From IMG/VR virus record IMGVR_UViG_3300024259_002152, positions 186,001 through 250,000 of that record: a DNA stretch of 64,000 nucleotides; one strand, given 5' to 3'. The notes beneath the pieces were generated by a model. It worked only from the letters and a program-made list of their open reading frames with translations. It did not search any database and was not told the origin of the DNA. The position numbers were made by a program, and so were the translations under genes. This document shows positions 1-64,000 of the stretch, piece after piece; the stretch's first letter is position 1, and the number at the start of each line of letters is the position of its first letter.

Positions 1-1
1 A

Positions 2-115
2 TCAATAAAGATTAGGTCGAAGGGTGACGAGTTGGTTAGAGCTTTTACTGTTATCAGGGGAGAAGATTTTAAAAAGGTTATAGAACCATTCATAAAGGTG
101 CGAAATGATATTTAA
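2..115 (+). CDS. 3' end of an upstream gene (partial, unidentified)
   Basis: Frame 2 is open from the window edge (SIKIRSKGDELVRAF...KVRNDI*) to TAA at 113-115 and overlaps the neuC start. Not in the ORF track. Confidence 0.5.
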   Translation, partial: SIKIRSKGDELVRAFTVIRGEDFKKVIEPFIKVRNDI

Positions 116-1238
116 AAAAATATGTTATATTACTTCCAGCCGTTCTGATTATGCTAAAGTAAAAAATCTTCTAAAACAAATAAACGAGGACGATGAGTTT
201 GAGCTGTACATAATAGCCACTAGCGCTCAAATTAAACAAAGATTTGGAGATGGTGTTCAAGAATTAATTGATGATGGTTTAACAATACATAAAAGAGTTG
301 ATTGTATGGTTGAGGGAGACAATAGGCTTGCAATGTTAAAATCATCAGCCATGGAAATATATGAATTAACGAATATTATAGATGAATTAAAACCTGATCT
401 TGGCCTAGTAGTTGGAGATCGTTTTGATATGTTGACTTCTGTATATGTTCTTTCTATGATGAATATACCAATTGCCCATATACAGGGGGGAGAAAAAACA
501 GGAACGATAGATGATGTTATAAGGGATGTTATGACCAAATTTGCTCATATCCATTTTGTTTCAAATGAAGATGCTAGGCAAAGAGTTGAGTCTTTATCGG
601 AAGATAGACAATACATTTATAATGTCGGTTGTCCTAGCTTTGATTATATAAAAAGTTTAGATATACCTGACGATATTGATTATAATATTTTATTGCCTTT
701 TTGTAAAGACGATATTGATATTAGTAAAAAAGATGATTATTTTATTGTAATCGTACACCCAAACGTGGCGATAGAAGAAGATATAGATATGAAAATAATC
801 TTAGATGCATTAGATAATTTTGAGAATAAAAAAGCTATTTTTTATCCAAATACAGATCCATTTCATCAAAAGATTATTAATGCTATTAATAGAAAACACG
901 ATTATATGAAATTTAAACATATCTCTATGGAATGTTTTATGATGTTACTTAAACATTGCAAATGTATGATTGGTAATTCAAGTAGTGGTATCCGAGAAAC
1001 GTGTTTTTTTGGTGTTCCAACAGTTAATATAGGTAGAAGGCAAGAAGGTAGACTGAGTGGAAAGAATGTAGTTAATGTTAAATGCTCTGAGGACGACATC
1101 GTTAGTGGAATAAAATCAGTTTATAATAAAACTTTTGAGCCAGAATATCTTTATGGTAATGGGGCTTCAAGTGATAAGATTGTGGATATTTTGAAATCTT
1201 ATGATAATTTTGAATATAAAAATATATGTATTAAATAA
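105..1238 (+). CDS. neuC: UDP-N-acetylglucosamine 2-epimerase (hydrolysing), NeuC family
   Basis: Motifs ITSSRSDY, GDRFDML, HIQGGEKTGTID, MIGNSSSGIRE, NIGRRQEGR, YGNGASS. Confidence 0.92.
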   Translation: MIFKKICYITSSRSDYAKVKNLLKQINEDDEFELYIIATSAQIKQRFGDGVQELIDDGLTIHKRVDCMVEGDNRLAMLKSSAMEIYELTNIIDELKPDLGLVVGDRFDMLTSVYVLSMMNIPIAHIQGGEKTGTIDDVIRDVMTKFAHIHFVSNEDARQRVESLSEDRQYIYNVGCPSFDYIKSLDIPDDIDYNILLPFCKDDIDISKKDDYFIVIVHPNVAIEEDIDMKIILDALDNFENKKAIFYPNTDPFHQKIINAINRKHDYMKFKHISMECFMMLLKHCKCMIGNSSSGIRETCFFGVPTVNIGRRQEGRLSGKNVVNVKCSEDDIVSGIKSVYNKTFEPEYLYGNGASSDKIVDILKSYDNFEYKNICIK

Positions 1239-1901
1239 ATGAAAACACTGGCAATATATTTAAATGTTAGAAAAAATAGTTCTAGATGCAAAAATAAACT
1301 TCTTAAATTTTTTGCAGGAACATGTTTGTTCGATATCGCCTTAAAGAAGCTAGAACAAGTGAGGTCGGATGAAAAATTTGTTTGTGCTTATGATAGAGAG
1401 TTTTTTGAATATCAACATAATTCTTCTATTAAACATTATGTTAGAAGTAAAGAATCTGTATCTATTGATGGGCCATTAACAAAAGTATTTGAATGTTATA
1501 ATTCTTTTCAGTCTGACTATGTTATGTTTCTCAATCCTTCTCATGCCCATTTAAGAGTAGATACGATACAATCTGCTGTAGATTTTTTTAAAGCATCTAA
1601 TTATGAGTCCATGACATCTGTAGAAAAGATTAATGACTGGATATTTGATAATGATGGGAAGTTATTATATCCTTCTGATTTGGCCCATGGAGATACTAAA
1701 AGAACAGATCCTTCATATAGGGCTGCACATGCTTTTCATATATATAGTAGAAAAAGATTTATAGATAATAATGGATTGATATGGCCATGGCTGAAAAATG
1801 ATCCTCATTTATTTGAAATATCAAAGATAGAATCTTTGGATGTTGATGATGAGGTTGATTTTAAAATTAGTGAGTCTGTATACCTAGCGCATCTCGATTA
1901 A
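1239..1901 (+). CDS. Divergent acylneuraminate (CMP-nonulosonate) cytidylyltransferase, NeuA-like
   Basis: N-terminal VRKNSSRCKNK (ARxGSKxxxxKN-like), C-terminal LDVDDEVDF; directly follows neuC. Confidence 0.72.
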   Translation: MKTLAIYLNVRKNSSRCKNKLLKFFAGTCLFDIALKKLEQVRSDEKFVCAYDREFFEYQHNSSIKHYVRSKESVSIDGPLTKVFECYNSFQSDYVMFLNPSHAHLRVDTIQSAVDFFKASNYESMTSVEKINDWIFDNDGKLLYPSDLAHGDTKRTDPSYRAAHAFHIYSRKRFIDNNGLIWPWLKNDPHLFEISKIESLDVDDEVDFKISESVYLAHLD

Positions 1902-2511
1902 GATTCCAAAACTGATCTTGTTGATATGAGTATATTTTTATATCTTTGTTTATTAAATATACCAAAATTAATTTAAGAAATTTTCTGCTTCTATTTGTTT
2001 TTTCGATGCCTATTTCTTTATCAGCCCCATTGAAATGATGCATAGTTGTCTCTGTAGGTCCATCAAAACCTATTATATGAATATTTTTTGGTTGAAAAAA
2101 TACAGACGACAATAGACAGGCAAAGCCAGACCCTCCTGTTTTATGATTTATATACCCGTTTTGATTAATGTTTATTGTTTTAGTACTTTTAACTTTGTGA
2201 TTATAGTTAAGTAAATAAACGTGGGTTTTGTCTATTTTTTCAGGTACTTTTATTTTTGGGCCAACTATAATATGGTGAGATTCTCCTGGTTTATGAGTTT
2301 TAAGATATTGTTTAAAGAATATCTTATCTAGGAAAAGCATATAATCTACTTCTTTGGTTATCGGAGCTTTACGATTGGAGGATATAGAAGTTGTTTCTTT
2401 ATTATTTAATAAAGTTTCTATTTGTTTCCGATAAATAAGTGATGACGGACCTCCTCCTATGATGATTAAATTATCATAATTAGGAGTAGTATCAAAATTT
2501 AATATTTTCAT
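1867..2511 (-). CDS. DUF115/MAF_flag10 (MptE-like) domain protein
   Basis: IIIGGGPSS near the N-terminus, GGSGFACLLSS...IHIIGFDG; the only sizeable minus-strand gene in the first 62 kb. Confidence 0.6.
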   Translation of the reverse strand: MKILNFDTTPNYDNLIIIGGGPSSLIYRKQIETLLNNKETTSISSNRKAPITKEVDYMLFLDKIFFKQYLKTHKPGESHHIIVGPKIKVPEKIDKTHVYLLNYNHKVKSTKTININQNGYINHKTGGSGFACLLSSVFFQPKNIHIIGFDGPTETTMHHFNGADKEIGIEKTNRSRKFLKLILVYLINKDIKIYSYQQDQFWNLNRDALGIQTH

Positions 2512-2528
2512 AAATATAAGGAATAAGT

Positions 2529-3293
2529 ATGTTATCTTTTAATAAGTATCGACAAAAATCTATCCTTTTCATAGGACCGGGAGAATCAAAACAATATATA
2601 GATATGGAAAAGGCAATGGGAGATTCAGATTATACTGCTAGTCTTAATGATGGTATTTTAGATTATTTGACGGATTTTTATTTTGTAGGAGAAAAATTCA
2701 TATATGATTATGTAGAAAAAAAAGCTGTGTCTTCTTTTTTTGACACAACAGAAAAAATCTTTTTGGGTCTTCATAAGGCTCATAAAACAAGGATTGATCG
2801 TGAGTATTTTGATAATAAACAAAATAATAAGACATTTCATTTTGTAAAATCCATATCAGCATTAAAAGAAGTTTATTCTTATAATCTGGATTTAATTAGA
2901 AGTTTCAATAAGAAGAATATGAGAGTTTTATCTAATTTGTTGAATCATTTTCCATGTAAAAAATGGGAATATATTAGAGCTAGAACTCTGGCAAATTCTT
3001 TACAAATTTTATATAATTTGGGTTTTGAAGAAGTTAGGTTAATAGGATTTATGGATTCTTTTAAGTTTACTAGGCAAAATTATGAAAATCAAAAAGGATA
3101 TATAAAAGAAGCCAGAAAAAAAATAAAAGTTGCTTCTCCTCAAGATAGAAATGAAACAGAATTGAAAACTAGTTTTGAATATCAGGCCCAAATACTTAAA
3201 ACAGTAGATTATGTTTATAAGCTAAATAAAAGGAGAATTTACAATATGTGTCCAAAGGAGAAAAGTCCTCAAAATATATTAGATTATAAATAA
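2529..3293 (+). CDS. DUF115/MAF_flag10-like protein
   Basis: ILFIGPGES, LANSLQILYNLGFEEVRLIGFMDS. Confidence 0.55.
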   Translation: MLSFNKYRQKSILFIGPGESKQYIDMEKAMGDSDYTASLNDGILDYLTDFYFVGEKFIYDYVEKKAVSSFFDTTEKIFLGLHKAHKTRIDREYFDNKQNNKTFHFVKSISALKEVYSYNLDLIRSFNKKNMRVLSNLLNHFPCKKWEYIRARTLANSLQILYNLGFEEVRLIGFMDSFKFTRQNYENQKGYIKEARKKIKVASPQDRNETELKTSFEYQAQILKTVDYVYKLNKRRIYNMCPKEKSPQNILDYK

Positions 3294-3310
3294 GTTGGGA
3301 GAACAATAAA

Positions 3311-4078
3311 ATGAAAGAAACATATATAGGGATTATACCTGCCAGATACCAGTCATCTAGATTTCCAGGAAAACCGTTATGTGATATTTTTGGTAAACCT
3401 ATGATTCAAAGAGTTTATGGGTCAATTATCGATTGGGATAAATGGAAAGCTGTTTATGTGGCTACCGATAATTTGCAAATTAAAGAAAAATGTGACGAAT
3501 TACAAATACCAGTGATCATGACTAAAGATACTCATACAGATTGTTTAGACAGGGCGGCAGAAGTTGCTGAATATTTAGAATCTAATAATAAAGGAGCAGA
3601 TAAATATATCGTTATTCAAGGAGACGAACCATTATTTAATGTAGATACTCTTAATACAGATTTATCCCCTTCTATTGTTAATTTCTATACTGAAGTACAT
3701 GATACATGTGATAAATATGATAGCAACGCTGTTAAGGTAGTTGTTTCTCGTAACGACAAGGCTCTTTATTTCTCGAGATATTCTATTCCCTATCATGATG
3801 AAAAGACAAAAAGGACTAACGATGAAGCAATTATTTTGAAACAAATAGGAGTTTATATGTTTACTGGGGAAATGTTAAAACTTTATAATGGTTTAAAGCA
3901 ATCTCCATTAGAGAATATGGAGGGTATAGGTTTAAATAGATTGTTGGAAAATGATATTGAAATTTATATGAGATATACTAAACATGATAGTATTAGCGTA
4001 GATACTCCTGAAGATAGAGACAGAATTGTAAAATTAATTAAACAATATCATTCTGATGGAGACTCTCATCTCGAATAA
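3311..4078 (+). CDS. kdsB: 3-deoxy-manno-octulosonate cytidylyltransferase (CMP-KDO synthetase)
   Basis: IIPARYQSSRFPGKPL, QGDEP, ALYFSRYSIPY, IGVY, SPLENMEG, SVDTPED. Confidence 0.92.
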   Translation: MKETYIGIIPARYQSSRFPGKPLCDIFGKPMIQRVYGSIIDWDKWKAVYVATDNLQIKEKCDELQIPVIMTKDTHTDCLDRAAEVAEYLESNNKGADKYIVIQGDEPLFNVDTLNTDLSPSIVNFYTEVHDTCDKYDSNAVKVVVSRNDKALYFSRYSIPYHDEKTKRTNDEAIILKQIGVYMFTGEMLKLYNGLKQSPLENMEGIGLNRLLENDIEIYMRYTKHDSISVDTPEDRDRIVKLIKQYHSDGDSHLE

Positions 4079-4169
4079 ATCAGAGGTATTGGAATGGGAA
4101 AAATATGGAGTGAAGTTATCAATAAGTTAAATCTGAAAAAAGTTGAGGAAAATGGTAGGGCAAATTTAT

Positions 4170-4871
4170 ATGGAAAAAGTTACTTTCACTACTACATCTT
4201 GTTGTAGAAGCGATTTACTCTATGAGACTTATAGTAGTTTTGTAAAGAATTTTGAAGGAATAGATTTTAATAAATCTATTTTATTTTTGAATCTAGATTA
4301 TTATGATGGTATAGGAGATATAGACAAAAGTATTACCGTGGCAAAGCAATTTTTTGGTGATGTAGTTCATAATATATCTGATGAGCCTAATTTTGCTAAA
4401 GCCGTTAAGTGGTGTTGGAGGCATAATTTTGATACTTCATATGTTTTTCATTTAGAGGAAGACTGGAAATTATTATCAAAAATTCATATAGAAAATATGA
4501 TTAATATTCTAGAAGGTGAAGATAAAAGTGTAATGAATGTAAGATTGAGACATCGGGGGAGGCTTCCAGAAGGTCGTTCTTCTGATATTACATTGTCTCC
4601 TTCATTATTTAAGAAAGAATTTTTAGAAATATGTGATTATATGCCCGATATATTTAATCCAGAAAAAGTAATAAGTAGATCATATTGCCTTGCAAGAAAA
4701 AAAATGTGTTCTATCTTAGAATTAGCTGTTATCAATTCTTATGTATTTACAAATTTAAATACTAATCTGGGTGAAAAAAATAATAGTATTGTAGAAGATA
4801 TAGGTAGATTATGGAAGAATGAGAATAAAATATATTTACATCCTAAGGGCACAGGATGGAGATTAGGGTAG
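4170..4871 (+). CDS. GT-A fold (GT2-like) glycosyltransferase
   Basis: TFTTTSCCRSDLLYET, YVFHLEEDW (DxD-equivalent). ATG at 4170 preferred to the track's TTG at 4143. Confidence 0.6.
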   Translation: MEKVTFTTTSCCRSDLLYETYSSFVKNFEGIDFNKSILFLNLDYYDGIGDIDKSITVAKQFFGDVVHNISDEPNFAKAVKWCWRHNFDTSYVFHLEEDWKLLSKIHIENMINILEGEDKSVMNVRLRHRGRLPEGRSSDITLSPSLFKKEFLEICDYMPDIFNPEKVISRSYCLARKKMCSILELAVINSYVFTNLNTNLGEKNNSIVEDIGRLWKNENKIYLHPKGTGWRLG

Positions 4872-4973
4872 GTATTTTAATTAGAAAAATACAGTAATAG
4901 ATGAAAAAATTCGATAAGAGAATGTTCTTTCATAAAAATATGAACATCTAATTGATGAGAGGGAAGTTTAAGA

Positions 4974-5954
4974 ATGCATTTAAAAGTATTGTGTTTATCT
5001 TCTTTTAAAAAGGGAACCGCTCTTACTAATTTGATAAATATGACTCATTATAATCATCCTGAAGTAGAATTTATTTCTTATGAGCATGGACAGAAAGGGC
5101 ATGTTTGGCTAGGGAATAACACAACCCTATTTGAAGGGGAATCAAAAATAAGAAAAGTTGTTTTTGTTTGTTCTGTTCCAACTATCAGAAAACGCAATAG
5201 AATGGATGGTTGGGAGAATATGGATCATGTTGTATATCTTTCTGATTTTTGTAAAAATATTATTGAATCTGATCATAAATCAAACAGTAACTCTAAACTT
5301 TTATTTTTTGGTGGGCTTCCTGTCGATAATGATTTAAATCCTATAGATAAGCCTCGACACATTGATGGTCCCATTCAATTTATAGCTATAGCTAAATGGT
5401 ATAAAAGACGCTACAAAAGGCTTAAGCAGATAATTAAGCTTTATAATAGTTATTTGAAAAAAGAATATCCTGGTTCTATATTAAATATTATTGGGGCTGA
5501 AGATTACAGGAAAGACGGAAACATACACTACTATAAAAAATCTTTTCATAACAAAAAATTAATAGATATTTTTAAAAAATCTCATATTCAATTAACTCCT
5601 ACTCCATTTGATACTGGTCCAAAAACTATAGCAGAATCTCTTCACTATAGAGTCCCGTTTATTTGTAGTAACAATTGTGCTGGAATAGAATATATAAAAG
5701 TTTTGGGTAAGTGCGGAATAGAGGTCGATACGGACCCCTATATATCTAGTTTGAGCGATTATAATAAATATCAACCACTCTCTATGGTATCAAAAAATAA
5801 ATTTCATGCTAGACCCATTCCTTATGAAGATTATTTTGAAGCAGTTAAGCAAATAATTAATAATTTTGAAGAGTATACTTCTTGGCAGTGGAATGATAAA
5901 TTTAATTATACAAAACAATCAGATAGTTTATACAATATACTCAAAGGCAAATAA
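4974..5954 (+). CDS. GT-B fold (GT4-like) glycosyltransferase
   Basis: C-terminal IQLTPTPFDTGPKTIAESLHYRVPFICSN resembles the ExFGxxxxEA motif. Confidence 0.7.
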   Translation: MHLKVLCLSSFKKGTALTNLINMTHYNHPEVEFISYEHGQKGHVWLGNNTTLFEGESKIRKVVFVCSVPTIRKRNRMDGWENMDHVVYLSDFCKNIIESDHKSNSNSKLLFFGGLPVDNDLNPIDKPRHIDGPIQFIAIAKWYKRRYKRLKQIIKLYNSYLKKEYPGSILNIIGAEDYRKDGNIHYYKKSFHNKKLIDIFKKSHIQLTPTPFDTGPKTIAESLHYRVPFICSNNCAGIEYIKVLGKCGIEVDTDPYISSLSDYNKYQPLSMVSKNKFHARPIPYEDYFEAVKQIINNFEEYTSWQWNDKFNYTKQSDSLYNILKGK

Positions 5955-6572
5955 ATGGAAAAAATAAAATTAACAGAACATGACAAGAGAGAGCTTTTAA
6001 AGATAGTTAAACTTACTAATAAAAAAAATAGAACAAGTCCATATCAAGCTATCGGAGATTTAAAAGGAACAAGAAAAACAGAATTTAGATACAAATTCAT
6101 GAATTTACCAGAGGATTTTGAAGGTAAATCAGTATTAGATATAGGATGTAATTTAGGGGCTATGTCATACATGGCTAAACAGAGAGGAGCAGGGAGGGTC
6201 GTTGGTATTGATTATAATACAACTCTTTTAGAAACATCATCTAGCATATTTAAAAGACACAATTATGATATATCCCTTATTGGTTACGATTTGAACACAC
6301 AAGGATTTGAGCCATTGGTAAAAATTTTGAGAGAAGAGAAATTCGATTATATATTTGCTTTATCAATTTATCATCATGTTGATGATAAGAAAGTTTTATG
6401 GAATATAATTAACAATTACTGTAGTGATATTTGTTGGTTTGAAGGGCATAAGAGAAATACTAAAGAAGAATTGGAAAAAGAGTTATTATCTAATCTTCAC
6501 GCAAAAAAAATAGAATTCATAGGAAATATAAAAGATCATGTTCGTAGATCAATTTTTAAATGCGTATTTTAG
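5955..6572 (+). CDS. Class I SAM-dependent methyltransferase
   Basis: EGKSVLDIGCNLG...VVGID, FDYIFALSIYHH. Confidence 0.85.
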   Translation: MEKIKLTEHDKRELLKIVKLTNKKNRTSPYQAIGDLKGTRKTEFRYKFMNLPEDFEGKSVLDIGCNLGAMSYMAKQRGAGRVVGIDYNTTLLETSSSIFKRHNYDISLIGYDLNTQGFEPLVKILREEKFDYIFALSIYHHVDDKKVLWNIINNYCSDICWFEGHKRNTKEELEKELLSNLHAKKIEFIGNIKDHVRRSIFKCVF

Positions 6573-6583
6573 AGAGCAAAAAA

Positions 6584-7180
6584 ATGAATAACGAAAGAAA
6601 AAGATTAAAACATCAAGCCAGATTAAAAAGAAGAGAAAAAAGGGCAAAAATATCAGCAAATATTCCTAAAGAAGTAAAAGTTATAGATATGCAATTAGTA
6701 TATTATCCATATCGTCAATGGCAAGATGCGTTTCAAAAATATTGGAGAGAAGGTGATGATACTGTTTTTAAAATCATAAATTCACCATGGGCTTTGTTTG
6801 TTGAAGATTATCTTATATCGGGAGATGAGATATTAAAAAATATAGATGATCATGTTGTTTCTAAATGGGGATTTGAAGCATTTGAAATAGCTAAAAAAAA
6901 TATAGATAATATTCATCCTAAGAAAATGGATAAAAAAAGTCATGCTCGAAGATCTGCAAATAGGTTGATCAATTTAACAAAAAGCATAAAAGAATATGGT
7001 TATTGCGGTGGAGCATATAATTCTAATGATAATCTTATTAATGTTATAAAGAATTATATAGCACCTAACGGAAATAAAGGGTTCAAATTATTATATGGTA
7101 ATCGTAGAGCAGCAGTTTGTTCTGGCTTGGGTATGAAAAAAATAAAAGTTAGATGTTGGGACTATTATAAAACTAGTTAA
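6584..7180 (+). CDS. Hypothetical protein with basic N-terminus and possible ParB/Srx-like C-terminal motif
   Basis: RKRLKHQARLKRREKR; FKLLYGNRRAAVCSGLGMKKIKV. ATG 6584 preferred to 6560. Confidence 0.45.
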   Translation: MNNERKRLKHQARLKRREKRAKISANIPKEVKVIDMQLVYYPYRQWQDAFQKYWREGDDTVFKIINSPWALFVEDYLISGDEILKNIDDHVVSKWGFEAFEIAKKNIDNIHPKKMDKKSHARRSANRLINLTKSIKEYGYCGGAYNSNDNLINVIKNYIAPNGNKGFKLLYGNRRAAVCSGLGMKKIKVRCWDYYKTS

Positions 7181-7206
7181 GCAAAAATAATTATATAGTT
7201 ATACAA

Positions 7207-7620
7207 ATGAAAAATAAAAAAATAGTATTTACTAACGGATGTTTCGATATTATTCATAGAGGTCATATTGACTATTTAGAAGAAGCAAAAAAATTGGGAG
7301 ATATTCTTCTAATAGGTTTGAATAGTGATGAATCAGTGAGAAAATTAAAAGGTGAAAATAGACCTATTAATAATGAAGAGGATAGAAAAAAAGTTTTACT
7401 GGCTTTGAAAAGTGTAGATGAGGTTATTATTTTTAATGAGGAAGACCCCTTAGAATTAGTAAAACAAATAAAACCAGATGTCATTGTCAAGGGGGGCGAT
7501 TGGAAAATAGAAAATATGATTGGTGCTGATTTTGTGATAGAAAATGGAGGAGAAGCATATTCTTTACCTTTCTATGATGGATATTCAACTACTAACATAT
7601 TGAATAAAATGAAAGATTAA
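7207..7620 (+). CDS. rfaE2: Stand-alone D-glycero-beta-D-manno-heptose 1-phosphate adenylyltransferase (HldE C-terminal/RfaE2 type)
   Basis: VFTNGCFDIIHRGH, GLNSDESVRKLKGENRPIN, VKGGDW, YSTTNI. Confidence 0.92.
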   Translation: MKNKKIVFTNGCFDIIHRGHIDYLEEAKKLGDILLIGLNSDESVRKLKGENRPINNEEDRKKVLLALKSVDEVIIFNEEDPLELVKQIKPDVIVKGGDWKIENMIGADFVIENGGEAYSLPFYDGYSTTNILNKMKD

Positions 7621-7663
7621 ATATGAATATTTTTATTGTTGATTGTTATGGAGGTTATTTATA

Positions 7664-8599
7664 ATGAATATATTAATAGGCACACATCCTTTTGGTCAGT
7701 GTGGAGAATTGCCAGTTAAACTGTTAAAAGAAACTGGATGGAATATAAAATATAATCCATTGGGGAGAAGATTAGAAGGTGATGAAGTAAAGGGTATGCT
7801 AAAAGGAATAGATGCTGTAATAGCTGGTACTGAACCTTATAATAAGGATACTATCCAATATGCTAAAGATTTGAAAGTTATTTCTAGAGCTGGTGTAGGA
7901 TTAGATAGTGTGGATTGTGAAGCATGTAAACAAAATAGAATTCAAGTAGCATACACTCCAGAAGCTCCGTCTGATTCCGTAGCAGATTTAACTATTGCTC
8001 AAATTTTTAATTTATTAAGGGGTTTACATCTTGCCAATCAATCGGCTAAAGATGGCGAGTGGGAAAGAATATTAGGTCTTTCTATTAAGCAGATTAATGT
8101 TGGGATACTAGGAGTGGGTAGAATAGGGGGTAGAGTTATTAATAGATTGAAACCTTTTGGTGCTAATATATTGGCTTGCGATATTGCTCCTAATAAGGAT
8201 ATAGATGGGGTTACATGGGTTGATAAAGAGGTTTTATTTGCGGAAAGCGATTTAATTTCTATTCATATTCCTTTGAATGAGGAAAATTATCATTTTATAA
8301 GCTCCAAAGAATTTGACATGATGAAAAAAGGAGCTTACATAATTAACACTTCGAGAGGTAGTATTATTAGAGAATCAGATCTTGAATCGTGTCTTGCAAA
8401 TAATCATTTGGCAGGAGCAGCATTAGATGTTTTTGAGAATGAACCTTATAGCGGGGTAATGCAAGACATGGACAATGTAATATTAACTGCTCATCTTGGA
8501 GCGTCCGATAGACGTTCGAAATACCTGATGGAATTAGGGGCAGTTGAGAATTGTGTAAATCTTCTTAGTGGTAATATTATTAAAGATATAGTTATATAA
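7664..8599 (+). CDS. D-isomer-specific 2-hydroxyacid dehydrogenase (SerA-like, no ACT domain)
   Basis: ISRAGVGLDSVD, GILGVGRIG, INTSRG, ALDVFENEP, TAHLG; GGAGG SD before ATG 7664. Confidence 0.88.
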   Translation: MNILIGTHPFGQCGELPVKLLKETGWNIKYNPLGRRLEGDEVKGMLKGIDAVIAGTEPYNKDTIQYAKDLKVISRAGVGLDSVDCEACKQNRIQVAYTPEAPSDSVADLTIAQIFNLLRGLHLANQSAKDGEWERILGLSIKQINVGILGVGRIGGRVINRLKPFGANILACDIAPNKDIDGVTWVDKEVLFAESDLISIHIPLNEENYHFISSKEFDMMKKGAYIINTSRGSIIRESDLESCLANNHLAGAALDVFENEPYSGVMQDMDNVILTAHLGASDRRSKYLMELGAVENCVNLLSGNIIKDIVI

Positions 8600-8630
8600 A
8601 AAATTAGTCTGATAAAACGAAAGATTAGAT

Positions 8631-9620
8631 ATGAATATTCTTATAACGGGGATCACTGGTTTTGTTGGTAGTCATCTAGCAGATTATTTATTAAAAGAAA
8701 CGGATGCGATGATACATGGTTTAACGAGATGGAGATCTCCAAAGGAGAATATTCTCCATTTGGTTGATCATGATAGAATTGTTTTAGAACATGGCGATTT
8801 AACTGATTTTTCTTCTTTATATAGAATTATTAAAAATGTCAGACCAAATTATATATTTCATTTAGCGGCTCAGTCTTATGTTCCATATAGTTTTAATGTC
8901 CCAGCAGCTACTTTAGATTCTAACGTAGTTGGCACTTGTAATTTGTTAGAGGTTATCAAGCTTGTAAAAATAGATGATGGTTATGACCCAATAGTGCATA
9001 TTTGTTCGTCTTCTGAAGTATATGGCCAAGTGAGAGAAGAAGATATTCCTATTAAAGAAGATTGTCCTTTTAGACCAGCTTCTCCTTATGCTGTTAGTAA
9101 AACAGGAGAAGATATGCTTGGGTTACAATACTGGGTATCATGGAACATCAAGACAATTAGAACAAGAATGTTTACGCATACTGGTCCACGAAGGGGAGAT
9201 GTTTTTGTAGTCGCTGCCTTTGCAAAACAAATAGCTAAAATAGAGGAGGGATTACAAAAACCTATTATTAAAGTAGGTAATTTAGATAGCGTAAGAACTT
9301 TTGCAGATGTACGAGATACTGTTAAGGCATATTGGTTACTTGTGAATAAATGTGATCCTGGAGATGTTTATAATATAGGTGGAAACATCACGATGACTAT
9401 CAGAGACATGTTGACGATGCTGCTTAATAAATCTTATAAATTAAAAGATATTAAAATAGAAGTTGATCCTAATCTTCTTAGACCTTCTGATGTTACATTA
9501 CAAGTTCCATGTGTTGATAAATTTGTAAATAAAACAGGATGGAAACCAGAAATAGAATTTGATAAAACATTACAAGATACTCTTGATTTTTGGAGAGAAT
9601 GCTGGAGAAGAAATGTGTAA
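8631..9620 (+). CDS. gmd: GDP-mannose 4,6-dehydratase/Rmd-like SDR
   Basis: ITGITGFVGSHL, HLAAQSYV, SSSEVYG, PASPYAVSK, RMFTHTGPRRG. Confidence 0.85.
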   Translation: MNILITGITGFVGSHLADYLLKETDAMIHGLTRWRSPKENILHLVDHDRIVLEHGDLTDFSSLYRIIKNVRPNYIFHLAAQSYVPYSFNVPAATLDSNVVGTCNLLEVIKLVKIDDGYDPIVHICSSSEVYGQVREEDIPIKEDCPFRPASPYAVSKTGEDMLGLQYWVSWNIKTIRTRMFTHTGPRRGDVFVVAAFAKQIAKIEEGLQKPIIKVGNLDSVRTFADVRDTVKAYWLLVNKCDPGDVYNIGGNITMTIRDMLTMLLNKSYKLKDIKIEVDPNLLRPSDVTLQVPCVDKFVNKTGWKPEIEFDKTLQDTLDFWRECWRRNV

Positions 9621-10563
9621 ATTTGTAGAATTTTATAAGAAAATGTATCTTATTAGAAAAGTAGAAGATATAATAAGAGATAACTACTATGACGATGAGA
9701 TGAAGACACCTATGCATATGTCAAAAGGTTCTGAGGCAATTGCTGTAGGAGTTTGCTCAGCATTAGGGAATAGAGGGCAATATTTTTCAACATATCGTTC
9801 TCATGCCCCATATTTAGCAAGCGGCGGGAACCTTAATGAATTTTTTGCAGAAATGTATGGGAAAAAAGAGGGGAAATACGCAGGGAAAGCTGGGTCAATG
9901 CACATAGCTTCTCCTAGTACTGGGCACATCTCTTCTTCTGCCATTGTCGCAAGTAATATTCCTGTAGCTGTTGGTGCAGCTTGGGCTAATAAAATACAGG
10001 ATAATGGGAAGATAGTAGTTGTATTTTTTGGAGATGGTGCGTTGGATGAGGGTGGTTTTTGGGAGAGTATCAACATGGCTTGTTTATGGAAACTTCCTAT
10101 AATTTTTGTATGTGAAGATAATAGGTTGGCGGTTCATACTCCTTCTTCTGAAAGGCAAGGATATAATGATATAATAAATGTTGTAAATAATTTTAAAATG
10201 AATACGATTTCTTGTAGCGGATTAGAAGTAGATTTTGTTGAATGTCAATCCAAAAAAGCCATCATGAGCATAGATACAAATGAGTTTCCATTTTTTTTAC
10301 GATTTAGTTATTTTAGATATTTAGAGCATGTCGGGGTAAATTCTGATCTAAAAGAAAGTTATAGAGAAAAAGACTCATGGTGGTTATATGGTGATGATGT
10401 TGATCCTGTTTCGATTATGAGGTGTAAATTAATTGACATGAATATAGATATTAAGAGTATTGAAGATCAGATTTCGAAAAAAGTTAATGCATCTCTTGAT
10501 TTTGCTAAAAATGATGAATTTTCAGATATAAGTGAAGTTTATAAGGATGTGTTTTATGGCTAA
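9613..10563 (+). CDS. ThDP-dependent dehydrogenase E1 alpha-like subunit (sugar-cluster type)
   Basis: STYRSH, GSMH, FFGDGALDEGGFWESINMA...VCEDN, RYLEHVG. ATG 9613 overlaps the gmd stop. Confidence 0.88.
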   Translation: MCKFVEFYKKMYLIRKVEDIIRDNYYDDEMKTPMHMSKGSEAIAVGVCSALGNRGQYFSTYRSHAPYLASGGNLNEFFAEMYGKKEGKYAGKAGSMHIASPSTGHISSSAIVASNIPVAVGAAWANKIQDNGKIVVVFFGDGALDEGGFWESINMACLWKLPIIFVCEDNRLAVHTPSSERQGYNDIINVVNNFKMNTISCSGLEVDFVECQSKKAIMSIDTNEFPFFLRFSYFRYLEHVGVNSDLKESYREKDSWWLYGDDVDPVSIMRCKLIDMNIDIKSIEDQISKKVNASLDFAKNDEFSDISEVYKDVFYG

Positions 10564-11602
10564 AATAAAAACTACTTTTAAAGATGCTATTAATCTTGCT
10601 CTTATTCAGGAGATGGAGAGGGATAAAACCGTTTTCATATATGGTATAGGAGTGCCTGACCATAAAAAGATTTTTGGGACAACTGCTAATTTGGTCGAGA
10701 AATTTGGAAAAAATAGATGTTTTGATACTCCTCTATCAGAAGACGCTCTTACTGGCATGGCATTAGGAGCAGCTCTTAACGGAATGAGACCTATTCTTGT
10801 GCATATGAGAGTAGATTTTTCTTTGCTCGCTATGAATCAATTAATAAATCAAATATCAGCTTTTAGATATATTTCTAATGGAGCATTTAAAGTTCCTATT
10901 GTCATAAGAAATATTATAGGAAGAGGGTGGGGGCAGGGTAGTCAGCATACTAAAACTATGCAATCTTTATTTGCTCATATTCCTGGTTTAAAAGTTGTTA
11001 TGCCAACTACTATAGAAGATGCTAAGGGGCTTACAGCAGCCGCTATAAGAGATAATAATCCAGTTATGCTTATGGAGCATAGATGGTTATATTTTCAAGA
11101 AGGAGAGGTCGAAGAAGAGCCATTTGTACTGCCTCTTAATGAAGCTAGTAAAATAAGAGATGGAAAAGATGTGACAATAGTAGCCACTTCGTGGATGAAT
11201 GTAGAGGCATTGAAAGCATCTGAGGTTATGGCTAGACGAGGAATTGAAGTTGAAATTATTGATGCACGATGCATATCGTCGGTAGATATGAGGACTATTA
11301 GTAGATCTATTCGTAAAACAGGTAGATGTATTATAGCAGATTATGATTGGGTACATTGTGGTTTTAGTGCTGAGTTAGCGGCTCAAATATATCATAAATG
11401 TATAAGTTCTTTGACCGAAAGGGTAGTTAGAATGGGTTTTATTCACACTCCGTGTCCTACTGCAAGACATTTGGAAAATGAATTTTATCCTAGTGCGATA
11501 AACATTATTAAGGAAATAGAAGATTTGTTTGATTTGGAAGAAATTAATCTAGATGGAGAAGAATTTTATAGTTATGAGAAAAAGTTTAAGGGGCCTTTTT
11601 AA
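10556..11602 (+). CDS. ThDP-dependent dehydrogenase E1 beta-like subunit
   Basis: RCFDTPLSE, GRGWGQGSQH, HIPGLKVVMP, GKDVTIVA. Confidence 0.88.
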   Translation: MAKIKTTFKDAINLALIQEMERDKTVFIYGIGVPDHKKIFGTTANLVEKFGKNRCFDTPLSEDALTGMALGAALNGMRPILVHMRVDFSLLAMNQLINQISAFRYISNGAFKVPIVIRNIIGRGWGQGSQHTKTMQSLFAHIPGLKVVMPTTIEDAKGLTAAAIRDNNPVMLMEHRWLYFQEGEVEEEPFVLPLNEASKIRDGKDVTIVATSWMNVEALKASEVMARRGIEVEIIDARCISSVDMRTISRSIRKTGRCIIADYDWVHCGFSAELAAQIYHKCISSLTERVVRMGFIHTPCPTARHLENEFYPSAINIIKEIEDLFDLEEINLDGEEFYSYEKKFKGPF

Positions 11603-12369
11603 TGTTGGAAGATAAGTGCAAATGGTTAAGAGGAGAGATTCTAAATATTCTCATGAGATCTGGGAAGGGACATGTTGGAGGTGCTCTTTCTTGCGTCGAA
11701 ATATTAATATCTCTTTATTATGGGGGTCTTATTGCTGGGGATAATAAGTTTATTCTTAGTAAAGGGCATGTGTCGATAGCTCTTTATCCTATTCTTCATG
11801 ATTTGGGCTATATCAGTGATGAAGATTACAAAGGATGTTATATGAATGGAAATGTGTTAGGGGGACATCCAGATATCAACATCAACGGAATAGAATTTGA
11901 CACTGGTTCATTAGGTCATGGTCTTGGTGTTGCTTGCGGTATGGCAATTGCCAATAAAAATAGGGATGTATACGTATTAATGGGAGATGGGGAGTGTAAC
12001 GAGGGTTCTGTGTGGGAATCTGTTTTATTCGCTGCCAAGCATAAATTAAATAATATTGTTTTAATTATAGATAAGAATAATATTTGTGCTACAGATTTTC
12101 TTAAAAATGCTTGTCCTTTGCGACAATTGAGCGGTCGTCTTCGTCAATGTGGGTGGGTTGTTGCCAATACTGATGGTCATGATGTAGAAAACATAATTTA
12201 CTCTATTAACATGCCAAAAAGGTTATGTTATGATCAACCATTGGCAATCATAGCCAAGACTATTAAAGGAAAAGGTATTTCTTATATGGAGAATAATCCA
12301 AAATGGCATCACGGGGTTCCAAGCAAAGAAGAGTTGGAGATAGCCAGGAGAGAGATAGATGGATCTTAG
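11602..12369 (+). CDS. Transketolase, N-terminal (ThDP-binding) subunit
   Basis: GHVGGALSCVEIL, FILSKGH, GGHP, TGSLGHGLG, GDGECNEGSVWE, TIKGKG. Confidence 0.92.
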   Translation: MLEDKCKWLRGEILNILMRSGKGHVGGALSCVEILISLYYGGLIAGDNKFILSKGHVSIALYPILHDLGYISDEDYKGCYMNGNVLGGHPDININGIEFDTGSLGHGLGVACGMAIANKNRDVYVLMGDGECNEGSVWESVLFAAKHKLNNIVLIIDKNNICATDFLKNACPLRQLSGRLRQCGWVVANTDGHDVENIIYSINMPKRLCYDQPLAIIAKTIKGKGISYMENNPKWHHGVPSKEELEIARREIDGS

Positions 12370-13303
12370 AGATGCTTTTTTTGATAGTTTATACAATTTA
12401 ATAAAAGATGATGATAATTTTTATTTTCTTACAGCAGATATGTGGGCATTTAGTCTGCAAAAGTTTAAAGACAAATTAAATGACAGATTTATAAATGTTG
12501 GTATAGCTGAGCAAAATATGATTAGTGTAGCAGCAGGTCTTGCCCAAGAAGGTAAAAAAGTATGTGTTTATACTATTACTCCATTTGTAACAGAAAGATG
12601 TTTTGAGCAAATTAAGGTTGATTTATGTTGTATGAATTTGCCAGTTATGATTGTTGGAATTGGCTCTGGTTTGACTTATAGTTATGACGGACCGACTCAC
12701 CATACACCATATGATATATCTTTAATGAGATCACTTCCTAATTTATCTATATATAGCCCTTCGACTCCGTTAGTTAATAAATATGTTGCAGAAATAGCAT
12801 ATCGAAATGAAGGTCCTTCTTATATTAGACTAGATAAGGGGAATTTTGAAGATATTTATGATAGTATTCCTTCTCAACAATCCATTGGTATTTTAGGTCC
12901 CTTAGAACCAGAATCTGATTTAGCTATTATGACTACTGGTTCTATAATTTATGAAGTAATAAAAATGATTCCATTTTTAAATCAGGATAAAGGGATTAAT
13001 ACAACTTTGACTGATATCTATCAAATCAAACCTCTAGATGAAGGAAGGTTAGTTAAAATTATATCTGGTCATAAAAGAGTAGTCGTTATAGAGGAACATT
13101 CTTCTATAGGTGGTCTCGGAAGTATTGTGAGTGAAGTTATGATAGATCATAAACTTTATAAGCCATTGATGAAAATTTCTCTCCCTGATGAATTTTGCAA
13201 AAAATATGGAGATAGAAACTGGATAAGAGCAGAATACGGCTTAGATAGTAGTTCTATTATGAATAAAATAATCTGTACGGAGAATGATATTAGTGAGCAA
13301 TAA
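12359..13303 (+). CDS. Transketolase, C-terminal (pyrimidine-binding) subunit
   Basis: DRFINVGIAEQNM, GPTHH, GPSYIRL, VIEEH..GGLGS. Confidence 0.92.
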   Translation: MDLRDAFFDSLYNLIKDDDNFYFLTADMWAFSLQKFKDKLNDRFINVGIAEQNMISVAAGLAQEGKKVCVYTITPFVTERCFEQIKVDLCCMNLPVMIVGIGSGLTYSYDGPTHHTPYDISLMRSLPNLSIYSPSTPLVNKYVAEIAYRNEGPSYIRLDKGNFEDIYDSIPSQQSIGILGPLEPESDLAIMTTGSIIYEVIKMIPFLNQDKGINTTLTDIYQIKPLDEGRLVKIISGHKRVVVIEEHSSIGGLGSIVSEVMIDHKLYKPLMKISLPDEFCKKYGDRNWIRAEYGLDSSSIMNKIICTENDISEQ

Positions 13304-14231
13304 AATATATGATTTAACAGTAGGAGAGTTCTCTAAATTTTTTGGAATAAATAATGAAGAAATGCCACCTGAGTGTGTAGAGATTATTAATAAGCATGAT
13401 TTCAGATATACCTGTTGCAGTAAAATAGAAAGAGATAGGATAATACTAAATTTTGTAAAAAAAATGGATAATAAAATTTATTCACTGTCTGGAAAATATC
13501 AGGAGGAGAGATGGGAAAAGGGGTGGGGAGAGAATTTAAAAAACTTTGTAGAAAATGATTTCGATACTAAATTTTTAATTCCCAAATATAATAAGCAGTC
13601 TTCTTACATAGTTCTAAAAGGGGATTATGTCAAACCTGTTGATTTAAATTTTGAAATCAATTTTATAGAGTTAATTAGGGCTTTTGTATTTTATAGGTAT
13701 TTAAAAGATCAAAATAGTATTCATGAATTTGGATGTGGTTCTGCATATAATTTAGTAGCTTTCTCAGAGATAGATCCAGATAAACAATATTATGGATATG
13801 ATTGGGTTCAACAGTCTATTTCTATTATAGATGCAGTAAGAAAACATCTTGGACATAATGTCCATGGTTCCATTTTTAACATGTTTGATCCTAATCGTGA
13901 TTTGCAAATAAATGGAGGTGTTGCTCTGACCATAGGTGCTCTTGAGCAACTAGGCTCTGATCATCATAAATTTATCGATTTTTTATTGGATAAACCTTTT
14001 TCAAGATATGTTCATTTGAATTCGATATCTGAATTATATGATTCCGATAACAGTCTTGTTGATTATTTGATTCGTCGATTTGAAAAAAGTAGAAATTATT
14101 GTAACGGATTTTTTGGCAGATTGCGTAAGTTGGAGAAAGATGGTGTGATAAACATCTTAAAAATGCAGAAAGTGAGTTGCGGAAGTAAGTATGGAGACGT
14201 TTATTCAATTACAGTTTGGGAGAAAACTTAA
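13284..14231 (+). CDS. Putative SAM-dependent methyltransferase
   Basis: SIHEFGCGSAYNL...YYGYDW (motif I/II-like), LTIGALEQL. Confidence 0.55.
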   Translation: MILVSNKIYDLTVGEFSKFFGINNEEMPPECVEIINKHDFRYTCCSKIERDRIILNFVKKMDNKIYSLSGKYQEERWEKGWGENLKNFVENDFDTKFLIPKYNKQSSYIVLKGDYVKPVDLNFEINFIELIRAFVFYRYLKDQNSIHEFGCGSAYNLVAFSEIDPDKQYYGYDWVQQSISIIDAVRKHLGHNVHGSIFNMFDPNRDLQINGGVALTIGALEQLGSDHHKFIDFLLDKPFSRYVHLNSISELYDSDNSLVDYLIRRFEKSRNYCNGFFGRLRKLEKDGVINILKMQKVSCGSKYGDVYSITVWEKT

Positions 14232-15335
14232 ATGCGATATTCAGTAATAGGTGAAGACTTAGTACCATTAATAGGGCAGGGAGGATCTATTATAGGAGAA
14301 GATCCATCTATTAATTACGATAGGATTCTTAAAACTGGGATAGATAATGGTCTTACATTTATTGATACGGCAGAAGTTTATACGGGGGGAGAATCGGAAA
14401 AAATTATAGGTAGAGCTATCAGTAAATGTAGAGAAAAAGTTTTCATTTGTACTAAAGTCTCTCCAAATCATCTACTATTTAACGACATTATCTCTTCTGC
14501 CGATAATAGTTTAAGAAGACTTAATATTGATACTATTGATTTGTACAAAATTCATTGGCCTAATAATCTTTTGTGTCCCGATGATATATTAAGAGCATTT
14601 GATGATCTCCACAGACATGGCAAGGTAAGATATTTTGGGGTGAGTAATTTTTTACCAATGGATTTTGAGAAATTCAACACTAAAGATACTCGTTTCGGTT
14701 CATTCGTATCCAATCAGATAGAATATAATTTATTTGATCGCTTTGCAGAAATAGGGATAATTCCATATTTTAAAAATAAAGATGTTAAAATAATTGCTTA
14801 TTCTCCTTTAAATAGGGGAAATATTTGTTCCGATAGCGAAGAGATATTAAAAGAACTATCTGCAAAATACCATAAGACGCCAGCCCAAATATCACTAAAT
14901 TGGCTGGCATCTCATGATATTATTTCTGTTCCTTTTTCTTCTAATATAGATCATATAGTAGAGAATGCTACATCTTGTGATTTTGAAATTGATGAACAAG
15001 ATATGGATTTAATTAATAAAGAAGTAAAGGGAAAATTGTTATTTAAAAAAGTATCTGAGATTCAAGTTGCTAAAAACGGTTTTGGAGGTCATAAGGTATA
15101 TAATACAAAGGAAGAGGCATTAGAAAATAGATATAATTTTTGTCCCAGTCCTAGGGATATATCAGATTATTTATTGTCTTTAAGTCGAGAAGAATTGAAT
15201 TATATTAAACCAGTTAGAGTTATGGATGAGAATGGAGTTTTGAATCTTATAGAAGGAAGAGTAAGATATTGGGGATGGAATATAGCTTTTGGAGATGATA
15301 TTCTCCTCCCCGTTTATATTGTAAAGAAAGGTTAA
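14232..15335 (+). CDS. Aldo/keto reductase with a ~100-aa C-terminal extension
   Basis: FIDTAEVY, TKVSP, IDLYKIHWP, GKVRYFGVSNF, NQIEYNL, AYSPL; the extension contains LIEGRVRYW. Confidence 0.85.
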   Translation: MRYSVIGEDLVPLIGQGGSIIGEDPSINYDRILKTGIDNGLTFIDTAEVYTGGESEKIIGRAISKCREKVFICTKVSPNHLLFNDIISSADNSLRRLNIDTIDLYKIHWPNNLLCPDDILRAFDDLHRHGKVRYFGVSNFLPMDFEKFNTKDTRFGSFVSNQIEYNLFDRFAEIGIIPYFKNKDVKIIAYSPLNRGNICSDSEEILKELSAKYHKTPAQISLNWLASHDIISVPFSSNIDHIVENATSCDFEIDEQDMDLINKEVKGKLLFKKVSEIQVAKNGFGGHKVYNTKEEALENRYNFCPSPRDISDYLLSLSREELNYIKPVRVMDENGVLNLIEGRVRYWGWNIAFGDDILLPVYIVKKG

Positions 15336-16096
15336 TGATGGATAATACTGAGTTGGGTGCTAAGGTATATTCTGATAAAGATGAATTAGAAGCAAGGTCA
15401 AAAATAGTTAAATTATTAAAAGAATGTCCTATTCCAAACGATGAGATATTAGATAATTTAGGATTATTTCTTACTTCTAAAAATCTGTCAAGGATATTTT
15501 TTATGAATCATATTTACAAGCAGATTGTGGATGTCCCAGGGGTTGTTTTAGATATGGGAACAAGGTTTGGTAATAATATGTGTTTATTTTCAACTTTTAG
15601 AAGTATGTACGAGCCATTTCATAGACATAGAAAGGTTATAGGTTTCGATACTTTTGACGGTTTTCCAGAAGTAACTAAAGAAGATGGGAATTCTAATTTG
15701 ATGGAAAGGGGGAATTTAAAAGTGGGAGAAAAATATTACAGTTATCTTAATAATATTTTGGAAAATAAAAAATTAAACGAGCCTCTTCCTCATATCAAAA
15801 AATATAATTTAATAAAAGGAAATGCTATTGAAAAGTTAGGTGAATATCTTGAAAAACATCCTCAAACTATCATCGCATTGGCATATTTTGATTTCGATTT
15901 ATACAAACCGACCAAGATGTGTCTAGAAATGATAAGGTCGTTTATTACTAAGGGATCGATTTTAGCTTTCGACGAATTAAATGATGAAGATTCTCCTGGA
16001 GAAACTGTGGCTCTGAAAGAAGTATTTGGTTTGGAAAATATTAGATTAAAAAGAATATCAAATGTATCTAGGGCTTCTTATTTTGTTGTGGAGTAA
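15335..16096 (+). CDS. TylF/MycF-like sugar O-methyltransferase
   Basis: PGVVLDMGTRFG, IGFDTFDGFP, FDFDLYKPT, GSILAFDEL. Confidence 0.78.
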   Translation: MMDNTELGAKVYSDKDELEARSKIVKLLKECPIPNDEILDNLGLFLTSKNLSRIFFMNHIYKQIVDVPGVVLDMGTRFGNNMCLFSTFRSMYEPFHRHRKVIGFDTFDGFPEVTKEDGNSNLMERGNLKVGEKYYSYLNNILENKKLNEPLPHIKKYNLIKGNAIEKLGEYLEKHPQTIIALAYFDFDLYKPTKMCLEMIRSFITKGSILAFDELNDEDSPGETVALKEVFGLENIRLKRISNVSRASYFVVE

Positions 16097-17053
16097 ATGG
16101 TAAATTTTAGAAGAGGAAAGTATGTTGTTTTTGGAGGTTCTGGGCTTATAGGGACATCTGTTCTGTCTTTGTTGAAAGATAAAGATGGGATTGATGTGGT
16201 GTCTACTTATTTTCAAAATACTCCAAAAGTATTAGCGAAGAATATTTACCATGTTCAGAAAGATTTAAGAGGATGCTCTTGCGATGACATATTGTATGGT
16301 GCCGATTATGTCATTCTCTTGGCCTCTAATATAGTTCTTCCATCTTTATCTGAGAAAGAAATTATTAATAAAAATACCGATAATTTGGTTATAACATCTA
16401 GGGTTCTAGAATCTTGTTATCAAGCGAAAATCAAAAGGGTGGTCTGGGCCAGTAGCACTACTGGATTTCCAGACAAAAATGGGAAACTAAAAGAAGAAGA
16501 GATGTTCGTTGGGGACCCAATAGATAAATATTTTTACCTTGGATGGGTGAATAGGTTTATGGAAAAGGTTTGTTTATTTTATGCTAATAAGATCAAACAT
16601 AAAATGAGAATTTCAATTATAAGACCTACTTGCGTATATGGGGAGAATGAGGGGTTTAATTCCGATAAGTGTCATATGCTTCCGACTATGGTAAAAAAAA
16701 TCATAGATGGAGAGCATATAACAATATGGGGAAACGGAGAAAAAATAGTTGATCTTATTCATGCGGACGATGTTGCCGAGATATGTGTTTTGCTATTAGA
16801 TTCGTCTAATGATTTTCAAGTTTTTAATATTGGCACAGGTAAATATTATAGTGTTAATGATATTATAGACATTATTTGTAAGCTAGAGAATATAAATGAC
16901 TTGTCCATTGATAGGGTTGAAACAGAAAAACTGGATAGTAGCAGATTATTTTCTGTGGAAAAGATGGAAAAAGAAATAAAATTTACTCCTCGTATTGGTA
17001 TTGATAGTGGCATAAAAAGATTAATTAGTGAGTATAAAAAACATCATGGTTAA
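16097..17053 (+). CDS. NAD-dependent epimerase/reductase (GDP-fucose-synthase-like SDR), paralogue 1
   Basis: FGGSGLIG, IRPTCVYG, HMLPTMV, WGNG; the YxxxK position reads LGWVN. Confidence 0.8.
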   Translation: MVNFRRGKYVVFGGSGLIGTSVLSLLKDKDGIDVVSTYFQNTPKVLAKNIYHVQKDLRGCSCDDILYGADYVILLASNIVLPSLSEKEIINKNTDNLVITSRVLESCYQAKIKRVVWASSTTGFPDKNGKLKEEEMFVGDPIDKYFYLGWVNRFMEKVCLFYANKIKHKMRISIIRPTCVYGENEGFNSDKCHMLPTMVKKIIDGEHITIWGNGEKIVDLIHADDVAEICVLLLDSSNDFQVFNIGTGKYYSVNDIIDIICKLENINDLSIDRVETEKLDSSRLFSVEKMEKEIKFTPRIGIDSGIKRLISEYKKHHG

Positions 17054-18374
17054 AATAAGTTTCATAGTGCCGACATGGCAATATTTTTCGAATCCATTTA
17101 AGTTGCAGCCGTTACTGGAATTATATTTTTCTACAATAATTAGAGAAGAATTTTCCTCAGATTCTATTTTAATTGATATTATAGATCTTAGAGATTATAG
17201 AAAGCAAAAATTAGATGATGATAATTTAGATTATGATGTTTTTTGTGATTCTATTATACCGCAAAGAGATATCTATTTTTATTGGAGTCCTAAAACTGCC
17301 GATTTTTATGAAGTTGAAAGAGTAGTTAAACTATTAAGGGATAAATATCCAGAGTCTAAACATGTAGCTGGTGGAACTCATGTGGACAATTTTATAGAAG
17401 AATGTTCTTTAATTTTTGATGCAGTAGTAAATGGCCCAGGAGATAGAAGTTTTAGTAGATATATAGATGATTATATTAATGGTTTGACATCTAAAGTTTA
17501 TAAGGACGATTGGAAAGATGTGCATTATAAGGATTTCCCATTTCCAAAAAGAGATTTTTTGCCATTATCATCAATAGTTAATAGAGAGTTATTTACAGAA
17601 TATGGAGGTCTTCTCGGGACTTCTGTATTATTCTCGAGAGGTTGCCCTTTTCAATGTAAATTTTGTGTTTACAATATCCCCAATCGTTTGCAAACTAAAA
17701 CTCCTGGGGATATAAAAGCAGAGATTAATTATTTGAAAGATAATTATCATGTTGAGGCTATTAATGTAAGAGACGAAATGTGTATCGGAATGTCTGAAAA
17801 AATATATATTCCGTTTCTTCATGCTATAGGTGATAGTGACGTGGTGTGGAGGGGTCAAACAAGGGTTGGCATAAATAATAATCTTATATCTTTGGCCAAG
17901 GATAGTGGCTGTGTTGAATTGGTTCTCGGAGTGGAGAGTGTGTGTCAAAATGTTTTAGATGGTATAAATAAAAATCAAACCATCGAACAGTCTATTGATA
18001 CTATTAGATATTGTAAAGAAGTCGATATTAAGACAAGGATAAATTTAATATTAGGATTGCCTGGAGAGCCTCTCGACATTGTGGATAGAACCATTAAATT
18101 TTTTGAGGATTATAAGCCCAATTATGTTAGTATTTCTGGGTTGTGTCCTGTGCCAGGATCTGATATATTTAAGAATCCGAAAAAATATGGAATAAAATAC
18201 ATAGATCGTGATTGGAGCAAGCATTCTCATCTAATGTTTCGATATGGGGAGGATGAAGAGGGTGGATTACCATTCGAATACGATGATATTGAAAACTCTT
18301 TTTCCAGAAAAGAAATAATTGCGAATATAAAGGTATTGCAGGAATATTTGAGGCAAAATAATATGTCCTATTAA
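17046..18374 (+). CDS. B12-binding radical SAM protein 1
   Basis: VAGGTH in the N-terminal domain, SRGCPFQCKFC (CxxxCxxC), LGVES, ILGLPGE, PVPGS. Confidence 0.85.
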   Translation: MVKISFIVPTWQYFSNPFKLQPLLELYFSTIIREEFSSDSILIDIIDLRDYRKQKLDDDNLDYDVFCDSIIPQRDIYFYWSPKTADFYEVERVVKLLRDKYPESKHVAGGTHVDNFIEECSLIFDAVVNGPGDRSFSRYIDDYINGLTSKVYKDDWKDVHYKDFPFPKRDFLPLSSIVNRELFTEYGGLLGTSVLFSRGCPFQCKFCVYNIPNRLQTKTPGDIKAEINYLKDNYHVEAINVRDEMCIGMSEKIYIPFLHAIGDSDVVWRGQTRVGINNNLISLAKDSGCVELVLGVESVCQNVLDGINKNQTIEQSIDTIRYCKEVDIKTRINLILGLPGEPLDIVDRTIKFFEDYKPNYVSISGLCPVPGSDIFKNPKKYGIKYIDRDWSKHSHLMFRYGEDEEGGLPFEYDDIENSFSRKEIIANIKVLQEYLRQNNMSY

Positions 18375-18388
18375 GAAAGGTATATAAT

Positions 18389-19378
18389 ATGATTTCACAG
18401 GAAGTGTTAGAAAGTTTTGGAAGTAAATCTTGTTTAGTTACTGGAGGAACTGGGCTCATAGGCAGACAGGTGGTTAAAATATTATGTGATGCTGGTGCTA
18501 ATGTTACAATTATATCTTTAGATGATATCGATGTTGACAAAAGAGCTATACATTTGGCAGGAGACTTATGCGATTTTAATATTTGTAGGCAAATAACGGC
18601 AGGTAAGGATTATGTGTTTCATATAGCTGGGATAAAAGGATCAGTAAAAGTTACTAGGGAAAAACCATCTAGTTTTTTTGTTCCTTTACTTATGATGAAT
18701 ACCAATATTCTAGAAGCTTGTAGAATTAATAATGTTAAGAAGGTAGTATATACGAGTTCTGTAGGGGCTTATTCTAGCGCTGAGGTATTTAAAGAAGATG
18801 AGAACTTAACAGGAGAACCTATGGACTTGTTCCCTGGATGGGCTAAAAGAATGGCCGAAAAACAAATTGAATCATATGCTATTCAATATGGTTTAAAGAA
18901 CTTTGCAGTTGTTAGACCTGCTAATATATATGGGCCAGGAGACAACTTTGATCCAGATAATGCTATGGTTATTCCTACTCTTATGCAAAGAATATATAAG
19001 AAGGAAGATCCTGTAATTATTTGGGGAGATGGCTCTGCTATAAGGGATTTTGCTTATAGTAAAGATATTGCTGAGGGAATTGTTCAAGCTTTGTGTCATG
19101 GTACTGAAGGAAAATTTGTGAACCTTGGAAGTGGAAAAGGAGTCACAATCAGAGAATTAGTGGAGGCTCTTCATAGCTTTTTAGATTTTAATTATGAGTT
19201 TGATACTAGTAAACCTTCTGGTTTTCCTAGAAGGGTAATGGATATTTCTTTGGCTGAAAAGATGATATGTTACAACCCTTCAACGTCTTTAGTTGACGGG
19301 CTTAAAGAAACATGGGAGTGGTTCGTGAATAATGCCGATGAATATAAAAATAGAAAAAACTATTTTACGGAAGAATAA
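18389..19378 (+). CDS. NAD-dependent epimerase/reductase (GDP-fucose-synthase-like SDR), paralogue 2
   Basis: TGGTGLIG, FHIAG, VRPANIYGPGDNF, WGDGSAIRDF; the YxxxK position reads PGWAK. Confidence 0.85.
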   Translation: MISQEVLESFGSKSCLVTGGTGLIGRQVVKILCDAGANVTIISLDDIDVDKRAIHLAGDLCDFNICRQITAGKDYVFHIAGIKGSVKVTREKPSSFFVPLLMMNTNILEACRINNVKKVVYTSSVGAYSSAEVFKEDENLTGEPMDLFPGWAKRMAEKQIESYAIQYGLKNFAVVRPANIYGPGDNFDPDNAMVIPTLMQRIYKKEDPVIIWGDGSAIRDFAYSKDIAEGIVQALCHGTEGKFVNLGSGKGVTIRELVEALHSFLDFNYEFDTSKPSGFPRRVMDISLAEKMICYNPSTSLVDGLKETWEWFVNNADEYKNRKNYFTEE

Positions 19379-19379
19379 G

Positions 19380-19910
19380 ATGAAGGCAGAAAAAACGAAT
19401 TTACCAGGGGTTTTATTATTTGAACATGAGTGTTTTGAAGATCATCGTGGCACTTATGAAGAATTGTATAATAAAATCAAATTTGATGAAGTATGTCAAG
19501 AATATATTGGTTATACAATAAGTTTTTTAGAAACTAATATAGCATTATCTTCTAAACATGTGTTGAGAGGTATTCATGGAGATGACAGGACTTGGAAATA
19601 TGTAACTTGTTTAAAAGGAAAATATTTTATTAATGTTTTGTGTTATGATAAAGTATCTGAATATTATGGGAAGCACCAAAGTTTTGTTCTGAGCGAACAA
19701 AATAAGAAACAACTTCTTATACCTCCTCTCCATGGTCATGGTTATGTTGTTATGAGTGAGGAAGCCATTTTCTATTATCAACAATCTTGTACTTATAGAG
19801 GTATGGGAGAGCAATTTACCATTAGGTATAATGATGAAAGATTTAATATGTGGTGGCCTATTAAAAATCCAATTTTATCTCAAAGAGATGAGGCTGGAAA
19901 GGTGGTTTAG
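19380..19910 (+). CDS. rmlC: dTDP-4-dehydrorhamnose 3,5-epimerase family (cupin)
   Basis: FEDHRG, HVLRGIHG, LIPPLHGHGY, WPIKNPILSQRD; ATG 19380. Confidence 0.88.
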   Translation: MKAEKTNLPGVLLFEHECFEDHRGTYEELYNKIKFDEVCQEYIGYTISFLETNIALSSKHVLRGIHGDDRTWKYVTCLKGKYFINVLCYDKVSEYYGKHQSFVLSEQNKKQLLIPPLHGHGYVVMSEEAIFYYQQSCTYRGMGEQFTIRYNDERFNMWWPIKNPILSQRDEAGKVV

Positions 19911-19928
19911 TAAAAAAGAAAGGGAATT

Positions 19929-20891
19929 ATGTTTTTTAAAGATAAAAATATTTTAGTAACAGGGGCATCTGGATTTACGGGAACTAATCTTATTAAAAGA
20001 TTGCTAGAAGAAGGTTCTAATGTCAGGGGGGTATTGCATCATAAAGAACCTCAAACTGATTTTGATTCTAATAAAATTAGTTATATGTGGGGTGATTTAA
20101 CTAATAAAGAAGATTGCAAAAAAGTAGTAGATGGAATTGATTATGTTTTTATGTGCTCTGCAAATACATCTGGTGCGGCAGTTATGGAAAGTACCCCTTT
20201 GGCTCATGTTACTCCAAATGTGATTATGAACGCTTTAATGCTAGAAGCTGCTTATGAGGCAGGGGTAAAAAAGTTTATGTTTATGAGTAGTACGACCGTA
20301 TATCCTATTTCTGAATATCCTTTGAAAGAAGATGATATTAGTGACGAGTTTTATAGTAAATATTTTTTTGTTGGGTGGATGAAAAGATTTTCAGAAATTA
20401 TGTGTGAAATGTATGGCAGCAAAATCAAAAAACCAATGACAACAATAATAATTAGACCAGGGAATTTGTATGGAGATTATGATGATTATGAGTGGGATAC
20501 TTCTCATTCGACTGCTGCTTTAATTAGAAGGGTAGTAGAAAGACATGATCCATTGGTGGTTTGGGGAGATGGAAGTGATTTAAAAGATATTACTTATATC
20601 TCTGATTTGATTGATGGAATAATTACTTCTATGGAGAATATCGAAAAATTTACTATTATTAATATAGCTAGCGGTAAATCTTATAGTATTAAAGAAACAT
20701 TAAATACCATTCTGGAAGTAGATGGCTATACAGATGCTAATGTGGAATACGATTTAACTAAACCCACTATGATTCCTAAAAGATTGATAGATATAACTAA
20801 GGCGAAAGAGTTGATAGATTTTAAACCTAAATTTGATTTGAGGTCCGGTATAGAGAGGACCATAAAACATTATAGAGAAAATAATAAATAA
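19929..20891 (+). CDS. NAD-dependent epimerase/reductase (GDP-fucose-synthase-like SDR), paralogue 3
   Basis: TGASGFTG, IRPGNLYG, HSTAALIRR, WGDGS; the YxxxK position reads VGWMK. Confidence 0.85.
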   Translation: MFFKDKNILVTGASGFTGTNLIKRLLEEGSNVRGVLHHKEPQTDFDSNKISYMWGDLTNKEDCKKVVDGIDYVFMCSANTSGAAVMESTPLAHVTPNVIMNALMLEAAYEAGVKKFMFMSSTTVYPISEYPLKEDDISDEFYSKYFFVGWMKRFSEIMCEMYGSKIKKPMTTIIIRPGNLYGDYDDYEWDTSHSTAALIRRVVERHDPLVVWGDGSDLKDITYISDLIDGIITSMENIEKFTIINIASGKSYSIKETLNTILEVDGYTDANVEYDLTKPTMIPKRLIDITKAKELIDFKPKFDLRSGIERTIKHYRENNK

Positions 20892-20919
20892 TGGAAGAAT
20901 TTTTTAAAGGGCAAATAAT

Positions 20920-22305
20920 ATGAAAAATAATTTGGATTTGTTACTAGTAGAACCATGTTTAGATTGGAAGATAAATTTAAAAAGAAAAAAGGGCATGAGA
21001 ATTACTAAGAAGGAGGATGTTAAAGAAGGACTGAAAATATCTACGGCATATCTTATAGCGTCAATTAAAAATAAAGGCTTTAAGGTAAAGTTTATAGATA
21101 TGACTTTGGAAGAAATGAATGCAGATGATCTGATAGAGTATATTAGAAATAATTCTCCCACAATTGTTGGTATGCCTGCTTTTACTTTTCAAATTCCAGT
21201 AGTAATTCAATTATTTTCTCAAATAAAAAAAGCTTTTCCAAATATCATTTTATGTATCGGGGGGTGTCATGTCTCTGCGTTGCCTGAAAGAACATTAGAA
21301 GAGTGTCCTGATGCTGATTTCGTGATTCAGGGAGAAGCAGAAACTAGTATGCCAATGATTATTGAGAGAATCAATGCTGATAAGGACATTTCAGATATAT
21401 CTGGAGTGATTATAAGAGGTCAAAAAAATTCTAATGATGTATTTTTTGAGGATGTTAATAATCTTCCATTTCCAGCGTGGGAAGAATTTAGAATAAATAA
21501 AGATTTACACAATATGAAAAAACCGTGGTTGCCGATAACAACAGGTAGGGGATGCCCTTTTAGATGCGTTTTTTGTTGTAGGCAGTCTGGGGATCATTGT
21601 AGGAGGAGAACTGTGGAATCGGTAATGGAGGAAATAGAAAGAAATATAAGAGACTTCGATTGTAATACAATAAGTTTTATGGATGAAACCTTTATTTTGA
21701 ATAAACGATGGACGGACCATTTTTTGGATTCTATGCTTTCTTCTGGACTGAATAAAAAAATTAAATGGTTATGTGGGACTAGAGTTAATTCAGTGTCATT
21801 AGAATTACTTAAAAGAATGAAAGAAGCAGGTTGTTTTTCTGTTTTTTACGGATTTGAGAATGCTGATGAAAATGTGTTAGATATCATTAAAAAAGGTACT
21901 ACTCCTAAACAGATGCAAAATGCTGTAGAATGGACAAAACAATCGAAGATAGCCCCTCTAGGGTCATTTATAGTAGGTTTGCCAGGGGAGTCTAAAAGCA
22001 CTGTTCTTAAAACAATTGAATTTGGTACAAATTTAGATTTATATTCCATAACATTTCAGATAGCAGTCCCATATCCTGGTACTGAACTTAGAGAAATGGC
22101 TCTTGCGGGAGAATATGGTATGAGGGTAATGTCGGATGATTGGGCAGAATATATAGCTAACGATCATGATATTTATGGAAGGGGAAAGATAGGGCATTTA
22201 GAAAGTGTTGATTTACCATGGCAAGTAAGAAGAGAGTTACAGAAATATGGATATAGTAAAAATCCGAAAAAAGATTTATCAGAATACATACGGTCTTTAA
22301 GTTAA
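20920..22305 (+). CDS. B12-binding radical SAM protein 2
   Basis: CIGGCHVSALP, TGRGCPFRCVFC, MDETF, YGFEN, IVGLPGE, PYPGT. Confidence 0.9.
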   Translation: MKNNLDLLLVEPCLDWKINLKRKKGMRITKKEDVKEGLKISTAYLIASIKNKGFKVKFIDMTLEEMNADDLIEYIRNNSPTIVGMPAFTFQIPVVIQLFSQIKKAFPNIILCIGGCHVSALPERTLEECPDADFVIQGEAETSMPMIIERINADKDISDISGVIIRGQKNSNDVFFEDVNNLPFPAWEEFRINKDLHNMKKPWLPITTGRGCPFRCVFCCRQSGDHCRRRTVESVMEEIERNIRDFDCNTISFMDETFILNKRWTDHFLDSMLSSGLNKKIKWLCGTRVNSVSLELLKRMKEAGCFSVFYGFENADENVLDIIKKGTTPKQMQNAVEWTKQSKIAPLGSFIVGLPGESKSTVLKTIEFGTNLDLYSITFQIAVPYPGTELREMALAGEYGMRVMSDDWAEYIANDHDIYGRGKIGHLESVDLPWQVRRELQKYGYSKNPKKDLSEYIRSLS

Positions 22306-22329
22306 ATAAAAATATAGGAGATATGTAAC

Positions 22330-22764
22330 ATGGAAAGAAAATGGTTACCAAATTTTTCGGAATTAATCGACAGATTGTCGATTCATCAACTAAAAGAAGT
22401 TTTTCTCCCAGAGCATAAGGATAAATATGCTAAAGAGATGAAAGATATTGAGAATGATATTGATATTATTATTAAAGAGAATGATATTAAAATAACTGGA
22501 AAAATGATTAGAACTATTATTATAATGGCACAGATGAATGAGCATATTTGGTATAATGAGTCAAAAGCAAGAAGCGGAGTTGATCAAGATGTTAATTTGC
22601 TTAAACTTACTCATGGGATCAATGGCCTGCGTAATAGGGCTGGTAACTATCTTCTTGAACAGATAGGAGATTGCGAAAAAAGAGATTGGAAGACTGATTG
22701 TCTAGCGGCAGAATTTAAAGATTGGGAAACCAGTTTATTCGATGATGATCTATCATCTGAATAA
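22330..22764 (+). CDS. Conserved hypothetical protein (DUF6165-like helical)
   Basis: SELIDRLSIHQLK...NEHIWYNES...NGLR pattern; AGGAG SD. Confidence 0.5.
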   Translation: MERKWLPNFSELIDRLSIHQLKEVFLPEHKDKYAKEMKDIENDIDIIIKENDIKITGKMIRTIIIMAQMNEHIWYNESKARSGVDQDVNLLKLTHGINGLRNRAGNYLLEQIGDCEKRDWKTDCLAAEFKDWETSLFDDDLSSE

Positions 22765-22866
22765 GGAACAAAAGTTTTTTTAAGAATGTTATCATAGATG
22801 AAATTAATTAGAGATTTATACATGGGCGATACAAAATAAACAAAAATATTTTTAATGGAGAATAAA

Positions 22867-23661
22867 ATGCAAAAAGTGGGTATTATAGGTTATGGGATAA
22901 TAGGTCAAGCAGTAGCTAAGCTATTTACAGGCAAAGCACAGTTGTGTATATATGATTCTAATCCTAGAACTATTTTTAACACAGAAGAGCACAAAAAATC
23001 TATTAATAATTGTAATATAGCTTTTATATGCGTTCCTACTCCTCATAATCAATATGATGGTTTAGATATGTCCATTGTGGAGAGAGTGGTAAAAGAGTTG
23101 AATCCAGGAATATTTGTATGTTGTTCTGCTTTACAACCTGGCACAGCAGATAACTTAACAAAAGAATATAGAAAAAAAATAGTTGTTCAACCAGAATATT
23201 TTGGAGAGACTACCAATCATCCTCTTACTAACTTATCTCAAAGTCCATTTCTGATTTTAGGAGGAGAGAATAAAGATGTAGGTGAAGTTATAAGATTATA
23301 TCAAAAAGTATATAACGCGAGTGTGAGAATAAGAAAGGTAACAGCTTTAGAAGCAGAAGTGATCAAACTTTCAGAGAATAGAGCCATAGCATATAAAGTC
23401 GCTCAGTGTCAAGAACTATACGATGTTTGTCAAAAATCAGGGGTTGATTATGAAACTATTAGACAGGCAGTTTATGGCGATGACCCTAGGTTTAATTTGT
23501 GGTGGACTTTTGTATATGATGATAATAGGGGATTAAATTCTAAATGCATTCCTAAAGATGTTTATGGATGGCACAAATGGGCAGAAGATGCTGGGATAAA
23601 CCCAGAGCTTACCGGAAGTTTATTAGAATATAATAATACTTTGATAAAGAAAGATAAATAA
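22867..23661 (+). CDS. Short UDP-glucose/GDP-mannose dehydrogenase family protein 1 (divergent)
   Basis: IIGYGIIG, FICVPTP, QPEY, EVIKLSEN, SKCIPKD; no C-terminal domain. ATG 22867 has a GGAG SD (track start 22855). Confidence 0.75.
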   Translation: MQKVGIIGYGIIGQAVAKLFTGKAQLCIYDSNPRTIFNTEEHKKSINNCNIAFICVPTPHNQYDGLDMSIVERVVKELNPGIFVCCSALQPGTADNLTKEYRKKIVVQPEYFGETTNHPLTNLSQSPFLILGGENKDVGEVIRLYQKVYNASVRIRKVTALEAEVIKLSENRAIAYKVAQCQELYDVCQKSGVDYETIRQAVYGDDPRFNLWWTFVYDDNRGLNSKCIPKDVYGWHKWAEDAGINPELTGSLLEYNNTLIKKDK

Positions 23662-23663
23662 AT

Positions 23664-24512
23664 ATGAAAAATACAATCGGCGTGATTGGTTGCGGTTTTG
23701 TTGGAAAGGCGGTGACGAAAGGATTCGCGCAATTTTCGGACGTGAAGATATATGATATAGATGAGAAAAAATCAACCCACAATTTTGAAGAAGTAATAAG
23801 TTGTGAGTTTGTATTTTTATGTTTGCCAACTCCTATGATTTCCGCAGAAGGTGGAAAAACTAATTTAACTATATTTGAAAAATGTATTGCAGATATAGAT
23901 AATATTAAAGATAGAAATAAGGGCTCTATTTATATTATTAAATCTACAGTGCCAATAGGAACGACTAAAAGACTATCTGCACAATACCCACATATGCATT
24001 TAGTGCATTGTCCAGAATTTTTAACAGCTCGTTCCTATCTGATTGATTTTATTTGTCCATCTAGGAATATAGTTGGATGTGAAAATATATTTGTAGGGGG
24101 GAAAGTTAAAAGCTTGTTAGAAGATAGATTTCCAGGAACTCTATGTATAATGATGACATCTCAAGAGTCTGAAACAGTTAAATATATGTCAAATGCCTTT
24201 TTGGCAACCAAAGTTATGTTTTTTAACGAGATGAAATTACTAACTGATAAAAAGAATTTATCCTGGGACAAAATTTTAGAAGGAGTTATGAGTGATGGAA
24301 GAATAGGGACATCGCACTATCAAGTGCCAGGGCATGATGGGCAAATGGGATTTGGGGGTGTGTGTTTTCCTAAGGATATTAATTCTTTGATTGATACAAT
24401 GGAAAAGAGCGGTATTGATCCGATAGTTTTAAAGGCAGTGTGGGAACAAAATAAAAAGATCAGAAAAAATTGGGGTTGGGAAAATGATACTTCTGCTGTC
24501 ATGAAAGATTAA
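23664..24512 (+). CDS. Short UDP-glucose/GDP-mannose dehydrogenase family protein 2
   Basis: VIGCGFVG, LPTP, KSTVPIGT, CPEFL, ETVKYMSNAFLATKV, GFGGVCFPKD; ends soon after PKD. Confidence 0.88.
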   Translation: MKNTIGVIGCGFVGKAVTKGFAQFSDVKIYDIDEKKSTHNFEEVISCEFVFLCLPTPMISAEGGKTNLTIFEKCIADIDNIKDRNKGSIYIIKSTVPIGTTKRLSAQYPHMHLVHCPEFLTARSYLIDFICPSRNIVGCENIFVGGKVKSLLEDRFPGTLCIMMTSQESETVKYMSNAFLATKVMFFNEMKLLTDKKNLSWDKILEGVMSDGRIGTSHYQVPGHDGQMGFGGVCFPKDINSLIDTMEKSGIDPIVLKAVWEQNKKIRKNWGWENDTSAVMKD

Positions 24513-24520
24513 TAGTAAGT

Positions 24521-25360
24521 ATGCATTTAAACAGGAAGAAAATCAAACAAAATAAATTGAAGATTTCTCCTAGGGGAGGGAAAAAAAAGAAGATAAAAAT
24601 AGCTGATCCAAAACCAGTTGTTAGACCCGTCAAAAGATCTAAAAAGAAAAATAAACAATTAAGAATTAGTAAGACATCTGGTTTAAATAGTATAGATATT
24701 AAGAATTTTGGGGATAAGTCACTTTATAAACCAATTCGTGAATGGAAAAGCTTATTAGAAGGACAAGCAGCTTTTATATTGGGGAATGCTCCCAGCATAA
24801 CGAGACAGAATCTAGATATTTTGAATCCGTATTTTACGATAGGTGTTAATAGGATATTATATATTTTTACTCCGACTATATTGATTTGGCAAGATATTCA
24901 GATGTGGAATAGCGAAAAGAAAAAAATAGCTAATAATAAATCGTTAAAAATATGTAATAGCGTTAGTGATCCTCGTAAGGCATTTCTAAATTTTAAAGTT
25001 AAGGGTGGAAATTTTAAATTCGGGAATGATCCTTCCATATTGCATGGTACAGGGAATACTACAGCTTTAGCAGCTCAACTAGCTGTTAATTTAGGTTGTT
25101 CGGATATAATTTTATTAGGAACAGATTGTCAATATCAATCTGGAAAAACAGATTTTTATGGCAAGAATAAAGATCATAAATCATATACGTTAAAAATGTG
25201 TAACGTGGCTATGGAGTGGATGAGAGACAATTGTCCTATTCCTGTACATAATTGTAGTAAGAATAAGCTCTGGCCTGAAGAAAATATAGTAGATGTTATA
25301 AAAAAATTAGGCCCTAAGAAACTAAATAGAAAAGAATATATTAGAAAGTTTAAACGATAA
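24521..25360 (+). CDS. DUF115/MAF_flag10-like protein with Lys/Arg-rich N-terminus
   Basis: FILGNAPSI, TIGVNR, GNTTALAAQLAVNLGCSDIILLGTDCQY. Confidence 0.7.
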   Translation: MHLNRKKIKQNKLKISPRGGKKKKIKIADPKPVVRPVKRSKKKNKQLRISKTSGLNSIDIKNFGDKSLYKPIREWKSLLEGQAAFILGNAPSITRQNLDILNPYFTIGVNRILYIFTPTILIWQDIQMWNSEKKKIANNKSLKICNSVSDPRKAFLNFKVKGGNFKFGNDPSILHGTGNTTALAAQLAVNLGCSDIILLGTDCQYQSGKTDFYGKNKDHKSYTLKMCNVAMEWMRDNCPIPVHNCSKNKLWPEENIVDVIKKLGPKKLNRKEYIRKFKR

Positions 25361-25623
25361 TGTATGGAATAGATTTTAATAATCAATTAGTTGATTACTT
25401 ACTAGATGATGATAGAAAAATTCCTAAAGCACATCTAGAAGGGGTATGTAAAATCGAGCAAAAAGATAAAACATGTCGATTTATTGCTTTGTCAAAGATA
25501 GGATATGTGTGCATGAAAAAAAGTCCTGCTAAGGTTAAGCTAGATGAAATGGCAAAAGATGGAAATATGGTGGCACAGTCCGACAACTGCGAGGGGTTGG
25601 GAGATATATATGGTAAAAGTTAA
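25360..25623 (+). CDS. Small Cys-containing hypothetical protein
   Basis: 87-aa ORF coupled to both neighbours; four Cys (VCK, TCRF, VCMK, DNCEG). Confidence 0.6.
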   Translation: MYGIDFNNQLVDYLLDDDRKIPKAHLEGVCKIEQKDKTCRFIALSKIGYVCMKKSPAKVKLDEMAKDGNMVAQSDNCEGLGDIYGKS

Positions 25624-26473
25624 TAATAAAAAGACTTTAAAAGTGAAAAAGAAGACGGTAAACTTAAAAAGTAAAGCAGTTAAGAAGAAAGCAGTTAAGA
25701 AGAAAGCAGTTAAGAAGAAAGCAGTTAAGAAGAAAGCAGTTAAGAAGAAAGCAGTTAAGAAGAAAGCAGTTAAGAAGAAAGCAGTTAAGAAGAAAGCAGT
25801 TAAGAAGAAAGTAGTTAAGAAGAAAGCAGTTAAGAAGAAAGCAGTTAAGAAGAAAGCAGTTAAGAAGAAAGCAGTTAAGAAGAAAGCATTTAAGAAGAAA
25901 GCAGTTAAGAAGAAAGTAGTTAAGAAGAAAGTAGTTAAGAAGAAAGTAGTTAAGAAGAAAGCAGTTAAGAAGAAAGCAGTTAAGAAGAAAGCAGTTAAGA
26001 AGAAAGCAGTTAAGAAGAAAGCAGTTAAGAAGAAAGCAGTTAAGAAGAAAGCAGTTAAGAAGAAAGTAGTTAAGAAGAAAGTAGTTAAGAAGAAAGTAGT
26101 TAAGAAGAAAGCAGTTAAGAGAGTTGCTAAACAAAAGGCTGTTAAAAAGAAAACAACTAGGAAAAAGGAAGTAAAAAAGAAAGCTAGAAAAAGAGTTTCT
26201 AGAAAGAAAATATTAATGGAAGATATTTATTCGATTATCAATAAGGCTCAATTTGGTAAAAGAAAAATAACATTTGTGACTGATCTGGCTGATGCTCCAA
26301 CCATAGAGAACAATATTAAAGATGTGGAGTTAAAATACGATAAAGTAGAGATGAAAACACAAGTAGTTTTTACTTTATACCCTAATGAGAAGAAATATGA
26401 TGAAGTAATGGATACTATACATTTTGATATTATGGACGATGAAATACCTGATATTGGACAAATTTTTGGATAA
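25610..26473 (+). CDS. Histone H1-like lysine-rich repeat protein with acidic C-terminal domain
   Basis: (A/V)VKKK pentapeptide x29 followed by a unique ~115-aa tail; ATG 25610 with GGAG SD. Confidence 0.75.
   Translation: MVKVNNKKTLKVKKKTVNLKSKAVKKKAVKKKAVKKKAVKKKAVKKKAVKKKAVKKKAVKKKAVKKKVVKKKAVKKKAVKKKAVKKKAVKKKAFKKKAVKKKVVKKKVVKKKVVKKKAVKKKAVKKKAVKKKAVKKKAVKKKAVKKKAVKKKVVKKKVVKKKVVKKKAVKRVAKQKAVKKKTTRKKEVKKKARKRVSRKKILMEDIYSIINKAQFGKRKITFVTDLADAPTIENNIKDVELKYDKVEMKTQVVFTLYPNEKKYDEVMDTIHFDIMDDEIPDIGQIFG
25676..26120 (+). repeat. Tandem 15-bp repeat G(C/T)AGTTAAGAAGAAA, 29 full units plus a partial unit
   Basis: Directly visible; variants are GCA/GTA and one GTT>TTT; no spacers. Confidence 0.98.
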
Positions 26474-26525
26474 GTCCTTTGTTAATAAGTACTTATGTTA
26501 ATTTTCTATATTGTTAAAAAAACAT

Positions 26526-26553
26526 TTGAAAGTGAAAATGAATACTTTATAAT
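26526..26553 (+). promoter_or_regulatory. Sigma70-type promoter, motif copy 1
   Basis: TTGAAA-GTGAAAATGAATACTT-TATAAT (16-nt spacer), intergenic. Confidence 0.7.
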
Positions 26554-26621
26554 GATAGTTGGTATGAAATGTAGAGATATTGTCCAAAAGTAAGCAGTAG
26601 CAGATAGGATGAAGCATAAAA

Positions 26622-27509
26622 GTGAAAGATGAACAATTATTAAATAATTCCCTCTTATATCCTGATTTTCTTTGTGAGTCAGGTAGCCATTTATATGGAA
26701 TGGTTACGCCTACATCAGATTATGATTTGAGGGGATTTGTATTTCCTCCATTTTCATATCTTGTTGGGATTAAGAAATTTGAGTGCCAAGAAATGGAAGG
26801 AGATAAGAAAATTTATAGTGCTGCTCATTTTCTTAGATTGGCAATGAAGGGAGATCCTCAATGTTCGGAAAGTTTTTTTGCAAATAAAGAGAATATTGTG
26901 CAATGTTCGGAATTGGGCAAAGAAATAATGGATCTAAAGGATGATATTATTAGTAATGCCATTTATGGAAGAATCATGGGATATAGTACAGGAGAATGGC
27001 GTAAGGCAATGGCGGTTAAATTAGTTTCGACTAAATTTAATAAAACTAAAAAAGAGATTATAAATGATGTGCGTAATCATTGGACTCTTAATAAAGAGAA
27101 TATGGATAGGATTATCGAAATTCTCGATTCCGTAGATAAGAAAAAATGTGTTTCTTCAATGACTGGTCTTGGGGCTAAAAGAAAGGCAGATATTGAGCAA
27201 TATGGTTTTTGCAGGAAGAGTGCTGCCCATTCGATTCGTCTTGTAAGGCAGTTGACAGAGCTTATGGAAACGGGAACGATGACATTTCCTCGCCCCGATA
27301 AGGATGTGCTTTTAGATATCAGGAACGGTAAATACACAAAAGAAGATATGGAAGTAATGCATGATGAATCTGTTGCCCAAGCAGAAAGAATGCGTGATAA
27401 GTCTGTCCTTCCTGATAGGCCTAATGAAAAAAGAGTTTGGAAAAAGTATTCAGAGTTAGTTGCAAATGTTATCCAGAAGGATGTAAAATTTTTGCAACTT
27501 GTACAATAA
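26622..27509 (+). CDS. DNA polymerase beta-superfamily nucleotidyltransferase (phage type)
   Basis: ESGSHLYGMVTPTSDYDLRG (GS...DxD), KSAAHSIRL, LLDIRNGKY. Confidence 0.85.
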   Translation: MKDEQLLNNSLLYPDFLCESGSHLYGMVTPTSDYDLRGFVFPPFSYLVGIKKFECQEMEGDKKIYSAAHFLRLAMKGDPQCSESFFANKENIVQCSELGKEIMDLKDDIISNAIYGRIMGYSTGEWRKAMAVKLVSTKFNKTKKEIINDVRNHWTLNKENMDRIIEILDSVDKKKCVSSMTGLGAKRKADIEQYGFCRKSAAHSIRLVRQLTELMETGTMTFPRPDKDVLLDIRNGKYTKEDMEVMHDESVAQAERMRDKSVLPDRPNEKRVWKKYSELVANVIQKDVKFLQLVQ

Positions 27510-27535
27510 TGTTGTTATTTTGTTAGGATGGTAAT

Positions 27536-27940
27536 ATGGAACAGAAGAGAAATTTCAGAGGATTAAAAAAATATGAATCTTTGTTGAAAACAATTTGTAT
27601 GGTAGATGATTATGGTCATTTACCCGAGGCGGAATGGGAGGGTTGTTTAGGGATAGCTTGTGTTATTTCTGTGATAGAAGGAGCGACTCCTAATCTATTT
27701 TCTTTGTCAAAACATCTAGATATTCCTCATTATAATATCAATCTACAAAATGCTTTTGAGAGATTGAGAATTAGCGGTATATTTAATGCTAGACATGATA
27801 TCAAAAATGATCCTTTATTAATTGGAAATGGAGTTGATGGCAAATGGAGAACTGCTGCTGAGGCAGAAAGGGGAGCGTGGTGCCATGTCTCAGGGGTTGC
27901 TGGGGGACTCATTGGTCTAGGAAAAACGCTTGAAAAGTGA
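27536..27940 (+). CDS. Hypothetical protein
   Basis: 134-aa ORF with protein-like composition; no family recognised. Confidence 0.55.
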   Translation: MEQKRNFRGLKKYESLLKTICMVDDYGHLPEAEWEGCLGIACVISVIEGATPNLFSLSKHLDIPHYNINLQNAFERLRISGIFNARHDIKNDPLLIGNGVDGKWRTAAEAERGAWCHVSGVAGGLIGLGKTLEK

Positions 27941-27957
27941 AAGTAAAGTAGTATAAT
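27930..27957 (+). promoter_or_regulatory. Sigma70-type promoter, motif copy 2
   Basis: TTGAAA-AGTGAAAGTAAAGTAG-TATAAT; overlaps the stop of the preceding gene. Confidence 0.75.
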
Positions 27958-27995
27958 AAGTAGTATATTAGTTGTTATTTTATTAGGAGAACCAT

Positions 27996-28211
27996 ATGAG
28001 AGTTCAAAAAAGAAGAGTTAATACGAAAAGACACACAATTGGCTGGAAAATTGGCGGAAAATGGGTATCGCGTAGAGATGCCTGGGACCTTGCTCGACAA
28101 GGGAGGGTCGAAGGGGTTGTTGCTTGTCGAGGGGAAAGTGGAGTATATATTCAATCACACCCTAATGCATCGACGAGACTTTATGACCTTGATGAGGTTG
28201 TAGACGCTTAG
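27996..28211 (+). CDS. Small DUF3892-like protein
   Basis: WVSRRDAWDLARQGRVEGV...YIQSHPN...LYDL; AGGAG SD. Confidence 0.55.
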   Translation: MRVQKRRVNTKRHTIGWKIGGKWVSRRDAWDLARQGRVEGVVACRGESGVYIQSHPNASTRLYDLDEVVDA

Positions 28212-28277
28212 AAGGTATAGGAAAATATTGTTTTTCATCCTCCTCCGTGGCATGGGCGTGTAAATTTTTACATTTAT

Positions 28278-29885
28278 GTGCCTATGCTATTTTTATTAAG
28301 GGCTTTAAAATTGTTTTATAATACTCCTGAAGAAGTGCGATATTATTTAGACATCTATAAAAGCTCGTATGAACCAAAAATATTATGTCAAAATGATAAA
28401 GTAAAATATTTTTTTCAGAGAATACAAAAAGAACTTTTTTATTACACTTCCGATGAAAATATAAATCTTATCGATTTTGATGAATTTTCTATTGTTGACA
28501 ATATAAATAGAAATTTTCAAATTTTGCAGATAGGGACATTTGCAGCTCCTCGATTTGTTTGGTCATGTTGGTTAGGATTATTTTTATTACAAAGTCAAAT
28601 TATATATAGTGCTCAGAAAACTCAAGGACCTAATGGAGATACTGTATGGGGAGCGTATCTTAAAACAGTTGTAAGAGATCCTAATGAATTTTTTAAAGAT
28701 TTCTGTCAAAATACGATTGGTGTTGGATATGAAAATGCTAGTTGCGATGGAATGCTATTGCAATTTAATTGGAAAGATATGAATGAATATCTTCATATTA
28801 TAGATAATGAGGATTTTCCAGGTTATAAATGTAAAGTGCAATATTTCAGATTTGATAGTAGAGGGGAAAATAATCATGATTATAATGCAAAGTTATTTAT
28901 AAAAGCGAAAAATAGATTAAGAAAATTTTTATGGGATAATAGTCGTGGGTTTGAGGGATTTGATATATTATTTAACTATTTCGGGGAAATGGGGCTTAAT
29001 GCGGTTCCTTTAGATAACTTTTGTCATTTTTCTTATAAAGAATTGAATCATAAAACTAAAGCATCTGATATAATAAAAATATTAGCTAAAAAGGGTCTTA
29101 CGATATCTTCTCAAAGGGCTAAAAATATACAAACATTTATTGGTGGAATTGTGAGAGATCCATCTTTTACCAATTTTAATTCTATTGGTTTTAGAAGGCT
29201 TATAATAGGAAAATCTATTATTCCAGAGATTGAAGAAAAAAATAGTCATTCTATATCTGTATATTTAACGAGTTTACCAGGGAACAGACGTTCTATATTA
29301 AATACTACTAAAAAAGAAGTTCTGAAAAGATACGGCTATAGTTGTTTTAATAAGGGTAAAAGCGAATTTGATAGTTATGAGTGTGCTTCAGAATATATGC
29401 GTATAAGGACTTGTGCGAAGGTGTTTGGTATGCAATCTAATGAATATATAACTAGTGGGGGCTCAGTGGTATCATGCATCAGAGAACTTAGAAGGAAAAC
29501 AAATTGGGATATTATTTGGGACACATTTGAATTAGATAAAAAAATGTCGTATCATTTTCATCATGTTGTTTTTAAAAAAACTCTTTTATCTAAAGGAGCA
29601 GATTGGATAGATTGTAATGATAGAGCATTTCTTATCCCCATGAATAGTCATGAGCATATTAAAACTCCTCATAATAATGAATATGAAACTACTATCTATA
29701 TGATTCAAAAAGGATGGATCTCTTATTCAGAAGCTTGCTATTTATGGAAAAATATTATGGAAAGAATAATTTCTATGACTCCTCCTGGCGTTAGGGAGAA
29801 TAGCGATCTTATCGGTTATCTCAATACATTAGTTGGTGAATTTTTAAGGGAAGGAATAGATGGCAAAATATCTAGTAATTGTTGA
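28278..29885 (+). CDS. Large hypothetical protein, possible C-terminal HNH-like motif
   Basis: 535 aa; FHHVVFKK...CND...LIPMNSHEHIKTPH near the C-terminus. Confidence 0.45.
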   Translation: MPMLFLLRALKLFYNTPEEVRYYLDIYKSSYEPKILCQNDKVKYFFQRIQKELFYYTSDENINLIDFDEFSIVDNINRNFQILQIGTFAAPRFVWSCWLGLFLLQSQIIYSAQKTQGPNGDTVWGAYLKTVVRDPNEFFKDFCQNTIGVGYENASCDGMLLQFNWKDMNEYLHIIDNEDFPGYKCKVQYFRFDSRGENNHDYNAKLFIKAKNRLRKFLWDNSRGFEGFDILFNYFGEMGLNAVPLDNFCHFSYKELNHKTKASDIIKILAKKGLTISSQRAKNIQTFIGGIVRDPSFTNFNSIGFRRLIIGKSIIPEIEEKNSHSISVYLTSLPGNRRSILNTTKKEVLKRYGYSCFNKGKSEFDSYECASEYMRIRTCAKVFGMQSNEYITSGGSVVSCIRELRRKTNWDIIWDTFELDKKMSYHFHHVVFKKTLLSKGADWIDCNDRAFLIPMNSHEHIKTPHNNEYETTIYMIQKGWISYSEACYLWKNIMERIISMTPPGVRENSDLIGYLNTLVGEFLREGIDGKISSNC

Positions 29886-31860
29886 ATCTCCTAAAAAGAC
29901 AGGATATATTAAGAAATTCCTGGGAAAAGATTATGATGTGACAGCTTCAGTGGGGCATATAGCAGATCTACCGAAGAAAAAAATCGGAGTGAGTATAAAA
30001 GATGATTTTAAACCAACCTACGAAGTAAATGCTGATAAAAAAGATGTAGTTAAAAATATAATAGCTAAAGCTAAAAAAGCAGAACTTGTCTATATAGCAA
30101 CCGATCTTGACAGAGAGGGTGAGGGCATCGCTCAACATATAGCTAATATACTTCCGCAAGGAACTAGTTACAAAAGAATAGTTTATGGTTCAGTTACGAA
30201 AAAAGCAGTAGAAGATGCTATAAAAAATGCTGGAGAGATTAATGGAGATATGGTTGATAGCTATGAATGTAGGAGGATACTTGATAGACTATGCGGCTAT
30301 AAGGCGTCCTTTCCCGTTACTCAAGCTACAGGTGGCCCTTCAGCAGGTAGAGTGCAAAGTGCAGCTTTAAGAGTGCTTGCCGAAAGAGAAAAAGAAATAC
30401 AAAGTTTTGTTCCTCAAGAATATTGGCCTATCGAAGTAGAATTAGAAAGGGAGAATGGAGAAAGAGTAATAGCCATTGTTAAAGTCCCGAAACCTCTGGA
30501 TATAAAGAATGAAAGTGAAGCTAATGCTATTATAGATGTTCTGAAAAAGGAGAAATGGACTGTCTCTAAATATGAAGCAAAAGAAAAATCTAATAGAGCT
30601 TATGCTCCATTCATAACATCTACTCTATATCAGGCAGCTTCTTCTGTTCTTGGTTGGGGGTCTAAAAAAACAGCTTCAGTAGCTCAAATGCTATATGAAC
30701 AAGGAAGCATCACGTATATTCGTAGCGACTCAACATATATTGTTCCTGACTTCGTAGAAGGAATTAGAAGTACAATCCCCACAAAATACGGATGTGATTA
30801 TTTATCTAATAAAATTAATACGTGGTCGAATAAGGCGTCTGCCCAGGAAGCTCATGAAGCTATTAGAATCACCGATACTGCCATAGAGAATGTGGGTGGT
30901 GGGGATACTCGAAAGCTCTACGAACTCATATGGAGACGAACTGTGGCTTCTCAGATGGCAAATATGGTGCAGTTTGCAGGTAGTGCTGAGTTTGATTGTG
31001 ATAAATATAAATTCGGAGCTAATGGAAGTAGAGTTATCTTTGATGGGTGGAAAAAAGTATGGACTTATGGGTCATATTCTGACTCAGTTTTGCCAGAATT
31101 TGTAGTCGGAGAAGAACTGAAACTTGTAAATGTAACAACTGAACAAAAATTTACTTCTCCTCCACCAAGATACTCAGAATCTTCTCTCACAAAAGAATTA
31201 GAAAAAAGAGGAATTGGTCGTCCTAGTACATATGCTTCTATCCCTAATACCTTATTTGCCAGAGGGTATATAGAAAAACAGAAAAATATTATTCATACAA
31301 CGGAGATGGGAGTTAGAGTATCTGATTTTTTAATAGGAGTTGATTTTTGTTTTGTAGATCTAGACTTCACAAAATCTATGGAAGATGATCTTGATAAAAT
31401 AGCCAATAAACAAGCTTGTAAATTACAAGTTTTGACATGTTTTTGGGATAGATTGAAAAGTGATATTGAAAATGCTAAAAAGAAGAGGGAAGAAGATAGT
31501 CAGACTGATTATAAGTGTCCAGAGTGTGGGGCTAATCTCTTAAGAAAGCATAGTAAGTATGGACCATTCTATGCTTGCTCTAACAGAACTAATAAAACCA
31601 TAGAATGTCAATATAAATGTCAGATAGGTGAAAATGGAGAACCATTTGAGCCTCCTAAACCAGAGGTAGAAGAAAGTAGTTTTAATTGCCCTAGTTGTGG
31701 AGAGCTATTGCTTAAAAAGACAAGTAAGAAAAATTGGGAATATCTCAGTTGCCGCAACTGGAATAAGACGGAAGAATGCAAAGGATTTTTTGACAAAGAT
31801 AGTGCGGAGAAAATAGTATTTAAAAAGAAAAAATTTAAAAAATGGAAAAAGAAAAAATGA
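29860..31860 (+). CDS. topA: DNA topoisomerase I (type IA) with C-terminal Zn ribbons
   Basis: LVIVESP, SVGHI, ATDLDREGE, SAGRVQS, ITYIRSDS (catalytic Tyr), QEAHEAIR, GIGRPSTYA, CPECG/CPSCG. Confidence 0.96.
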   Translation: MAKYLVIVESPKKTGYIKKFLGKDYDVTASVGHIADLPKKKIGVSIKDDFKPTYEVNADKKDVVKNIIAKAKKAELVYIATDLDREGEGIAQHIANILPQGTSYKRIVYGSVTKKAVEDAIKNAGEINGDMVDSYECRRILDRLCGYKASFPVTQATGGPSAGRVQSAALRVLAEREKEIQSFVPQEYWPIEVELERENGERVIAIVKVPKPLDIKNESEANAIIDVLKKEKWTVSKYEAKEKSNRAYAPFITSTLYQAASSVLGWGSKKTASVAQMLYEQGSITYIRSDSTYIVPDFVEGIRSTIPTKYGCDYLSNKINTWSNKASAQEAHEAIRITDTAIENVGGGDTRKLYELIWRRTVASQMANMVQFAGSAEFDCDKYKFGANGSRVIFDGWKKVWTYGSYSDSVLPEFVVGEELKLVNVTTEQKFTSPPPRYSESSLTKELEKRGIGRPSTYASIPNTLFARGYIEKQKNIIHTTEMGVRVSDFLIGVDFCFVDLDFTKSMEDDLDKIANKQACKLQVLTCFWDRLKSDIENAKKKREEDSQTDYKCPECGANLLRKHSKYGPFYACSNRTNKTIECQYKCQIGENGEPFEPPKPEVEESSFNCPSCGELLLKKTSKKNWEYLSCRNWNKTEECKGFFDKDSAEKIVFKKKKFKKWKKKK

Positions 31861-32264
31861 ATAAAAAATATGTAAATATAGCTCATTATGATGACAGGGG
31901 AGATCCATCTCCCCCTAATAATTACCGTCCTGAATTAGTAGTTGGTAATTATACCTTTCTTTTAGAGGGTTGTAGAGATGCTTATAATGGTTGTATGCCC
32001 GTAAAAGAGGCATCAAAAATAGCTTATAAAATAGGTTCTCTTTTAAAATTAGAAGTTAAGGACTCGTGGTCGGTAGATACTGAAGTTGTTGGGAAAATAG
32101 AGATATATTATATTTATAAAAATGGCGATAAAATCGCCTATGCCATTGAAAGGAAACCTTATTCCAAAGAACAATGGGATCTTTATATTGGGGAAAATAA
32201 AGAATGTCAAGAATGTGGATCATTAGATGAATGTTTTGAGGTTTTACAAACAAAGGCGAAATGA
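31857..32264 (+). CDS. Hypothetical protein
   Basis: ATGA overlap with the topA stop; CxxC near the C-terminus. Confidence 0.55.
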   Translation: MNKKYVNIAHYDDRGDPSPPNNYRPELVVGNYTFLLEGCRDAYNGCMPVKEASKIAYKIGSLLKLEVKDSWSVDTEVVGKIEIYYIYKNGDKIAYAIERKPYSKEQWDLYIGENKECQECGSLDECFEVLQTKAK

Positions 32265-32279
32265 AATAGAAAAATTCTG

Positions 32280-32489
32280 ATGAAAAAGAACAAAACAATG
32301 GCACGAAAACCACGTAAAGATCGTCATATTTATGATACTAATAGAACGATGGCACGAAGACCTAAAAGAGGTAGTGGATGGTGTAGCAGTTGCGACAGGG
32401 CAATAGTTGGTAATGGTCAAAAATGTCCTGTTTGTAAGGTGAGAAGTGGAACAAGAGGTGATAAAAAAGGAGATAATGAAGAAGAGTGA
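32280..32489 (+). CDS. Small basic Zn-ribbon protein
   Basis: CSSCD...CPVCK; internal duplication MARKPRK/MARRPKR. Confidence 0.55.
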   Translation: MKKNKTMARKPRKDRHIYDTNRTMARRPKRGSGWCSSCDRAIVGNGQKCPVCKVRSGTRGDKKGDNEEE

Positions 32490-32742
32490 TATAAAAATGT
32501 TAGAAGATTTTGATAATCATTTAATTGAATGGACAGAAGAATTTGAAAAAATGATTATAGAAAATATTTGTCCTAAATGTGAGTGGGAGCCAGATTGTGG
32601 TGATTATATAATTTCATATGGTCCGAAGGAATATTCTTACCATTTATCTTTATTATCTTCTTTTCCTCAATATGTTTGGGCTGAGGTCTATGAATGTCCC
32701 AATTGCAATACGGTATTTAAAGTTGAAGCTGAATCTATATAA
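32476..32742 (+). CDS. Small Zn-ribbon protein
   Basis: CPKC...CPNC; AAGGAG SD before ATG 32476. Confidence 0.6.
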   Translation: MKKSDIKMLEDFDNHLIEWTEEFEKMIIENICPKCEWEPDCGDYIISYGPKEYSYHLSLLSSFPQYVWAEVYECPNCNTVFKVEAESI

Positions 32743-32758
32743 TAGAAAAAGAATAAAA

Positions 32759-33445
32759 ATGAAATATCCAATTCCAAAAGATACATATAAGAAAGTAGAA
32801 ATAGATAAAAATATAAGTGTTACAGGTTTTAGATCTACAACTTATGATTTTCAAGATAAACTTATTCCTGATCTTATTCAATTAACTATTCAAACAGATA
32901 CTCATGATGCATCTTTTAAATTTAATATTCGTGGGAGAGATAAAATACTTGAGTTAAAAGAAGTGATTGAGTTTGCATTAGAAATAGATGAAGAAAGGGA
33001 AAGAATTAGACGTGAAAATAATAAAAAGGTAAATGAAGAAATAAGAGATCGTGCAATAGAAAGAGATAAAAAAGCAAATAGAAAAAATGGAGATAGCAAT
33101 GTTCCACGAAATTTAGAAGAATGTTTATCTTTATTTGAAGATTTTTTTACGCCTGAAGGGATTAAAGAAATAAAAAAGATGGACGAAAGAGATATGTGTG
33201 TTTTGCATCATGAAATAGGAAGATGGTTGAGGAATAATTGGGGACTTTGGAGAACTGAATCTAATTTGTGCAAATGGTTTCAAGAACAGGGAGTTTTCCA
33301 TCCAGATGATATGTCTGATATTATTTTGAAATCATTTTGGAGAAAAATGAATGATAAATCTATTAAATTAGATGAACAGATACAATGTTGTAAAATATAT
33401 TGGGAAAAAAGAAACAAATCAGATGATAAAACTTTCGGACATTAA
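32759..33445 (+). CDS. DUF6794-like domain protein
   Basis: HHEIGRWLRNNWGLW...GVFHPDDMSDIILKSFWR; ATG 32759. Confidence 0.7.
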   Translation: MKYPIPKDTYKKVEIDKNISVTGFRSTTYDFQDKLIPDLIQLTIQTDTHDASFKFNIRGRDKILELKEVIEFALEIDEERERIRRENNKKVNEEIRDRAIERDKKANRKNGDSNVPRNLEECLSLFEDFFTPEGIKEIKKMDERDMCVLHHEIGRWLRNNWGLWRTESNLCKWFQEQGVFHPDDMSDIILKSFWRKMNDKSIKLDEQIQCCKIYWEKRNKSDDKTFGH

Positions 33446-34280
33446 AAATATAGCGACTATCATAAAGACAAAATATGGTAATAATCTTTATAAGATGAAT
33501 TTTATATTTTGTGTTCAAAAAGATGCTAATTCATATTTTATTTTCCAAGAAATTCAAGGAATGCCAATTAGAAGAATCGTTTATCATGAATCAAATAATT
33601 CAGTTACTTTTACAGCTAGTTGGTCAGCATGGGCTAATCCATTTGCTATAGTAGCAGATGCTAATTGTGAGCAAATAGAAAATTGGAAAGATGTATTAGA
33701 TAGAAGTAGACCATATAATTCTTATATAGATGTCGAAGGAGGGTTTAATAAACAAGAATGGAAATCAGTTGATAAGATAAATAGAACAGAAAAAAAGAAA
33801 CGCCATAAGCATAAGACAGATACTTTTGTTGAGTTTAGAGTTGATAGGATACAAAGAGCAATTTTTAATGAGTGGGGTTTTGAACTATATAGTCCTACTA
33901 TTAGCATGATAGGTTTCAAATCACGACATTCTTTTCCACATGAAGTTTTTGACGTGCCAGGAACTTCTGACGACGAATTTGACGATGATGGTCCTACATT
34001 AGATGAGAATGAAGTTTTTGCATATGTAACAACGTGGCAAGGAGGAACGTTTCGTATCACAGAATTTGAAAACAATTCTGACGAAATATCTCAAATATCA
34101 GCAGAATCTAATGCATTTTTCAATTATGATCTATCAAGCTATTGGGATATAAATGAGAGTGATGAAGAAAATGAGAAATTCGATGAAGAGATGGCAAGTG
34201 TGTTTCTTGATGAGAGAGAAGATGATGAAACTATTTTTGATGTTGGGCAGAAAAAAGTAAATTTATATTTTGACGATTAA
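33423..34280 (+). CDS. Hypothetical protein with acidic C-terminus
   Basis: Long ORF; ATG 33423 overlaps the upstream gene end. Confidence 0.55.
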   Translation: MIKLSDIKNIATIIKTKYGNNLYKMNFIFCVQKDANSYFIFQEIQGMPIRRIVYHESNNSVTFTASWSAWANPFAIVADANCEQIENWKDVLDRSRPYNSYIDVEGGFNKQEWKSVDKINRTEKKKRHKHKTDTFVEFRVDRIQRAIFNEWGFELYSPTISMIGFKSRHSFPHEVFDVPGTSDDEFDDDGPTLDENEVFAYVTTWQGGTFRITEFENNSDEISQISAESNAFFNYDLSSYWDINESDEENEKFDEEMASVFLDEREDDETIFDVGQKKVNLYFDD

Positions 34281-34301
34281 AAACTTATAGGAGTAAATAG
34301 T

Positions 34302-34835
34302 ATGAATGAATTAGAAGGTATCAGATTGTTTTTGAGCGGACCTATCGATCGGGTTAAAGATGATGGAGTTGGATGGAGAAAAGAATTTCAAGACAAATGT
34401 AAAAAATTACAATTGCCTTTTGATTTTTTCGACCCTTGTCATAAACCAAAAGGGATGGGGTCAGAAATAGGAGATGAAAAAATTAGAATACAGAATTTGA
34501 TGAAAAAAAGAAAATGGGAGCAAGCCCAATCTGAAGTTAAAGTATTCGGAAGATACGACTTAAGGATGGTAGATCTTAGTCATGTTCTTGTTCTTTATTG
34601 TGATATTGACGTCCACCTCTGTGGGTCGTATGAGGAATTCGTAACGGCAAAAAGGCAGCATAAGCCCTGTTTTGTTATTATGGGGGAAGGACAATCGAAA
34701 TATGATATCCCTTCATGGCTTATTCAGCATGTGGATGAAGATGAGGTGTTTAATAATGTAGATGAGTGTGTTGAGCACCTTAAACTGATACATGAAGGTA
34801 AAATAGTTCCTGATGATAGATGGGTGATAGTGTAG
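34302..34835 (+). CDS. Nucleoside 2-deoxyribosyltransferase/nucleotide hydrolase-like protein
   Basis: LFLSGPID, FFDP, YDLRMVDLSHVLV, GSYEEFVTA..QHKP. Confidence 0.72.
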   Translation: MNELEGIRLFLSGPIDRVKDDGVGWRKEFQDKCKKLQLPFDFFDPCHKPKGMGSEIGDEKIRIQNLMKKRKWEQAQSEVKVFGRYDLRMVDLSHVLVLYCDIDVHLCGSYEEFVTAKRQHKPCFVIMGEGQSKYDIPSWLIQHVDEDEVFNNVDECVEHLKLIHEGKIVPDDRWVIV

Positions 34836-34843
34836 ATTTGTAT

Positions 34844-34872
34844 TTGCAAAGTGAAAGTGAATGGATAATAAT
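34844..34872 (+). promoter_or_regulatory. Sigma70-type promoter, motif copy 3 (degenerate)
   Basis: TTGCAA-AGTGAAAGTGAATGGA-TAATAAT. Confidence 0.55.
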
Positions 34873-34924
34873 GATTGACAGAATGAAACGTGTCTTAAAA
34901 TAGATCAAACATAGGAGATTAAAC

Positions 34925-35374
34925 ATGGCACAAGAAAAGCCTAATTACGAAGTAAATGATGAGTTTAATAATATGGCAGTTCAACTTGTCGAAAAGTATG
35001 CAGAAAAGTTTGACAATATTGAAGTTGGCAAAGTTTGCTGTGTTAATTTAACGAACAAAGATCGTAAAGAAGTAGAAGGAGCAGTAGATCGAATATGGAA
35101 GCTCAAAGCAGTCAAGATGCCTGAAGCTATTCATAATCCTTTCGGGTGGTATGTGATCCTTCATTCCAATGATTGGGACGATATGAGCGACAAGCATAAA
35201 CTTGCCCTTGTAGCTGATGTTCTGCATGGAATACCAAATGAGACAGATAACGATGGTAGAGTTAATCCTTGTAACGTTAAGGGCTATCTTCCTGTCTTCG
35301 AGACCTTAGGAATCAAATATCTTGATGATCCTGATATTCCTCATCTTCTTGATGAAGATGTCGTATGGAAGTAG
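34925..35374 (+). CDS. Phage metallopeptidase-like (PhageMetallopep) protein with degenerate metal site
   Basis: WYVILHSNDWDDMSDKHKLALVADVLHGI matches the family pattern except that HELxH is replaced. Confidence 0.55.
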   Translation: MAQEKPNYEVNDEFNNMAVQLVEKYAEKFDNIEVGKVCCVNLTNKDRKEVEGAVDRIWKLKAVKMPEAIHNPFGWYVILHSNDWDDMSDKHKLALVADVLHGIPNETDNDGRVNPCNVKGYLPVFETLGIKYLDDPDIPHLLDEDVVWK

Positions 35375-35377
35375 ACT

Positions 35378-35596
35378 ATGTATAGAATAGATAAATTTTT
35401 ACAATACTACAATAGTCTCAAGGGTGTTGATATGGAAATCTCTCCAGGGGTTTGGGTCCATGCCCGACCCCTACCATTTTATTATAGTCTTTTCACAAAA
35501 GGATTTTGGAGAGAAAGAAAACAAAGAAAAAAAGATGCTAGAGCTGTCCTGAGGGGAGAAGCAATAGCAGTGACATGGAATTTAGATAAGGATTAA
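35378..35596 (+). CDS. Small hypothetical protein
   Basis: 72-aa ORF in operon spacing. Confidence 0.55.
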   Translation: MYRIDKFLQYYNSLKGVDMEISPGVWVHARPLPFYYSLFTKGFWRERKQRKKDARAVLRGEAIAVTWNLDKD

Positions 35597-35598
35597 AA

Positions 35599-36057
35599 AT
35601 GGCAAAGTTTCAATTATGGTCAAGAGATGAGTATGGACAAGGTAGCATTATAATGACCTCAGAAGATATAGATGAGGTTATTAAGAGAGGTAAGCAGGAA
35701 GTTACTGATCTTAATGTTCAAAATGCTTTAACTTCTACTGATAGAGAAAATAACTGGGAAGCATATTTTGTAAATGTCAAAACTTCGGCAAAACGTTCTC
35801 AAACAAAATATGCTTATGGATCAACTGATGTTCATACTAAGGATAGGGTTTATGCTATTGCAGATAGTGGTGTAAAATCTATTATACTTTCGGAAGTTCC
35901 GAAAGCAGTTGTTGAGATTTATCTTGGTAATATTTCTACGAAGAGAAAAGAGGAGAAAGATTGGATCGGGACAGATTTGAGAGCCAGACCAATTGACAAT
36001 GTAGATCATCCTGATTTACAAGGTAAGACATTGTTTTTTGTTAAGAAGGTTGGATAA
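35599..36057 (+). CDS. Hypothetical protein
   Basis: 152-aa ORF with SD, coupled to the next gene. Confidence 0.6.
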   Translation: MAKFQLWSRDEYGQGSIIMTSEDIDEVIKRGKQEVTDLNVQNALTSTDRENNWEAYFVNVKTSAKRSQTKYAYGSTDVHTKDRVYAIADSGVKSIILSEVPKAVVEIYLGNISTKRKEEKDWIGTDLRARPIDNVDHPDLQGKTLFFVKKVG

Positions 36058-36473
36058 TGGCAAAAAAATTTGATAGTGTAAAAGATAGTGGAGCGCGTGA
36101 GGAATTCTCTACAGGAGCCAGGAGAGATACGCAGGAAGGTAAGGGACGTTTTGACTTGTTGCCTATTAATGCGATGTTTCGGTTGTCTCGTCATTTTGAG
36201 AACGGAGCCGTGAAATATGGAGATTCAAATTGGCTCAAGGGTATACCCTTAAAGAGGTATTTAGATTCCCTATTAAGGCATACTTTCAAATTTGCGGGAG
36301 GTTTAGAAGGGGAAGATCATCTGTGTGCGATTATCTGGAACGCTTGTTGTTTATTGGAAACTCAAGAACTTATTAGACAAGGAAAATTGCCAAAAGAACT
36401 TGATAATTTGCCAGATCCCGTTTTGGACCCAAAGGAATTTAATGAGGAGATAAGAGATTCTGATTCCAAGTAA
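36057..36473 (+). CDS. dATP/dGTP diphosphohydrolase-domain protein (DUF5664)
   Basis: KDSGAREEFSTGARRD..GKGRFDLLP, GAVKYGDSNWLKGIP, YLDSLLRH, EDHL..IIWNA. Confidence 0.88.
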   Translation: MAKKFDSVKDSGAREEFSTGARRDTQEGKGRFDLLPINAMFRLSRHFENGAVKYGDSNWLKGIPLKRYLDSLLRHTFKFAGGLEGEDHLCAIIWNACCLLETQELIRQGKLPKELDNLPDPVLDPKEFNEEIRDSDSK

Positions 36474-36550
36474 TTAAAATGAAGGATTTTTTTCAATATA
36501 GTCGTTCAGCGATTAATAGGACGACGAAATCAAATAGAAAGGTTATGTAA

Positions 36551-36841
36551 ATGAAAAATTTAACTATCGGTATCGACGTTAATGGTATTGGAATAATAGA
36601 GATGTCTGTAATAGCTTTGCAGGTTTATGATAGGAAAGAAATAACAAAGGAACAATTGTCAAAAATTATCGAAATAGATTTTGATAAAGGGGAACGAACT
36701 GGCAAAGGTTATCCAGGAGATAGTGCCACACCATGCGCATTGTCTCATTTAGTAATACAACTGTATGATAGGGAGTTGATAACAAAAAACATTTTGTTAA
36801 AAATGCTATTTGGAATGGAAGCAGAGGTCCAAAATGATTAA
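36551..36841 (+). CDS. Hypothetical protein with internal duplicated motif
   Basis: LQVYDRKEITKEQL and IQLYDRELITKNIL recur. Confidence 0.55.
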   Translation: MKNLTIGIDVNGIGIIEMSVIALQVYDRKEITKEQLSKIIEIDFDKGERTGKGYPGDSATPCALSHLVIQLYDRELITKNILLKMLFGMEAEVQND

Positions 36842-37151
36842 AGTTAAAGAAGCAGAAGTATGTCTTTCAGAGACAACGGTTAGGGAATTATTAAGAGCAA
36901 TCGAAGAAGCGAAGAAGACTATTGTTTTCTCAGGAGAGATGAAACCCATGCCTGATGGGGATATGTCCACATATCAATATGAATTGGAGCAAAGAAAAAG
37001 AGGAAATATCATAGTCTCTTCTCCTCATGGAGATATAAAATTTAGAGTTGAGGTAGAAACCCTCCCTAATACTCAAGAAAGTTTAGGATACAAATTAGAA
37101 AAACCGAAAGAACTAGAAGAGTCTAATTGGTCTGATGTAAGTATTTATTGA
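36834..37151 (+). CDS. Hypothetical protein
   Basis: ORF coupled to the upstream gene; ATG 36834. Confidence 0.5.
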   Translation: MIKVKEAEVCLSETTVRELLRAIEEAKKTIVFSGEMKPMPDGDMSTYQYELEQRKRGNIIVSSPHGDIKFRVEVETLPNTQESLGYKLEKPKELEESNWSDVSIY

Positions 37152-37168
37152 AAGTGAAGGAATAAAAA

Positions 37169-37396
37169 ATGAAAGTTTGGATAAGCAGAGATAACATGGA
37201 TAGTGTAAGGGATATTATAAAAGTATGGGAAAGAAAACCCAACAAGACAAGCGATAGTTGCTTTTATGATTCAATTTCTAGTAGCTCAGGGTGGTTAATC
37301 ATGTCTGCGAATGATTTTAAGGAGAGGTTTGGTTTCCGTCCTCGCAAAGGAAGCTGTAAAGAATATAATCTAGTGCTGGCAGCCCTTCGTAGATAG
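37169..37396 (+). CDS. Small hypothetical protein
   Basis: 75-aa ORF, AAGGA SD. Confidence 0.55.
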   Translation: MKVWISRDNMDSVRDIIKVWERKPNKTSDSCFYDSISSSSGWLIMSANDFKERFGFRPRKGSCKEYNLVLAALRR

Positions 37397-37408
37397 AAGA
37401 TAATAAAA

Positions 37409-37828
37409 ATGACATTTAGTAAAACTCTATTAACAGAAATTCAACAAAAAGTTCATCCAAATTGTGTAATATGCAGTCAGAATAACCCAAAAGGATTAAA
37501 ATTAGATTTTAAATTATCAGATGATGGAAGTATTTCATCTATATTTAATTTTGGTAAAGAATACGAAGGGCATAGTGGTGTTTTACATGGGGGCATAATT
37601 TCAGCTATTTTAGATGGAGCCATGGGTAATTGTTTATTTGCTCATGGGCACGTAACTTACACAGCAGATTTTCGTTTACGTTTCAAACATGCGGTCCTTA
37701 TAGGTAAACCTTTAACAGCACATGCGTGGATCACCAAAGTTAGACCGCCTCTATATAAAACCAAAGCAGAAATTTATCAAGACACTATGATAAAAGTAAT
37801 TGCAACCGCTAAATTTATGGAGAAGTAA
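37409..37828 (+). CDS. PaaI-family thioesterase (HotDog fold)
   Basis: HPNCVICSQNNPKGL, GHSGVLHGGIISAILDGAMG, TADFRLRFK. Confidence 0.88.
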   Translation: MTFSKTLLTEIQQKVHPNCVICSQNNPKGLKLDFKLSDDGSISSIFNFGKEYEGHSGVLHGGIISAILDGAMGNCLFAHGHVTYTADFRLRFKHAVLIGKPLTAHAWITKVRPPLYKTKAEIYQDTMIKVIATAKFMEK

Positions 37829-37831
37829 AAA

Positions 37832-38080
37832 ATGAAAATTATTATGGTTCTCTATCCTGATTGGGATGCTATTTATGTAGATGGTATTTGTAAAAAAGAG
37901 AATGATAATTTAAGTGCGGGAGATATTCTTGAAATATTGGAAAATTATCTTCCCTGTTCTATAGAGAGTATCGAAACAAAAGAGGTAGATGAGGGGTGGT
38001 GGGAACAAAGATATAATAAAGGTATAGATTGCTACCCTGAAAAAATTGAAGATATAGTTTTTCAGAATGAGGAAAGTTGA
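37832..38080 (+). CDS. Small hypothetical protein
   Basis: 82-aa ORF; DWDAIYVDG motif. Confidence 0.55.
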   Translation: MKIIMVLYPDWDAIYVDGICKKENDNLSAGDILEILENYLPCSIESIETKEVDEGWWEQRYNKGIDCYPEKIEDIVFQNEES

Positions 38081-38296
38081 ATGAAAGTTAATTTTAAAAA
38101 GCCAGAAAACGGGAATAAGGACAATGATGCTCTTTTAGATTATGAGATAATTGACTCTAAAGATAAAAACACTTTAGAGATATGGCATCACAACGCAGAT
38201 GATGGTTATTATTCTTATGGTTTTGAAGTAACAGGAACAGATGAAGAAATAAAAGTTATTAAAGAATTTTGTGATAAAATTACGGAGGCTAAATAA
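38081..38296 (+). CDS. Small hypothetical protein
   Basis: 71-aa ORF abutting both neighbours. Confidence 0.55.
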   Translation: MKVNFKKPENGNKDNDALLDYEIIDSKDKNTLEIWHHNADDGYYSYGFEVTGTDEEIKVIKEFCDKITEAK

Positions 38297-39406
38297 GTGA
38301 AAGTTGAAACCCCCTTATCTCTCAAGTATCGTCCTAAAAAATTATCTCAGGTAGTAGGGCAACCAGTAGTAGTTAGAGCATTTACTAATGCTTTCAAAAT
38401 AAATAATCTGCATCATGCTTATATTCTAGCAGGTCAATTTGGTTGCGGAAAAACGACAGTTGCTAGAATTGTTGCGGCAACTGAAAATTGTTTAGAGAAT
38501 AAAAAAGATCCATGTGGTAAGTGTAATAATTGTCAAGAAATTTTTGCTGGGAAATCCTATGAAGTTCTTGAGATAGATGCGGGAAGTGAAGGTAAGGTTG
38601 ATAATATCAGAGCATTACACAAATCTTTACATCAATGTCCCGTAGAATGCAAAACAAAATATGTTATTATTGATGAGGCACATTCTTTAACAGGTTCAGC
38701 AGCAGAAGCGTCTTTAAAGATGATAGAGGAACCTCCTCCTATGGTTAGATTTATCTTAGCCACTACTGAGCCACAGGCGTTTAAGGAAACCATTCATAGT
38801 CGTTGCATTATGTGGAGTTTCAACAAGGTTGGTAGGGCTGATATATTCAGTCATTTGCAAAATATTTCTCAGCAGGAGCAAATTGGTTGTGATGATAAAA
38901 CTCTTCAATTAATTGCCAGATATTCCAAAGGGTCAGTGAGAAATTCTTTACAACATCTTCAGAAAATTATGAATTATGTGGGAGATGATTCAATAACATA
39001 TGAATCTGCGGTAGAAGCTCTTGGAGTGATAGATGATGTATTATATTTTGATCTTTTCGATGGCATTATAGCAAAAGATGCCATGAAATGCTTTATGACT
39101 ATTAACAAGATATTTTGCGATGGTAAAGAAGCTAAATTGGTTATAGATGGAGTTTATGAGCATTTGAATAATTTGCTGGTTACGAGGACATGTCGAAAAG
39201 ATCTAGATTCTTTTGATTTTACACAGGAAGAAGCTAAGAGATATATACATCAAAACTCTACAATAGCTAAGAGTGGTGGAGATGATATACTAAGAATGAT
39301 GAACCTATTAAGCAATGTCTCATTTGGGGTAGAGTATAGTTTAAATCCAGCACAATTGCTGAATAAGTTTGCGGTAGAATCTATCCGTATGTTTGCTAAA
39401 AGATAG
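38297..39406 (+). CDS. dnaX: DNA polymerase III gamma/tau-like clamp-loader ATPase (gamma-length)
   Basis: KYRP...VVGQ, HAYILAGQFGCGKTT, PCGKCNNC, EIDAGS, IIDEAH, FILATTE, IHSRC. Confidence 0.92.
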   Translation: MKVETPLSLKYRPKKLSQVVGQPVVVRAFTNAFKINNLHHAYILAGQFGCGKTTVARIVAATENCLENKKDPCGKCNNCQEIFAGKSYEVLEIDAGSEGKVDNIRALHKSLHQCPVECKTKYVIIDEAHSLTGSAAEASLKMIEEPPPMVRFILATTEPQAFKETIHSRCIMWSFNKVGRADIFSHLQNISQQEQIGCDDKTLQLIARYSKGSVRNSLQHLQKIMNYVGDDSITYESAVEALGVIDDVLYFDLFDGIIAKDAMKCFMTINKIFCDGKEAKLVIDGVYEHLNNLLVTRTCRKDLDSFDFTQEEAKRYIHQNSTIAKSGGDDILRMMNLLSNVSFGVEYSLNPAQLLNKFAVESIRMFAKR

Positions 39407-39427
39407 CAAAAATGAACTTTAATACAA

Positions 39428-39474
39428 TTTCAATCATATGTCGATATAAATGTGTGATTTATATATGATTGAAA
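39428..39474 (+). promoter_or_regulatory. Inverted repeat/hairpin abutting the sigma-factor SD
   Basis: TTTCAATCATAT (39428-39439) / ATATGATTGAAA (39463-39474) is a perfect 12-bp IR; inner ATAAAT/ATTTAT stem; contains TCGATATAAA. Confidence 0.6.
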
Positions 39475-39483
39475 GGAGTTCAT

Positions 39484-40203
39484 ATGGGTAAACGCAGACC
39501 CGTTAAGCGGATCTTTGGCCCACTTGAAAAACTAGAATATGAAGATTTAGTAGATGTTGTAAGAGGTAGATCGAGAACTAAAAGGAAAAATAACGCTTAT
39601 AATGAGATAGAGAAAAGAATAAAAGTCAAAGTATTTTATATTACAAGGCAATTTTATATTCCTGGTCTTAATTTTGATGATATATTGCAAGAAGCTTTGT
39701 TTGCTTTAAGATTTAAAGCTATTCCTGATTATGATAAAGATAAAGGACATGGTGATCGACCTTATCCTTTTGACAAATTCGCTATGCTTTGTATCAGGAG
39801 GCATCTATCAACTTTATTAAAAAGTAGTTTTCGTAATAAAGAGAAGGCCCTAAATACTAGTTTTTCTTTGGATCAAGATAGAAGTACCCACGATGACGAA
39901 AATTTATATTTAGTAGATATTCTTTCTGTCACAAAAGGTTCGTTAGTTGATAAGGTTGGACAGCAAGAGTATTATCGTAATTTGATAGAGAGATTATATA
40001 AAAGACTCTCCAAGTTGGAGAAAAATGTCTTTGTTTTGTATACTTGTAGATATTCATATGATGAAATAACTGATAAAATTAATAAGTTTTATAAGTCCCG
40101 AGGTAGAAAAAGAAAAGTAAATGTTAAAAGTGTGGACAACGCTTTGAGTCGAATTAAAATAAAAGCTAAAGAGATTTTTGATAAATATGATGGAGAGATA
40201 TAG
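39484..40203 (+). CDS. Sigma-70 family (SigH-like) RNA polymerase sigma factor
   Basis: FYIPGLNFDDILQEAL, FAMLCIRRHLSTLLK...KEKALN.S.SLD, SYDEI, KSVDNALSRIK; AGGAG SD before ATG 39484. Confidence 0.85.
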   Translation: MGKRRPVKRIFGPLEKLEYEDLVDVVRGRSRTKRKNNAYNEIEKRIKVKVFYITRQFYIPGLNFDDILQEALFALRFKAIPDYDKDKGHGDRPYPFDKFAMLCIRRHLSTLLKSSFRNKEKALNTSFSLDQDRSTHDDENLYLVDILSVTKGSLVDKVGQQEYYRNLIERLYKRLSKLEKNVFVLYTCRYSYDEITDKINKFYKSRGRKRKVNVKSVDNALSRIKIKAKEIFDKYDGEI

Positions 40204-40238
40204 TAAACAGGGGTAGTAAAAAATGATTTAAAAAGAAA

Positions 40239-40266
40239 TTGAAAAGTGAAAACAATCCCATATAAT
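40239..40266 (+). promoter_or_regulatory. Sigma70-type promoter, motif copy 4
   Basis: TTGAAA-AGTGAAAACAATCCCA-TATAAT. Confidence 0.75.
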
Positions 40267-40308
40267 AAAGTAGTAAGAATTGTAGATATTTTCCACAAGG
40301 AGTAAAGT

Positions 40309-41616
40309 ATGATTTTCGAAGTTAATAGAGAAGAATTCACAAGGGCTATTAAACCCGCTGTAGAGATTGCAACCAAAAACACACTCAAGGATTTCAAATA
40401 TGAGAATTTATTAACGATAAAAGCTGAACAGGATCAGGTTGTTTTGGTTTCTTATGGAGGCACATTAAGTATTGTCGCTCCTATATCAGGAAATAATTTT
40501 GGAGCACTAGATTATAGTTGCGAAGAAGAAGGGCAAACTACTGTTTATGCTGATGACTTATTGACATTTATGCAATCTCTTCCTAAAAGCTACGACAAAG
40601 TAAAGATTTCATTAGTGTCTAATCAGCTTAAATTATCTTCCGCTTCAAAGAAAACTGACGGCAAGAAGGCTAGTTCAGAACGATCTATGCCTACGGTGAC
40701 TGATATTGTTCGTCTTCCAAAAATTGGGACAACTTTTGACCAAGATATTGAATTGGATAGAGAGGTTTTTGTAAATGGTATTGATAGCGTCCTGTTTGCT
40801 CCAGCATACGAAGAAAAATATTTTTCTTATATGTGTATGTTATTTGAAGCAAGTTCTGGCACAGATCAAGAGATGAGATTTTCAGCAGGTTCAGGAGGAA
40901 GGTTTGCGATTAAATCTGTTAAAGGCAAGAATATAGTGCTGAATCAGAATGAAGCGAAGATGATTTTTCCAAAGAACAGTCTTTCTTCTATATTTAAGAT
41001 TTTATCAAGCGCAACAGAATCTTCCATTCGTATTAAATCTATAGGCGTAGATCAAACAAAAAATATTTCTGAGCAAATTCTGGTTGAGTGTGATGGAATG
41101 ACTATATGTGTATTTGGATTAGAGCATTTTACTAAATATCCTGATTTAAGTAAAATTTTAGCACATCAATATTCTAATAGAGTTTATAGTAGTTTGGAAG
41201 ATTGGCAGTCTATTGAGAAGACAATTGAGGGAACACGACACAGATGGAATGATAGTATTCATAATACGGAGATCATCATTGAAGAGAGTGATGAAGTTTT
41301 TAAAGTAACTCCTAAAACTCCTCATGCGAGTCCTACATTTATTGGAATGGTAGATACAAATGATTGTATTATCAAGGGTGATAAGATATGGTTCTGTTGT
41401 AATTCTGATTACCTGAGAGAGATGGTTGTTCAAGGTGGGGGTAAGGGTCGTATTCAGTTGAATTTTGAAAGTCAGTCGATATTGGAAGGGATAACAGATG
41501 ACAAACAGGCTCAGAAAATGATGAAACCAGTCCTGGTCAAATTTCCAGAAAATGTTGATGACGCCAAAAATACTGTTGATAACTTTTATATGTTCTTCTC
41601 AATTTCTACTAAATAA
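40309..41616 (+). CDS. dnaN: Divergent DNA polymerase III beta sliding clamp
   Basis: MIFEVNREEF N-terminus, KYPDLSKI and CNSDYL motifs at DnaN-like positions, size and context next to dnaX. Confidence 0.65.
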   Translation: MIFEVNREEFTRAIKPAVEIATKNTLKDFKYENLLTIKAEQDQVVLVSYGGTLSIVAPISGNNFGALDYSCEEEGQTTVYADDLLTFMQSLPKSYDKVKISLVSNQLKLSSASKKTDGKKASSERSMPTVTDIVRLPKIGTTFDQDIELDREVFVNGIDSVLFAPAYEEKYFSYMCMLFEASSGTDQEMRFSAGSGGRFAIKSVKGKNIVLNQNEAKMIFPKNSLSSIFKILSSATESSIRIKSIGVDQTKNISEQILVECDGMTICVFGLEHFTKYPDLSKILAHQYSNRVYSSLEDWQSIEKTIEGTRHRWNDSIHNTEIIIEESDEVFKVTPKTPHASPTFIGMVDTNDCIIKGDKIWFCCNSDYLREMVVQGGGKGRIQLNFESQSILEGITDDKQAQKMMKPVLVKFPENVDDAKNTVDNFYMFFSISTK

Positions 41617-41635
41617 CGTTGTAATGTGATTTGAA

Positions 41636-42808
41636 ATGAATAAGGTAATAGTTTTAGAAGGTAATATAATTGAACGTAAAAGAGTCCTTAAAAAAATTAA
41701 GGACTCTTTTATGGACGATTACGAAACAGTAGTCTTCGATAAAAAAGATTCGTACGACTGTGTTTCTCATGCTCTTACCGAGATTTCATGTTTTTCTGGA
41801 GATAAGTTATTTATTATGAGAGGGCTTCCTGCCGTTGATGCTCCTACTGATGCTCAGGCAAGAACTAAAGTTTTAAATTATTTAAAAAAACTATTTCCCA
41901 CAATTCCTGCGGGAAATGTTCTAGTAATGGATAATATTGGCATATCTGGAGAATCATTTTTAAAGGAAGTTAGAAAATATGGAGAAGTTCATAAGTTTCA
42001 GCAAAAGATTAATAAATCTGATGGTAATCAAATAGCTAGTAGCTATTTTAAAAATAAGAAGATTGTGATTGACGATGCCATTTCTCAACTTTTGGTAGAT
42101 TCGTTAAATTTTAATGGTGATGAAATAGATGTTGATAAATTATATTTGATTTTGAAGAAATTTTATCAATACGTTTATGGGAAAAATAAGATAGTTAAAG
42201 AAGATGTATATGCTATTTGTTCTTCTAAAGAATTTATTATTTGGTCCCTTTATAATATGTTAGATGATGTTAGTTCTTCCGAAGATAAGAATATTGGGTC
42301 TATTATCAGTTTTATTTATAATCATTTGGATAATGCTAAGTATTTTGAACATGAAGTAGTAATGATTTTAAGAGCGATGATATGGAGATATGGCTTATTA
42401 TTGCTGGCCAAGAGTGAAGTAAATAATAAAAGATCTCAGCAGGAAATTAGTGATAATATCTCTAATATAATTAAATTAGAGAGTCATGGTAGATCTTATA
42501 AGATACAAATGAATCCCAAAACGTCTAAAGACGCGTCTATTCCTGAGTATTCGAAGAAAATGATCAACTCTGTGATGAATAGTTATTATGGTAGGGCTCC
42601 ATTAGCTTGTTATACCTACGGGCAGTTATTGTTGATATATTATACTGCTATAAAGACTCTTTTAAAGATAAGATCTGGTTGCACTGGATCTGAGATAAGG
42701 ATAGCAATATCCATTATGATTTCAGTCGTTTGTGGGATAATAACCAAACAAAATACGATAGATGGCATATTGGAGCACAAAAAACTTATATATGGAATTA
42801 ATAGATAA
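41636..42808 (+). CDS. Divergent DNA polymerase III delta (HolA)-like subunit
   Basis: VIVLEG N-terminus, LTEISCFSGDKLFI (L..lPfF.++rlv-like), IWSLYNML; context after dnaX and dnaN. Confidence 0.5.
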   Translation: MNKVIVLEGNIIERKRVLKKIKDSFMDDYETVVFDKKDSYDCVSHALTEISCFSGDKLFIMRGLPAVDAPTDAQARTKVLNYLKKLFPTIPAGNVLVMDNIGISGESFLKEVRKYGEVHKFQQKINKSDGNQIASSYFKNKKIVIDDAISQLLVDSLNFNGDEIDVDKLYLILKKFYQYVYGKNKIVKEDVYAICSSKEFIIWSLYNMLDDVSSSEDKNIGSIISFIYNHLDNAKYFEHEVVMILRAMIWRYGLLLLAKSEVNNKRSQQEISDNISNIIKLESHGRSYKIQMNPKTSKDASIPEYSKKMINSVMNSYYGRAPLACYTYGQLLLIYYTAIKTLLKIRSGCTGSEIRIAISIMISVVCGIITKQNTIDGILEHKKLIYGINR

Positions 42809-43080
42809 TGGAAGAAATTTATAAAAGTGTACTACTATTGATCCATTCTCTAACTCAATTGTCTGGAACGACTTACAAGTATAAAGAGGAGCCGAATGAG
42901 GAGAATGGGGAAAAAATAGTTACAATAGTAGATAAATGTGAAAATAAGTTCTTGAAAGTGAAAGAAGAAATAGTTAGAATGGTTCAAGAAGTAGAAGATG
43001 GTCAAAAAACAGAAGAGATAGAAGAAACAGAAGAGATTGAGACAATCCCTACAGAACAAGGTTTTTTAATAAAGGAATAA
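42808..43080 (+). CDS. Acidic hypothetical protein
   Basis: 90-aa ORF, coupled start. Confidence 0.5.
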   Translation: MEEIYKSVLLLIHSLTQLSGTTYKYKEEPNEENGEKIVTIVDKCENKFLKVKEEIVRMVQEVEDGQKTEEIEETEEIETIPTEQGFLIKE

Positions 43081-43086
43081 CATATC

Positions 43087-43281
43087 ATGGCAGGATTCAA
43101 AACAATTAAAGTGCTGATTAATGATGATGGAACAGTCGAATTTGACCAAGTTGGATGGACAGGAAAGAAGTGCGCAAATGACATTCAATCATTAATCGAT
43201 GCTATGGGAGAAGAAAAATCAGTACAGAAAAAAGATGAATATTATAAGGACAATAAGGTTCAGATTCAACAAAGATTTTAA
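43087..43281 (+). CDS. DUF2997-like small protein
   Basis: IKVLINDDGTVEFDQVGWTGKKC...DEYY pattern. Confidence 0.7.
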   Translation: MAGFKTIKVLINDDGTVEFDQVGWTGKKCANDIQSLIDAMGEEKSVQKKDEYYKDNKVQIQQRF

Positions 43282-43292
43282 AGGATAGATTT

Positions 43293-43712
43293 ATGCCATT
43301 TAAAAAAGTTATAACATCGGACGGTCAGCCTATAGTTATAGGAACAACTCTTGGCGAGGATATTAAATTCCCTCCTGGTTTTTGCTATAGAATAGGAGGG
43401 CTTATCTACACAGTTAAAGAAGATGTGACACAAGATCGAAGCTCTCCTATGAGAGAGATAAGTGTTAGTGATGGTTCAACAGAAATTATGACTGTAGCTA
43501 GTATTACTAATGATTTGAAAGCTCATGGGTGTCAAGTTATGCCAATGGATAAGAGATTTGCTAAAAAAGAAGAGACTCAGACAGAAGAAGTAGAAGTAGT
43601 TGAGAAAAAGATCTCAAAAAAAAAGCCTCAAAAAACGAGCGTCCAAAAAAAAGTGGTCAGGGATAAAAAGGTGGCCAAGAAGGTAACCAAGAAAACCAAT
43701 GGAACTAAGTAA
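43293..43712 (+). CDS. Hypothetical protein with Lys-rich C-terminal tail
   Basis: ...KKISKKKPQKTSVQKKVVRDKKVAKKVTKK. Confidence 0.55.
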   Translation: MPFKKVITSDGQPIVIGTTLGEDIKFPPGFCYRIGGLIYTVKEDVTQDRSSPMREISVSDGSTEIMTVASITNDLKAHGCQVMPMDKRFAKKEETQTEEVEVVEKKISKKKPQKTSVQKKVVRDKKVAKKVTKKTNGTK

Positions 43713-43905
43713 GATTGCATTAGATATCCTCCCAAGTGGTCATATAAGATTTAGACGGGGAGATAGAGAATATAACAAGCGGATGAGAGAAATCATATCG
43801 TTCGTTGTTGATAATGACGAGACTGTTTTGAGAGAGATAGATGATTTCTTAATAGGATCAGAAGATGTAGAATTGTTAATAGGGGATACAATTCTCTGCG
43901 GATGA
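43699..43905 (+). CDS. Small hypothetical protein
   Basis: 68-aa ORF overlapping the upstream stop. Confidence 0.55.
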   Translation: MELSKIALDILPSGHIRFRRGDREYNKRMREIISFVVDNDETVLREIDDFLIGSEDVELLIGDTILCG

Positions 43906-43928
43906 TTATTCTATTTTGTTCTTTTTTC

Positions 43929-43950
43929 ACATCGCTCTCGACTGCGATGT
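43929..43950 (+). terminator. Stem-loop (possible terminator)
   Basis: ACATCGC / GCGATGT followed by TCTTT. Confidence 0.4.
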
Positions 43951-43958
43951 TCTTTAAT

Positions 43959-43992
43959 ATAGCCATATGGTTTAGATCATATGGCTATTTTT
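43959..43992 (+). terminator. Intrinsic terminator-like hairpin with TTAG loop
   Basis: ATAGCCATATG-GT-[TTAG]-AT-CATATGGCTAT followed by a T-run. Confidence 0.65.
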
Positions 43993-44001
43993 ATGAAATG
44001 A

Positions 44002-44046
44002 ATCTCCTAAGTCGATATATATAAAAAGTATATTGATTTAGGAGAT
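44002..44046 (+). promoter_or_regulatory. 18-bp hairpin sequestering the resolvase ribosome-binding site
   Basis: ATCTCCTAAGTCGATATA (44002-44019) pairs with TATATTGATTTAGGAGAT (44029-44046), with 2 G-U pairs; the right arm holds AGGAG. Confidence 0.7.
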
Positions 44047-44683
44047 GAGTGTGGCTAATAAATTTGAAGTTATTATAGGCGTAGATCCAGGAGTAGTTGG
44101 TGGCATATCTATTATTTATAAAAATGGAGTAATTGATATTAATAGAATACCAGTAAAAAAGGTAGTAGTTAATAAGAAAAATAAAAAAACCTATGATTTA
44201 GTTGGTATATCCGAGATATTTGAACCATTTATTAATAAAAAAGTTTTATTTGTCCAAGAGAAAGTATCATCACATCCTGGGGAAGGAAGCGTATCGGCGT
44301 TCAATTTCGGTCGATCTTCGGGATATACTATCGGTATGGCTCATGCTTTGGGTTTCGAGGTAGTAGAGGTGACTCCTCAAGCTTGGAAGAAACACTTTCC
44401 AGAGCTTGTTACTCAAGAGATATTAGTAAAAAAAGAAGAGATTAAGAAATTAAGAGTATTATCTAAAACATTAAAGGATAAACCCTCCCAAAAATTGAAT
44501 AAAAAAGAGATAGATAAGCTAAATAGGCAAATTAAGACGTTAGCCAAAGAAGAAGCTAGGAGTTTAGCTTCTTCTCTATATCCTCAATCAGCAGGTGAAT
44601 TTAAGCAGAAAAATAGTGATGGGATAGCAGAGAGCCTATTAATCTCATTATATGGTAGGGATAATCAAAATGAATTGGTTTAA
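44045..44683 (+). CDS. RuvC-like Holliday junction resolvase (phage type) with a coiled-coil insertion
   Basis: IIGVDPGVVGG, QEKV...GSVSAFNFGRSSG, VTPQAWKK, DGIAESLLI. GTG at 44051 fits SD spacing better than ATG 44045. Confidence 0.82.
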   Translation: MSVANKFEVIIGVDPGVVGGISIIYKNGVIDINRIPVKKVVVNKKNKKTYDLVGISEIFEPFINKKVLFVQEKVSSHPGEGSVSAFNFGRSSGYTIGMAHALGFEVVEVTPQAWKKHFPELVTQEILVKKEEIKKLRVLSKTLKDKPSQKLNKKEIDKLNRQIKTLAKEEARSLASSLYPQSAGEFKQKNSDGIAESLLISLYGRDNQNELV

Positions 44684-45032
44684 ATTTGCAAAAGATTTTG
44701 GTGATAGAAATACGATTAATTCTAAAATAAGGTATCTCAAGATACTAAAAGAAACGATATCTTCTAATTCTAAAATAGTTTTTCAGAGTGGTAAAACAGC
44801 TAAGGATTCGACCTATAGTATCATAACGTCGTCTAAAATTACGTCTTATCCCTCATTGCATGAGGTTCTAATACGAGCAGATTCTTTAGTATTAGATAGT
44901 CCTTGGAAATTTGGAGAATTATGTAGTGATGCCATTAACAAAATAGATCAATTAATATATGCTCTTATAGAAGAGAGAAAAGAGATTACTTATGAAGGAA
45001 AGAAAAAGGGGCCTAAGAAAGGTTGGGTATAA
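44670..45032 (+). CDS. Hypothetical protein with N-terminal MNWFKFAK motif
   Basis: ATG 44670 overlaps the resolvase end. Confidence 0.6.
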   Translation: MNWFKFAKDFGDRNTINSKIRYLKILKETISSNSKIVFQSGKTAKDSTYSIITSSKITSYPSLHEVLIRADSLVLDSPWKFGELCSDAINKIDQLIYALIEERKEITYEGKKKGPKKGWV

Positions 45033-45691
45033 TGTCAAAGAAAAATGATGTGGAACAACATTCTGTCGTAGTAACTAATGCTCCAAATGCAAATGTCGTC
45101 CCGTATTTGTTCAGTTTAGATAGAATAGAAAAAACAAATTGTAATTTATGTCAATGTGAATTTAGGGATGAAGCTGAAGATATCTATGAGAATCAAAAAA
45201 GAAAAAACTATTCGGAGATAAAAAGAAGATTAAAACAAAACCATGATTTTGATGCAACGGTTGGTGGTATAAAAAATCATATGTTGTTTCATTATAAAGC
45301 TGCTCAAAATAATGCTGCTTTGCAGGAATATGCTGAAGATGTGCAGCAATGGGTTAATATGCAGACCAATAAGCTGGTAGCGATGAAATCAAGGATAGCA
45401 GTGCTAGAAAGAGAAATGTTTACTCTTGGTAAAGAGAGTGAAGAATTAGATATTTCTGAAAGAAGAAAAAATGCCGAAACAATGAAAAAATTAGCAGAAA
45501 CTATTCTTACTTATGAAAATAAATTATCAGAATATCAGGAAGAGGTAAAACCTGTGAATCTTGTATTTAATCAGTTAAAAGTCATTGTCAATGATGAGCT
45601 TGCACATGTTGATAATATCAAAACAAGGACTGTGGTAAGCACTATTTTGAAAAGATTGAATGATAGTGTCGGAGAGATGATGATTGAATAA
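45032..45691 (+). CDS. Hypothetical protein: CxxC...HxxxH putative Zn/HTH region plus coiled coil
   Basis: CNLCQC...IKNHMLFH followed by a long heptad-rich region. Confidence 0.5.
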   Translation: MSKKNDVEQHSVVVTNAPNANVVPYLFSLDRIEKTNCNLCQCEFRDEAEDIYENQKRKNYSEIKRRLKQNHDFDATVGGIKNHMLFHYKAAQNNAALQEYAEDVQQWVNMQTNKLVAMKSRIAVLEREMFTLGKESEELDISERRKNAETMKKLAETILTYENKLSEYQEEVKPVNLVFNQLKVIVNDELAHVDNIKTRTVVSTILKRLNDSVGEMMIE

Positions 45692-45864
45692 TGAAAGTAT
45701 GGAATTTTAAAAAACAAAAGATAGAGAATGGGACAGAGTCTCCTGGTTGTAATAGTGTAGATGGAGTTAAAGATTATAAGCCCGTCTTTATGAGTTATAA
45801 GGAGAACGGAGAAAATAGAGTAATTTCAATTAAGGACAATCAAAATGAAACAGATAGAAAGTGA
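45691..45864 (+). CDS. 57-aa ORF missed by the track
   Basis: ATG overlaps the upstream TAA; MKVWNFKKQKIENGTESPGC...NETDRK*; fills the gap and overlaps the next start. Confidence 0.5.
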   Translation: MKVWNFKKQKIENGTESPGCNSVDGVKDYKPVFMSYKENGENRVISIKDNQNETDRK

Positions 45865-46033
45865 AAGTTTAATATATACTCAGAAGAATATTGTGGTGGG
45901 AGATAGAAAGAGAAATGTTATTACTATTGATAAAAAGCCAGGGGCTCAACTGGGTCAAAAAGTAGTGGATAATAAGGTTGTGACAGTAAAGAAAAGAAAA
46001 TGTAGCGGTTGCTCGAGGAGAAGGAAAGGGTAA
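45845..46033 (+). CDS. Small basic hypothetical protein
   Basis: 62 aa ending KKRKCSGCSRRRKG. Confidence 0.55.
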   Translation: MKQIESESLIYTQKNIVVGDRKRNVITIDKKPGAQLGQKVVDNKVVTVKKRKCSGCSRRRKG

Positions 46034-46034
46034 C

Positions 46035-48548
46035 GTGAATAAAGATTTTATCTTATCGGTTTTGAAGAAAGTGAGATTTTTGTTTCCTTTCGTGGTGGAC
46101 TCACCTCATGAGGTTCTTGGGGAGTTGGCGCAAATAATTCCATCTCGATATATGATATTTCCTTGTGATATTATAGATCTTAGACAGTTTATTAGAGAGG
46201 ATAAGATTTCATCTTCGAATCCTATACTGTTTTTTTCTCAAAAATTTGCAGATAAATATTTGAAAGAATATTCAGTGTTTTTAGTTCTTGACTCTCATGT
46301 AGATGTTGTGAATGATCTATACGGAGGTGTTCAAGTTAATTATTGCGATGAACTCCCTTTGTCTCATCTACTTGTTAGAATCCTTATTAACGAACCATCT
46401 GCAAATAACTCTTTCGATGTTGTTAAAAACTTAATGGAAGAATTTAATTTAGGGGTAGAATGTTTGGTATCAAATAGTGTTCCTGGTATTTCTGGTCCTA
46501 GCAAAAAATTGTCATATATAATAGAACCTAAAAAGGCACAAAGAACTATAGGTGTTCCTTCAGACCTCCCTCTTACTCCAAAAGAAAACGATATATTTGA
46601 GTTCTTGAGACAAGTTAAAAAAGATTACAATCTTGATATTCAAATGAGGGTGGCAGGAGGATGGGTCAGAGATAAGATTCTTGGTAAAGAAAGTGATGAT
46701 ATAGATATAGCTGTAGATATGCCAGGTTATGATTTTGCTAAATTGGTGGCCCAAGCTGCCTTTAAGAGCAATATATCTCATGACCCTAAAGCGTATAATG
46801 TTAGTTTAGACAAAGATGCAGACCCAGCCACGAGAGTTGATGATGACAATCTGATGGTAGGGGCTGTAGATTTATTTGGTCAGAAAATAGAATTTGTTCC
46901 AATGAGAACAGAGCACTATCCTGATCCTCAAAGCAGAAAACCTAAAATTACCACAACGAATGATCCAAGAGAAGATGTGAAAAGAAGAGATCTTACAATC
47001 AATTCTATTTATTATAATATAGATACTGGTCAAGTAGATGATTTTGTAGGAGGAGTAGAGGATTTAGGTTTGGAAAGCGGAAAAATGATATTAAGAACAC
47101 CAGATGATGCCAAAAAAACTTATGAAGAAGATCCATTAAGGTTGCTGAGAGCTTTGCGCTTTCATAGTCGTTATCCCAATAGCGAATTAGATCCAGATAT
47201 AATCAAATCAATGTCAGACCCAGACATACAAGAATCTTATGTCAAGAAAGTTGCTGCGTCAAGAGCTGGACCTGAGATAATGAAAATGTTAGTGGGGGAT
47301 AATCCTACTGCATCTTTAAAACTATTATTTGAGAGCGGTTTATATAGGAAAGTTTTTGATGTTCCTGCAATGGGGAATATTAATCCTGATGGTATAGAGA
47401 TGGATCAAAAATCTCCTTATCACAAATATAGTTTATTAGATCATACGATAGAAGTGGTGTCTAATCTTAATAGTATTATGAAAGAGAATGAAGAGCCCGA
47501 TGATATGAGAGGACTTATGAATCTTGCTGCTGTTTTTCATGATTTCGGAAAAATGGATAACAAAGTTGCAAGACCTCATAAACGTCCAAGAGTTCCTGGA
47601 CATACTACTTATGTTGGGCACGAAAGAAGCTCAGAAGATATGGCAGAAGCCATATTGAAATCTATTAACGTGCCAAAAGAAAAAAGAAATTTAGTTAATA
47701 CTGTTATTAAAACACATATGTATCCTCATGATGCTTCGGATTGGAGTAGTAAAAATAAAGGTCCAGGTAATTTTATTGAAAAATTAAAAATAAAAGGCAA
47801 AGGTGGAGTAGATGATTTGTGGAAGTATGTGTTTTATCATGGTCAAGCTGATGCCATGTCGTCTAATCCTGAGACATATGATGAGCAAAAATATAATCAA
47901 GGAAAAGAGTGGTTTGAGCAATATCGTTCTGAACCATCGACAGAATTTACCAGATTTCAAGGAACGTTAATAGATGGTAACGTAGTGGATAATCTCAGGC
48001 AGCAAATAGAGCAGCAGAGACAAGTTCGTATCAGAAAAAACATTATCAGTGATGCTTTACATTTTATTTTACAACAGCAATATACAGGTAATATTGATAT
48101 GTCTTTTGCTTCATTGCCAGAAGGAGCAGATAGAGAGAAAGCTATGAATAAGTCTATTAATGATGCTACTAATAAAGTCAAAGGGTGGATGCTTAATGTG
48201 CATAATAAATATTTAGAACCACCTAAGGGAGGACAGGTTATGGGGTCTAATTGGTTTAAAAAAGTAAAAACTGCACAAGTAGCTGCTCTATCAGGAGATG
48301 TGCAAACTCAAGATCCAGAGATAAAGAAAGGTCCAAAAGAAGCTCTTCCAAAATATCAAGTTGGTATGAAGGTAAGAGATAGAAGAAATTCTGTATCTCA
48401 ACAACAGACCTATGGGGTGGTAGAAGCAATAAAAGGTAATAAAATGAAGATAGTTTGGAATCCTGATAGTAAAGAAAAAAGACAAGAAGAAGTTGTCGAT
48501 ATGGTGGAAAATACTGAAATTTTATCTTTAATTGTTGCGGAGGTATAA
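46035..48548 (+). CDS. cca: Class II CCA tRNA nucleotidyltransferase with HD domain and N- and C-terminal extensions
   Basis: RVAGGWVRD...DDIDIA, EFVPMRTE, DVKRRDLTINS, EDPLRLLRALRF, LLDHT, FHDFGK, YVGHE. Confidence 0.9.
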   Translation: MNKDFILSVLKKVRFLFPFVVDSPHEVLGELAQIIPSRYMIFPCDIIDLRQFIREDKISSSNPILFFSQKFADKYLKEYSVFLVLDSHVDVVNDLYGGVQVNYCDELPLSHLLVRILINEPSANNSFDVVKNLMEEFNLGVECLVSNSVPGISGPSKKLSYIIEPKKAQRTIGVPSDLPLTPKENDIFEFLRQVKKDYNLDIQMRVAGGWVRDKILGKESDDIDIAVDMPGYDFAKLVAQAAFKSNISHDPKAYNVSLDKDADPATRVDDDNLMVGAVDLFGQKIEFVPMRTEHYPDPQSRKPKITTTNDPREDVKRRDLTINSIYYNIDTGQVDDFVGGVEDLGLESGKMILRTPDDAKKTYEEDPLRLLRALRFHSRYPNSELDPDIIKSMSDPDIQESYVKKVAASRAGPEIMKMLVGDNPTASLKLLFESGLYRKVFDVPAMGNINPDGIEMDQKSPYHKYSLLDHTIEVVSNLNSIMKENEEPDDMRGLMNLAAVFHDFGKMDNKVARPHKRPRVPGHTTYVGHERSSEDMAEAILKSINVPKEKRNLVNTVIKTHMYPHDASDWSSKNKGPGNFIEKLKIKGKGGVDDLWKYVFYHGQADAMSSNPETYDEQKYNQGKEWFEQYRSEPSTEFTRFQGTLIDGNVVDNLRQQIEQQRQVRIRKNIISDALHFILQQQYTGNIDMSFASLPEGADREKAMNKSINDATNKVKGWMLNVHNKYLEPPKGGQVMGSNWFKKVKTAQVAALSGDVQTQDPEIKKGPKEALPKYQVGMKVRDRRNSVSQQQTYGVVEAIKGNKMKIVWNPDSKEKRQEEVVDMVENTEILSLIVAEV

Positions 48549-48549
48549 A

Positions 48550-49440
48550 ATGTTACAGGTTGGTTATGGAGGTTATTATTTGGTAGGGGGCAACGTAACA
48601 GAATATGTCGATTCTCCGACATATTATGAGCCTGGTTTTAATGTTATGTACCCAATAGAAATAGCCGCTCCTAAGTCAGATCGTTTTTTCATTCTTATCA
48701 GGAAAAGAGAAGATGAGTCGGGAGATGGTTTTGCCAATTTGGTTGCTACAAATGTTTCAGCGACAGCAGTTGACGCCACTAATGGAGAAAGTCTATTAGT
48801 AAGGACTTCTAATAACACTTTACATCCCGCTTGGAATCAAGATCCATCTTCTACTACTCCTGTTCTCCTACAGATAGATAATCAGTTGGACATGGTTAAT
48901 ACTATTTTAAGAGTAAGAGTAATTGATTGTAAAGTGAAAGATTCGACAGATAATAGTTTTATCAATTTTAGAGTGATTATAGAAGAAGATCCTGAAGATT
49001 TATATTTCAATTATATTCCTGTGCATAGGAGAATATATCCCGATAGAAATACTTTTAGTATTGCTGGTAGGTCAGCATATGTAACATTAAGAAATGATAG
49101 CGATGCTTATTTATTAGTGTCCCCCTATGCTTGGTTAAAGGAAGACACAAAGGATAAGTCAGATTTTTCTTATCCTCAAGATACATTTTATTATCAAATA
49201 GAGAATACTTACAATAGCGAAGACTTTACATTTGCATTATCAAGTTATAGTGATTCTTTTGTGGCTGAACATGTGTCTGTGTTAAATGTCCCAGGGAACA
49301 AAAAAGTAGCTCTTATTTTAATAGATAATGCTATTTATGATTATATATTTCAGTTGAGAAGTGGCGTAAGTTTAGTAATATCTGTTGTGGGAGAACTTAG
49401 TGGTATAGAAGATACGTTTACGGTCAACCTTAATGTATAG
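48550..49440 (+). CDS. Beta-rich hypothetical protein (possibly structural)
   Basis: GGAGG SD before ATG 48550; aromatic, Asn/Thr-rich composition. Confidence 0.55.
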   Translation: MLQVGYGGYYLVGGNVTEYVDSPTYYEPGFNVMYPIEIAAPKSDRFFILIRKREDESGDGFANLVATNVSATAVDATNGESLLVRTSNNTLHPAWNQDPSSTTPVLLQIDNQLDMVNTILRVRVIDCKVKDSTDNSFINFRVIIEEDPEDLYFNYIPVHRRIYPDRNTFSIAGRSAYVTLRNDSDAYLLVSPYAWLKEDTKDKSDFSYPQDTFYYQIENTYNSEDFTFALSSYSDSFVAEHVSVLNVPGNKKVALILIDNAIYDYIFQLRSGVSLVISVVGELSGIEDTFTVNLNV

Positions 49441-49449
49441 GAGCGGGTA

Positions 49450-49962
49450 ATGGGATGGTTTAAAGAGTCACAAAATGAAAATTTTATAGAAAAAGTAAAG
49501 GATATTTTAAAAAAACATTCTTTCACTAACGCAATATCTAACTACTATCATATTCCCATTAGTGAAGTCGATACTCATCTAGAAATAGAGGTGTGTGATC
49601 TTCATGGGAAATTTGCAGAAGGAAATGGTAAATTAATAAGAATAGATAAAAAGTTGTTAGATAATGACTTCTTTGATGAAAATTTTCACTTTGTGATCCA
49701 CGAATTTTTCCATTGGTTGAAGAGAAGGTCAGAAAATAAATTTTACTTCAACGATCCAGAAGAAGTCCAAAGTTTTGTTTTGCAGATGGCTTGGAATTTG
49801 ATAAATGGGAAAAGCGAAGAAGAAGTAACTAGAAAGATTTATCCCATCATTAAGGCTCATTTTAAAGATCAAAATAAATTTGAAGATGTATTTACAGAAA
49901 TGTTAAATAAAGCAATTAATCTCTATCAGATTTATCAGAGAGGGGGAGAATTTTCGATTTAA
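49450..49962 (+). CDS. Putative zincin metallopeptidase with N-terminal MGWFKESQ motif
   Basis: VIHEFFHW (HExxH) with downstream DPEEVQSF. Confidence 0.65.
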   Translation: MGWFKESQNENFIEKVKDILKKHSFTNAISNYYHIPISEVDTHLEIEVCDLHGKFAEGNGKLIRIDKKLLDNDFFDENFHFVIHEFFHWLKRRSENKFYFNDPEEVQSFVLQMAWNLINGKSEEEVTRKIYPIIKAHFKDQNKFEDVFTEMLNKAINLYQIYQRGGEFSI

Positions 49963-49992
49963 ATATAAATAGATATTTTTTACGGAGATATT

Positions 49993-50709
49993 ATGAAAAG
50001 AATAAAAGTAACGCATTTTTTGCAAGATCCTGCACTTTGTGCAGTAGCCGCAGTCGCTGTTGTAGCAAATTTTTATAATCCAGAGATAACTTATGAGCAT
50101 GTGAAGAAAGTGGCTCATAGAAAAATTAGTAAAAAAATATCCGATGATGGACTATATTCTTCTCAAATATGTATGCTCCTTAATCTTCTAGGATTTCAGA
50201 ATGTATCTTTAGTTACTAGTGATTTTTCATGTATAGATTATTCCTGGTGTGATTATGGAAAAAGAAAGATGAAAGAAGTCCTAGAACAATCAATTTATAC
50301 TAAAAAAGAGAAAGAAGAGAGAGCTTTAACCAAAAATCTTTATAAATGGTATACGTTACAAGGTTATAACAATAGTATTAAAATTGATTATAATTTTGGC
50401 AGGTATATTAGAAAGCAATTAAATAAAAGAAAGCCTCTCATTTTGTCTTTTAATTGGACTATGTTTTTTAAGTTTGCTAAAGAGGGAGAAGTCGGACCAG
50501 ATCCAATAAATGGGGAGTCTGAGGAGCATGCTGTAGTTGCGAATGGTTATGATAAAAATGGAGTATGGGTAGTGGACTCTCATCATAATTACTACACCTA
50601 TAATAGGAAAAAGTATAGAAGAGGTTTTTACAAGATATCTTGGGAAAATTTATTCACTATTATGGGTGAGGGAGATGTGATTATTCCTAATGATTATTAT
50701 ATTGAATAA
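49993..50709 (+). CDS. C39-like (papain-fold) cysteine peptidase
   Basis: HFLQDPALCAVAA (Gln/Cys), KPLIL, EHAVVANGYD...VVDS (His/Asp). Confidence 0.78.
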   Translation: MKRIKVTHFLQDPALCAVAAVAVVANFYNPEITYEHVKKVAHRKISKKISDDGLYSSQICMLLNLLGFQNVSLVTSDFSCIDYSWCDYGKRKMKEVLEQSIYTKKEKEERALTKNLYKWYTLQGYNNSIKIDYNFGRYIRKQLNKRKPLILSFNWTMFFKFAKEGEVGPDPINGESEEHAVVANGYDKNGVWVVDSHHNYYTYNRKKYRRGFYKISWENLFTIMGEGDVIIPNDYYIE

Positions 50710-50721
50710 GAGAAAATATTT

Positions 50722-52296
50722 ATGGCTTTTGACAGATATGTAGAGGGGTTTGATCAGTGCGAGCCTCCTGTATGTCCTGAAGATATAGTTATAACTATTA
50801 TCAGTGTTAGTTGCACAGAAGACAAGATGCTGCATGTAGAATGGTTGGTTACCGATAAATATAATAGAGATATTAATGGTAACTATTTAGCATGGTCTTG
50901 TGATAATCAGGATTTAGATACTACTGTTTTTCCTTCCATAGGTCCTACTTCTTATGTCTCTTATTTTGATATCTCTAGCTGTATGGGGATTATTTATTTT
51001 AAAATAAAGGTAAGAATTGGAACTACTTTTTTTGAGGGGGATTTAGAAGCGTTCGATACAGCACTATGTACGTCAAGCGATACAGCAGTTCCAGCATCAT
51101 GGTGCGGGGATTGTCCTGATGGAGTTTCTACACCTCCTCCATATCTACTGTATGTGATATCATCTACTGTTCCTTCATATCCTACATATTTTGACTATGC
51201 AGGGTTATGCTGGTATGTAGATGATAATGAGAATGAAATTTCTATAAGGGATTTGCCAGAAGGAGCTATTTTAACTGGAGCAAGTGAAATATATTCATCT
51301 TGTGAAGACTGTTGCTTACAATTAGATTGTCCTAGTCCTTGGGTAGAATTGCCAGCAGATATTCAAGCATTTGCGGGAGAAAAGGTGGGAGTCTTTTATT
51401 TTGAATATCAGACTTATGATGTTGCAGATCAGTTATTCGTTATTAGGAACTTTTTTGAGCCAGATGATTGTCTCACTGATGATGATGGAAATCTTTTACC
51501 TCCCCCTGATAATAAGATACTATTTGATACGGGTTGTGTGAGTACTAATTTACAGGATTGTCCATCTTTTTTCGTAGATGATCCCCTCTGTATGGATTTT
51601 GCTGCTGCTACTTATGGTTTTTGTGTTAGGGTTAGGGAGGGAGAGTTACCAATAGGTATTCTTAATGTTTGTAATTGTAATGATACCGAAGGCACTTATT
51701 GGAGAATATGTAGTATAGATCCTGATCGCAACATTTCTAATTGGGAAGGTGGAGATGAATGTTTATGCACGGATATGAGTTCTTCAAGCAGTTCTAGCTT
51801 AAGTAGTTCAAGTAGTTCAAGTTCAAGTTCAAGTTCAAGTAGTTCTAGTTCTAGTAGTTCTAGTTCTAGTTCTAGTAGCTCTAGTTCTAGTAGTTCTAGT
51901 TCTAGTTCTAGTTCTAGTTCTAGTTCTAGTAGTTCTAGTAGTTCTAGTAGTTCTAGTTCTAGCAGTTCTAGTTCTAGTAGTTCTAGTAGTTCTAGTAGTT
52001 CAAGTAGTTCAAGTAGTTCTAGTAGTTCTAGTAGTTCAAGTTCAAGTAGTTCTAGCAGTTCGAGTTTAAGTAGTTCGAGTAGCTCTCAAAACTTATGGTA
52101 TCATGCGGCTACAGGATGGACGGGGTCAGGATGCACAGGTATACCTGCTGGTTTGGTGCTCATCTGTCTTCCATCAGGTGTTGCGAATGGAAGATGTTAT
52201 AATGGAAGCTTCTCGGGTCTTCCGAGCGGATGCACAACCCTCGGACCAACAACTCCGTGCTCTGCAATAGATGGGACATATACTGGACCTTGTTAG
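50722..52296 (+). CDS. Cys-rich protein with poly-Ser tract and unique C-terminal tip (paralogue A1)
   Basis: MAFDRYVEGFDQCEPPVCP N-terminus; ~350-aa conserved Cys-rich region; Ser tract; ~70-aa Cys/Gly/Thr tip. Confidence 0.8.
   Translation: MAFDRYVEGFDQCEPPVCPEDIVITIISVSCTEDKMLHVEWLVTDKYNRDINGNYLAWSCDNQDLDTTVFPSIGPTSYVSYFDISSCMGIIYFKIKVRIGTTFFEGDLEAFDTALCTSSDTAVPASWCGDCPDGVSTPPPYLLYVISSTVPSYPTYFDYAGLCWYVDDNENEISIRDLPEGAILTGASEIYSSCEDCCLQLDCPSPWVELPADIQAFAGEKVGVFYFEYQTYDVADQLFVIRNFFEPDDCLTDDDGNLLPPPDNKILFDTGCVSTNLQDCPSFFVDDPLCMDFAAATYGFCVRVREGELPIGILNVCNCNDTEGTYWRICSIDPDRNISNWEGGDECLCTDMSSSSSSSLSSSSSSSSSSSSSSSSSSSSSSSSSSSSSSSSSSSSSSSSSSSSSSSSSSSSSSSSSSSSSSSSSSSSSSSSSSSSSSSSSSSSSSSSLSSSSSSQNLWYHAATGWTGSGCTGIPAGLVLICLPSGVANGRCYNGSFSGLPSGCTTLGPTTPCSAIDGTYTGPC
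51778..52086 (+). repeat. Poly-Ser coding tract (103 codons: 101 Ser, 2 Leu by hand count)
   Basis: Mosaic of AGT TCT, AGT AGT TCT, AGT TCA and AGT TCG units. Confidence 0.95.
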
Positions 52297-52327
52297 GTGT
52301 AAAAATATTAAATAAGAGAAAAATAAT

Positions 52328-54010
52328 ATGTTAGATTGTCAAGTAATAACAGAAAACGATGATATCTTTATTTGTAAAAAGATGGGAGAAAGAACCCATT
52401 TTAAAGATTTTAAAATACACAAATCTCAATGTGAGCAGTGCGTGAAAGATGAAGAAATAGTGCTAAGACAGTTTGAAAATAATTTTTATTTTAGCTGTTT
52501 GATAAGTGTCGATCAAATAGATAAATTAGAGAATAAAGAAGAGATTATAGAAAATACTTTAGAATATTTTAGGCATTCTGAAAATGATCCAGATTTAGTA
52601 AATAAATTAAAATCTATGTTATTCTATTTTGTTATGAATCCTAGATTTAAATTTGATCCTATGGACAAATTGAGGTTGGAATATATTTTAAATAATATTG
52701 AAAATTTGAATTTATCGGAATCAATGGAAAGTTTTATTAACGATGATGAAAATTTATATAATTTTTATAAAAAGAACTTATTGGATTTAATGAGTAGTAA
52801 TATAGATGTTTTTAAAAATAGTATTAAACAACAATTAGAAATGGTGGTCGTTACAAAAGATTTTGCTATTCGATTTTTTGGGGAAAATAAAGACAAATTT
52901 GATGATGCTTTTTGTGCCGATTTTCATAAGTCTTTAAAAGAGTATGATAATAATATGGGGAGGATGAAGAAAGATCCTAATTTCGTTCCTGTTTTTAAAG
53001 TATCTTTAATAGATAAAATAAAGGGGGCAAAAGAAGCATTTAAAAGAATAGTAAAGAAATCTAAAGAAGAAGGAAAAGATGCTTTATGGATCAGCGAGAA
53101 AAAAATAATAGAAAGGCAAGTTTGTTGTACTACCTGCACGGATGGAGGAAGTTGTCCTTATTGTGGTTGCCAGATAAAGAAATCATGGTTTTTACCGCTA
53201 GGAAAATCAGAATTGTCAACTGAGGGCTGTCCCAATCTCAATACTTATCCCCATCTTAAAATCTTTCCCTCAAAAAATTATTGGGAAGTGTGTGAAGAAA
53301 AAACTTCTGTGATTATAGTCGCAAGAAATGAAGAAAATTTGAATAAAACTCTTGGAAGTCTTATTGCTAATGCAACAGGAGAAATAGAAATATTAGTTGG
53401 ATTAGATGGGTGCAGATATGATGTTATAAATAATGAAAAAGTTGCTACTTTACAATTTAATCAACATATAGGTAGGAGAAAAATATCTAATCAATTAGTT
53501 AAGTTGGCTACTGGGAAATACTTATTTGAAGTTGATGCTCATTGTGCTGTTTCTTATGGGTGGGATACTAGGTTAAAATGTGTGTGTGATGATAATATTA
53601 TTGTCGGATGTTCTGTTAATTCTATCGATGAAAAATTATGGGGATGTGATGAGGATATTAAATGGGTGGGAGGGAAAATAATAGAAGATGCAAAATGGAA
53701 ATGGGATAAAATTGATAATAATGTTGAGAAGATAGAAGAGGTAGAGAGTTTTAATGCTTGCGGATGGATGATAAGAAAAGATTATTTTGAAAAATTAGAT
53801 GGTCATGATGAAGATCTTGGAGAATGGGGATGGGAGAATGTTGAGTGGACATTAAAGAATAAATCTAATAGTGGTAGAATTATTATAAGAACAGATGTTA
53901 TAGTATCACATCTGTTTCGGAAACAGTATCCCTATGAAATAAAAGGATTAAAGTATAATGATGTAATACAAATATTAAAAAATAAAGACATTTACAAACA
54001 GGGTGTCTAA
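52328..54010 (+). CDS. Glycosyltransferase with polypeptide-GalNAc-transferase-like GT-A domain and Cys-cluster N-terminal region
   Basis: TSVIIVARNE, DAHC (DxH), WGWENVE, SHLFRK; upstream CCTTC...CPYCGC...GCP cluster. Confidence 0.78.
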   Translation: MLDCQVITENDDIFICKKMGERTHFKDFKIHKSQCEQCVKDEEIVLRQFENNFYFSCLISVDQIDKLENKEEIIENTLEYFRHSENDPDLVNKLKSMLFYFVMNPRFKFDPMDKLRLEYILNNIENLNLSESMESFINDDENLYNFYKKNLLDLMSSNIDVFKNSIKQQLEMVVVTKDFAIRFFGENKDKFDDAFCADFHKSLKEYDNNMGRMKKDPNFVPVFKVSLIDKIKGAKEAFKRIVKKSKEEGKDALWISEKKIIERQVCCTTCTDGGSCPYCGCQIKKSWFLPLGKSELSTEGCPNLNTYPHLKIFPSKNYWEVCEEKTSVIIVARNEENLNKTLGSLIANATGEIEILVGLDGCRYDVINNEKVATLQFNQHIGRRKISNQLVKLATGKYLFEVDAHCAVSYGWDTRLKCVCDDNIIVGCSVNSIDEKLWGCDEDIKWVGGKIIEDAKWKWDKIDNNVEKIEEVESFNACGWMIRKDYFEKLDGHDEDLGEWGWENVEWTLKNKSNSGRIIIRTDVIVSHLFRKQYPYEIKGLKYNDVIQILKNKDIYKQGV

Positions 54011-55839
54011 TGGCTTTTGACAGATATGTAGAGGGGTTTGATCAGTGCGAGCCTCCTGTATGTCCAACGGATATAACGATTGAGATTATTAATGTTGTGT
54101 GTGTATCTAATACTTTATATGTTACATGGAGTATTGTAGATAATACCAGCCAGAATTTACTAGATAATCTTAATTCCAATGATCTGCTATGGTCTTGTGA
54201 TAATCAAGATTTTGATAATATTGTTTCTCCTGGATACTCTTCTACCAATATTTATACTGTTTCTTTTGATGTTTCCACTTGTGATGGAGTCATTTATTTA
54301 AAAGTAAAAGCAAAAATAGTTACTACTTTTTTTGAAAGTGGTATAGAAACATTTGATACATCGGGATGTATTGATGTTAGTAATCTAGCAGTTCCTGCAA
54401 TTTGGTGTGGAGATTGTCCTGATATAGTTTCTACTCCTCCTCCATATTTATTATATGTGAGATCTTCTACTGTCCCTTCGTACCCTACATATTTTGATTA
54501 CGGAGGTTTATGCTGGTATGTAAATAGCAGTAATAATGAGATTATGATAGAAGATTTACCAGTAGGGGCCATTTTGACTGGAGCAAGTGAAATATATTCA
54601 TCTTGTGAAGACTGTTGCTTACAATTAGATTGTCCTAGTCCTTGGGTAGAATTACCATCAGACATTCAAGCATTTAATGGAGAAAAGGTAGGAGTCTTTT
54701 ATTTTGAATATAAAACTTATCTCGTTGCTGATAGAATATATGTAGTTAGAAATTTTGATCCAGATGATTGTGATGCAGAAGGACCTTGGACTCCTCCGTC
54801 TGAAAAAATATTATTTGATACAGGTTGTGTAAGTACTAGTGCAGGTCCTTGTCCATCTTTTTTTGTAAGTGATCATTTGTGTTTAAGTTATGGTTCTTCT
54901 ACTTATGGTTTTTGCGTTCGGGTTAGGGAGAGCGAGTTACCTATAGGTCTTGTTAATGATTGTAACTGTAATGATGAGACTACAGATACTAATTGGGAAA
55001 TATGTAGTGTAGATCCTGATGGTGTTATCTCTAATTGGGAAGGTGGGAACGATTGTTTGTGTGAAGATGCCATGTCTTCCAGTAGTTCAAGTTCAAGTAT
55101 AAGCTCAAGCAGTTCAAGCAGTTCAAGTAGTTCAAGCAGTTCAAGTAGTTCAAGTTTGAGTAGCTCGAGTAGTTCTAGCTCGAGTAGTTCTAGTTCAAGC
55201 AGTTCTAGTTCAAGTAGTTCTAGTTCAAGCAGTTCTAGTTCAAGTAGCTCTAGTTCAAGTAGCTCTAGTTCTAGTAGCTCTAGTTCAAGTAGTTCTAGTT
55301 CAAGTAGTTCGAGTTCGAGTAGTTCGAGTTCGAGTAGTTCGAGTTCGAGTAGTTCGAGTTCGAGTAGTTTTAGTAGTTCGAGTTCAAGTAGTTCGAGTTC
55401 AAGTAGTTCGAGTTCAAGTAGTTCGAGTAGCTTAAGTTCGAGTAGTTCGAGTTCAAGTAGTTCGAGTAGCTCAAGTTCGAGTAGCTCAAGTCACGCTGCT
55501 GAGGGTTGTCCCGCTACGTGTGGAGATTGTAGCGAAACTTATAATGTAGAAATAACAGGTTTTACTACTAGTCCTGAGCATAATATTTCTACCACCGTTA
55601 CACGAATTAGTGGATGTCAATGGATAACTGCTGGGATGGGTTTCGGAATGGCAGGAGCAGCTATTGAATGTGCTGGAGGAGTATGGGTAGTGCGTGAATA
55701 TTATTTATTCCCATATGTAATGGCTATAATTCCATCTGGTACAGAACCTCTCGCTTATACTAATGATTGCCCTACTACTAATTCTCCATATAACTTACTA
55801 AGTGCCATAGGAGATACTGGGATAGCAACGGTATCTTAA
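54010..55839 (+). CDS. Cys-rich protein with poly-Ser tract and unique C-terminal tip (paralogue A2)
   Basis: First 56 nt identical to A1; same Cys framework; different ~115-aa tip. Confidence 0.8.
   Translation: MAFDRYVEGFDQCEPPVCPTDITIEIINVVCVSNTLYVTWSIVDNTSQNLLDNLNSNDLLWSCDNQDFDNIVSPGYSSTNIYTVSFDVSTCDGVIYLKVKAKIVTTFFESGIETFDTSGCIDVSNLAVPAIWCGDCPDIVSTPPPYLLYVRSSTVPSYPTYFDYGGLCWYVNSSNNEIMIEDLPVGAILTGASEIYSSCEDCCLQLDCPSPWVELPSDIQAFNGEKVGVFYFEYKTYLVADRIYVVRNFDPDDCDAEGPWTPPSEKILFDTGCVSTSAGPCPSFFVSDHLCLSYGSSTYGFCVRVRESELPIGLVNDCNCNDETTDTNWEICSVDPDGVISNWEGGNDCLCEDAMSSSSSSSSISSSSSSSSSSSSSSSSSSLSSSSSSSSSSSSSSSSSSSSSSSSSSSSSSSSSSSSSSSSSSSSSSSSSSSSSSSSSSSSSSSSSSSSSSFSSSSSSSSSSSSSSSSSSSSLSSSSSSSSSSSSSSSSSSSHAAEGCPATCGDCSETYNVEITGFTTSPEHNISTTVTRISGCQWITAGMGFGMAGAAIECAGGVWVVREYYLFPYVMAIIPSGTEPLAYTNDCPTTNSPYNLLSAIGDTGIATVS
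55075..55491 (+). repeat. Poly-Ser coding tract (139 codons, 135 Ser by hand count)
   Basis: AGT/AGC-TCN mosaic with I, L, F, L interruptions. Confidence 0.95.
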
Positions 55840-55880
55840 AAGATAAAAAGGAAAAATTGTACAAAATGAGGAACAAAAAT

Positions 55881-55920
55881 ATGTTAGACTGTTAAATAAA
55901 AACAGAAAATGGTAATATTT
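55881..55920 (+). pseudogene. 5' remnant of a second copy of the glycosyltransferase gene
   Basis: ATGTTAGACTGTTAAATAAAAACAGAAAATGGTAATATTT vs 52328 ATGTTAGATTGTCAAGTAATAACAGAAAACGATGATATCT: 32/40 identical, MLDC*IKTENGNI vs MLDCQVITENDDI. Confidence 0.65.
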
Positions 55921-55946
55921 GAGAAATAAAAAAGGAACAAAATATT

Positions 55947-56996
55947 ATGACTTTTAATAGATATACAGAAGGATTTGATCAATGCGGACCGCCATCATGT
56001 CCTGAGGATGTGATAGTAGAAATTACAAATAAGACATGCACTAATGATAACACATTGCATATAGAATGGACTGTCGTAGACAGGTATAACAGAAATCTAG
56101 ATCTAAATTCTGTTTTATGGTCTTGTGATAATCAGAATTTTAATAATACTTCTTACCCAGAAAATGATTTTCAGCCATATGAAACTTCTTTTGATGTTTC
56201 TAGTTGTGAAGGTATTATTTATTTAAAAGCAAAGGTAAGAATTGGTACAACTCTTATAGAAAGTAAGGTAGAAACATGCGATACGGCTTTGTGTGATACA
56301 ATTAGTAATCTAGCAGTTCCTGCAATTTGGTGTGGAGATTGTCCTGATACTGTTTCTAATCCTCCTTTATACTTATTGTATGTGAGATCTATGACTGTCC
56401 CTTCATATCCTGCATATTTTGATTACGGAGGGTTTTGCTGGCATTTAACTAATGATAATAACGAGGTATCTACGGATGATTTACCAGAAGGGGCTATTTT
56501 AACTGATATAGATACCTCTTATCTATATTGCAATGATTGTTGTTTAAAATTAGATTGTCCCAGTTCGTGGGTGGAGTTGTCGGCTGATGCCCAAGAAACC
56601 CCAGGAGAAAGGGTGGGAGTTTTTTACTTTGAATATCAAACGACTATTTGTCCTGATAGATTTTATGTTATTAAGAATTTTGTGGATAGTGATTGCACTG
56701 CTGCGGGGGCATGGACTCCAGAGTCAGATAAAATATTATTTGATACGGGTTGTATCGCAACTAGTTTAGAAGAGGGTCCATCATTTTTTGCTGGTAATCA
56801 TTTATGTTTAGATTATGGAGAGCCCACATATGGTTTTTGTTTAACTGTTAGAGAGGGAGATTTACCTATAGGTATTGTTAATGATTGCGATTGTTCAGAT
56901 AATTGCAATACTACTTGGAAAATATGTAGTGTAGATCCTGATGGTAGCATTCTTAATTGGGAAGGTAGTAATGAATGTCTATGTGAGGAAATTTAG
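55947..56996 (+). CDS. Cys-rich paralogue A3 lacking the Ser tract and tip
   Basis: MTFNRYTEGFDQCGPPSCP; 25 Cys by hand count; ends CLCEEI* exactly where A1/A2 enter poly-Ser. Confidence 0.8.
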   Translation: MTFNRYTEGFDQCGPPSCPEDVIVEITNKTCTNDNTLHIEWTVVDRYNRNLDLNSVLWSCDNQNFNNTSYPENDFQPYETSFDVSSCEGIIYLKAKVRIGTTLIESKVETCDTALCDTISNLAVPAIWCGDCPDTVSNPPLYLLYVRSMTVPSYPAYFDYGGFCWHLTNDNNEVSTDDLPEGAILTDIDTSYLYCNDCCLKLDCPSSWVELSADAQETPGERVGVFYFEYQTTICPDRFYVIKNFVDSDCTAAGAWTPESDKILFDTGCIATSLEEGPSFFAGNHLCLDYGEPTYGFCLTVREGDLPIGIVNDCDCSDNCNTTWKICSVDPDGSILNWEGSNECLCEEI

Positions 56997-57019
56997 GTTT
57001 TCACTAGTTAAAAAATATT

Positions 57020-57385
57020 ATGGAGTATCAAACAATGACGTTTAAAAATATATGTAAAAATTATTTTGATAGGAATAAAAAATATCTGCTATCAGATCAC
57101 ATTATTTACGAGATGAATGGGGCTGTGTTATGTAAGACAAGCAATGCTATTTTTGATTTTCATGAAATAGCAATAAAAAATATTATAGATTATTGCAAAG
57201 AGGCAGGATATGAAAAAATAGATAAAGTAGTTTTTGTTTCTTCTTATGATGTAGATATTGTTGAAGATGCTCCCAAATTACAACTAAAAATGCAAGCTGA
57301 TTCTAAAATAAGTATAATAAAAGAAAATGACAGATTTATAGCAATGGTTTGTATTGGAGAATGGGTGGAGATTAATGAAAAATAA
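57020..57385 (+). CDS. Hypothetical protein
   Basis: 121-aa ORF. Confidence 0.55.
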   Translation: MEYQTMTFKNICKNYFDRNKKYLLSDHIIYEMNGAVLCKTSNAIFDFHEIAIKNIIDYCKEAGYEKIDKVVFVSSYDVDIVEDAPKLQLKMQADSKISIIKENDRFIAMVCIGEWVEINEK

Positions 57386-59459
57386 TATAAAACAGAGTAT
57401 ATTCTTAGTGGGTTTTTTAATCATTTTTATTTCTTTTGTGCTGTCATGGAGGGTATTGACTTATAAAAAACTAGAAAATACTATTGTATTGAATACTCAA
57501 GAGAGGCTAGTGACTGTCGTTGAATCGGAATCAGTAATTATCAGTCAATTGATAAATAATTATTTTGTAGAGGACGATTGGTTGGCATTTATGAATGATT
57601 TCAATGGGAGAACGGGAAAAATAGGAAAAGATGGATATATGTGGATAATAGATGATAAGGGAATAGTAAAATATCATCCATATCAACAATACATCGGTAA
57701 AAGTGCAATTATTTTAAGAAGGAATATATTGGATGATGGAGGTTGTAAGAATTTTGAAGATATTATTGGTAGAATGAAAAGAGGAGAAAAAGGATATGGA
57801 GATTATACATCTATTTGGAGCAATAAAGATCAAAAAAAAGTGAAAAAAATAGTAGCATTTTGCCCTCTTGAAGTAAATAAAAACAAATGGTCGATTGCTG
57901 TTTCTATTGGTTATGTGGAGATCTCGTCTCCTATAGTCATAAATAAATATATGGATATTTTCGGCGTAATTGTTATATTTATTTTTACTTGTATTGTGGG
58001 TTATATTTTTTATAAGAAACAAAAGAAAATAGATGAAACAAGTATATTTGTTCAAACAGAACACGAGTTAAGGGAAAGTAAAGATTTTATAAGAAGAGTT
58101 ATTGATACTATTCCTCTTTTAGTTTTTGTAAAAGATTATGAGGGACATTACATATTAGCTAATCAAACATTGGCAGACATGCTAGGCGTAACAGTAGAAA
58201 AAATAGAGGGGAAAAAAGACATCGATTTCATGGGTAGCACTGAGGTTGAGGAAGCAAATCGGTATACAGATGCAGATAAAAAAGTCATTACAACTCAGGA
58301 AGAGATGCATATTTATGAAGAAAAATCTACGGACTCTAAGGGCAATATCGTATATTTTAACACAATAAAATATCCTTTAACTATTGGGGAGAAATCTGAT
58401 TACGTTCTAGGAGTATCTACTAATATCACAGAAAGAAAAATGGCAGAAGAGAAAATAGAGTCTTTGGCAAAATTTCCAGGAGAAAATAGCAATCCAGTGT
58501 TGAGAATAGATCATGATGGCAAACTTATTTATGCTAATAATGCTAGTGAAGCTTTATTAGAACTATGGGGTAGTAACGTGGGAGGATATGTGCCATCATC
58601 TTTTACTCATATAATAAAAGAGTGTTTGTTAGAGCATATAGTAAAAACTAAAGATATAAAAATTAATGGTAATATTTTGACATTGAGTTTCACTCCTATC
58701 CGTGATGATTATATTAATATTTATGGATCAGATATCACAGACATAAAAGCAGCAGAAGAAGAATTGAGAAAAGCAAACGAGGGGTTAGAGGAATTTGCTT
58801 ATATTACTTCTCATGATTTACAAGAACCATTAAGAACTGTTTTTGCATATTCTCAGTTATTGAAAAATTCTTGTTACGATAGATTGAGTGAAGAAGAACA
58901 AAAATTTCTTAACTATTTAATGAGCGGCAGCCAACGGATGAAGATACTTGTAAAAGAGTTGCTTGATTACTCAAGAGTTGGGAAAAGTCGAGATGCATCA
59001 GGAATTGAAAGAGTGAATATAGGGATGTTATTGGATGAGATCTTTGAAGACTCTCAAGTATATATTAAAGAAACAAATGCTATTATTACTGTTCAAAAAC
59101 ATATGCCTACAATTATTGGTTCTCGTTTGAGAATAAAACAGTTATTTCATAATCTAATTAGTAATGCATTGAAATTTAGAGGACAACAACAACCTATCAT
59201 AAAAATAGGTTATCGCGAGTTAGATGATGCAAATTATTGGGAGTTTTATGTTGAAGATAATGGGATAGGAATTGATCCTCAATTTCATGATCGTATTTTT
59301 GGTATTTTTAAAAGGTTGTATTCTAGAGAAGAATATCCTGGAACAGGTATAGGATTAGCTTTGTGTAAAAAGATTGTAGAAACTCATGCAGGTGATATAT
59401 GGGTAGAGTCTGAAGCGAATAAAGGGACTATAATCTATTTTACAATTGCTAAATCATAA
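57375..59459 (+). CDS. Membrane sensor histidine kinase (TM-Cache-TM-PAS-PAS-HisKA-HATPase)
   Basis: Two hydrophobic segments; GYMWIIDDKGIVKYHP; EEFAYITSHDLQEPLR; NLISNALKF; DNGIGID; GTGIGLALCKKIV. Confidence 0.92.
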   Translation: MKNNIKQSIFLVGFLIIFISFVLSWRVLTYKKLENTIVLNTQERLVTVVESESVIISQLINNYFVEDDWLAFMNDFNGRTGKIGKDGYMWIIDDKGIVKYHPYQQYIGKSAIILRRNILDDGGCKNFEDIIGRMKRGEKGYGDYTSIWSNKDQKKVKKIVAFCPLEVNKNKWSIAVSIGYVEISSPIVINKYMDIFGVIVIFIFTCIVGYIFYKKQKKIDETSIFVQTEHELRESKDFIRRVIDTIPLLVFVKDYEGHYILANQTLADMLGVTVEKIEGKKDIDFMGSTEVEEANRYTDADKKVITTQEEMHIYEEKSTDSKGNIVYFNTIKYPLTIGEKSDYVLGVSTNITERKMAEEKIESLAKFPGENSNPVLRIDHDGKLIYANNASEALLELWGSNVGGYVPSSFTHIIKECLLEHIVKTKDIKINGNILTLSFTPIRDDYINIYGSDITDIKAAEEELRKANEGLEEFAYITSHDLQEPLRTVFAYSQLLKNSCYDRLSEEEQKFLNYLMSGSQRMKILVKELLDYSRVGKSRDASGIERVNIGMLLDEIFEDSQVYIKETNAIITVQKHMPTIIGSRLRIKQLFHNLISNALKFRGQQQPIIKIGYRELDDANYWEFYVEDNGIGIDPQFHDRIFGIFKRLYSREEYPGTGIGLALCKKIVETHAGDIWVESEANKGTIIYFTIAKS

Positions 59460-59509
59460 GGGTATTATATGTAATAACTTATAGTAAATAAAGTTTATTA
59501 TTTTTTATG

Positions 59510-59537
59510 TTGAAAAGTGAAAGTGTAGTGGTATAAT
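59510..59537 (+). promoter_or_regulatory. Sigma70-type promoter, motif copy 5
   Basis: TTGAAA-AGTGAAAGTGTAGTGG-TATAAT with an AT-rich upstream tract. Confidence 0.78.
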
Positions 59538-59572
59538 ATTTTTATTAAAGTATTTTGCTGTTGTTTGTCGAA

Positions 59573-59625
59573 TAGTAAGATAGTTAGTTTAGTTTAGTCT
59601 AGTTTAGTTTAGTAAGGAGTTACAA
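59573..59625 (+). repeat. (T)TTAG tandem-repeat leader running into the SD
   Basis: TAG TTAG TTTAG TTTAG TCTAG TTTAG TTTAG TAAGGAGTTACAA-ATG. Confidence 0.9.
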
Positions 59626-60243
59626 ATGAAAAAAAACAAGGCGGAATTAGTGTTTATTGTGGACCGTTCCGGCTCCATGATGTCAATTGCTTCTGATATG
59701 CAGGGAGCAATCAAGTCAGTTCTATCAGACCAAAAGAAAAACCTCAAAGGTGATATAAATGTGACCTTTGTACGTTTTGACTCTGAATACGAGGAAGTAT
59801 TCAGTGGTCGATCTATCAATGATGTTTCTGAAACGGATTTAGAAATTAATCCAAGAGGAATGACATCTTTGTTGGATGCAATGGGAAAAACTCTTAATAC
59901 TTTTGAAAGAAGATTTTCTGAAACAGATGAGAAGAATAGGCCTAAGAGGGTTTTATTCCTTATTATTACTGATGGACAAGAAAATAATAGCAAAGAGTAT
60001 TCGAGAGATAAAGTTTTTGGCATGATTAAAACTTTGGAAAGAGATCACGAATGGGGATTTACTTTTATTGGTGCTAACCAAGATGCTATTTCTGAAGGTA
60101 GTAGTATTGGTGTAGCAAGAGGAAAATCTCTTAATTATGCAGCTTCGACGAAGGGAGTTAGGTGTATGGCACGATCTGTTAGTAATTTTACAGCAGATTA
60201 TCTTGAGAGTGGTGATGCAAGTTACTCTGACGGTGATGAGTAA
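59626..60243 (+). CDS. von Willebrand factor A domain protein
   Basis: VDRSGSM (DxSxS MIDAS), PRGMTSLLDA, ITDGQENNSKEY, FTFIGANQDA. Confidence 0.9.
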   Translation: MKKNKAELVFIVDRSGSMMSIASDMQGAIKSVLSDQKKNLKGDINVTFVRFDSEYEEVFSGRSINDVSETDLEINPRGMTSLLDAMGKTLNTFERRFSETDEKNRPKRVLFLIITDGQENNSKEYSRDKVFGMIKTLERDHEWGFTFIGANQDAISEGSSIGVARGKSLNYAASTKGVRCMARSVSNFTADYLESGDASYSDGDE

Positions 60244-60245
60244 TT

Positions 60246-60283
60246 TTTAGTTTAGTTTAGTTTAGTTTAGTAAGGAGTTACAA
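60246..60283 (+). repeat. (TTTAG)5 leader plus identical TAAGGAGTTACAA SD block
   Basis: Shares 29 bp AGTTTAGTTTAGTAAGGAGTTACAAATGA with 59601-59629. Confidence 0.9.
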
Positions 60284-61153
60284 ATGAGTTATGATCAGAA
60301 AATCCAGTCCGCTCGTAAAGTCATTGACGAGCATAATGCAAATGCTGACAATCAAATCAATTTTGAGGAATTTACCAAAAAGCTTATTAATTTGGGAGGT
60401 TCTTCAGAAGAATCTCTAAAAGCAGTGAGTTGGGAAGATTTACAAGATTGTGGACTTCCTAAAATTATTGCTAGGAGATTAACATTTCTCTTCAGGCAAG
60501 ATTCCGACAATGAGGGAGGTAAATCTACTTATGTCTCTGAAAAGAAAGTTGGAACACTTTCTTATAGGGAGTTAGTAGAACGCTACAATCCAAAAGATGT
60601 TAAAAATCCTGTGGGCAAAAGATTAAAAGATCTTTCGGATAACAAGAAGTTTATTGTTTTCGATGATAATAGTAAAGTTATTATTGATGAAACAATAAGG
60701 TTGCTGGAAGATATTGTTAATGGGTTGCCTGAAGTAGAAACGGCTTTTGTGAATAAAAGACCTCTTCAAACCTATAGCGTTGGAGAGCGTCCTGATTTTT
60801 ATGCAGAAGAAAATCCGATTTATCCTGGGAGAGCATTACGTTCTAATGAAACGTGCGATCAAACAGGGCGTTCTTGGCAAGGGGTTTCTATAGAAATCCG
60901 TCAATTACTATATTTGGCTATTGACACAGATGAATTTGTCATTTCGTCTGTATCGGATGCTCACGATATCTTAGATAAAGTTTTATCAAAAGAGTGCTCT
61001 TTTGATAGGTTGAGAGGAAGATATCCTGAAGCATCTAAGGCTTTTGATGAGGCTAGTAAAATCGGGACACTTCCTCTTCTGAAAATCAAAATAGGGGATC
61101 ACGGAAGTGCAGAAAAAGGTAATAATCCTTTTGGTAGGAACACTATCTATTAA
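60284..61153 (+). CDS. Hypothetical protein, possible SAM/HhH-like helical motif
   Basis: SWEDLQDCGLPKIIARRL. Confidence 0.55.
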   Translation: MSYDQKIQSARKVIDEHNANADNQINFEEFTKKLINLGGSSEESLKAVSWEDLQDCGLPKIIARRLTFLFRQDSDNEGGKSTYVSEKKVGTLSYRELVERYNPKDVKNPVGKRLKDLSDNKKFIVFDDNSKVIIDETIRLLEDIVNGLPEVETAFVNKRPLQTYSVGERPDFYAEENPIYPGRALRSNETCDQTGRSWQGVSIEIRQLLYLAIDTDEFVISSVSDAHDILDKVLSKECSFDRLRGRYPEASKAFDEASKIGTLPLLKIKIGDHGSAEKGNNPFGRNTIY

Positions 61154-61164
61154 TATTAATTATG

Positions 61165-61195
61165 GGTGGGCAGCTTAGGTTGCCCACCTTTATTT
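61165..61195 (+). terminator. Intrinsic terminator-like hairpin with TTAG loop
   Basis: GGTGGGCAGC-[TTAG]-GTTGCCCACC-TTTATTT. Confidence 0.7.
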
Positions 61196-61207
61196 AGGAG
61201 ATATAAT

Positions 61208-62467
61208 ATGTCACAAGAAATGTCAGTAAAACAAGATTTAAAATGTATTTTTAATATGCCTGAGCAATTAAATAGCTCGTTTGATAGAGATCAAGAGGAA
61301 TTTCATAGTCTACCTCCTCATGCTCCCGTAGATGTTTATCCTGTAGATGAATATGAAAGTTGCCCCGCAAATTGGACACATGGTTCTGATGTGGCAAGTA
61401 GTTATTTTGTTGGAGTAAAAGAAAAACATGGCATGTGGTTAGATTTTAATGAGTGTTTTTATCATACTCATGATGTCGCGATTGTTATTTCAATTCAAGG
61501 TATTAATCCAATAACAGGACAAAAGATGGTAGCAGAAAAAGCTCTAAAGTTGGAGCAATATCATAAAAAATGTCCTATTCATAATGTTGATTATAAACAA
61601 GATAGATATTGTGAGAAGTGTGGGTTCAAATGGCCAGGACAAAATTATCTTGCCACCACAGGAACACCTGAAATGATGTTGTGGTTAGATGGTTTTAGAA
61701 CTCCAGAAGGAACAGTAAGGCAATACATTTTTACAGAAGATGAAATCAGGGGAGTGGCTTCTCAATTAATTGGTAAAGAAAGAGTATTTGCCATAGGTAT
61801 TGCTTATTATCTGAGTAAAAATAAAAAACCTTATACCCTACAACGTCCTGAAGAAAGAGTATTTACAGATAGTTATGCAGGACGTAAGTTTTTTAGTCCT
61901 ATGCATACCTCGGGGAATTGGAGTAAGGCTGCTCGCATCGGTGCGAGTGGATGTGATTCTAAGTCCTCGGGTTCTGATATAAAGATGGAGGCACTTGATC
62001 TATCTGATGAAATATCCATGCTTTTTGATGATTCTCCGAGTTATACAGAATCTTTAGGTGTAGATGATTCTGATATGATGATAGGAGCTTCAGATAATGA
62101 TGATTTATCGACCAACGGATTATTGAAGGGGATAATTACCCCTGATGCGGGAGATGATGGAGATAGAGCTACGGTTTGTACTGTGAACGGTTCGGCAATG
62201 CCTTCTTCCTCTACTCCTACTTCGAGTTCTGCTTTGAGACAAAGAAAGTCCATTACTCCTGTCAAGCAATTAGAGATAGGCGCAGGAGCATTAATACAAC
62301 AACGTGTTTATGATGATCCTAAGGTATTGACTTATTGGGAAGAAAAACCTGCTGGTATGATTTATATCAATTACTGCGATGAAGAAACAAAGAAACGAAT
62401 TTTAGATGCTGGTAGAAGAGCAGATGAAAAAGACGGATTTATGCAGGATATTAAAGTAGGTGGATGA
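61208..62467 (+). CDS. Conserved-looking hypothetical protein with a low-complexity middle
   Basis: GMWLDF...QGINPITG, WLDGFRTPEGTVRQY, IGAGALIQQRVYDD...W; AGGAG SD before ATG 61208. Confidence 0.6.
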   Translation: MSQEMSVKQDLKCIFNMPEQLNSSFDRDQEEFHSLPPHAPVDVYPVDEYESCPANWTHGSDVASSYFVGVKEKHGMWLDFNECFYHTHDVAIVISIQGINPITGQKMVAEKALKLEQYHKKCPIHNVDYKQDRYCEKCGFKWPGQNYLATTGTPEMMLWLDGFRTPEGTVRQYIFTEDEIRGVASQLIGKERVFAIGIAYYLSKNKKPYTLQRPEERVFTDSYAGRKFFSPMHTSGNWSKAARIGASGCDSKSSGSDIKMEALDLSDEISMLFDDSPSYTESLGVDDSDMMIGASDNDDLSTNGLLKGIITPDAGDDGDRATVCTVNGSAMPSSSTPTSSSALRQRKSITPVKQLEIGAGALIQQRVYDDPKVLTYWEEKPAGMIYINYCDEETKKRILDAGRRADEKDGFMQDIKVGG

Positions 62468-62494
62468 TAGGGCTCAATAGAGAGAGCAGGACAT

Positions 62495-62537
62495 AAAGGG
62501 ACTATTTTTTACATAATGTGGGAATAGTCCCTTTTAT
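62495..62537. terminator. Bidirectional terminator between convergent genes
   Basis: AAAGGGACTATT (62495-62506) / AATAGTCCCTTT (62523-62534). Confidence 0.72.
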
Positions 62538-62947
62538 ATTGATACAGATTTTAAAGTTGCAAAAGTTAAAGCTCTTGAGAGATCTTTTGTTTGTATTTCA
62601 TCTTTGATAAGATAGTCTTTGATACCTAGTAGCCATGCTTTTCTACCAACGGAGTAATCTTCTAATCCTGTTAAGACAATAACTGGTGTGTTCTGGTTGT
62701 GTTTTTCTAGGTGCTCTAATGTAGTTTCTACTGTTTCTATCCCATCTGTTTCGGGCAATCCTAAGTCAAGGATGATAGCATCGAAAGTAGTCGAGGCCAT
62801 TTTTTTAAGTCCATCTTGTAGGCAATTTGATTCATCACAAACCATTACTCTTCCGTTCATTTGTTTAAGATGATTAATGATTAGATCTCTATCTTCTTTA
62901 CTGTCATCTATTATTAATATCTTCATTTTACTCAATGTCCTTTCCAT
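62534..62947 (-). CDS. Stand-alone response regulator receiver domain
   Basis: ILIIDDSKED, ILDLGLPETDG, PVIVLTG, DYLIK. Confidence 0.88.
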   Translation of the reverse strand: MERTLSKMKILIIDDSKEDRDLIINHLKQMNGRVMVCDESNCLQDGLKKMASTTFDAIILDLGLPETDGIETVETTLEHLEKHNQNTPVIVLTGLEDYSVGRKAWLLGIKDYLIKDEIQTKDLSRALTFATLKSVSI

Positions 62948-63398
62948 CTATAAAGCAAAAATTGTTATTATTGGGCAATTCATTTGATTTAAACCAATAC
63001 TTTCCTATAAGACCAACTTTATCATATAACTCTTGAATATCAAAAGTTTTAGTGATATATGAGTTGGCATGTAATTTGTATGTTTCTTCTATGTCAGGAG
63101 GAAAATCAGAAGTGGTGAATATAATAACTGGTATTACTTTATAGGCGTCATCAGTTTTAATAATTTTTAATATTTCTTTGCCATTAATATTTGGTATATT
63201 TATATCTAAAATAATGATATGGGGAGTTGGAGCAGACTCAAAGTTGCCTTTTTTATAGAGAAAATTTAAAGCATCGCTTCCATTACTAATATTTATCACA
63301 TCTAATGAAAGATTTGGGATCTTAGATAGAGCTTGTCTAAGTAGCTCAAAATCGGCTTCATTATCCTCTATAGATAATATTGTAAATCTCTTAGCCAT
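62928..63398 (-). CDS. Stand-alone Rcp1-type response regulator
   Basis: IEDNEAD, ILDINIPNINGKEIL, IPVIIFTTS...DIEETYKLHANSYITK. Confidence 0.92.
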   Translation of the reverse strand: MAKRFTILSIEDNEADFELLRQALSKIPNLSLDVINISNGSDALNFLYKKGNFESAPTPHIIILDINIPNINGKEILKIIKTDDAYKVIPVIIFTTSDFPPDIEETYKLHANSYITKTFDIQELYDKVGLIGKYWFKSNELPNNNNFCFIDGKDIE

Positions 63399-63473
63399 AT
63401 TTTTAGATTCCTAATTCATATGGGAACGAATACTTATAGATTTCAGTATTTTTACTTGGAATCCTTTTTTTAT

Positions 63474-63501
63474 TTGAAAGTGAAAATAAGTTGATTATAA
63501 T
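63474..63501 (+). promoter_or_regulatory. Sigma70-type promoter, motif copy 6
   Basis: TTGAAA-GTGAAAATAAGTTGAT-TATAAT. Confidence 0.75.
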
Positions 63502-63539
63502 GTGAAAATGAATAAAACTTATAGATATAAGGAGAAAAT

Positions 63540-64000
63540 ATGAATAAAGGTAATATTCCTGTGATAAATATTAGTGGAAAAACCATCCCTGAGGCTTGGG
63601 AAAAGGCTGTTTTGGCTGTTTGGGAGAGTGGTTCGAAAGTGAAAACCCAATATGATAAACCAGAAGATCCCCCAAGTTGTGACGCTACGGTTATTGTGAC
63701 AGTGGAGAATCCTTTTGCTGAGCCAAGAATTCATAAGAATTTTCCTGGGGGCCCAGAGGAGTTAGAATCTTATAGACAAGAGGTTGTAGAGGGCATACAT
63801 GATCATTGGATTAATCCTGAGGAGAAAAAATGGACTTATACATATCATGAGAGATTATTTAGATATACTCCTTGTGAAGATTTAAGTAAATCTGATTCTC
63901 CTCGTCCTTTTATACCTATTGACCAGATACAATATATCATAGATTATATGGCTAAATCAGGCTATACAAGACGAGCACAAGCCATTACGTGGCAGCCTAC
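63540..64000 (+). CDS. thyA: Thymidylate synthase family protein (5' part; runs off the window; not in ORF track)
   Basis: Hand translation MNKGNIPVINISGKTIPEAWEKAV...WTYTYHERLF...IDQIQYII...TRRAQAITWQP; AAGGAG SD. Confidence 0.8.
   Translation, partial: MNKGNIPVINISGKTIPEAWEKAVLAVWESGSKVKTQYDKPEDPPSCDATVIVTVENPFAEPRIHKNFPGGPEELESYRQEVVEGIHDHWINPEEKKWTYTYHERLFRYTPCEDLSKSDSPRPFIPIDQIQYIIDYMAKSGYTRRAQAITWQP

What the first reader, a model, noticed from the sequence alone, without database searches (positions are those of the whole stretch)
105..25360. About 25-kb sugar biosynthesis and modification cluster with no export or polymerisation machinery
Seen: about 29 consecutive genes for nucleotide-sugar synthesis, activation, methylation and C-C chemistry, only two classical GTs, and nothing resembling Wzx/Wzy, Wzm/Wzt, Wza/Wzc or a polyprenol-phosphate initiating transferase (no multi-TM protein in the region). 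Established: cellular O-antigen and capsule loci usually carry such membrane genes. Inference: the sugars go onto cytoplasmic acceptors, such as virion proteins (the poly-Ser proteins at 50.7-55.8 kb) or phage DNA, rather than a cell-surface polysaccharide.
Basis: partly seen in the sequence, partly recalled or inferred. Interest (0 to 1): 0.75.

Follow-up and report, generated by a model that had tools for sequence, protein, structure and literature searches.

The report
Huge marine phage's protein-glycosylation island
The 25 kb of sugar genes is the right-hand end of a roughly 65-78 kb glycan-building island in a huge marine phage that has no membrane export genes, so it most likely decorates the phage's own mucin-like poly-serine proteins inside the cell, much as giant viruses sugar-coat their particles.

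Summary
Window 105-25360 carries 29 tightly packed ORFs; 23 have Pfam matches to sugar-nucleotide, methylation, ThDP or radical-SAM chemistry, and none has a multi-pass membrane segment.

The size and the glycosyltransferase (GT) count are artefacts of the window edge. The window lies in a 350,866-bp IMG/VR phage record from seawater (CheckV 73% complete). The island runs without a break from genome 146.5 to 211.4 kb, with outliers from 133 kb. It holds 3 NeuB synthases, about 4 CMP-sugar synthetases, a GDP-fucose pair, 11 GT2/GT4 domains, 2 weak NodZ-like genes and 7 short Maf/sialyltransferase-like genes.

No Wzx, no Bac_transf and no protein with 6 or more TM segments occurs in the record. 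The same is true of a collinear, 100%-complete 548-kb relative and of 72 related viral loci. Cellular homologues of the ThDP cassette usually do have 8-12-TM neighbours.

The two poly-Ser proteins flank a GT whose only PDB relatives are polypeptide GalNAc-transferases. This pairing with a Ser- or Thr-tract protein recurs in four other phage contigs.

Cytoplasmic O-glycosylation of phage proteins is the best reading (about 0.55). Virion location is unproven. Host-envelope and DNA targets are not excluded.

The parts
105..1238 (+). UDP-GlcNAc 2-epimerase (NeuC-type). It follows a NeuB synthase that lies just upstream of the window.
   Evidence: PF02350, 215.8 bits. The NeuB gene is at L001:18158-19159, 253 bits.
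1239..1901 (+). Weak CMP-sugar (acylneuraminate/Kdo-type) cytidylyltransferase
   Evidence: PF02348, 23.9 bits against a cut-off of 22.6.
1867..2511 (-). Short Maf/MptE-like (sialyltransferase-like) protein. It is the only minus-strand gene in the island.
   Evidence: PF01973, 19.9 bits, below cut-off.
2529..3293 (+). ORF of unknown function inside the island
   Evidence: No Pfam match.
3311..4078 (+). CMP-nonulosonate/Kdo synthetase family
   Evidence: PF02348, 135.6 bits. 78% identical to a gene in the collinear island of G002.
4143..4871 (+). Unknown function; one of three paralogues in the island
   Evidence: blastp 34-38% to genome ORFs g177 and g178. No Pfam match.
4974..5954 (+). Weak GT-B (GT4-like) glycosyltransferase
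   Evidence: PF00534, 21.1 bits, below cut-off.
5955..7180 (+). SAM methyltransferase (5955-6572) followed by an unknown ORF (6560-7180)
   Evidence: Methyltransf_25/31/11. The unknown ORF is a paralogue of g180.
7207..8599 (+). TagD-like cytidylyltransferase (7207-7620) and D-2-hydroxyacid dehydrogenase (7643-8599)
   Evidence: PF01467, 82.7 bits. PF02826, 169 bits.
8631..20891 (+). Twelve-gene deoxysugar, C-C branching cassette. Order: NDP-hexose 4,6-dehydratase, E1 alpha, E1 beta, transketolase-N, transketolase-C, unknown ORF, aldo-keto reductase, TylF-like methyltransferase, SDR, radical SAM, SDR, RmlC-like epimerase, SDR.
   Evidence: Pfam. Collinear at 40-67% identity with a 57%-GC Pseudomonadota MAG contig, L091, and at 39-78% with phage G002.
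20920..22764 (+). B12-binding radical-SAM enzyme (probable C-methyltransferase) and a 144-aa ORF
   Evidence: PF02310 plus PF04055. The 144-aa ORF has a 40% homologue in L091.
22855..24512 (+). Two truncated UDP-glucose/GDP-mannose dehydrogenase-like proteins (268 and 282 aa)
   Evidence: PF03721 plus PF00984, no C-terminal domain. The second is 75% identical to the gene beside the Maf-like anchor in L005.
24521..25360 (+). Maf/sialyltransferase-like protein. This is the conserved right-hand anchor of the island.
   Evidence: PF01973, 31.9 bits. 104 homologues, many on contigs of 200-550 kb. AF2 model with pLDDT 85; its fold matches MptE, the CstII GT42 sialyltransferase, Maf 5mu5 and GT29 sialyltransferases. 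55-76% identical in relatives, followed there by the same RlaP and TopA genes.
49993..50709 (+). Peptidase_C39_2-like cysteine peptidase, conserved beside the poly-Ser module
   Evidence: PF13529, 43.4 bits. The same position is seen in L007, L083, L128, L129 and G002.
50722..52296 (+). Poly-Ser protein 1. It has a Cys-rich tandem beta-sandwich N-domain, a 103-residue Ser tract (nt 51778-52086) and a short Cys-rich C-terminus. There is no signal peptide.
   Evidence: Translation. The tract uses 5 synonymous Ser codons from both codon boxes.
52328..54010 (+). Polypeptide-GalNAc-transferase-like GT-A enzyme. The catalytic domain is roughly residues 318-540. The N-terminal 300 residues contain Cys clusters. 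There is no TM segment and no lectin domain.
   Evidence: PF00535, 26.2 bits. The top 15 PDB sequence matches are all ppGalNAc-Ts, best E 1.5e-9. D403-x-H405, the E-W-G-W-E-N motif and H528 are invariant in 9 homologues.
54010..55839 (+). Poly-Ser protein 2. It is a paralogue of protein 1 (68% identical in the N-domain) with a 139-residue Ser tract (nt 55075-55491) and a different C-terminal domain.
   Evidence: Translation; alignment. AF2 model of the N-domain has pLDDT 87.5 and is a tandem Ig/FN3-like sandwich. In-frame 3-nt indels occur in the tract among seawater samples.
55947..56996 (+). Third paralogue of the N-domain, without a Ser tract
   Evidence: Best blastp match of two N-domain genes in the relative L083, 54-59% identity.

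Best explanation
The 25-kb stretch is the distal 40% of a mosaic glycan-synthesis island that a huge marine phage carries in order to glycosylate protein acceptors in the host cytoplasm. No lipid carrier or membrane step is involved.

Shown:
- The island encodes routes to several activated sugars. These are CMP-nonulosonic acids (three NeuB synthases, a NeuC-type epimerase, about four CMP-synthetases), GDP-fucose (Gmd plus an Fcl-like reductase), a 6-deoxyhexose that is C-branched by ThDP enzymes and C- and O-methylated, and a CDP-linked alcohol or acid.
- It also encodes more than 20 soluble transferases of the GT2, GT4, weak NodZ-like and short Maf/sialyltransferase-like kinds.
- Neither this record nor a complete collinear relative contains a polyprenol-phosphate transferase, flippase, polymerase or ABC exporter.
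- 25 kb downstream, a polypeptide-GalNAc-transferase-like enzyme lies between two signal-peptide-less proteins that each carry a 100-140-residue pure Ser tract.

Inferred:
- That enzyme adds the first HexNAc to the Ser tracts, as in mucin-type O-glycosylation.
- The island's GT2, GT4 and fucosyl-type enzymes extend the chains.
- The Maf-like enzymes add CMP-activated nonulosonic acids, either as caps or directly on Ser/Thr as on flagellins.
- The methyltransferases finish the glycan.
- The products are released at lysis, most plausibly as glycosylated fibres on the particle. The conserved Ig/FN3-like N-domain would serve as anchor, the glycosylated Ser tract as a stiff spacer and the variable C-terminus as the tip.
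For: Nature of the genome. IMG/VR virus record of 350,866 bp, 32% GC, with 429 of 460 ORFs on one strand and phage replication genes. It is found in at least 10 seawater metagenomes.

Extent and content of the island..

No membrane machinery. PF01943 and PF02397 give 0 matches, and no ORF in the record has 6 or more TM segments. The 548-kb relative G002 (CheckV 100%) has a collinear 78-kb island at 50-78% identity and also lacks any real protein with 6 or more TM segments. Across 72 IMG/VR loci with a Maf-like gene, none has such an ORF within 10 kb. As a positive control, 7 of the 9 cellular loci of 13 kb or more that carry the homologous ThDP cassette have ORFs with 8-12 TM segments.

Protein-directed transferases. 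For the GT27-like enzyme. The Maf-like fold matches CstII, Maf and GT29. A Maf-CMP-synthetase-NeuB cassette recurs in 12-14 viral loci.

Enzyme-substrate adjacency. Only 2 of the 460 ORFs have Ser tracts, and both flank the GT27-like gene; by chance this is about 1 in 10^5. The same pairing occurs in L083/G001, L008 and L129. In L131, a 52%-GC phage, the partner has a poly-Thr tract instead. In G002 a Maf-like gene abuts a 171-Ser protein.

The Ser tracts are selected at the protein level. They use 5-6 synonymous codons from both boxes. They occur in at least 12 full-length family members. Length variants are in frame.
Against: - No experimental datum exists. Glycosylation, donor specificity and virion location are all inferred.
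- The poly-Ser module is 25 kb from the island, among replication and two-component-signalling genes rather than in a recognisable structural module.
- The GT27-like gene is absent from G002, G003, G004 and G005, so it cannot be the general entry point for the island's products.
- Six of the 7 Maf-like matches are below Pfam's cut-off. The best fold match is an archaeal pterin pyrophosphokinase, and TM-scores are only 0.35-0.49.
- Soluble GTs can also act on lipid-linked intermediates started by host enzymes, so lack of membrane genes does not exclude a host-envelope target.
- The record is only about 73% complete.
- The complex prediction for the GT with the poly-Ser protein gave no answer.
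Confidence: 0.55

Rival explanations
1. Host-envelope remodelling. The phage supplies nucleotide sugars and peripheral GTs that feed the host's own undecaprenyl-phosphate-linked O-antigen, capsule or S-layer pathway, or the host's flagellin or pilin glycosylation. This would change the infected cell's surface, for example to exclude superinfecting phages, and would rely on host initiating transferase, flippase and polymerase.
For: Most GT2 and GT4 enzymes of polysaccharide pathways are soluble or peripheral, so their presence without membrane partners is compatible with this reading. The ThDP/deoxysugar cassette has cellular homologues that usually sit beside 8-12-TM proteins, that is in envelope-glycan loci. 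L091 is collinear over 12 genes. Huge-phage GTs have been grouped with cell-envelope functions in the literature (10.64898/2026.10.24.761521).
Against: Known phage seroconversion modules are small and do carry their own membrane components. Here 65-78 kb of genes lack any, even in a complete relative. The Maf-like, NeuB and CMP-synthetase combination is the hallmark of lipid-independent protein glycosylation. The phage encodes its own mucin-like candidate substrates with a dedicated polypeptide-type GT. No flagellin gene is in the record, and the host is unknown.
Confidence: 0.22
2. DNA hypermodification. The sugars are attached to hydroxymethylated pyrimidines of the phage genome to evade restriction and CRISPR.
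For: Virus-encoded GTs that hypermodify DNA with diverse glycans are known (10.1101/2023.12.21.572611). A divergent thymidylate-synthase-family gene, the family that includes pyrimidine hydroxymethylases, lies at genome 249,540-250,499 (PF00303, 37 bits; PDB ThyA E = 0.004).
Against: To my knowledge, no known DNA modification uses nonulosonic acids, fucose or C-branched deoxysugars, nor needs more than 20 transferases. The thymidylate-synthase-like gene is 38 kb away from the island and may be an ordinary ThyA. The GT27-like and Maf-like enzymes resemble protein- or glycan-directed enzymes.
Confidence: 0.05
3. Small-molecule or free-glycan product. The deoxysugar, ThDP and B12-radical-SAM genes build a glycosylated secondary metabolite or a soluble oligosaccharide that acts inside or outside the infected cell.
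For: From general knowledge, E1-type and transketolase-type ThDP enzymes, class-B radical-SAM methylases and TylF-like O-methyltransferases are typical of antibiotic deoxysugar pathways.
Against: No PKS, NRPS or aglycone genes were seen among the ORFs annotated. The cassette is embedded among NeuB, CMP-synthetase, Maf and GT genes, and in cells its homologues lie in loci with multi-TM glycan-type proteins.
Confidence: 0.05
4. Artefact. The sugar region is bacterial DNA mis-joined to a phage contig, or inert recently acquired cargo.
For: The record is a metagenomic assembly without terminal repeats. Parts of the island have 40-67% identical bacterial counterparts.
Against: GC content (29-34%), GC skew and gene orientation are continuous with the flanks. 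The whole island is collinear in an independent 548-kb phage genome and is anchored by the same Maf-RlaP-TopA genes in at least 5 other contigs. The bacterial counterpart has 57% GC, so the phage copies are long ameliorated.
Confidence: 0.02

Closest known systems
Bacterial flagellin glycosylation islands (Campylobacter, Helicobacter, Aeromonas, Clostridium; Maf-type nonulosonic-acid O-glycosylation)
   Same: NeuB-family synthases, CMP-nonulosonate synthetases, several PF01973 (Maf) paralogues, methyltransferases and extra GTs lie together. Glycosylation is cytoplasmic, on Ser/Thr, with no lipid carrier or flippase. Gene content is mosaic and strain-variable (papers listed; PMC11339370).
   Different: The island is encoded by a phage and no flagellin gene is in the record. 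The Maf-like proteins are 210-290 aa single domains, not multi-domain Mafs of about 600 aa. No DegT-type aminotransferase for the pseudaminic or legionaminic acid precursors is present. The island is three to four times larger and adds fucose and C-branched deoxysugar routes.
Giant-virus (Mimivirus/Megavirinae, chlorovirus) autonomous glycosylation of capsid fibrils (PMC9614988)
   Same: The virus encodes its own nucleotide-sugar pathways and soluble GTs. Gene clusters are clade-specific and variable. Glycans are placed on virion proteins without the cellular membrane pathway.
   Different: Those viruses infect eukaryotes. Here the virus infects a bacterium. The sugars differ, and virion glycosylation has not been demonstrated here.
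Mycobacteriophage virion glycosylation (Freeman et al. 2023, cited in PMC12619734)
   Same: Phage-encoded GTs O-glycosylate the phage's own structural proteins in the cytoplasm.
   Different: Those phages carry 1-4 GTs and use host sugar nucleotides. This island has about 80 genes, including complete donor pathways, and has mucin-like dedicated substrates.
Eukaryotic mucin-type O-glycosylation (polypeptide GalNAc-transferases, CAZy GT27, acting on Ser/Thr-rich mucin domains)
   Same: The GT-A catalytic domain has the DxH motif, the downstream His ligand and a Gal/GalNAc-T-like motif. All 15 best PDB matches are ppGalNAc-Ts. It sits next to proteins with long Ser or Thr tracts. Fucose and sialic-acid-type donors are available for elongation.
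   Different: There is no TM anchor and no ricin-type lectin domain. It scores only E = 5e-10 to a true ppGalNAc-T in a profile search and only PF00535 in Pfam. It is cytoplasmic rather than in the Golgi. The donor sugar is unknown.
Serine-rich repeat glycoproteins of Gram-positive bacteria (GspB, Fap1, SraP, with GtfA/GtfB and accessory Sec)
   Same: Very long Ser-rich tracts are O-glycosylated in the cytoplasm by dedicated soluble GTs encoded next to the substrate. The architecture is that of a fibre-like adhesin.
   Different: There is no signal peptide, no LPXTG anchor and no SecA2/SecY2. The tracts are almost pure Ser rather than SxSx dipeptide repeats. The initiating GT is GT-A (GT27-like), not the GT-B GtfA/B pair.
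O-antigen and capsule loci (Wzx/Wzy, ABC-transporter or synthase dependent)
   Same: Dense co-oriented sugar-nucleotide and GT genes with mosaic variability. The ThDP/deoxysugar cassette is shared with such cellular loci.
   Different: Initiating transferase, flippase, polymerase, chain-length regulator and exporter are all missing from the record and from a complete relative.

Membership tests
Cell-surface polysaccharide locus (O-antigen/capsule) | Polyprenol-phosphate initiating transferase (Bac_transf PF02397, or WecA/MraY-type with 10-11 TM segments) | tested here: not met
   PF02397 gives 0 matches in the 351-kb record, while the controls are positive. No ORF has 6 or more TM segments. 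PF00953 was not scanned directly.
Cell-surface polysaccharide locus (O-antigen/capsule) | Flippase plus polymerase (Wzx/Wzy) or ABC-2 exporter (Wzm/Wzt) | tested here: not met
   PF01943 gives 0 matches. The hydropathy scan of all six frames finds only a GluR0-like channel and one unknown 354-aa protein. The complete relative G002 also lacks them. Caveat: this record is about 73% complete.
Cell-surface polysaccharide locus (O-antigen/capsule) | Clustered nucleotide-sugar synthesis genes and glycosyltransferases | tested here: met
Maf-type nonulosonic-acid protein O-glycosylation island | NeuB-family nonulosonate synthase plus CMP-nonulosonate synthetase | tested here: met
   NeuB x3, at 173-253 bits. 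CTP_transf_3 x3 above cut-off, plus one paralogue. One NeuB is 3e-51 to N. meningitidis NeuB.
Maf-type nonulosonic-acid protein O-glycosylation island | Maf transferase (PF01973 domain with a sialyltransferase-like fold) | tested here: inconclusive
   Seven PF01973 matches, only one above cut-off (44.8 bits). The AF2 model matches CstII, Maf 5mu5 and GT29, but also the MptE kinase, with TM 0.35-0.49. The proteins are 210-290 aa, lacking the flanking domains of full-length Mafs.
Maf-type nonulosonic-acid protein O-glycosylation island | Flagellin as acceptor | tested here: not met
   PF00669 gives 0 matches in the record. Host flagellin cannot be examined because the host is unknown.
Polypeptide GalNAc-transferase (CAZy GT27) | GT-A catalytic domain with DxH and a downstream His as metal ligands | tested here: met
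   The DAH motif and the His of 'SHLFR' align to the corresponding residues of ppGalNAc-T structures and are invariant in 9 homologues.
Polypeptide GalNAc-transferase (CAZy GT27) | Gal/GalNAc-T motif (WGGENxE) | tested here: met
   WGWENVE aligns to WGGENIE/WGGENLE. E503, E506 and W507 are invariant. One Gly is replaced by Trp.
Polypeptide GalNAc-transferase (CAZy GT27) | C-terminal ricin-type lectin domain and N-terminal type-II membrane anchor | tested here: not met
   Pfam finds only PF00535. There is no TM segment. The protein ends about 20 residues after the catalytic domain. A true ppGalNAc-T (P0208, with PF02709 and PF00652) is only a distant match at E = 4.6e-10.
Polypeptide GalNAc-transferase (CAZy GT27) | [quoted passage not shown] | not testable with these tools
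   The only evidence is gene adjacency to Ser- or Thr-tract proteins in 5 contexts. The complex prediction gave no answer.
Serine-rich repeat glycoprotein system (SRRP, GtfAB, aSec) | Long Ser-rich tract protein encoded next to its dedicated cytoplasmic GT | tested here: met
Serine-rich repeat glycoprotein system (SRRP, GtfAB, aSec) | Signal peptide, cell-wall anchor, and SecA2/SecY2 export | tested here: not met
   The N-termini are hydrophilic and there is no C-terminal LPXTG. No multi-TM SecY-like protein is in the record.
Virus-encoded autonomous virion glycosylation (giant viruses, mycobacteriophages) | Virus encodes donor pathways and/or GTs without membrane machinery | tested here: met
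Virus-encoded autonomous virion glycosylation (giant viruses, mycobacteriophages) | Glycans demonstrated on virion proteins | not testable with these tools
   This needs particles. The N-domain fold (tandem Ig/FN3-like) resembles many phage tail and fibre proteins only generically.

The most novel reading that the evidence does not exclude
A clade of 300-550-kb marine phages builds a mucin-like glycoprotein coat. Poly-Ser or poly-Thr fibres are O-glycosylated in the bacterial cytoplasm by a phage homologue of the animal mucin-initiating enzyme. The chains are then elongated with fucose, sialic-acid-type nonulosonic acids and C-branched, methylated deoxysugars from an autonomous 65-78-kb island. 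This would be the bacterial-virus counterpart of the giant-virus glycan fibrils and the largest glycosylation system known in a phage.
Probability: 0.35. Interest if true: 0.85.

Novelty: new variant of a known kind. Interest (0 to 1): 0.75.

Why it matters
If the reading is right, bacteriophages can, like giant viruses, carry a complete membrane-independent glycosylation factory taking up about a fifth of the genome, and can make mucin-like glycoproteins.

- It would change how we think about the surface chemistry of large marine virions, including stickiness to particles and hosts, resistance to proteases and grazers, and antigenic diversity.
- It would give a prokaryotic-virus relative of the polypeptide GalNAc-transferases.
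- It would provide a set of compact, soluble enzymes for glyco-engineering: short Maf/sialyltransferase-like proteins, and ThDP and B12-radical-SAM sugar-branching cassettes.
- It makes the question 'what do huge phages do with their many glycosyltransferases?' directly testable, because one enzyme-substrate pair can be expressed in E. coli.

Tried and rejected
- Complex prediction of the GT27-like enzyme with the first 400 residues of poly-Ser protein 2 gave 'no answer' (score 0.00), so it is not evidence either way.
- The search for related loci in viral contigs found nothing with the GT27-like protein. With the single N-domain it found one locus.
- The genome search could not reach the records behind L005-L008.
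- PDB sequence searches of the Maf-like protein and of ORF 13284-14231 gave nothing usable.
- The only 5-6-TM protein outside the ion channel (genome 305,324-306,388) has no informative relative in Pfam or the ESM Atlas, and nothing suggests a glycan transporter.
- Two attempts to locate the virion module through the phage collection failed. The 2,221-aa giant ORF has no match, and a 552-aa ORF is an AAA-ATPase.
- A 7-'TM' ORF at the start of G002 is a low-complexity antisense artefact and was discarded.
- I first read the island as wholly hypervariable, from L005 and L006. I revised this after G002 proved collinear over 78 kb. It is a conserved backbone with swapped cassettes, mainly next to the right-hand anchor.
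- The 'moraphage' lineage paper (PMC12619734) mentions core GTs, but I could not tie this genome to that lineage.

Full report
WHAT THE WINDOW IS

The 64-kb window is bases 186,001-250,000 of a single 350,866-bp contig. The tools identify this contig as an IMG/VR virus record: linear, with CheckV completeness 73%. It has 32% GC with a uniformly positive GC skew. By my ORF call it is about 94% coding, with 429 of 460 ORFs on one strand.

The window's right half carries phage-type replication genes. These include topoisomerase I, a clamp loader, a sliding clamp, a Holliday-junction resolvase and a CCA-adding enzyme. Ten or more independent seawater metagenomes hold at least a third of the sampled words of window 50,000-56,000. 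This is therefore a huge marine phage. Its host is unknown.

CHECK OF THE OBSERVATION

Between 105 and 25,360 there are 29 back-to-back ORFs. Pfam matches 23 of them to sugar-nucleotide and tailoring chemistry:
- a NeuC-type UDP-GlcNAc 2-epimerase;
- two CTP_transf_3 cytidylyltransferases;
- a TagD-like cytidylyltransferase;
- a 2-hydroxyacid dehydrogenase;
- an NDP-hexose 4,6-dehydratase and three further SDR enzymes;
- an RmlC-like epimerase;
- an E1 alpha/beta pair and a split transketolase;
- an aldo-keto reductase;
- methyltransferases;
- a radical-SAM and a B12-radical-SAM enzyme;
- two truncated UDPG/GDP-Man-dehydrogenase-like proteins;
- one weak GT-B;
- two MptE/Maf-like proteins.

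No ORF in the region has more than one marginal hydrophobic window.

THE REAL EXTENT OF THE CLUSTER

The left edge of the finding is only the edge of the window. Upstream, in genome coordinates, Pfam finds the following:
- three NeuB synthases (146,501; 172,006; 184,158);
- further CMP-synthetases;
- a Gmd/Fcl-like GDP-fucose pair (156,881-158,832);
- a GT4-GT2 fusion;
- several GT2 and GT4 genes;
- two weak NodZ-like genes;
- FkbM- and TylF-like methyltransferases;
- another B12-radical SAM and a radical SAM.

Whole-record scans give 8 GT2 and 8 GT1/4 domain matches, of which 11 are in the island, and 7 PF01973 matches. The contiguous island is therefore about 146.5-211.4 kb, which is 65 kb and about 80 ORFs. 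Maf-like and CMP-synthetase-like outliers reach back to 133 kb, interspersed with a homing endonuclease and an Apyc1-like gene. 'Only two classical GTs' and '25 kb' are thus window artefacts.

IS THE MEMBRANE MACHINERY REALLY ABSENT?

In the record:
- PF01943 (Wzx) and PF02397 (Bac_transf) have no match, while both ring in most control genomes.
- No ORF, called or in any open frame, has 6 or more hydropathy segments at a normal threshold.
- The two multi-pass proteins are a GluR0-like ligand-gated channel and an unknown 354-aa protein far from the island.

The record is incomplete, so I examined relatives. IMGVR_UViG_3300033145_003233 (G002) is 547,943 bp with CheckV 100%. It shares 302 of 737 ORFs with this phage. 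It carries the island collinearly over 78 kb (312-391 kb) at mostly 50-78% identity. It has no genuine protein with 6 or more TM segments either.

Across 72 IMG/VR loci that carry a Maf-like homologue, no ORF within 10 kb has 6 or more segments.

The same scan does find such proteins where expected. Of the 9 cellular loci of 13 kb or more that carry homologues of the ThDP cassette, 7 have ORFs with 8-12 segments nearby. The absence is therefore real and is a property of the phage lineage.

ANATOMY AND EVOLUTION OF THE ISLAND

The right end is anchored by the Maf-like gene at 24,521-25,360. In relatives this gene is 55-76% identical and is followed by the same small genes, an RlaP nucleotidyltransferase and TopA.

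Immediately left of the anchor, the content differs between relatives. L005 and L006 carry LicD, SPASM radical-SAM, hexapeptide acetyltransferase and GFO/IDH genes there instead. Farther left, the order is conserved with G002. The island is therefore a conserved backbone with exchangeable cassettes.

One cassette, window 8,631-20,891, is collinear gene for gene with a 57%-GC Pseudomonadota MAG contig at 40-67% identity. Partial versions occur in Omnitrophota, Planctomycetia, Elusimicrobia and Pelagibacteraceae genomes. It was therefore exchanged with cells, and in the phage it has since taken on the phage's 30-34% GC.

A second recurrent unit in more distant viral contigs is Maf-like, CMP-synthetase, NeuB and sometimes radical SAM. 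This links the Maf-like proteins to CMP-activated ulosonic acids.

The Maf-like model (pLDDT 85) matches the MptE kinase, the CstII GT42 sialyltransferase, the Magnetospirillum Maf and GT29 sialyltransferases, with modest TM-scores.

No DegT-type aminotransferase is present. One NeuB, which lies next to the NeuC-type epimerase, is closest to N. meningitidis sialic-acid synthase. The simplest product is therefore a Neu5Ac-type acid. This last step is an inference.

THE CANDIDATE ACCEPTORS

Only two of the 460 ORFs contain long Ser tracts. These are window 50,722-52,296 and 54,010-55,839. They are paralogues with the following features:
- a Cys-rich N-domain of about 350 residues, predicted with pLDDT 87.5 as tandem Ig/FN3-like sandwiches;
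- a Ser tract of 103 and 139 residues respectively;
- unrelated C-termini;
- no signal peptide.

The tracts are encoded by 5-6 synonymous Ser codons from both codon boxes. They show in-frame 3-nt length variants among seawater samples. They recur after the same N-domain in at least 12 of 61 family representatives. Selection is therefore acting on the amino acid. A third N-domain paralogue without a tract follows at 55,947-56,996.

Exactly between the two poly-Ser genes lies a 560-aa protein whose C-terminal GT-A domain passes Pfam GT2. Its 15 best PDB sequence matches are all polypeptide GalNAc-transferases, with best E 1.5e-9. The DxH motif, the WGGEN-like motif and the downstream His are all aligned, and they are invariant in its homologues.

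It lacks the lectin domain and the membrane anchor. A profile search reaches a true ppGalNAc-T only at E = 5e-10. It is therefore GT27-like rather than a demonstrated GT27 member.

The pairing is not a one-off:
- The closest relative (G001/L083) has peptidase, N-domain, GT, then N-domain with 56 Ser.
- L008 has a 45-Ser protein directly upstream of the GT.
- L129 has a tract of at least 82 Ser.
- L131 is an unrelated 52%-GC phage contig with a head-tail adaptor gene 3 kb away. There the GT follows a small protein with a poly-Thr tract of about 100 residues.

A switch from Ser to Thr with the enzyme retained is what an O-glycosylation substrate would show.

In G002, which lacks this GT, a Maf-like gene abuts a 171-Ser protein, and four more Ser-tract proteins exist. 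Two of these share a domain with this phage's 2,221-aa giant ORF.

MECHANISM PROPOSED

Shown: donor pathways, many soluble transferases, no lipid or membrane step, and a polypeptide-type GT flanked by Ser-tract proteins.

Inferred:
- The GT27-like enzyme primes the Ser tracts with HexNAc in the cytoplasm.
- The island's GT2, GT4 and fucosyl-type enzymes elongate the chains.
- The Maf-like enzymes add nonulosonic acids.
- Methyltransferases and the products of the branched-sugar cassette diversify the chains.
- The glycoproteins leave the cell at lysis, most plausibly as fibres on the particle.

The link between the big island and these particular acceptors, and their virion location, are the weakest steps.

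RIVALS

- Host-envelope remodelling through host lipid-linked machinery remains possible, because soluble GTs do not by themselves exclude it (about 0.2).
- DNA glycosylation has only a divergent thymidylate-synthase-like gene in its favour.
- A small-molecule product and an assembly artefact are both unlikely, given the collinear island in independent genomes.

COMPARISON WITH WHAT IS KNOWN, AND NOVELTY

The system works most like a flagellin glycosylation island, or like the giant-virus fibril glycosylation clusters (PMC9614988). The poly-Ser module parallels mucin-type O-glycosylation and the serine-rich-repeat adhesins.

Phage virion glycosylation is known from mycobacteriophages, which use a few GTs (cited in PMC12619734). 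Recent surveys of huge phages note abundant GTs but treat them as auxiliary or envelope-related (10.64898/2026.10.24.761521).

My full-text searches found no description of a phage ppGalNAc-T-like enzyme, of phage poly-Ser glycoprotein candidates, or of a phage island of this size. The library is incomplete, so this is not proof of novelty. I rate the finding a new variant of a known kind, with interest 0.75.

Noticed in passing
window 57354-59459 (+), 62534-62947 (-), 62928-63398 (-): The phage encodes a two-component system. The sensor histidine kinase has 2 TM segments plus Cache, PAS, HisKA and HATPase domains. The two response regulators are assigned by 57-67% identity to genes with Response_reg in L007 and L008. 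The system is conserved next to the poly-Ser module in relatives.
   Followed up: partly
genome 271,707-272,867 (L003:3707-4867), outside the window: GluR0-like ligand-gated ion channel in a phage genome, combining SBP_bac_3, Lig_chan and Ion_trans_2 domains.
   Followed up: no
genome 143,722-144,498 and 142,802-143,725 (L009): An Apyc1-like metallo-beta-lactamase-fold protein (an anti-Pycsar family; 58 bits against a cut-off of 50) and a LAGLIDADG homing endonuclease are interspersed among the outlying Maf-like and CMP-synthetase genes.
   Followed up: no
genome 249,540-250,499 (window 63,540 to beyond the window end; L084:540-1499): Divergent thymidylate-synthase-family protein (PF00303, 37 bits over part of the model; PDB ThyA E = 0.004). 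It could be an ordinary ThyA or a pyrimidine hydroxymethylase.
   Followed up: partly
genome 37,800-92,427, then 92,771-95,820: A run of 14 giant ORFs (650-2,221 aa, S+T 12-18%) is followed directly by a second small GT2-GT4-GT2 cluster. The 2,221-aa ORF has no match in the phage collection, but it shares a domain with two Ser-tract proteins of the relative G002.
   Followed up: partly
window 49993-50709: A Peptidase_C39_2-like cysteine peptidase always accompanies the N-domain and GT27-like module in relatives. The N-termini of the N-domain family are strongly conserved, so proteolytic processing is conceivable but untested.
   Followed up: partly
window 46035-48548: An unusually long (837-aa) tRNA nucleotidyltransferase (CCA-adding)-like protein with an N-terminal extension of about 200 aa. 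It is conserved in relatives. No tRNA gene is in the window.
   Followed up: no
window 51,778-52,086 and 55,075-55,491: Short-read contigs from four seawater samples all break at the two Ser-tract regions, so the exact tract lengths in the record are uncertain. In-frame AGT insertions and a 3-nt deletion are seen at 55,230-55,341.
   Followed up: yes
L131:3857-4621 (NCBI SDBT01005132.1): A 254-aa protein with a poly-Thr tract of about 100 residues and a Cys-rich C-terminus lies next to a GT27-like homologue. The contig is an unrelated 52%-GC phage that also carries an SU10-type head-tail adaptor gene.
   Followed up: partly
genome 136,685-137,800 (L009:10685-11800) and 135,650-136,681: A protein with eight DUF4116 repeats and a DUF3326 protein (246 bits) lie between the two outlying Maf-like genes. 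Their function is unknown.
   Followed up: no

What the first reader, a model, noticed from the sequence alone, without database searches (positions are those of the whole stretch)
8631..13303. Two split ThDP-dependent C-C enzymes next to Gmd: branched-chain or higher-carbon sugar pathway
Seen: gmd-like, E1-alpha-like, E1-beta-like, transketolase-N and transketolase-C genes are translationally coupled, with no E2/E3 lipoyl components in the window; a 2-hydroxyacid dehydrogenase, RmlC, an AKR and three SDRs lie nearby. Established: ThDP enzymes such as YerE add a pyruvate-derived acyl unit to NDP-4-keto-deoxysugars (yersiniose), followed by reduction. Inference: two different carbon-branching reactions make rare branched sugars, an elaborate pathway to find on a probable virus.
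Basis: partly seen in the sequence, partly recalled or inferred. Interest (0 to 1): 0.7.

Follow-up and report, generated by a model that had tools for sequence, protein, structure and literature searches.

The report
Phage operon for branched heptose sugars
A very large marine phage carries a heptose-modifying operon with two thiamine-dependent enzyme pairs that most likely add two-carbon units to a keto sugar. The same module recurs in glycan loci of many uncultured bacteria, archaea and other phages.

Summary
Five translationally coupled genes at 8631-13303 encode an SDR 4,6-dehydratase, E1-alpha, E1-beta, TK-N and TK-C. The whole 350,866-base viral contig has no E2 or lipoyl protein.

- **The "Gmd":** it is closest to the solved GDP-D-glycero-D-manno-heptose 4,6-dehydratase. 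An HldC-type heptose-1-phosphate adenylyltransferase lies two genes upstream.
- **E1-beta:** it falls in a well-supported clade that sits next to heptose-type dehydratases and never next to E2/E3. This clade and a sister sugar clade carry a C-terminal F-x-G-P-F tail that housekeeping E1-beta lacks.
- **The split TK:** it keeps the cofactor and catalytic residues. It has Gly where canonical transketolases have a phosphate-binding His, as do all 128 relatives examined.
- **Context of TK relatives:** every context inspected is an NDP-sugar tailoring cluster.
- **Tandem ThDP pairs after the dehydratase:** these recur as E1+TK, E1+E1 or TK+TK in Omnitrophota, Levybacteria, Desulfuromonadaceae, Gemmatimonadota and about 25 other viral contigs.
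- **Closest precedents:** these are not YerE. They are the alpha-KADH2 E1 pairs and the untested split transketolases of actinomycete antibiotic sugars.

The chemistry remains inferred.

The parts
7207..7620 (+). HldC / RfaE domain II-type D-glycero-beta-D-manno-heptose 1-phosphate adenylyltransferase (137 aa)
   Evidence: TIGR02199 scores 202.5 bits, above the curated cut-off of 181.5. Pfam CTP_transf_like.
7643..8599 (+). D-isomer 2-hydroxyacid dehydrogenase, PGDH/glyoxylate-reductase-like. It may supply a 2-oxo-acid donor such as hydroxypyruvate (inferred).
   Evidence: PF02826 and PF00389. Below all NCBIfam cut-offs. A homologue accompanies the module in L001, L003 and L005.
8631..9620 (+).
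   Evidence: Best solved relative is 7us5, GDP-D-glycero-D-manno-heptose 4,6-dehydratase: 302 bits against about 165 for Gmd. The SSSE and YxxxK motifs are aligned. Homologues of 45-80% identity sit beside clade-A E1 pairs.
9613..10563 (+). E1-alpha-like ThDP subunit (316 aa)
   Evidence: PF00676. The GDG...N cofactor motif and the active-site His are kept; the phosphorylation Ser is replaced by Val. The start overlaps the dehydratase stop.
10556..11602 (+). E1-beta-like subunit (348 aa) with a C-terminal FKGPF tail
   Evidence: PF02779 and PF02780. The cofactor-activating Glu and the active-site His are kept. It lies in clade A of the tree. The tail is present in 22 of 23 clade A rows, 35 of 43 clade B rows and 0 of 23 housekeeping rows.
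11602..12369 (+). Split transketolase-like protein, N-terminal (ThDP-binding) half
   Evidence: PF00456. Best PDB match is the N-terminal chain of a split transketolase, 6yak. The equivalents of His26, His66, His100, His261, Asp155 and Asn185 are kept.
12359..13303 (+). Split transketolase-like protein, C-terminal (Pyr plus C) half, with an altered phosphate pocket
   Evidence: PF02779 and PF02780. Glu411, Asp469, His473 and Arg358 are kept. His461 is Gly, Ser385 is Phe and Arg520 is Lys. The predicted complex with TK-N gives weak support: ipSAE 0.56 against 0.00 for the best control.
13284..14231 (+). Divergent class I SAM methyltransferase-like protein that travels with the module
   Evidence: No Pfam family passes. 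Atlas structure matches have TM 0.7-0.95 to methyltransferase clusters. Homologues occur in L003, L019, L025, L027, L101 and L116.
14232..15335 (+). Aldo-keto reductase, candidate reductase of the newly added keto branch (a YerF analogue; inferred)
   Evidence: PF00248. An AKR or a short-chain ketoreductase follows the ThDP pairs in most related loci.
15335..16096 (+). TylF/MycF/NovP-like sugar O-methyltransferase
   Evidence: Atlas matches by features and by structure have TM 0.94-0.97 to TylF clusters. Homologues of 53-60% identity occur in L003, L022, L027, L099 and L122-L127.
16097..22305 (+). Further tailoring genes: SDR 16097-17053; radical SAM 17028-18374; GDP-fucose-synthase-like SDR 18389-19378; RmlC-like 3/3,5-epimerase 19332-19910; SDR 19929-20891; B12-radical SAM 20920-22305
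   Evidence: Pfam. The RmlC-like protein's top PDB matches are GDP-4-keto-heptose epimerases. The two SDRs tested against the PDB (18389-19378 and 19929-20891) match GDP-fucose synthase and other NDP-sugar epimerases; the SDR at 16097-17053 has only Pfam/NCBIfam evidence. These genes are conserved with the module.

Best explanation
The five coupled genes are the core of an NDP-heptose tailoring pathway inside a phage glycan locus of at least 46 kb.

Proposed steps:
1. A heptose nucleotide is formed, fed by the phage HldC from host heptose-1-phosphate.
2. The SDR 4,6-dehydratase converts it to a 4-keto-6-deoxy-heptose nucleotide.
3. The E1-alpha/beta pair works without E2 or E3 as a carboligase. 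It decarboxylates a 2-oxo acid, most simply pyruvate, and adds the ThDP-bound C2 unit to the sugar ketone. The product is a tertiary alcohol carrying an acetyl branch.
4. The split transketolase-like pair performs a second C2 transfer. The unit would be hydroxyacetyl, taken from hydroxypyruvate or a ketose. The acceptor would be a keto intermediate of the same pathway.
5. The AKR and SDRs reduce the new ketones. The epimerase, methyltransferases and radical SAM enzymes finish the sugar.
6. Soluble phage glycosyltransferases use the product, probably on phage or host proteins.

Shown: gene content, catalytic residues, phylogenetic separation from housekeeping enzymes, and conserved synteny. Inferred: acceptor, donors, order of steps, product and target.
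For: **Heptose link.** The dehydratase's best solved relative is a GDP-heptose 4,6-dehydratase. HldC scores above its curated cut-off two genes upstream. Cellular relatives of the module carry GmhA, GmhB, a GHMP kinase and an NTP-transferase.

**E1 pair.**
- Catalytic residues are intact, and the contig has no E2 or lipoyl protein.
- The tree of 89 E1-beta rows places the window in a 23-row clade (SH-aLRT 98). Sixteen of those rows have a heptose-type dehydratase within 9 kb and none has E2/E3. All 8 E2/E3 contexts fall in a separate clade with support 100.
- The F-x-G-P-F tail is specific to the sugar-linked clades.
- A ketoreductase or AKR usually follows the E1 pair.

**TK pair.**
- All inspected contexts of relatives are sugar-tailoring clusters.
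- Gly replaces the phosphate-binding His in 128 of 128 relatives.
- Three genomes that hold a cluster-type TK also hold a full-length transketolase with all four phosphate-binding residues.
- L099 has the order NTP-transferase, dehydratase, TK pair, TK pair. L101, L027 and L116 have dehydratase, E1 pair, TK pair. L022 and L023 have two E1 pairs.

**Published precedent.** E1 alpha/beta pairs add a pyruvate-derived C2 branch to NDP-keto sugars (PMC4802897; PMC12247030). Split transketolases have been proposed to transfer a hydroxyacetyl group to a keto sugar (PMC12247030).
Against: - There is no biochemical evidence for any member of these clades.
- The contig lacks GmhA, a heptose kinase and an HddC-type transferase, so the substrate depends on the host. 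Its nucleotide (ADP or GDP) is unknown.
- The dehydratase resembles a GDP-sugar enzyme, whereas the adjacent nucleotidyltransferase is of the ADP-heptose type.
- The TK pair keeps Arg358, and Arg520 is usually Lys, so a phosphorylated substrate is not excluded.
- The locus census came from a pattern-based retrieval biased towards this subfamily, and the tree is a quick search.
- Characterised alpha-KADH2 and miharamycin TK sequences could not be included.
- No RNA run was listed.
Confidence: 0.6

Rival explanations
1. The E1 pair branches the NDP-keto-heptose as above. The split TK, however, works on sugar phosphates upstream. It would supply sedoheptulose-7-phosphate or build a longer ketose phosphate (octulose or nonulose) that is then activated. 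On this reading there is one branching step plus a chain-supply step.
For: Transketolase is the normal source of sedoheptulose-7-phosphate, the heptose precursor. Arg358, Asp469 and His473 are kept, and position 520 stays basic. Many related clusters carry a GHMP kinase, an NTP-transferase and a SIS isomerase.
Against: - The phage has no GmhA or kinase to use such a product.
- The phosphate-binding His461 and Ser385 are lost in all 128 relatives, while housekeeping TKs in the same genomes keep them.
- TK pairs are interchangeable in position with E1 pairs directly after the dehydratase (L099, L022, L023).
- TK pairs are followed by ketoreductases or AKRs.
Confidence: 0.15
2. The ThDP enzymes do not add carbon to the sugar. 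Instead they cleave a carbon-carbon bond next to the sugar ketone, in the manner of acetoin cleavage, or they make a small acyl or ketol unit that ends up as an O- or N-linked substituent.
For: Some homologues are auto-annotated as acetoin:DCPIP oxidoreductase. Related E1 pairs with the same C-terminal tail also occur in non-sugar secondary-metabolite contexts, for example the S. griseofuscus plasmid.
Against: There is no acyl carrier, CoA ligase or acyltransferase next to the pairs in the window. The constant partner is the 4,6-dehydratase, with a downstream reductase. That matches the published ThDP-then-reductase branching scheme (PMC9306805).
Confidence: 0.1
3. These are ordinary auxiliary metabolic genes. 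The phage would boost host pyruvate oxidation and the pentose phosphate pathway, as cyanophages do with transaldolase.
For: Domain-level resemblance to PDH E1 and to transketolase. The phage is marine.
Against: - All four proteins score below the curated cut-offs for PDH E1 and transketolase.
- There is no E2 or E3.
- E1-beta branches apart from E2/E3-linked enzymes.
- The TK phosphate pocket is altered.
- The genes are translationally coupled inside a sugar-tailoring operon.
Confidence: 0.04
4. The contig is not viral, or it is a chimera. On this reading the operon is simply a cellular glycan locus.
For: The same module is common in cellular MAGs. No Terminase_6N match was found. CheckV completeness is only 73%.
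Against: - It is an IMG/VR virus record with a cluster of 31 tRNAs.
- A clamp loader, a processivity factor and strong PHROG matches lie in the same window, on the same strand and with the same composition.
- Syntenic loci occur on viral contigs of 219 and 548 kb and on unclassified contigs of 276 and 386 kb.
Confidence: 0.05

Closest known systems
Alpha-KADH2-type E1 alpha/beta carboligases of antibiotic deoxysugar pathways (aldgamycin, avilamycin AviB1/B2, paulomycin Plm8/Plm9, kosinostatin, kibdelomycin KbDH-alpha/beta)
   Same: A two-subunit PDH-E1-like ThDP enzyme with no E2/E3, encoded beside NDP-sugar 4,6-dehydratase genes. It is proposed, and for KbDH shown in vitro, to add a pyruvate-derived C2 unit to a sugar ketone. 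The branch is often then reduced or methylated (PMC12247030; PMC4802897).
   Different: - The known cases are actinomycete secondary-metabolite clusters acting on 6-deoxy or 2,6-dideoxy hexoses.
- This one is in a marine phage and in surface-glycan-like loci of many uncultured phyla.
- It is linked to a heptose-type dehydratase and paired in tandem with a second ThDP enzyme.
- Sequence relationship to the characterised members was not tested.
Split-gene transketolases proposed for the hydroxyacetyl branch of miharamycin and amipurimycin
   Same: A transketolase split into N and C genes, inside a sugar-tailoring cluster, proposed to use a keto sugar as acceptor (PMC12247030).
   Different: The review counts 13 such sequences, all from Streptomyces and none tested in vitro. 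Here the family is large (128 relatives examined) and phylogenetically wide. It is linked to heptose genes and is marked by Gly at the phosphate-binding His position.
YerE/YerF and the 'unifying scheme' for acyl-branched LPS sugars (yersiniose, erwiniose, caryophyllose)
   Same: The logic is the same: a keto-sugar nucleotide, then ThDP carboligation with a 2-oxo acid, then NAD(P)H reduction, with optional methylation. An aldolase sometimes supplies a longer donor (PMC9306805). An HpcH-type aldolase accompanies the module in L001 and L003.
   Different: YerE-like enzymes are single-chain members of the AHAS-like decarboxylase superfamily and act on CDP-3,6-dideoxy-4-keto-glucose. The window enzymes have E1 and transketolase folds and no AHAS-like domains.
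Campylobacter jejuni capsule heptose-modification enzymes (GDP-heptose 4,6-dehydratase, 3- and 3,5-epimerases, C4 reductases)
   Same: The dehydratase is closest to 7us5. The RmlC-like protein's top solved matches are GDP-4-keto-heptose epimerases. The SDRs are GDP-fucose-synthase-like.
   Different: The C. jejuni pathways have no ThDP enzymes. They make 6-deoxy or epimerised heptoses without new carbon-carbon bonds (my own knowledge). Here the adjacent nucleotidyltransferase is of the ADP-heptose type.

Membership tests
Housekeeping 2-oxoacid dehydrogenase E1 alpha/beta (PDH, BCKDH, acetoin) | Works with a lipoyl-bearing E2 and an E3, usually encoded alongside | tested here: not met
   The whole contig has no PF00198 or PF00364 match, while the controls were positive. 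None of the 23 rows of the window's clade has E2 or E3 within 9 kb.
Housekeeping 2-oxoacid dehydrogenase E1 alpha/beta (PDH, BCKDH, acetoin) | Scores above the curated family cut-offs and branches with E2/E3-linked enzymes | tested here: not met
   E1-alpha scores 242 bits against a cut-off of 393.85. E1-beta scores 286.9 against 321. It lies in a separate clade, with support 98 and 100.
Alpha-KADH2-type sugar-branching E1 alpha/beta carboligases | Intact ThDP/Mg motif, cofactor-activating Glu and active-site His residues in a two-subunit enzyme | tested here: met
   The GDG...N motif and the alpha His are kept. The beta Glu and His are kept.
Alpha-KADH2-type sugar-branching E1 alpha/beta carboligases | Encoded within an NDP-sugar pathway beside the enzyme that makes the sugar ketone, with a downstream reductase | tested here: met
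   The genes are coupled to the 4,6-dehydratase. Sixteen of 23 clade rows have a heptose-type dehydratase within 9 kb. A ketoreductase or AKR follows in most loci.
Alpha-KADH2-type sugar-branching E1 alpha/beta carboligases | Groups by sequence with characterised members (AviB1/B2, Plm8/9, KbDH) | not tested
   Those sequences could not be obtained through the tools. Only an uncharacterised Streptomyces plasmid homologue with the same tail was seen.
Alpha-KADH2-type sugar-branching E1 alpha/beta carboligases | Pyruvate-dependent C2 addition to a keto sugar | not testable with these tools
   Needs an enzyme assay.
Canonical transketolase (EC 2.2.1.1) | ThDP/Mg binding and catalytic His, Glu and Asp residues | tested here: met
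   The equivalents of His26, His66, His100, His261, Asp155, Asn185, Glu411, Asp469 and His473 are kept.
Canonical transketolase (EC 2.2.1.1) | Sugar-phosphate pocket formed by Arg358, Ser385, His461 and Arg520 (E. coli numbering) | tested here: not met
   Arg358 is kept, but His461 is Gly, Ser385 is Phe and Arg520 is Lys. Gly at 461 occurs in 128 of 128 relatives. The solved split TK 6yaj keeps the His and the Arg520 equivalent. Full-length TKs of three genomes that carry a cluster-type TK keep all four residues.
Canonical transketolase (EC 2.2.1.1) | Scores above the curated NCBIfam transketolase cut-offs | tested here: not met
   TK-N scores 196 bits and TK-C 144 bits, against a cut-off of 488. 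These models cover the full-length enzyme, so each half is expected to score lower for that reason too.
Split-gene transketolases proposed for keto-sugar branching (miharamycin/amipurimycin type) | Split N and C genes inside a sugar-tailoring cluster that has a keto-sugar-forming enzyme | tested here: met
   The contexts of relatives are all sugar clusters.
Split-gene transketolases proposed for keto-sugar branching (miharamycin/amipurimycin type) | Sequence kinship with the Streptomyces members; hydroxyacetyl transfer to a ketone | not tested
GDP-mannose 4,6-dehydratase (Gmd) | Scores above the TIGR01472 cut-off, with Gmd as nearest characterised relative | tested here: not met
   It scores 186 bits against a cut-off of 415. 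True Gmd structures score about 145-165 bits, against 302 for the heptose dehydratase.
GDP-D-glycero-alpha-D-manno-heptose 4,6-dehydratase (C. jejuni type, 7us5) | Highest similarity to the solved enzyme, with the SDR dehydratase motifs and heptose-activation genes nearby | tested here: met
   It scores 302 bits over 324 residues, with SSSE and YxxxK aligned. HldC lies upstream. Heptose-activation genes lie beside homologues.
GDP-D-glycero-alpha-D-manno-heptose 4,6-dehydratase (C. jejuni type, 7us5) | Acts on a GDP-heptose substrate | tested here: inconclusive
   The adjacent transferase is of the ADP-heptose type. The contig has no HddC-like gene. Substrate specificity needs an assay.
YerE-like ThDP lyases | Single-chain AHAS-like decarboxylase-superfamily enzyme | tested here: not met
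   The main matches are to E1_dh, Transketolase_N, Transket_pyr and Transketolase_C. Only a weak local TPP_enzyme_C match covers the cofactor motif.

The most novel reading that the evidence does not exclude
A widely distributed but undescribed pathway uses two successive ThDP carboligations (E1+TK, E1+E1 or TK+TK) on an NDP-4-keto-6-deoxy-heptose to build a doubly C2-extended, branched higher sugar. Marine megaphages would carry it, together with nonulosonic-acid and Kdo-type activation genes, to decorate their own virions or to remodel host surface proteins with a glycan the host cannot make.
Probability: 0.3. Interest if true: 0.8.

Novelty: new variant of a known kind. Interest (0 to 1): 0.66.

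Why it matters
ThDP-dependent C-branching of keto sugars by E1 pairs and by split transketolases has so far been discussed only for actinomycete antibiotics. The transketolase case has never been tested in vitro (PMC12247030).

This study finds both enzyme types in tandem, tied to a heptose-type dehydratase. They occur in a marine megaphage, in about 25 other viral contigs, and in glycan loci of CPR bacteria, Omnitrophota, Nitrospira, Gemmatimonadota, Desulfuromonadaceae and archaea.

This gives:
- a large and easily cloned set of candidate ketone-accepting carboligases;
- two sequence markers to sort them from housekeeping enzymes, namely the E1-beta F-x-G-P-F tail and Gly at the transketolase His461 position;
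- a pointer to an unknown class of branched higher sugars on microbial and perhaps viral surfaces.

Tried and rejected
- **DNA search against GenBank phages:** a blastn search with the 4.7-kb region found nothing. A protein search with TK-C found only matches of 35% identity or less, mostly host-like fragments.
- **Heptose genes in the contig:** tblastn for GmhA, a GHMP kinase, an HddC-type transferase, DegT and an HpcH aldolase found only a distant GmhB/PNK-like phosphatase outside the window.
- **Terminase:** a Terminase_6N search of the contig was negative, so viral status rests on other evidence.
- **Expression:** no RNA sequencing run was listed.
- **Reads:** The second showed only short, low-depth contigs identical to the window. 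These confirm presence in several seawater samples but not long-range continuity.
- **Literature:** Krug et al. 2024, the in silico census of branching ThDP enzymes, is not held in the library.
- **Plasmid hits:** the Azospirillum hit lies in a sugar-like context of the sister clade type. The Streptomyces griseofuscus hit lies in a non-sugar metabolite cluster. Neither is a characterised enzyme.
- **Complex prediction:** TK-N with TK-C gave only weak support.
- **Fusion in L003:** the weak GT2-like match in the N-terminal extension of the 608-aa E1-alpha is below threshold and was not used as evidence.
- **Rejected readings:** the housekeeping/AMG reading and the YerE-family reading (see rivals and membership tests).

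Full report
**What is there.** The window is bases 186001-250000 of a single 350,866-base contig. The contig is held as an IMG/VR virus record, linear, with CheckV completeness 73%. It has about 32% G+C and almost all genes are on the + strand. A clamp loader, a processivity factor, a tRNA nucleotidyltransferase and a strong PHROG match lie downstream in the window. The contig also carries 31 clustered tRNA genes. The sequence is held by 24 seawater or marine metagenome runs, and short contigs identical to it occur in several samples. No RNA run was listed.

**The genes of the finding.** They are real and translationally coupled:
- dehydratase 8631-9620;
- E1-alpha 9613-10563 (ATGTGTAA overlap);
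- E1-beta 10556-11602 (ATGGCTAA overlap);
- TK-N 11602-12369 (TAATG overlap);
- TK-C 12359-13303 (11-nt overlap).

Neither an E2 catalytic domain nor a lipoyl domain occurs anywhere in the contig, while both searches rang in the control genomes.

**The surrounding locus.** It is much larger than the finding. Upstream it reaches at least 20 kb beyond the window start. That stretch holds two NeuB homologues, a CMP-sugar synthetase, a second 2-hydroxyacid dehydrogenase, GT4 and GT2 glycosyltransferases, FkbM methyltransferases, a B12-radical SAM enzyme and an MptE/Maf-like protein.

Inside the window, three genes pass curated NCBIfam cut-offs:
- NeuC, 105-1238;
- a KdsB-like cytidylyltransferase, 3311-4078;
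- an HldC/RfaE-domain-II heptose-1-phosphate adenylyltransferase, 7207-7620 (202.5 bits against a cut-off of 181.5).

Downstream of the TK pair lie a divergent methyltransferase-like protein, an AKR, a TylF-like O-methyltransferase, three SDRs, an RmlC-like epimerase and two radical SAM enzymes. No multi-pass membrane protein was detected among 76 ORFs across 64 kb of the locus. This fits soluble, cytoplasmic use of the sugars, but that reading is inference.

**The dehydratase.** It scores below the Gmd cut-off. Its best solved relative by a wide margin is the GDP-D-glycero-D-manno-heptose 4,6-dehydratase 7us5 (302 bits). True Gmd enzymes score about 165 bits, and the SDR dehydratase motifs are aligned. 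The RmlC-like protein's top solved matches are GDP-4-keto-heptose epimerases, though only marginally above dTDP RmlC. The SDRs resemble GDP-fucose synthase. With HldC two genes upstream, the scaffold is most likely a heptose nucleotide. The contig lacks GmhA, a heptose kinase and an HddC-type transferase, so it would draw on the host.

**The E1 pair.**
- *Residues.* The ThDP/Mg motif and the active-site His of the alpha subunit are conserved, as are the cofactor-activating Glu and the His of the beta subunit.
- *Relatives.* E1-beta has thousands of relatives at 60-85% identity in metagenomes.
- *Census.* I took 80 named GTDB loci plus metagenome loci and labelled them by BLAST with the window's own proteins and with E. 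coli AceF and Lpd. I then built a tree of 89 E1-beta rows.
- *Three clades.* The window sits in a 23-row clade (SH-aLRT 98). Sixteen of those rows have a heptose-type dehydratase (40% identity or more) within 9 kb. Four more have heptose-activation genes, the remaining three show no labelled neighbour, and none has E2/E3. All 8 E2/E3 contexts lie in a separate 23-row clade (support 100). A third clade of 43 rows is linked to SIS isomerase and HldC-like genes.
- *Taxa.* The window's clade spans Thermoplasmatales, Nanoarchaeota, Levybacteria, Staskawiczbacteria, Sungiibacteriota, Nitrospira, Gemmatimonadota, Anaerolineae and Proteobacteria.
- *A marker.* E1-beta ends in F-x-G-P-F in 22 of 23 rows of the window's clade and in 35 of 43 rows of the third, SIS/HldC-linked clade. 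None of the 23 housekeeping rows ends this way. The same ending occurs in two plasmid homologues without E2.
- *Downstream gene.* A short-chain ketoreductase or an AKR usually follows the E1 pair.

**The TK pair.**
- *Residues.* In E. coli TktA numbering, taken from the K-12 record, the N half keeps His26, His66, His100, His261, Asp155 and Asn185. The C half keeps Arg358, Glu411, Asp469 and His473. However, His461 is Gly, Ser385 is Phe and Arg520 is Lys.
- *Relatives.* Gly at position 461 holds in 128 of 128 relatives, and Ser385 in none.
- *Controls.* The solved, active split transketolase 6yaj keeps the His and the Arg. Three genomes that carry a cluster-type split TK also carry a full-length transketolase with all four phosphate-pocket residues.
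- *Contexts.* Every context I inspected for TK-C relatives at 44-66% identity is an NDP-sugar tailoring cluster.
- *Complex.* The prediction for TK-N with TK-C gave weak support. The ipSAE was 0.56, against 0.00 for the best of three controls. The partner pLDDT was at least 89, and the runs agreed in at least 1% of their contacts. That mark was reached by 51 of 78 solved complexes and 2 of 108 mismatched pairs, but scores of 0.60 or lower are rated weak.

**Synteny.** This is the strongest argument that both pairs act on the dehydratase product or its descendants.
- Omnitrophota L101, Levybacteria L027 and viral L116 have dehydratase, E1-alpha, E1-beta, TK-N, TK-C. The 548-kb viral contig (L003) has the same gene set, with one methyltransferase gene between the dehydratase and E1-alpha.
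- Desulfuromonadaceae L099 has NTP-transferase, dehydratase, TK pair, TK pair.
- Gemmatimonadota L022 and Reyranellaceae L023 have two E1 pairs.
- Several loci have E1 pair, ketoreductase, TK pair.
- The methyltransferase-like protein, AKR, TylF-like protein, SDRs and RmlC-like protein travel with them.
- Alignment-based scans of IMG/VR found about 25 further viral contigs of 9-548 kb with the dehydratase plus an E1 pair, a TK pair or both. No close relative exists among GenBank phage records.

**Mechanism proposed.**
1. The dehydratase makes an NDP-4-keto-6-deoxy-heptose.
2. The E1 pair, free of E2, decarboxylates pyruvate or another 2-oxo acid. It adds the C2 unit to the ketone, giving a tertiary alcohol.
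3. The TK-like pair transfers a hydroxyacetyl unit to a further keto intermediate. The donor would be hydroxypyruvate, which the adjacent 2-hydroxyacid dehydrogenase could supply, or a ketose.
4. The AKR and SDRs reduce the branches.
5. Methyltransferases and radical SAM enzymes finish the sugar.

This follows the published logic for branched sugars. E1 alpha/beta pairs are used in paulomycin, avilamycin, aldgamycin, kosinostatin and kibdelomycin (PMC4802897; PMC12247030). Split transketolases have been proposed for miharamycin and amipurimycin, but are untested in vitro and known only from 13 Streptomyces sequences (PMC12247030). The ThDP-then-reductase scheme applies to LPS sugars, sometimes with an aldolase (PMC9306805). 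An HpcH-type aldolase accompanies the module in two related unclassified or viral contigs. Gene content, residues, phylogeny and synteny are shown. The substrates, order of steps, product and glycosylation target are inferred.

**Caveats.**
- The locus census came from peptide-pattern retrieval centred on this subfamily.
- Context labels rest on BLAST to the window's proteins.
- Some 'none' contexts are short contigs.
- The tree was a quick search without an outgroup.
- Characterised natural-product enzymes could not be added.
- The nucleotide carried by the heptose is unresolved.

**Verdict.** It needs three corrections: heptose rather than mannose, alpha-KADH2 and split-TK precedents rather than YerE, and a widespread rather than unique module. 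I rate it a new variant of a known kind, with interest 0.66.

Noticed in passing
window 25544-26473 (repeat 25664-26120): An ORF of 309 aa holds about 30 tandem copies of a 15-nt unit (97% matches). The unit encodes the pentapeptide AVKKK, so the protein is extremely basic. It has no Pfam family. The gene lies directly after the glycan locus.
   Followed up: partly
G000 166001-186000 (L009) and window 1-26500: The glycan locus spans at least 46 kb. It holds two NeuB genes, NeuC, four CTP_transf_3 genes (one KdsB-like above its cut-off), HldC, several MptE/Maf-like proteins, GT4, GT2 and NodZ-like transferases, FkbM methyltransferases and three B12 or radical SAM enzymes. No multi-pass membrane protein was detected.
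   Followed up: partly
window 10556-11602 and E1-beta of loci L001-L097: E1-beta proteins in sugar or other non-E2 contexts end in a conserved F-x-G-P-F tail. The tail is absent from all E2/E3-linked E1-beta sampled, so it may mark E2-independent carboligase-type E1 enzymes.
   Followed up: yes
window 22855-23661 and 23664-24512: Two tandem paralogues resemble nucleotide-sugar dehydrogenases but are only 268 and 282 aa long. They match the N-terminal and central domains and lack the C-terminal domain. Both score below the curated cut-offs.
   Followed up: no
window 57354-59459: A 701-aa sensor histidine kinase (sCache, PAS, HisKA, HATPase) is encoded in the phage contig. A VWA-domain protein (59626-60243) and a C39-like peptidase (49993-50709) lie nearby.
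   Followed up: no
G000 327905-338016 (outside the window): A cluster of 31 tRNA genes covers most amino acids. An 837-aa tRNA nucleotidyltransferase-like protein lies at window 46035-48548.
   Followed up: no
L003 8172-9998: In the related 548-kb viral contig, E1-alpha is a 608-aa fusion. Its N-terminal extension of about 300 aa gives a weak, sub-threshold GT2-like match, which would fit a nucleotide-sugar-binding domain.
   Followed up: partly
L001 6618-7406; L003 3690-4472: Two related large contigs, one a classified viral contig (L003) and one an unclassified 386-kb metagenome contig (L001), carry an HpcH/HpaI-type aldolase, and L003 also a HAD phosphatase, between the KdsB-like/2-hydroxyacid dehydrogenase genes and the dehydratase. 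The window phage lacks the aldolase. It could supply longer 2-oxo-acid donors, as in the published scheme for long-branched sugars.
   Followed up: no
window 1867-2511 (- strand): This is the only sizeable minus-strand ORF in the locus. It fills a gap with no + strand ORF and gives a weak MptE-like match (E 7e-4).
   Followed up: no

What the first reader, a model, noticed from the sequence alone, without database searches (positions are those of the whole stretch)
25610..26473. Histone-H1-like (AVKKK)29 protein
Seen: a ~150-aa near-perfect pentapeptide array with three Lys in every five residues, then a basic linker and an acidic unique tail. Established: Lys/Ala-rich repeat proteins (Chlamydia Hc2, Pseudomonas AlgP, eukaryotic H1 tails) condense DNA. 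Inference: a phage-encoded DNA-condensing or host-nucleoid-silencing protein. It ends the operon that begins with the glycan genes.
Basis: partly seen in the sequence, partly recalled or inferred. Interest (0 to 1): 0.6.

Follow-up and report, generated by a model that had tools for sequence, protein, structure and literature searches.

The report
Polylysine clamp-tail protein of huge phages
The lysine-rich repeat protein is real, but it is not a histone relative: it is the longest member of an unnamed family of small huge-phage proteins whose conserved tail tip looks like the tip by which the phage's own DNA polymerase should hold the sliding clamp.

Summary
Window 25610-26473 (+) is a 287-aa ORF with 29 in-frame copies of a 15-bp unit (21 AVKKK, 7 VVKKK, 1 AFKKK), a basic linker and an acidic 87-aa C-terminus. 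The window lies in a 350,866-bp phage contig.

The histone reading holds only in part. No H1, Hc1 or Hc2 model matches. The conserved parts are a 55-aa alpha/beta domain, a roughly 29-aa acidic disordered tail, and an invariant tip (DDEIPDIGQIFG here; DEIxExGQ[IL]F family-wide). About 120 representative clusters carry them, and every context with enough DNA to judge is a phage-like contig (133-548 kb where long). The basic arm varies from 0 to 200 aa (median 31) and grows by independent tandem duplications.

The gene always overlaps or abuts an upstream 82-103-aa four-Cys gene (18 contexts).

The phage's DnaE-type polymerase ends ...ETIDIFG, at the column of E. coli's clamp-binding QADMF. I therefore propose a DNA-binding arm tethered to the phage's beta clamp.

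Copy number is unsettled. Near-identical genomes give 10, 12 or 29 units, and six contigs break inside the array.

The parts
25360..25623 (+). Upstream partner gene, 87 aa, with invariant His25, Cys30, Cys39, Cys51 and Cys77. Its stop overlaps the target's start by 14 nt.
   Evidence: 70 homologues; the invariant columns. A homologue sits directly upstream, overlapping or abutting, in all 18 contexts where the upstream DNA or gene calls could be seen. No Pfam, NCBIfam, PADLOC or PDB-sequence match.
25610..26473 (+). Target gene, 287 aa: polybasic arm, small alpha/beta domain, acidic tail with a conserved tip.
25610..25675 (+). Conserved N-terminal lead (MVKVNNKKTLKVKKKTVNLKSK).
   Evidence: The alignment of close homologues shows M[IV]KxKxKKTxKVKxKVV conserved.
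25676..26110 (+). 29 tandem 15-bp units (AVKKK, VVKKK, AFKKK): the expanded part of the basic arm.
   Evidence: Alleles of 10 and 12 units exist in near-identical genomes, and six contigs break here.
26111..26209 (+). Non-repetitive basic linker (AVKRVAKQKAVKKKTTRKKEVKKKARKRVSRKK).
26210..26389 (+). Conserved domain of about 55-60 aa, alpha-beta-alpha-beta-beta.
   Evidence: AlphaFold2 on a 67-sequence alignment gives mean pLDDT 84, and 92-97 over the domain. The best structural matches are a P. gingivalis protein of unknown function (Z 8.3), YlmH (7.4), KhpB (7.2), and R3H, Smr, IF3-C, Alba and SepF at 5-6.8. This is a common two-layer sandwich. No sequence match in the PDB.
26390..26470 (+). 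Acidic tail (pLDDT 57-67, no secondary structure) that ends in the invariant tip DDEIPDIGQIFG (26435-26470).
   Evidence: D110, E111 and F119 are invariant and G116 nearly so across 67 diverse members.
26526..26553 (+). Promoter-like motif TTGAAAGTGAAA-N-TATAAT that opens the next unit (RlaP nucleotidyltransferase gene, 26622-27509).
   Evidence: The same motif follows the gene's stop in L002, L005, L007, L008, L011 and L013.
40309..41616 (+). The phage's own beta sliding clamp (435 aa), the proposed docking partner of the tip.
   Evidence: PHROG 947, E 2.4e-10. Homologues carry PF00712 and PF02767. hhalign against E. coli DnaN gives probability 92%, E 5.7e-7, and the conserved AGSGGRFA segment aligns with the E. 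coli pocket wall TDGHRLAV.
38297..39406 (+). Clamp-loader gamma/tau-like subunit. It shows that the phage runs its own clamp system.
   Evidence: PF13177, E 1.4e-36; PHROG 5846, E 7e-60.

Best explanation
The ORF is a real gene. It encodes the longest known member of an unannotated family of small proteins found in phage-like contigs, many of them huge (133-548 kb).

Shown here. The family has four parts: (1) an N-terminal poly-Lys/Arg arm of very variable length; (2) a conserved alpha-beta-alpha-beta-beta domain of about 55 aa; (3) an acidic, disordered tail of about 29 aa; and (4) an invariant hydrophobic tip at or one residue from the C-terminus. The gene is always translationally coupled to a small four-Cys protein gene. 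In this phage the arm has been enlarged to 200 aa and +114 net charge by a recent tandem amplification of one 15-bp unit.

Inferred mechanism. The arm binds DNA non-specifically through charge. The tip (...GQIFG) docks in the peptide-binding pocket of the phage's own beta sliding clamp. The phage's DnaE-type polymerase should dock there too: its C-terminus (...ETIDIFG) lies at the position of E. coli's clamp-binding motif QADMF. On this reading the protein is a clamp-tethered, DNA-coating or DNA-anchoring accessory factor that acts on replicating phage DNA. It may work together with, or under the control of, its four-Cys partner. It would not be a free-standing histone. The length of the arm, and so the strength of DNA binding, is set by slippage.
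For: Family and architecture. A profile search with the C-terminal 87 aa found 123 representative proteins, 2 of them obvious false hits. Lengths are 84-167 aa as a rule, always with the domain at the C-terminus. The arm has a median of 31 aa and +13.5 charge; the tail is about 28 aa and -9. Q47, D71, D110, E111 and F119 are invariant.

Fold. The domain is modelled at pLDDT 92-97 and the tail at 57-67.

Gene pair. The 4-Cys homologue lies upstream in every context, including members at about 30% identity (hhalign probability 99.6-99.9%).

Clamp link.
- G000 encodes a clamp loader and a beta clamp and a DnaE-like polymerase (PF07733, PF17657, PF14579).
- Aligned with E. coli DnaE, four phage polymerases stop exactly at the QADMFG column: ETIDIFG, ESVDMFE(DLF), ESVDIFG and PSDDMFE. 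Two more end VDLFA and ADIFG.
- In the same six genomes the target's homologues end GQIFG (four genomes), GQIFP (one) and GEIFD (one).
- Only 3 of 486 plus-strand ORFs in G000 end [ILMV]F[GAPDE], and the polymerase and the target are two of them.

Literature.
- The LF dipeptide anchors clamp-binding motifs in subsite I, and the flanks are acidic or a free C-terminus (PMC11139829).
- T4 gp43, gp33 and gp55 share interchangeable acidic-hydrophobic C-terminal clamp epitopes, and gp33 has a highly variable N-terminal third (PMC2988020).
- Mu C uses clamp-binding motifs (PMC12867686).

Arm evolution. Independent arrays occur in relatives: 15 bp x 11.7 in L007, 15 bp x 3.7 in L012 and 39 bp x 2.5 in L006.
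Against: - No binding was tested.
- The tip lacks the Gln at motif position 1 and has Gly at position 2. The phage polymerases also lack that Gln.
- The shared part is only three to four residues, so a chance resemblance is possible.
- The tip could instead bind the 4-Cys partner, the nearby topoisomerase or something else.
- The gene is not in the units driven by the TTGAAA-GTGAAA promoter class, which precedes the clamp gene. It closes a 63-kb block that lacks this motif, so it may be expressed at a different time from the clamp.
- In distant members the pair sits beside other genes, such as methyltransferases, so the replication neighbourhood is not universal.
- DNA binding by the arm is inferred from composition only. 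The fold class (R3H, KhpB, IF3-C-like) would suit RNA equally well.
Confidence: 0.4

Rival explanations
1. The protein is a histone-H1, Hc2 or AlgP-like bulk DNA condenser: it compacts phage DNA for packaging, or it coats and silences the host nucleoid. The Lys repeats would be the working part and the C-terminus an accessory.
For: It has 119 Lys in 287 aa and +114 charge in the arm. Repeat-number polymorphism occurs as in other Lys-repeat nucleoid proteins. The gene closes a long block that lacks the early-type promoter motif, which would fit late expression. H1-like proteins have been proposed for other aquatic jumbo phages (PMC12619734).
Against: No H1, Hc1 or Hc2 model matches. Most family members have an arm of only about 30 aa and some have none, so condensation cannot be the conserved function. 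The best-conserved elements are the tail tip and the partner gene. One molecule would neutralise only about 57 bp of DNA.
Confidence: 0.2
2. The acidic tail and tip form a docking or auto-inhibitory element for a partner other than the clamp. Candidates are the co-translated 4-Cys protein, the type IA topoisomerase of the conserved neighbourhood, or the protein's own basic arm folding back, as in SSB, T7 gp2.5 or HMGB1.
For: The gene pair is obligate, with overlapping start and stop. The block of pair, 134-aa gene, 71-aa gene and topoisomerase is kept in four IMG/VR relatives, two of which also have the RlaP gene. In typical members the arm (+13.5) and the tail (-9) nearly balance. DDEIP recalls the SSB tip DDDIPF (my own knowledge, not tested).
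Against: The phage's own SSB ends ...GIDDSDFDAI, unlike the target tip. The correlation between arm charge and tail charge is weak (rho -0.19, p 0.03, not corrected for phylogeny). The topoisomerase is not nearby in distant members.
Confidence: 0.2
3. The protein is an RNA- or ribosome-directed factor. An IF3-C, R3H or KhpB-like domain with a basic arm would bind RNA, for example in translation take-over or RNA repair.
For: The structural neighbours are mostly RNA binders (YlmH, KhpB, R3H, IF3-C, ribosomal S8). An RlaP 'RNA repair pathway' nucleotidyltransferase gene follows it in most loci, and a CCA-adding-type enzyme lies at 46035-48548.
Against: Z scores of 5-8 are in the range of common folds, and no R3H signature is present. 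RlaP starts a separate promoter-led unit and is missing in L006 and L014. The resemblance of the tip to the polymerase tip would remain unexplained.
Confidence: 0.1
4. The array is an assembly artefact or a DNA-level element (iterons or an origin), and not a meaningful protein repeat.
For: Six of 11 contigs break in the array and three lengths are reported. The region borders replication genes.
Against: The frame is open through every allele. The unit is a multiple of three. Homologues at 30-85% identity keep a basic arm without keeping the DNA repeat. The variant units (one GCATTT, isolated GTA) cannot be invented by an assembler. The GC skew shows no turn here.
Confidence: 0.03

Closest known systems
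T4 gp33 and gp55, and phage Mu C: small phage proteins that ride the sliding clamp
   Same: All are small proteins. All have an acidic and hydrophobic epitope at the extreme C-terminus that resembles the tip of the phage's own polymerase. gp33 also has a highly variable N-terminal third. The phage or its host supplies the clamp as a platform (PMC2988020, PMC12867686).
   Different: There is no sequence or fold similarity, and no PHROG hit. gp33 binds the RNA polymerase flap and is not polybasic. T4's clamp is a PCNA-like trimer, whereas here it is a beta-type clamp. Clamp binding is only inferred here.
Lys-rich repeat nucleoid proteins: Chlamydia Hc2 and Hc1, the eukaryotic H1 C-terminal tail, Pseudomonas AlgP
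   Same: Both have short tandem Lys/Ala(Val) repeats, a variable repeat number and expected charge-driven DNA binding.
   Different: No homology: HC2 scores 9-16 bits against a cut-off of 40, and H1 and Hc1 give no hit. There is no winged helix. The acidic tail, the conserved tip and the obligate partner gene are not features of those proteins. The arm is short or absent in most relatives.
Basic low-complexity tails of actinobacterial DNA enzymes (for example the PAKKA repeats of Mycobacterium smegmatis Ku, PMC3553676)
   Same: A lysine-rich repeat tail acts as an add-on that modulates DNA binding, and its length differs between lineages.
   Different: In those proteins the tail is fused to an enzyme or to Ku. 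Here it sits on a separate small adaptor protein.
SSB, T7 gp2.5 and HMGB1-type acidic C-terminal tails
   Same: A nucleic-acid binder is followed by a disordered acidic tail with a terminal hydrophobic residue, which recruits partners or folds back on the basic part (my own knowledge).
   Different: There is no OB fold or HMG box. The tip differs from the phage's own SSB tip.
'Histone H1-like (PF07432)' proteins reported in moraphages (PMC12619734)
   Same: Both are in large aquatic phages, and both have been proposed to compact DNA.
   Different: Those proteins match Pfam Hc1; this protein does not. The moraphage genomes reach 307 kb, whereas this lineage reaches 548 kb and uses DnaE and a beta clamp.

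Membership tests
Linker histone H1/H5 | A winged-helix globular domain (Pfam PF00538) with a Lys-rich C-terminal tail | tested here: not met
   No hit, even at E<=10. The globular part is alpha-beta-alpha-beta-beta and lies C-terminal to the Lys tract.
Chlamydial Hc2 (PF07382) | A match to the HC2 model above the gathering score (40 bits) | tested here: not met
   9.3 bits for the 29-unit protein and 16.5 bits for the 10-unit allele. These are compositional matches only.
Hc1 / bacterial H1-like (PF07432) | A match to the Hc1 model | tested here: not met
   No hit at E<=10.
Beta-clamp-binding proteins | A short motif close to QL[SD]LF with a hydrophobic-Phe pair at positions 4-5 | tested here: inconclusive
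   The tip is I-G-Q-I-F(-G). Positions 4-5 fit. Gln at position 1 is absent, as it is in the phage polymerases (T-I-D-I-F). Consensus taken from PMC9690074 and PMC11139829.
Beta-clamp-binding proteins | The motif lies in a disordered stretch or at the terminus, with acidic flanks or a free carboxylate | tested here: met
   In the last 29 residues pLDDT is 57-67 with no secondary structure, and there are 9 D+E against 2 K+R. The motif is at, or one residue from, the C-terminus in the family.
Beta-clamp-binding proteins | The same kind of motif on the cognate replicative polymerase | tested here: met
   The phage DnaE homologues end at the column of E. coli QADMFG, with [ST][IV]D[IM]F[GE]. The target ends Q-I-F-G.
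Beta-clamp-binding proteins | Physical binding to the clamp pocket | not testable with these tools
SSB-type C-terminal tip | An acidic tip D-D-D-[IL]-P-F with Phe as the last residue | tested here: not met
   DDEIP is followed by DIGQIFG. The phage's own SSB ends DDSDFDAI. The consensus is from my own knowledge.
T4 gp33-type late co-activator | Homology to gp33, or binding to the RNA polymerase flap | tested here: not met
   No PHROG family matches the protein. Flap binding is not testable.

The most novel reading that the evidence does not exclude
Huge phages carry a 'clamp-delivered linker histone'. A polylysine protein is loaded onto freshly replicated phage DNA by docking on the phage's own beta clamp through the same C-terminal epitope as the polymerase. 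It is regulated by a dedicated metal-binding partner, and its DNA grip is tuned in nature by slippage of a 15-bp repeat. This would be a bacteriophage counterpart of replication-coupled chromatin assembly, or of T4's clamp-coupled late switch.
Probability: 0.15. Interest if true: 0.8.

Novelty: new variant of a known kind. Interest (0 to 1): 0.6.

Why it matters
- The family, the fold and the obligate 4-Cys partner have no name in Pfam, PHROGs, NCBIfam, PADLOC or the PDB. They recur in about 120 sequence clusters, and all contexts that could be judged are phage-like contigs of 133-548 kb where long.
- If the tip binds the clamp, the bacterial 'tool-belt' gains a new kind of client: a polycationic DNA binder. 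That would give a direct route to asking how very large phage genomes are handled during replication.
- The natural series of arm lengths (0 to 200 residues; 10, 12 and 29 units within one phage population) is a ready-made experiment on how charge length affects function.
- A practical point: the array breaks short-read assemblies in more than half of the samples that hold this phage.

Tried and rejected
Neither expression nor copy number could be checked in reads.
- Complex prediction. There is therefore no verdict on binding.
- The fold search 'atlas' library is not installed.

Searches that gave nothing useful
- Pfam, PHROGs, NCBIfam and PADLOC for the target and its partner.
- PDB sequence profiles.
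- BFVD viral folds.
- The protein atlas.
- blastn and tblastn against deposited phages.
- Genome contigs.
- The one metagenome DNA scan returned only the window's own contig.
- Sheath, terminase and HK97-capsid Pfam models found nothing in the 350,866-bp contig, so the gene could not be placed relative to structural genes.

Ideas considered and dropped
- T4-type prohead-protease cleavage at ILME|D: the -3 position is not conserved (L, S, Y, F, C).
- SSB-tip mimicry: the phage's own SSB tip is different.
- Charge compensation between arm and tail: only a weak correlation.
- The array as iterons or an origin: no conservation at the DNA level and no skew change.
- The alternative start at 25544: not supported by homologues.

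The first structure model, built on 6 sequences, was poor (pLDDT 50) and was replaced by the 67-sequence model.

Full report
1. What is there

The window is bases 186,001-250,000 of a 350,866-bp IMG/VR virus contig (JGI Ga0233437_1000033). It has 33% G+C, nearly all genes lie on one strand, and CheckV estimates 73% completeness.

The ORF 25610-26473 (+) starts at an ATG behind a GGAG and gives 287 aa. Tandem Repeats Finder reports a 15-bp array at 25664-26120 with 30.4 copies, 97% matches and no indels. In frame there are 29 units at 25676-26110: 21 AVKKK, 7 VVKKK and 1 AFKKK, all with the same codons. A non-repetitive basic linker follows (26111-26209), and then an 87-aa acidic C-terminus (pI 4.4).

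2. Copy number

Eleven contigs carry the identical upstream 87-aa protein.
- Five of them run through the array. They give 29 units (the window's own contig), 12 units (a 326,829-bp JGI contig) and 10 units (two independent assemblies).
- The 10-unit allele is 7 GCA + 3 GTA, which equals the last block of the window's array. Its flanks are 99.97% identical to the window.
- Six contigs stop inside the array, after 0, 1, 1, 3, 7 and 7 units.
- Two of those six show an eighth GCA-type unit, which the 10-unit allele lacks.

The locus is therefore length-polymorphic, beyond what short reads can resolve, or both. The count of 29 is a property of this assembly. Its first run of nine identical units (135 bp) could itself be collapsed. 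The reads tools could not be used.

3. A family defined by the C-terminus, not by the repeat

No Pfam, PHROG, NCBIfam or PADLOC model matches. HC2 reaches only 9-16 bits against a cut-off of 40.

A word search restricted to the C-terminus found 23 homologues of 157-192 aa. An exhaustive profile search with a clean C-terminal alignment (A2) found 123 representatives, of which 2 are obvious false hits. Members are typically 84-167 aa. They have:
- an N-terminal K/R-rich arm (median 31 aa, range 0-200);
- a conserved core (MEDIYxIINKVQ...ENIxKD..L.Y.K..KT...F...P);
- an acidic stretch of about 28 aa with about -9 net charge;
- a terminal motif DEIxExGQ[IL]F, followed by zero or one residue.

The window's protein is the longest by a factor of about two. 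Relatives carry their own, unrelated tandem arrays: 15 bp x 11.7, 15 bp x 3.7 and 39 bp x 2.5. The arm therefore grows repeatedly by slippage.

4. Fold

With 67 sequences AlphaFold2 gives mean pLDDT 84, with 92-97 over an alpha-beta-alpha-beta-beta domain. The last 30 residues are unstructured at pLDDT 57-67.

Structural neighbours are a P. gingivalis protein of unknown function (Z 8.3), YlmH (7.4), KhpB (7.2), and R3H, Smr, IF3-C, Alba and SepF domains (5-6.8). Foldseek finds nothing below E 0.01. This is a common two-layer sandwich, frequent among nucleic-acid binders, and it does not identify a function.

5. Context

In 18 contexts the gene is directly preceded by a small ORF of 82-103 aa whose stop overlaps or abuts its start. 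These contexts are the window, nine contigs found by protein identity, five IMG/VR records of 133-548 kb, and three contigs of distant members. In the two distant loci with DNA the upstream ORF is a clear homologue (hhalign probability 99.6-99.9%). That protein has invariant His25, Cys30, Cys39, Cys51 and Cys77 and no known relatives.

Upstream of the pair lie sugar-pathway genes in close relatives but not in distant ones. Downstream, in the IMG/VR relatives, lie an RlaP nucleotidyltransferase gene (not always), a 134-aa gene, a 71-aa gene and a Toprim/Topoisom_bac topoisomerase gene.

A promoter-like motif, TTGAAA(N0-1)GTGAAA...TATAAT, occurs 6 times in the window where 0.1 is expected. It occurs 20 times in the contig, always on the plus strand. 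One copy begins 53 nt after the target's stop, here and in at least six relatives. None occurs in the 63 kb before it. The next unit, and the clamp gene, have this promoter type and the target does not.

6. The clue to mechanism

The contig encodes a gamma/tau-type clamp loader (38297-39406) and a beta clamp (40309-41616). The clamp is supported by PHROG 947, by homologues carrying PF00712 and PF02767, and by hhalign against E. coli DnaN at 92% probability. In that alignment the family's most conserved segment, AGSGGRFA, lies on the E. coli pocket wall TDGHRLAV.

I scanned all 486 plus-strand ORFs of the contig for C-termini like the target's. Three end [ILMV]F[GAPDE]:
- the target;
- an unknown 1002-aa ORF;
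- a 657-aa DnaE-type polymerase (PF07733, PF17657, PF14579), which ends ...ETIDIFG.

Aligned with E. coli DnaE, this polymerase and three relatives stop exactly at the column of the internal clamp-binding motif:

E. coli: ...AIGQADMFGVL...
Phages...GVETIDIFG...IESVDMFE(DLF)...GIESVDIFG...GVPSDDMFE

Two further relatives end VDLFA and ADIFG. In the same six genomes the target's homologues end GQIFG (four genomes), GQIFP (one) and GEIFD (one).

The literature supports reading this as a clamp-binding tip. The hydrophobic-Phe pair is the anchor of clamp-binding motifs. Their flanks are acidic or a free C-terminus, and position 1 need not be Gln (PMC11139829, PMC9690074). T4's polymerase, gp33 and gp55 share interchangeable acidic-hydrophobic C-terminal clamp epitopes (PMC2988020). 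Mu C uses clamp-binding motifs (PMC12867686).

I therefore propose that the tip docks on the phage clamp and the basic arm holds DNA. This rests on motif resemblance and analogy only.

Electrostatic nucleic-acid binding by the arm remains the natural inference. The extreme arm of this phage might add a condensing effect. However, the family's conserved function cannot lie in a part that most members have in a 30-residue version or lack altogether. The protein is also not a member of the H1, Hc1 or Hc2 families. The rivals still open are: the tip binds the 4-Cys partner or the topoisomerase; the tail folds back on the arm; the target is RNA; or the protein is a late, virion-associated condenser.

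8. Novelty

This is an unannotated family and gene pair of a poorly sampled huge-phage lineage. The best match to any deposited phage polymerase is 35% identity. The kind of part is known: a Lys-rich repeat arm and an acidic tail with a docking tip. The combination, the partner gene and the possible clamp link are new.

Noticed in passing
window 26526, 27930, 40239, 42952, 59510, 63474 (+); G000 genome-wide: Promoter-like motif TTGAAA(N0-1)GTGAAA, in five of the six window copies followed by TATAAT at sigma-70 spacing. There are 6 in the window (0.1 expected) and 20 in the contig, all on the plus strand. None lies between G000 149,344 and 212,526. This is probably one temporal promoter class of this phage.
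   Followed up: partly
window 39469-40203 (+): A 244-aa ORF with a weak Sigma70_r2 hit (E 0.0028) sits between the clamp-loader and clamp genes. The layout recalls T4, where late transcription is coupled to the clamp.
   Followed up: no
window 57354-59459 (+): A complete sensor histidine kinase (sCache, PAS, HisKA, HATPase_c) is encoded by the phage.
   Followed up: no
window 36057-36473 (+) and 46035-48548 (+): A dATP/dGTP diphosphohydrolase N-terminal domain protein (PF18909, E 8e-19) and an 837-aa PolyA_pol/CCA-adding-type enzyme with an HD domain. The first may hint at non-standard nucleotide metabolism.
   Followed up: no
G000:C1:25243-28251 (outside the window; L030): A 1002-aa ORF with no Pfam or PDB-sequence match ends ...RDFDDFFDNLFE. 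It is the third ORF in the contig with an acidic and hydrophobic C-terminus like the polymerase and the target. It is a candidate further clamp client.
   Followed up: partly
L011 / G002 (IMGVR_UViG_3300033145_003233, 547,943 bp): NCBI holds this related contig as a 'Candidatus Asgardarchaeia archaeon' MAG protein record. The contig carries DnaE, a beta clamp and the same promoter motif, so the label looks like a binning artefact.
   Followed up: no
L022-L025 (G001) and L020/L024 (G003): The DnaE-type polymerase gene is split into two or three pieces in two related phages, which suggests intervening elements such as inteins or homing-endonuclease insertions.
   Followed up: no
G000:C1:143722-144498 (outside the window; L016): An anti-Pycsar Apyc1-like metallo-beta-lactamase-fold protein (PF23023, 58 bits against a cut-off of 50).
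   Followed up: no
window 22855-24512 (+): Two adjacent, short (268 and 282 aa) UDP-glucose/GDP-mannose dehydrogenase-like paralogues. Each covers only the N-terminal and central domains.
   Followed up: no
window 26470-26496: A near-palindrome (ATAAGTCCTT / AAGTACTTAT) lies right at the target's stop codon, upstream of the promoter-like motif. No T-tract terminator is evident.
   Followed up: no
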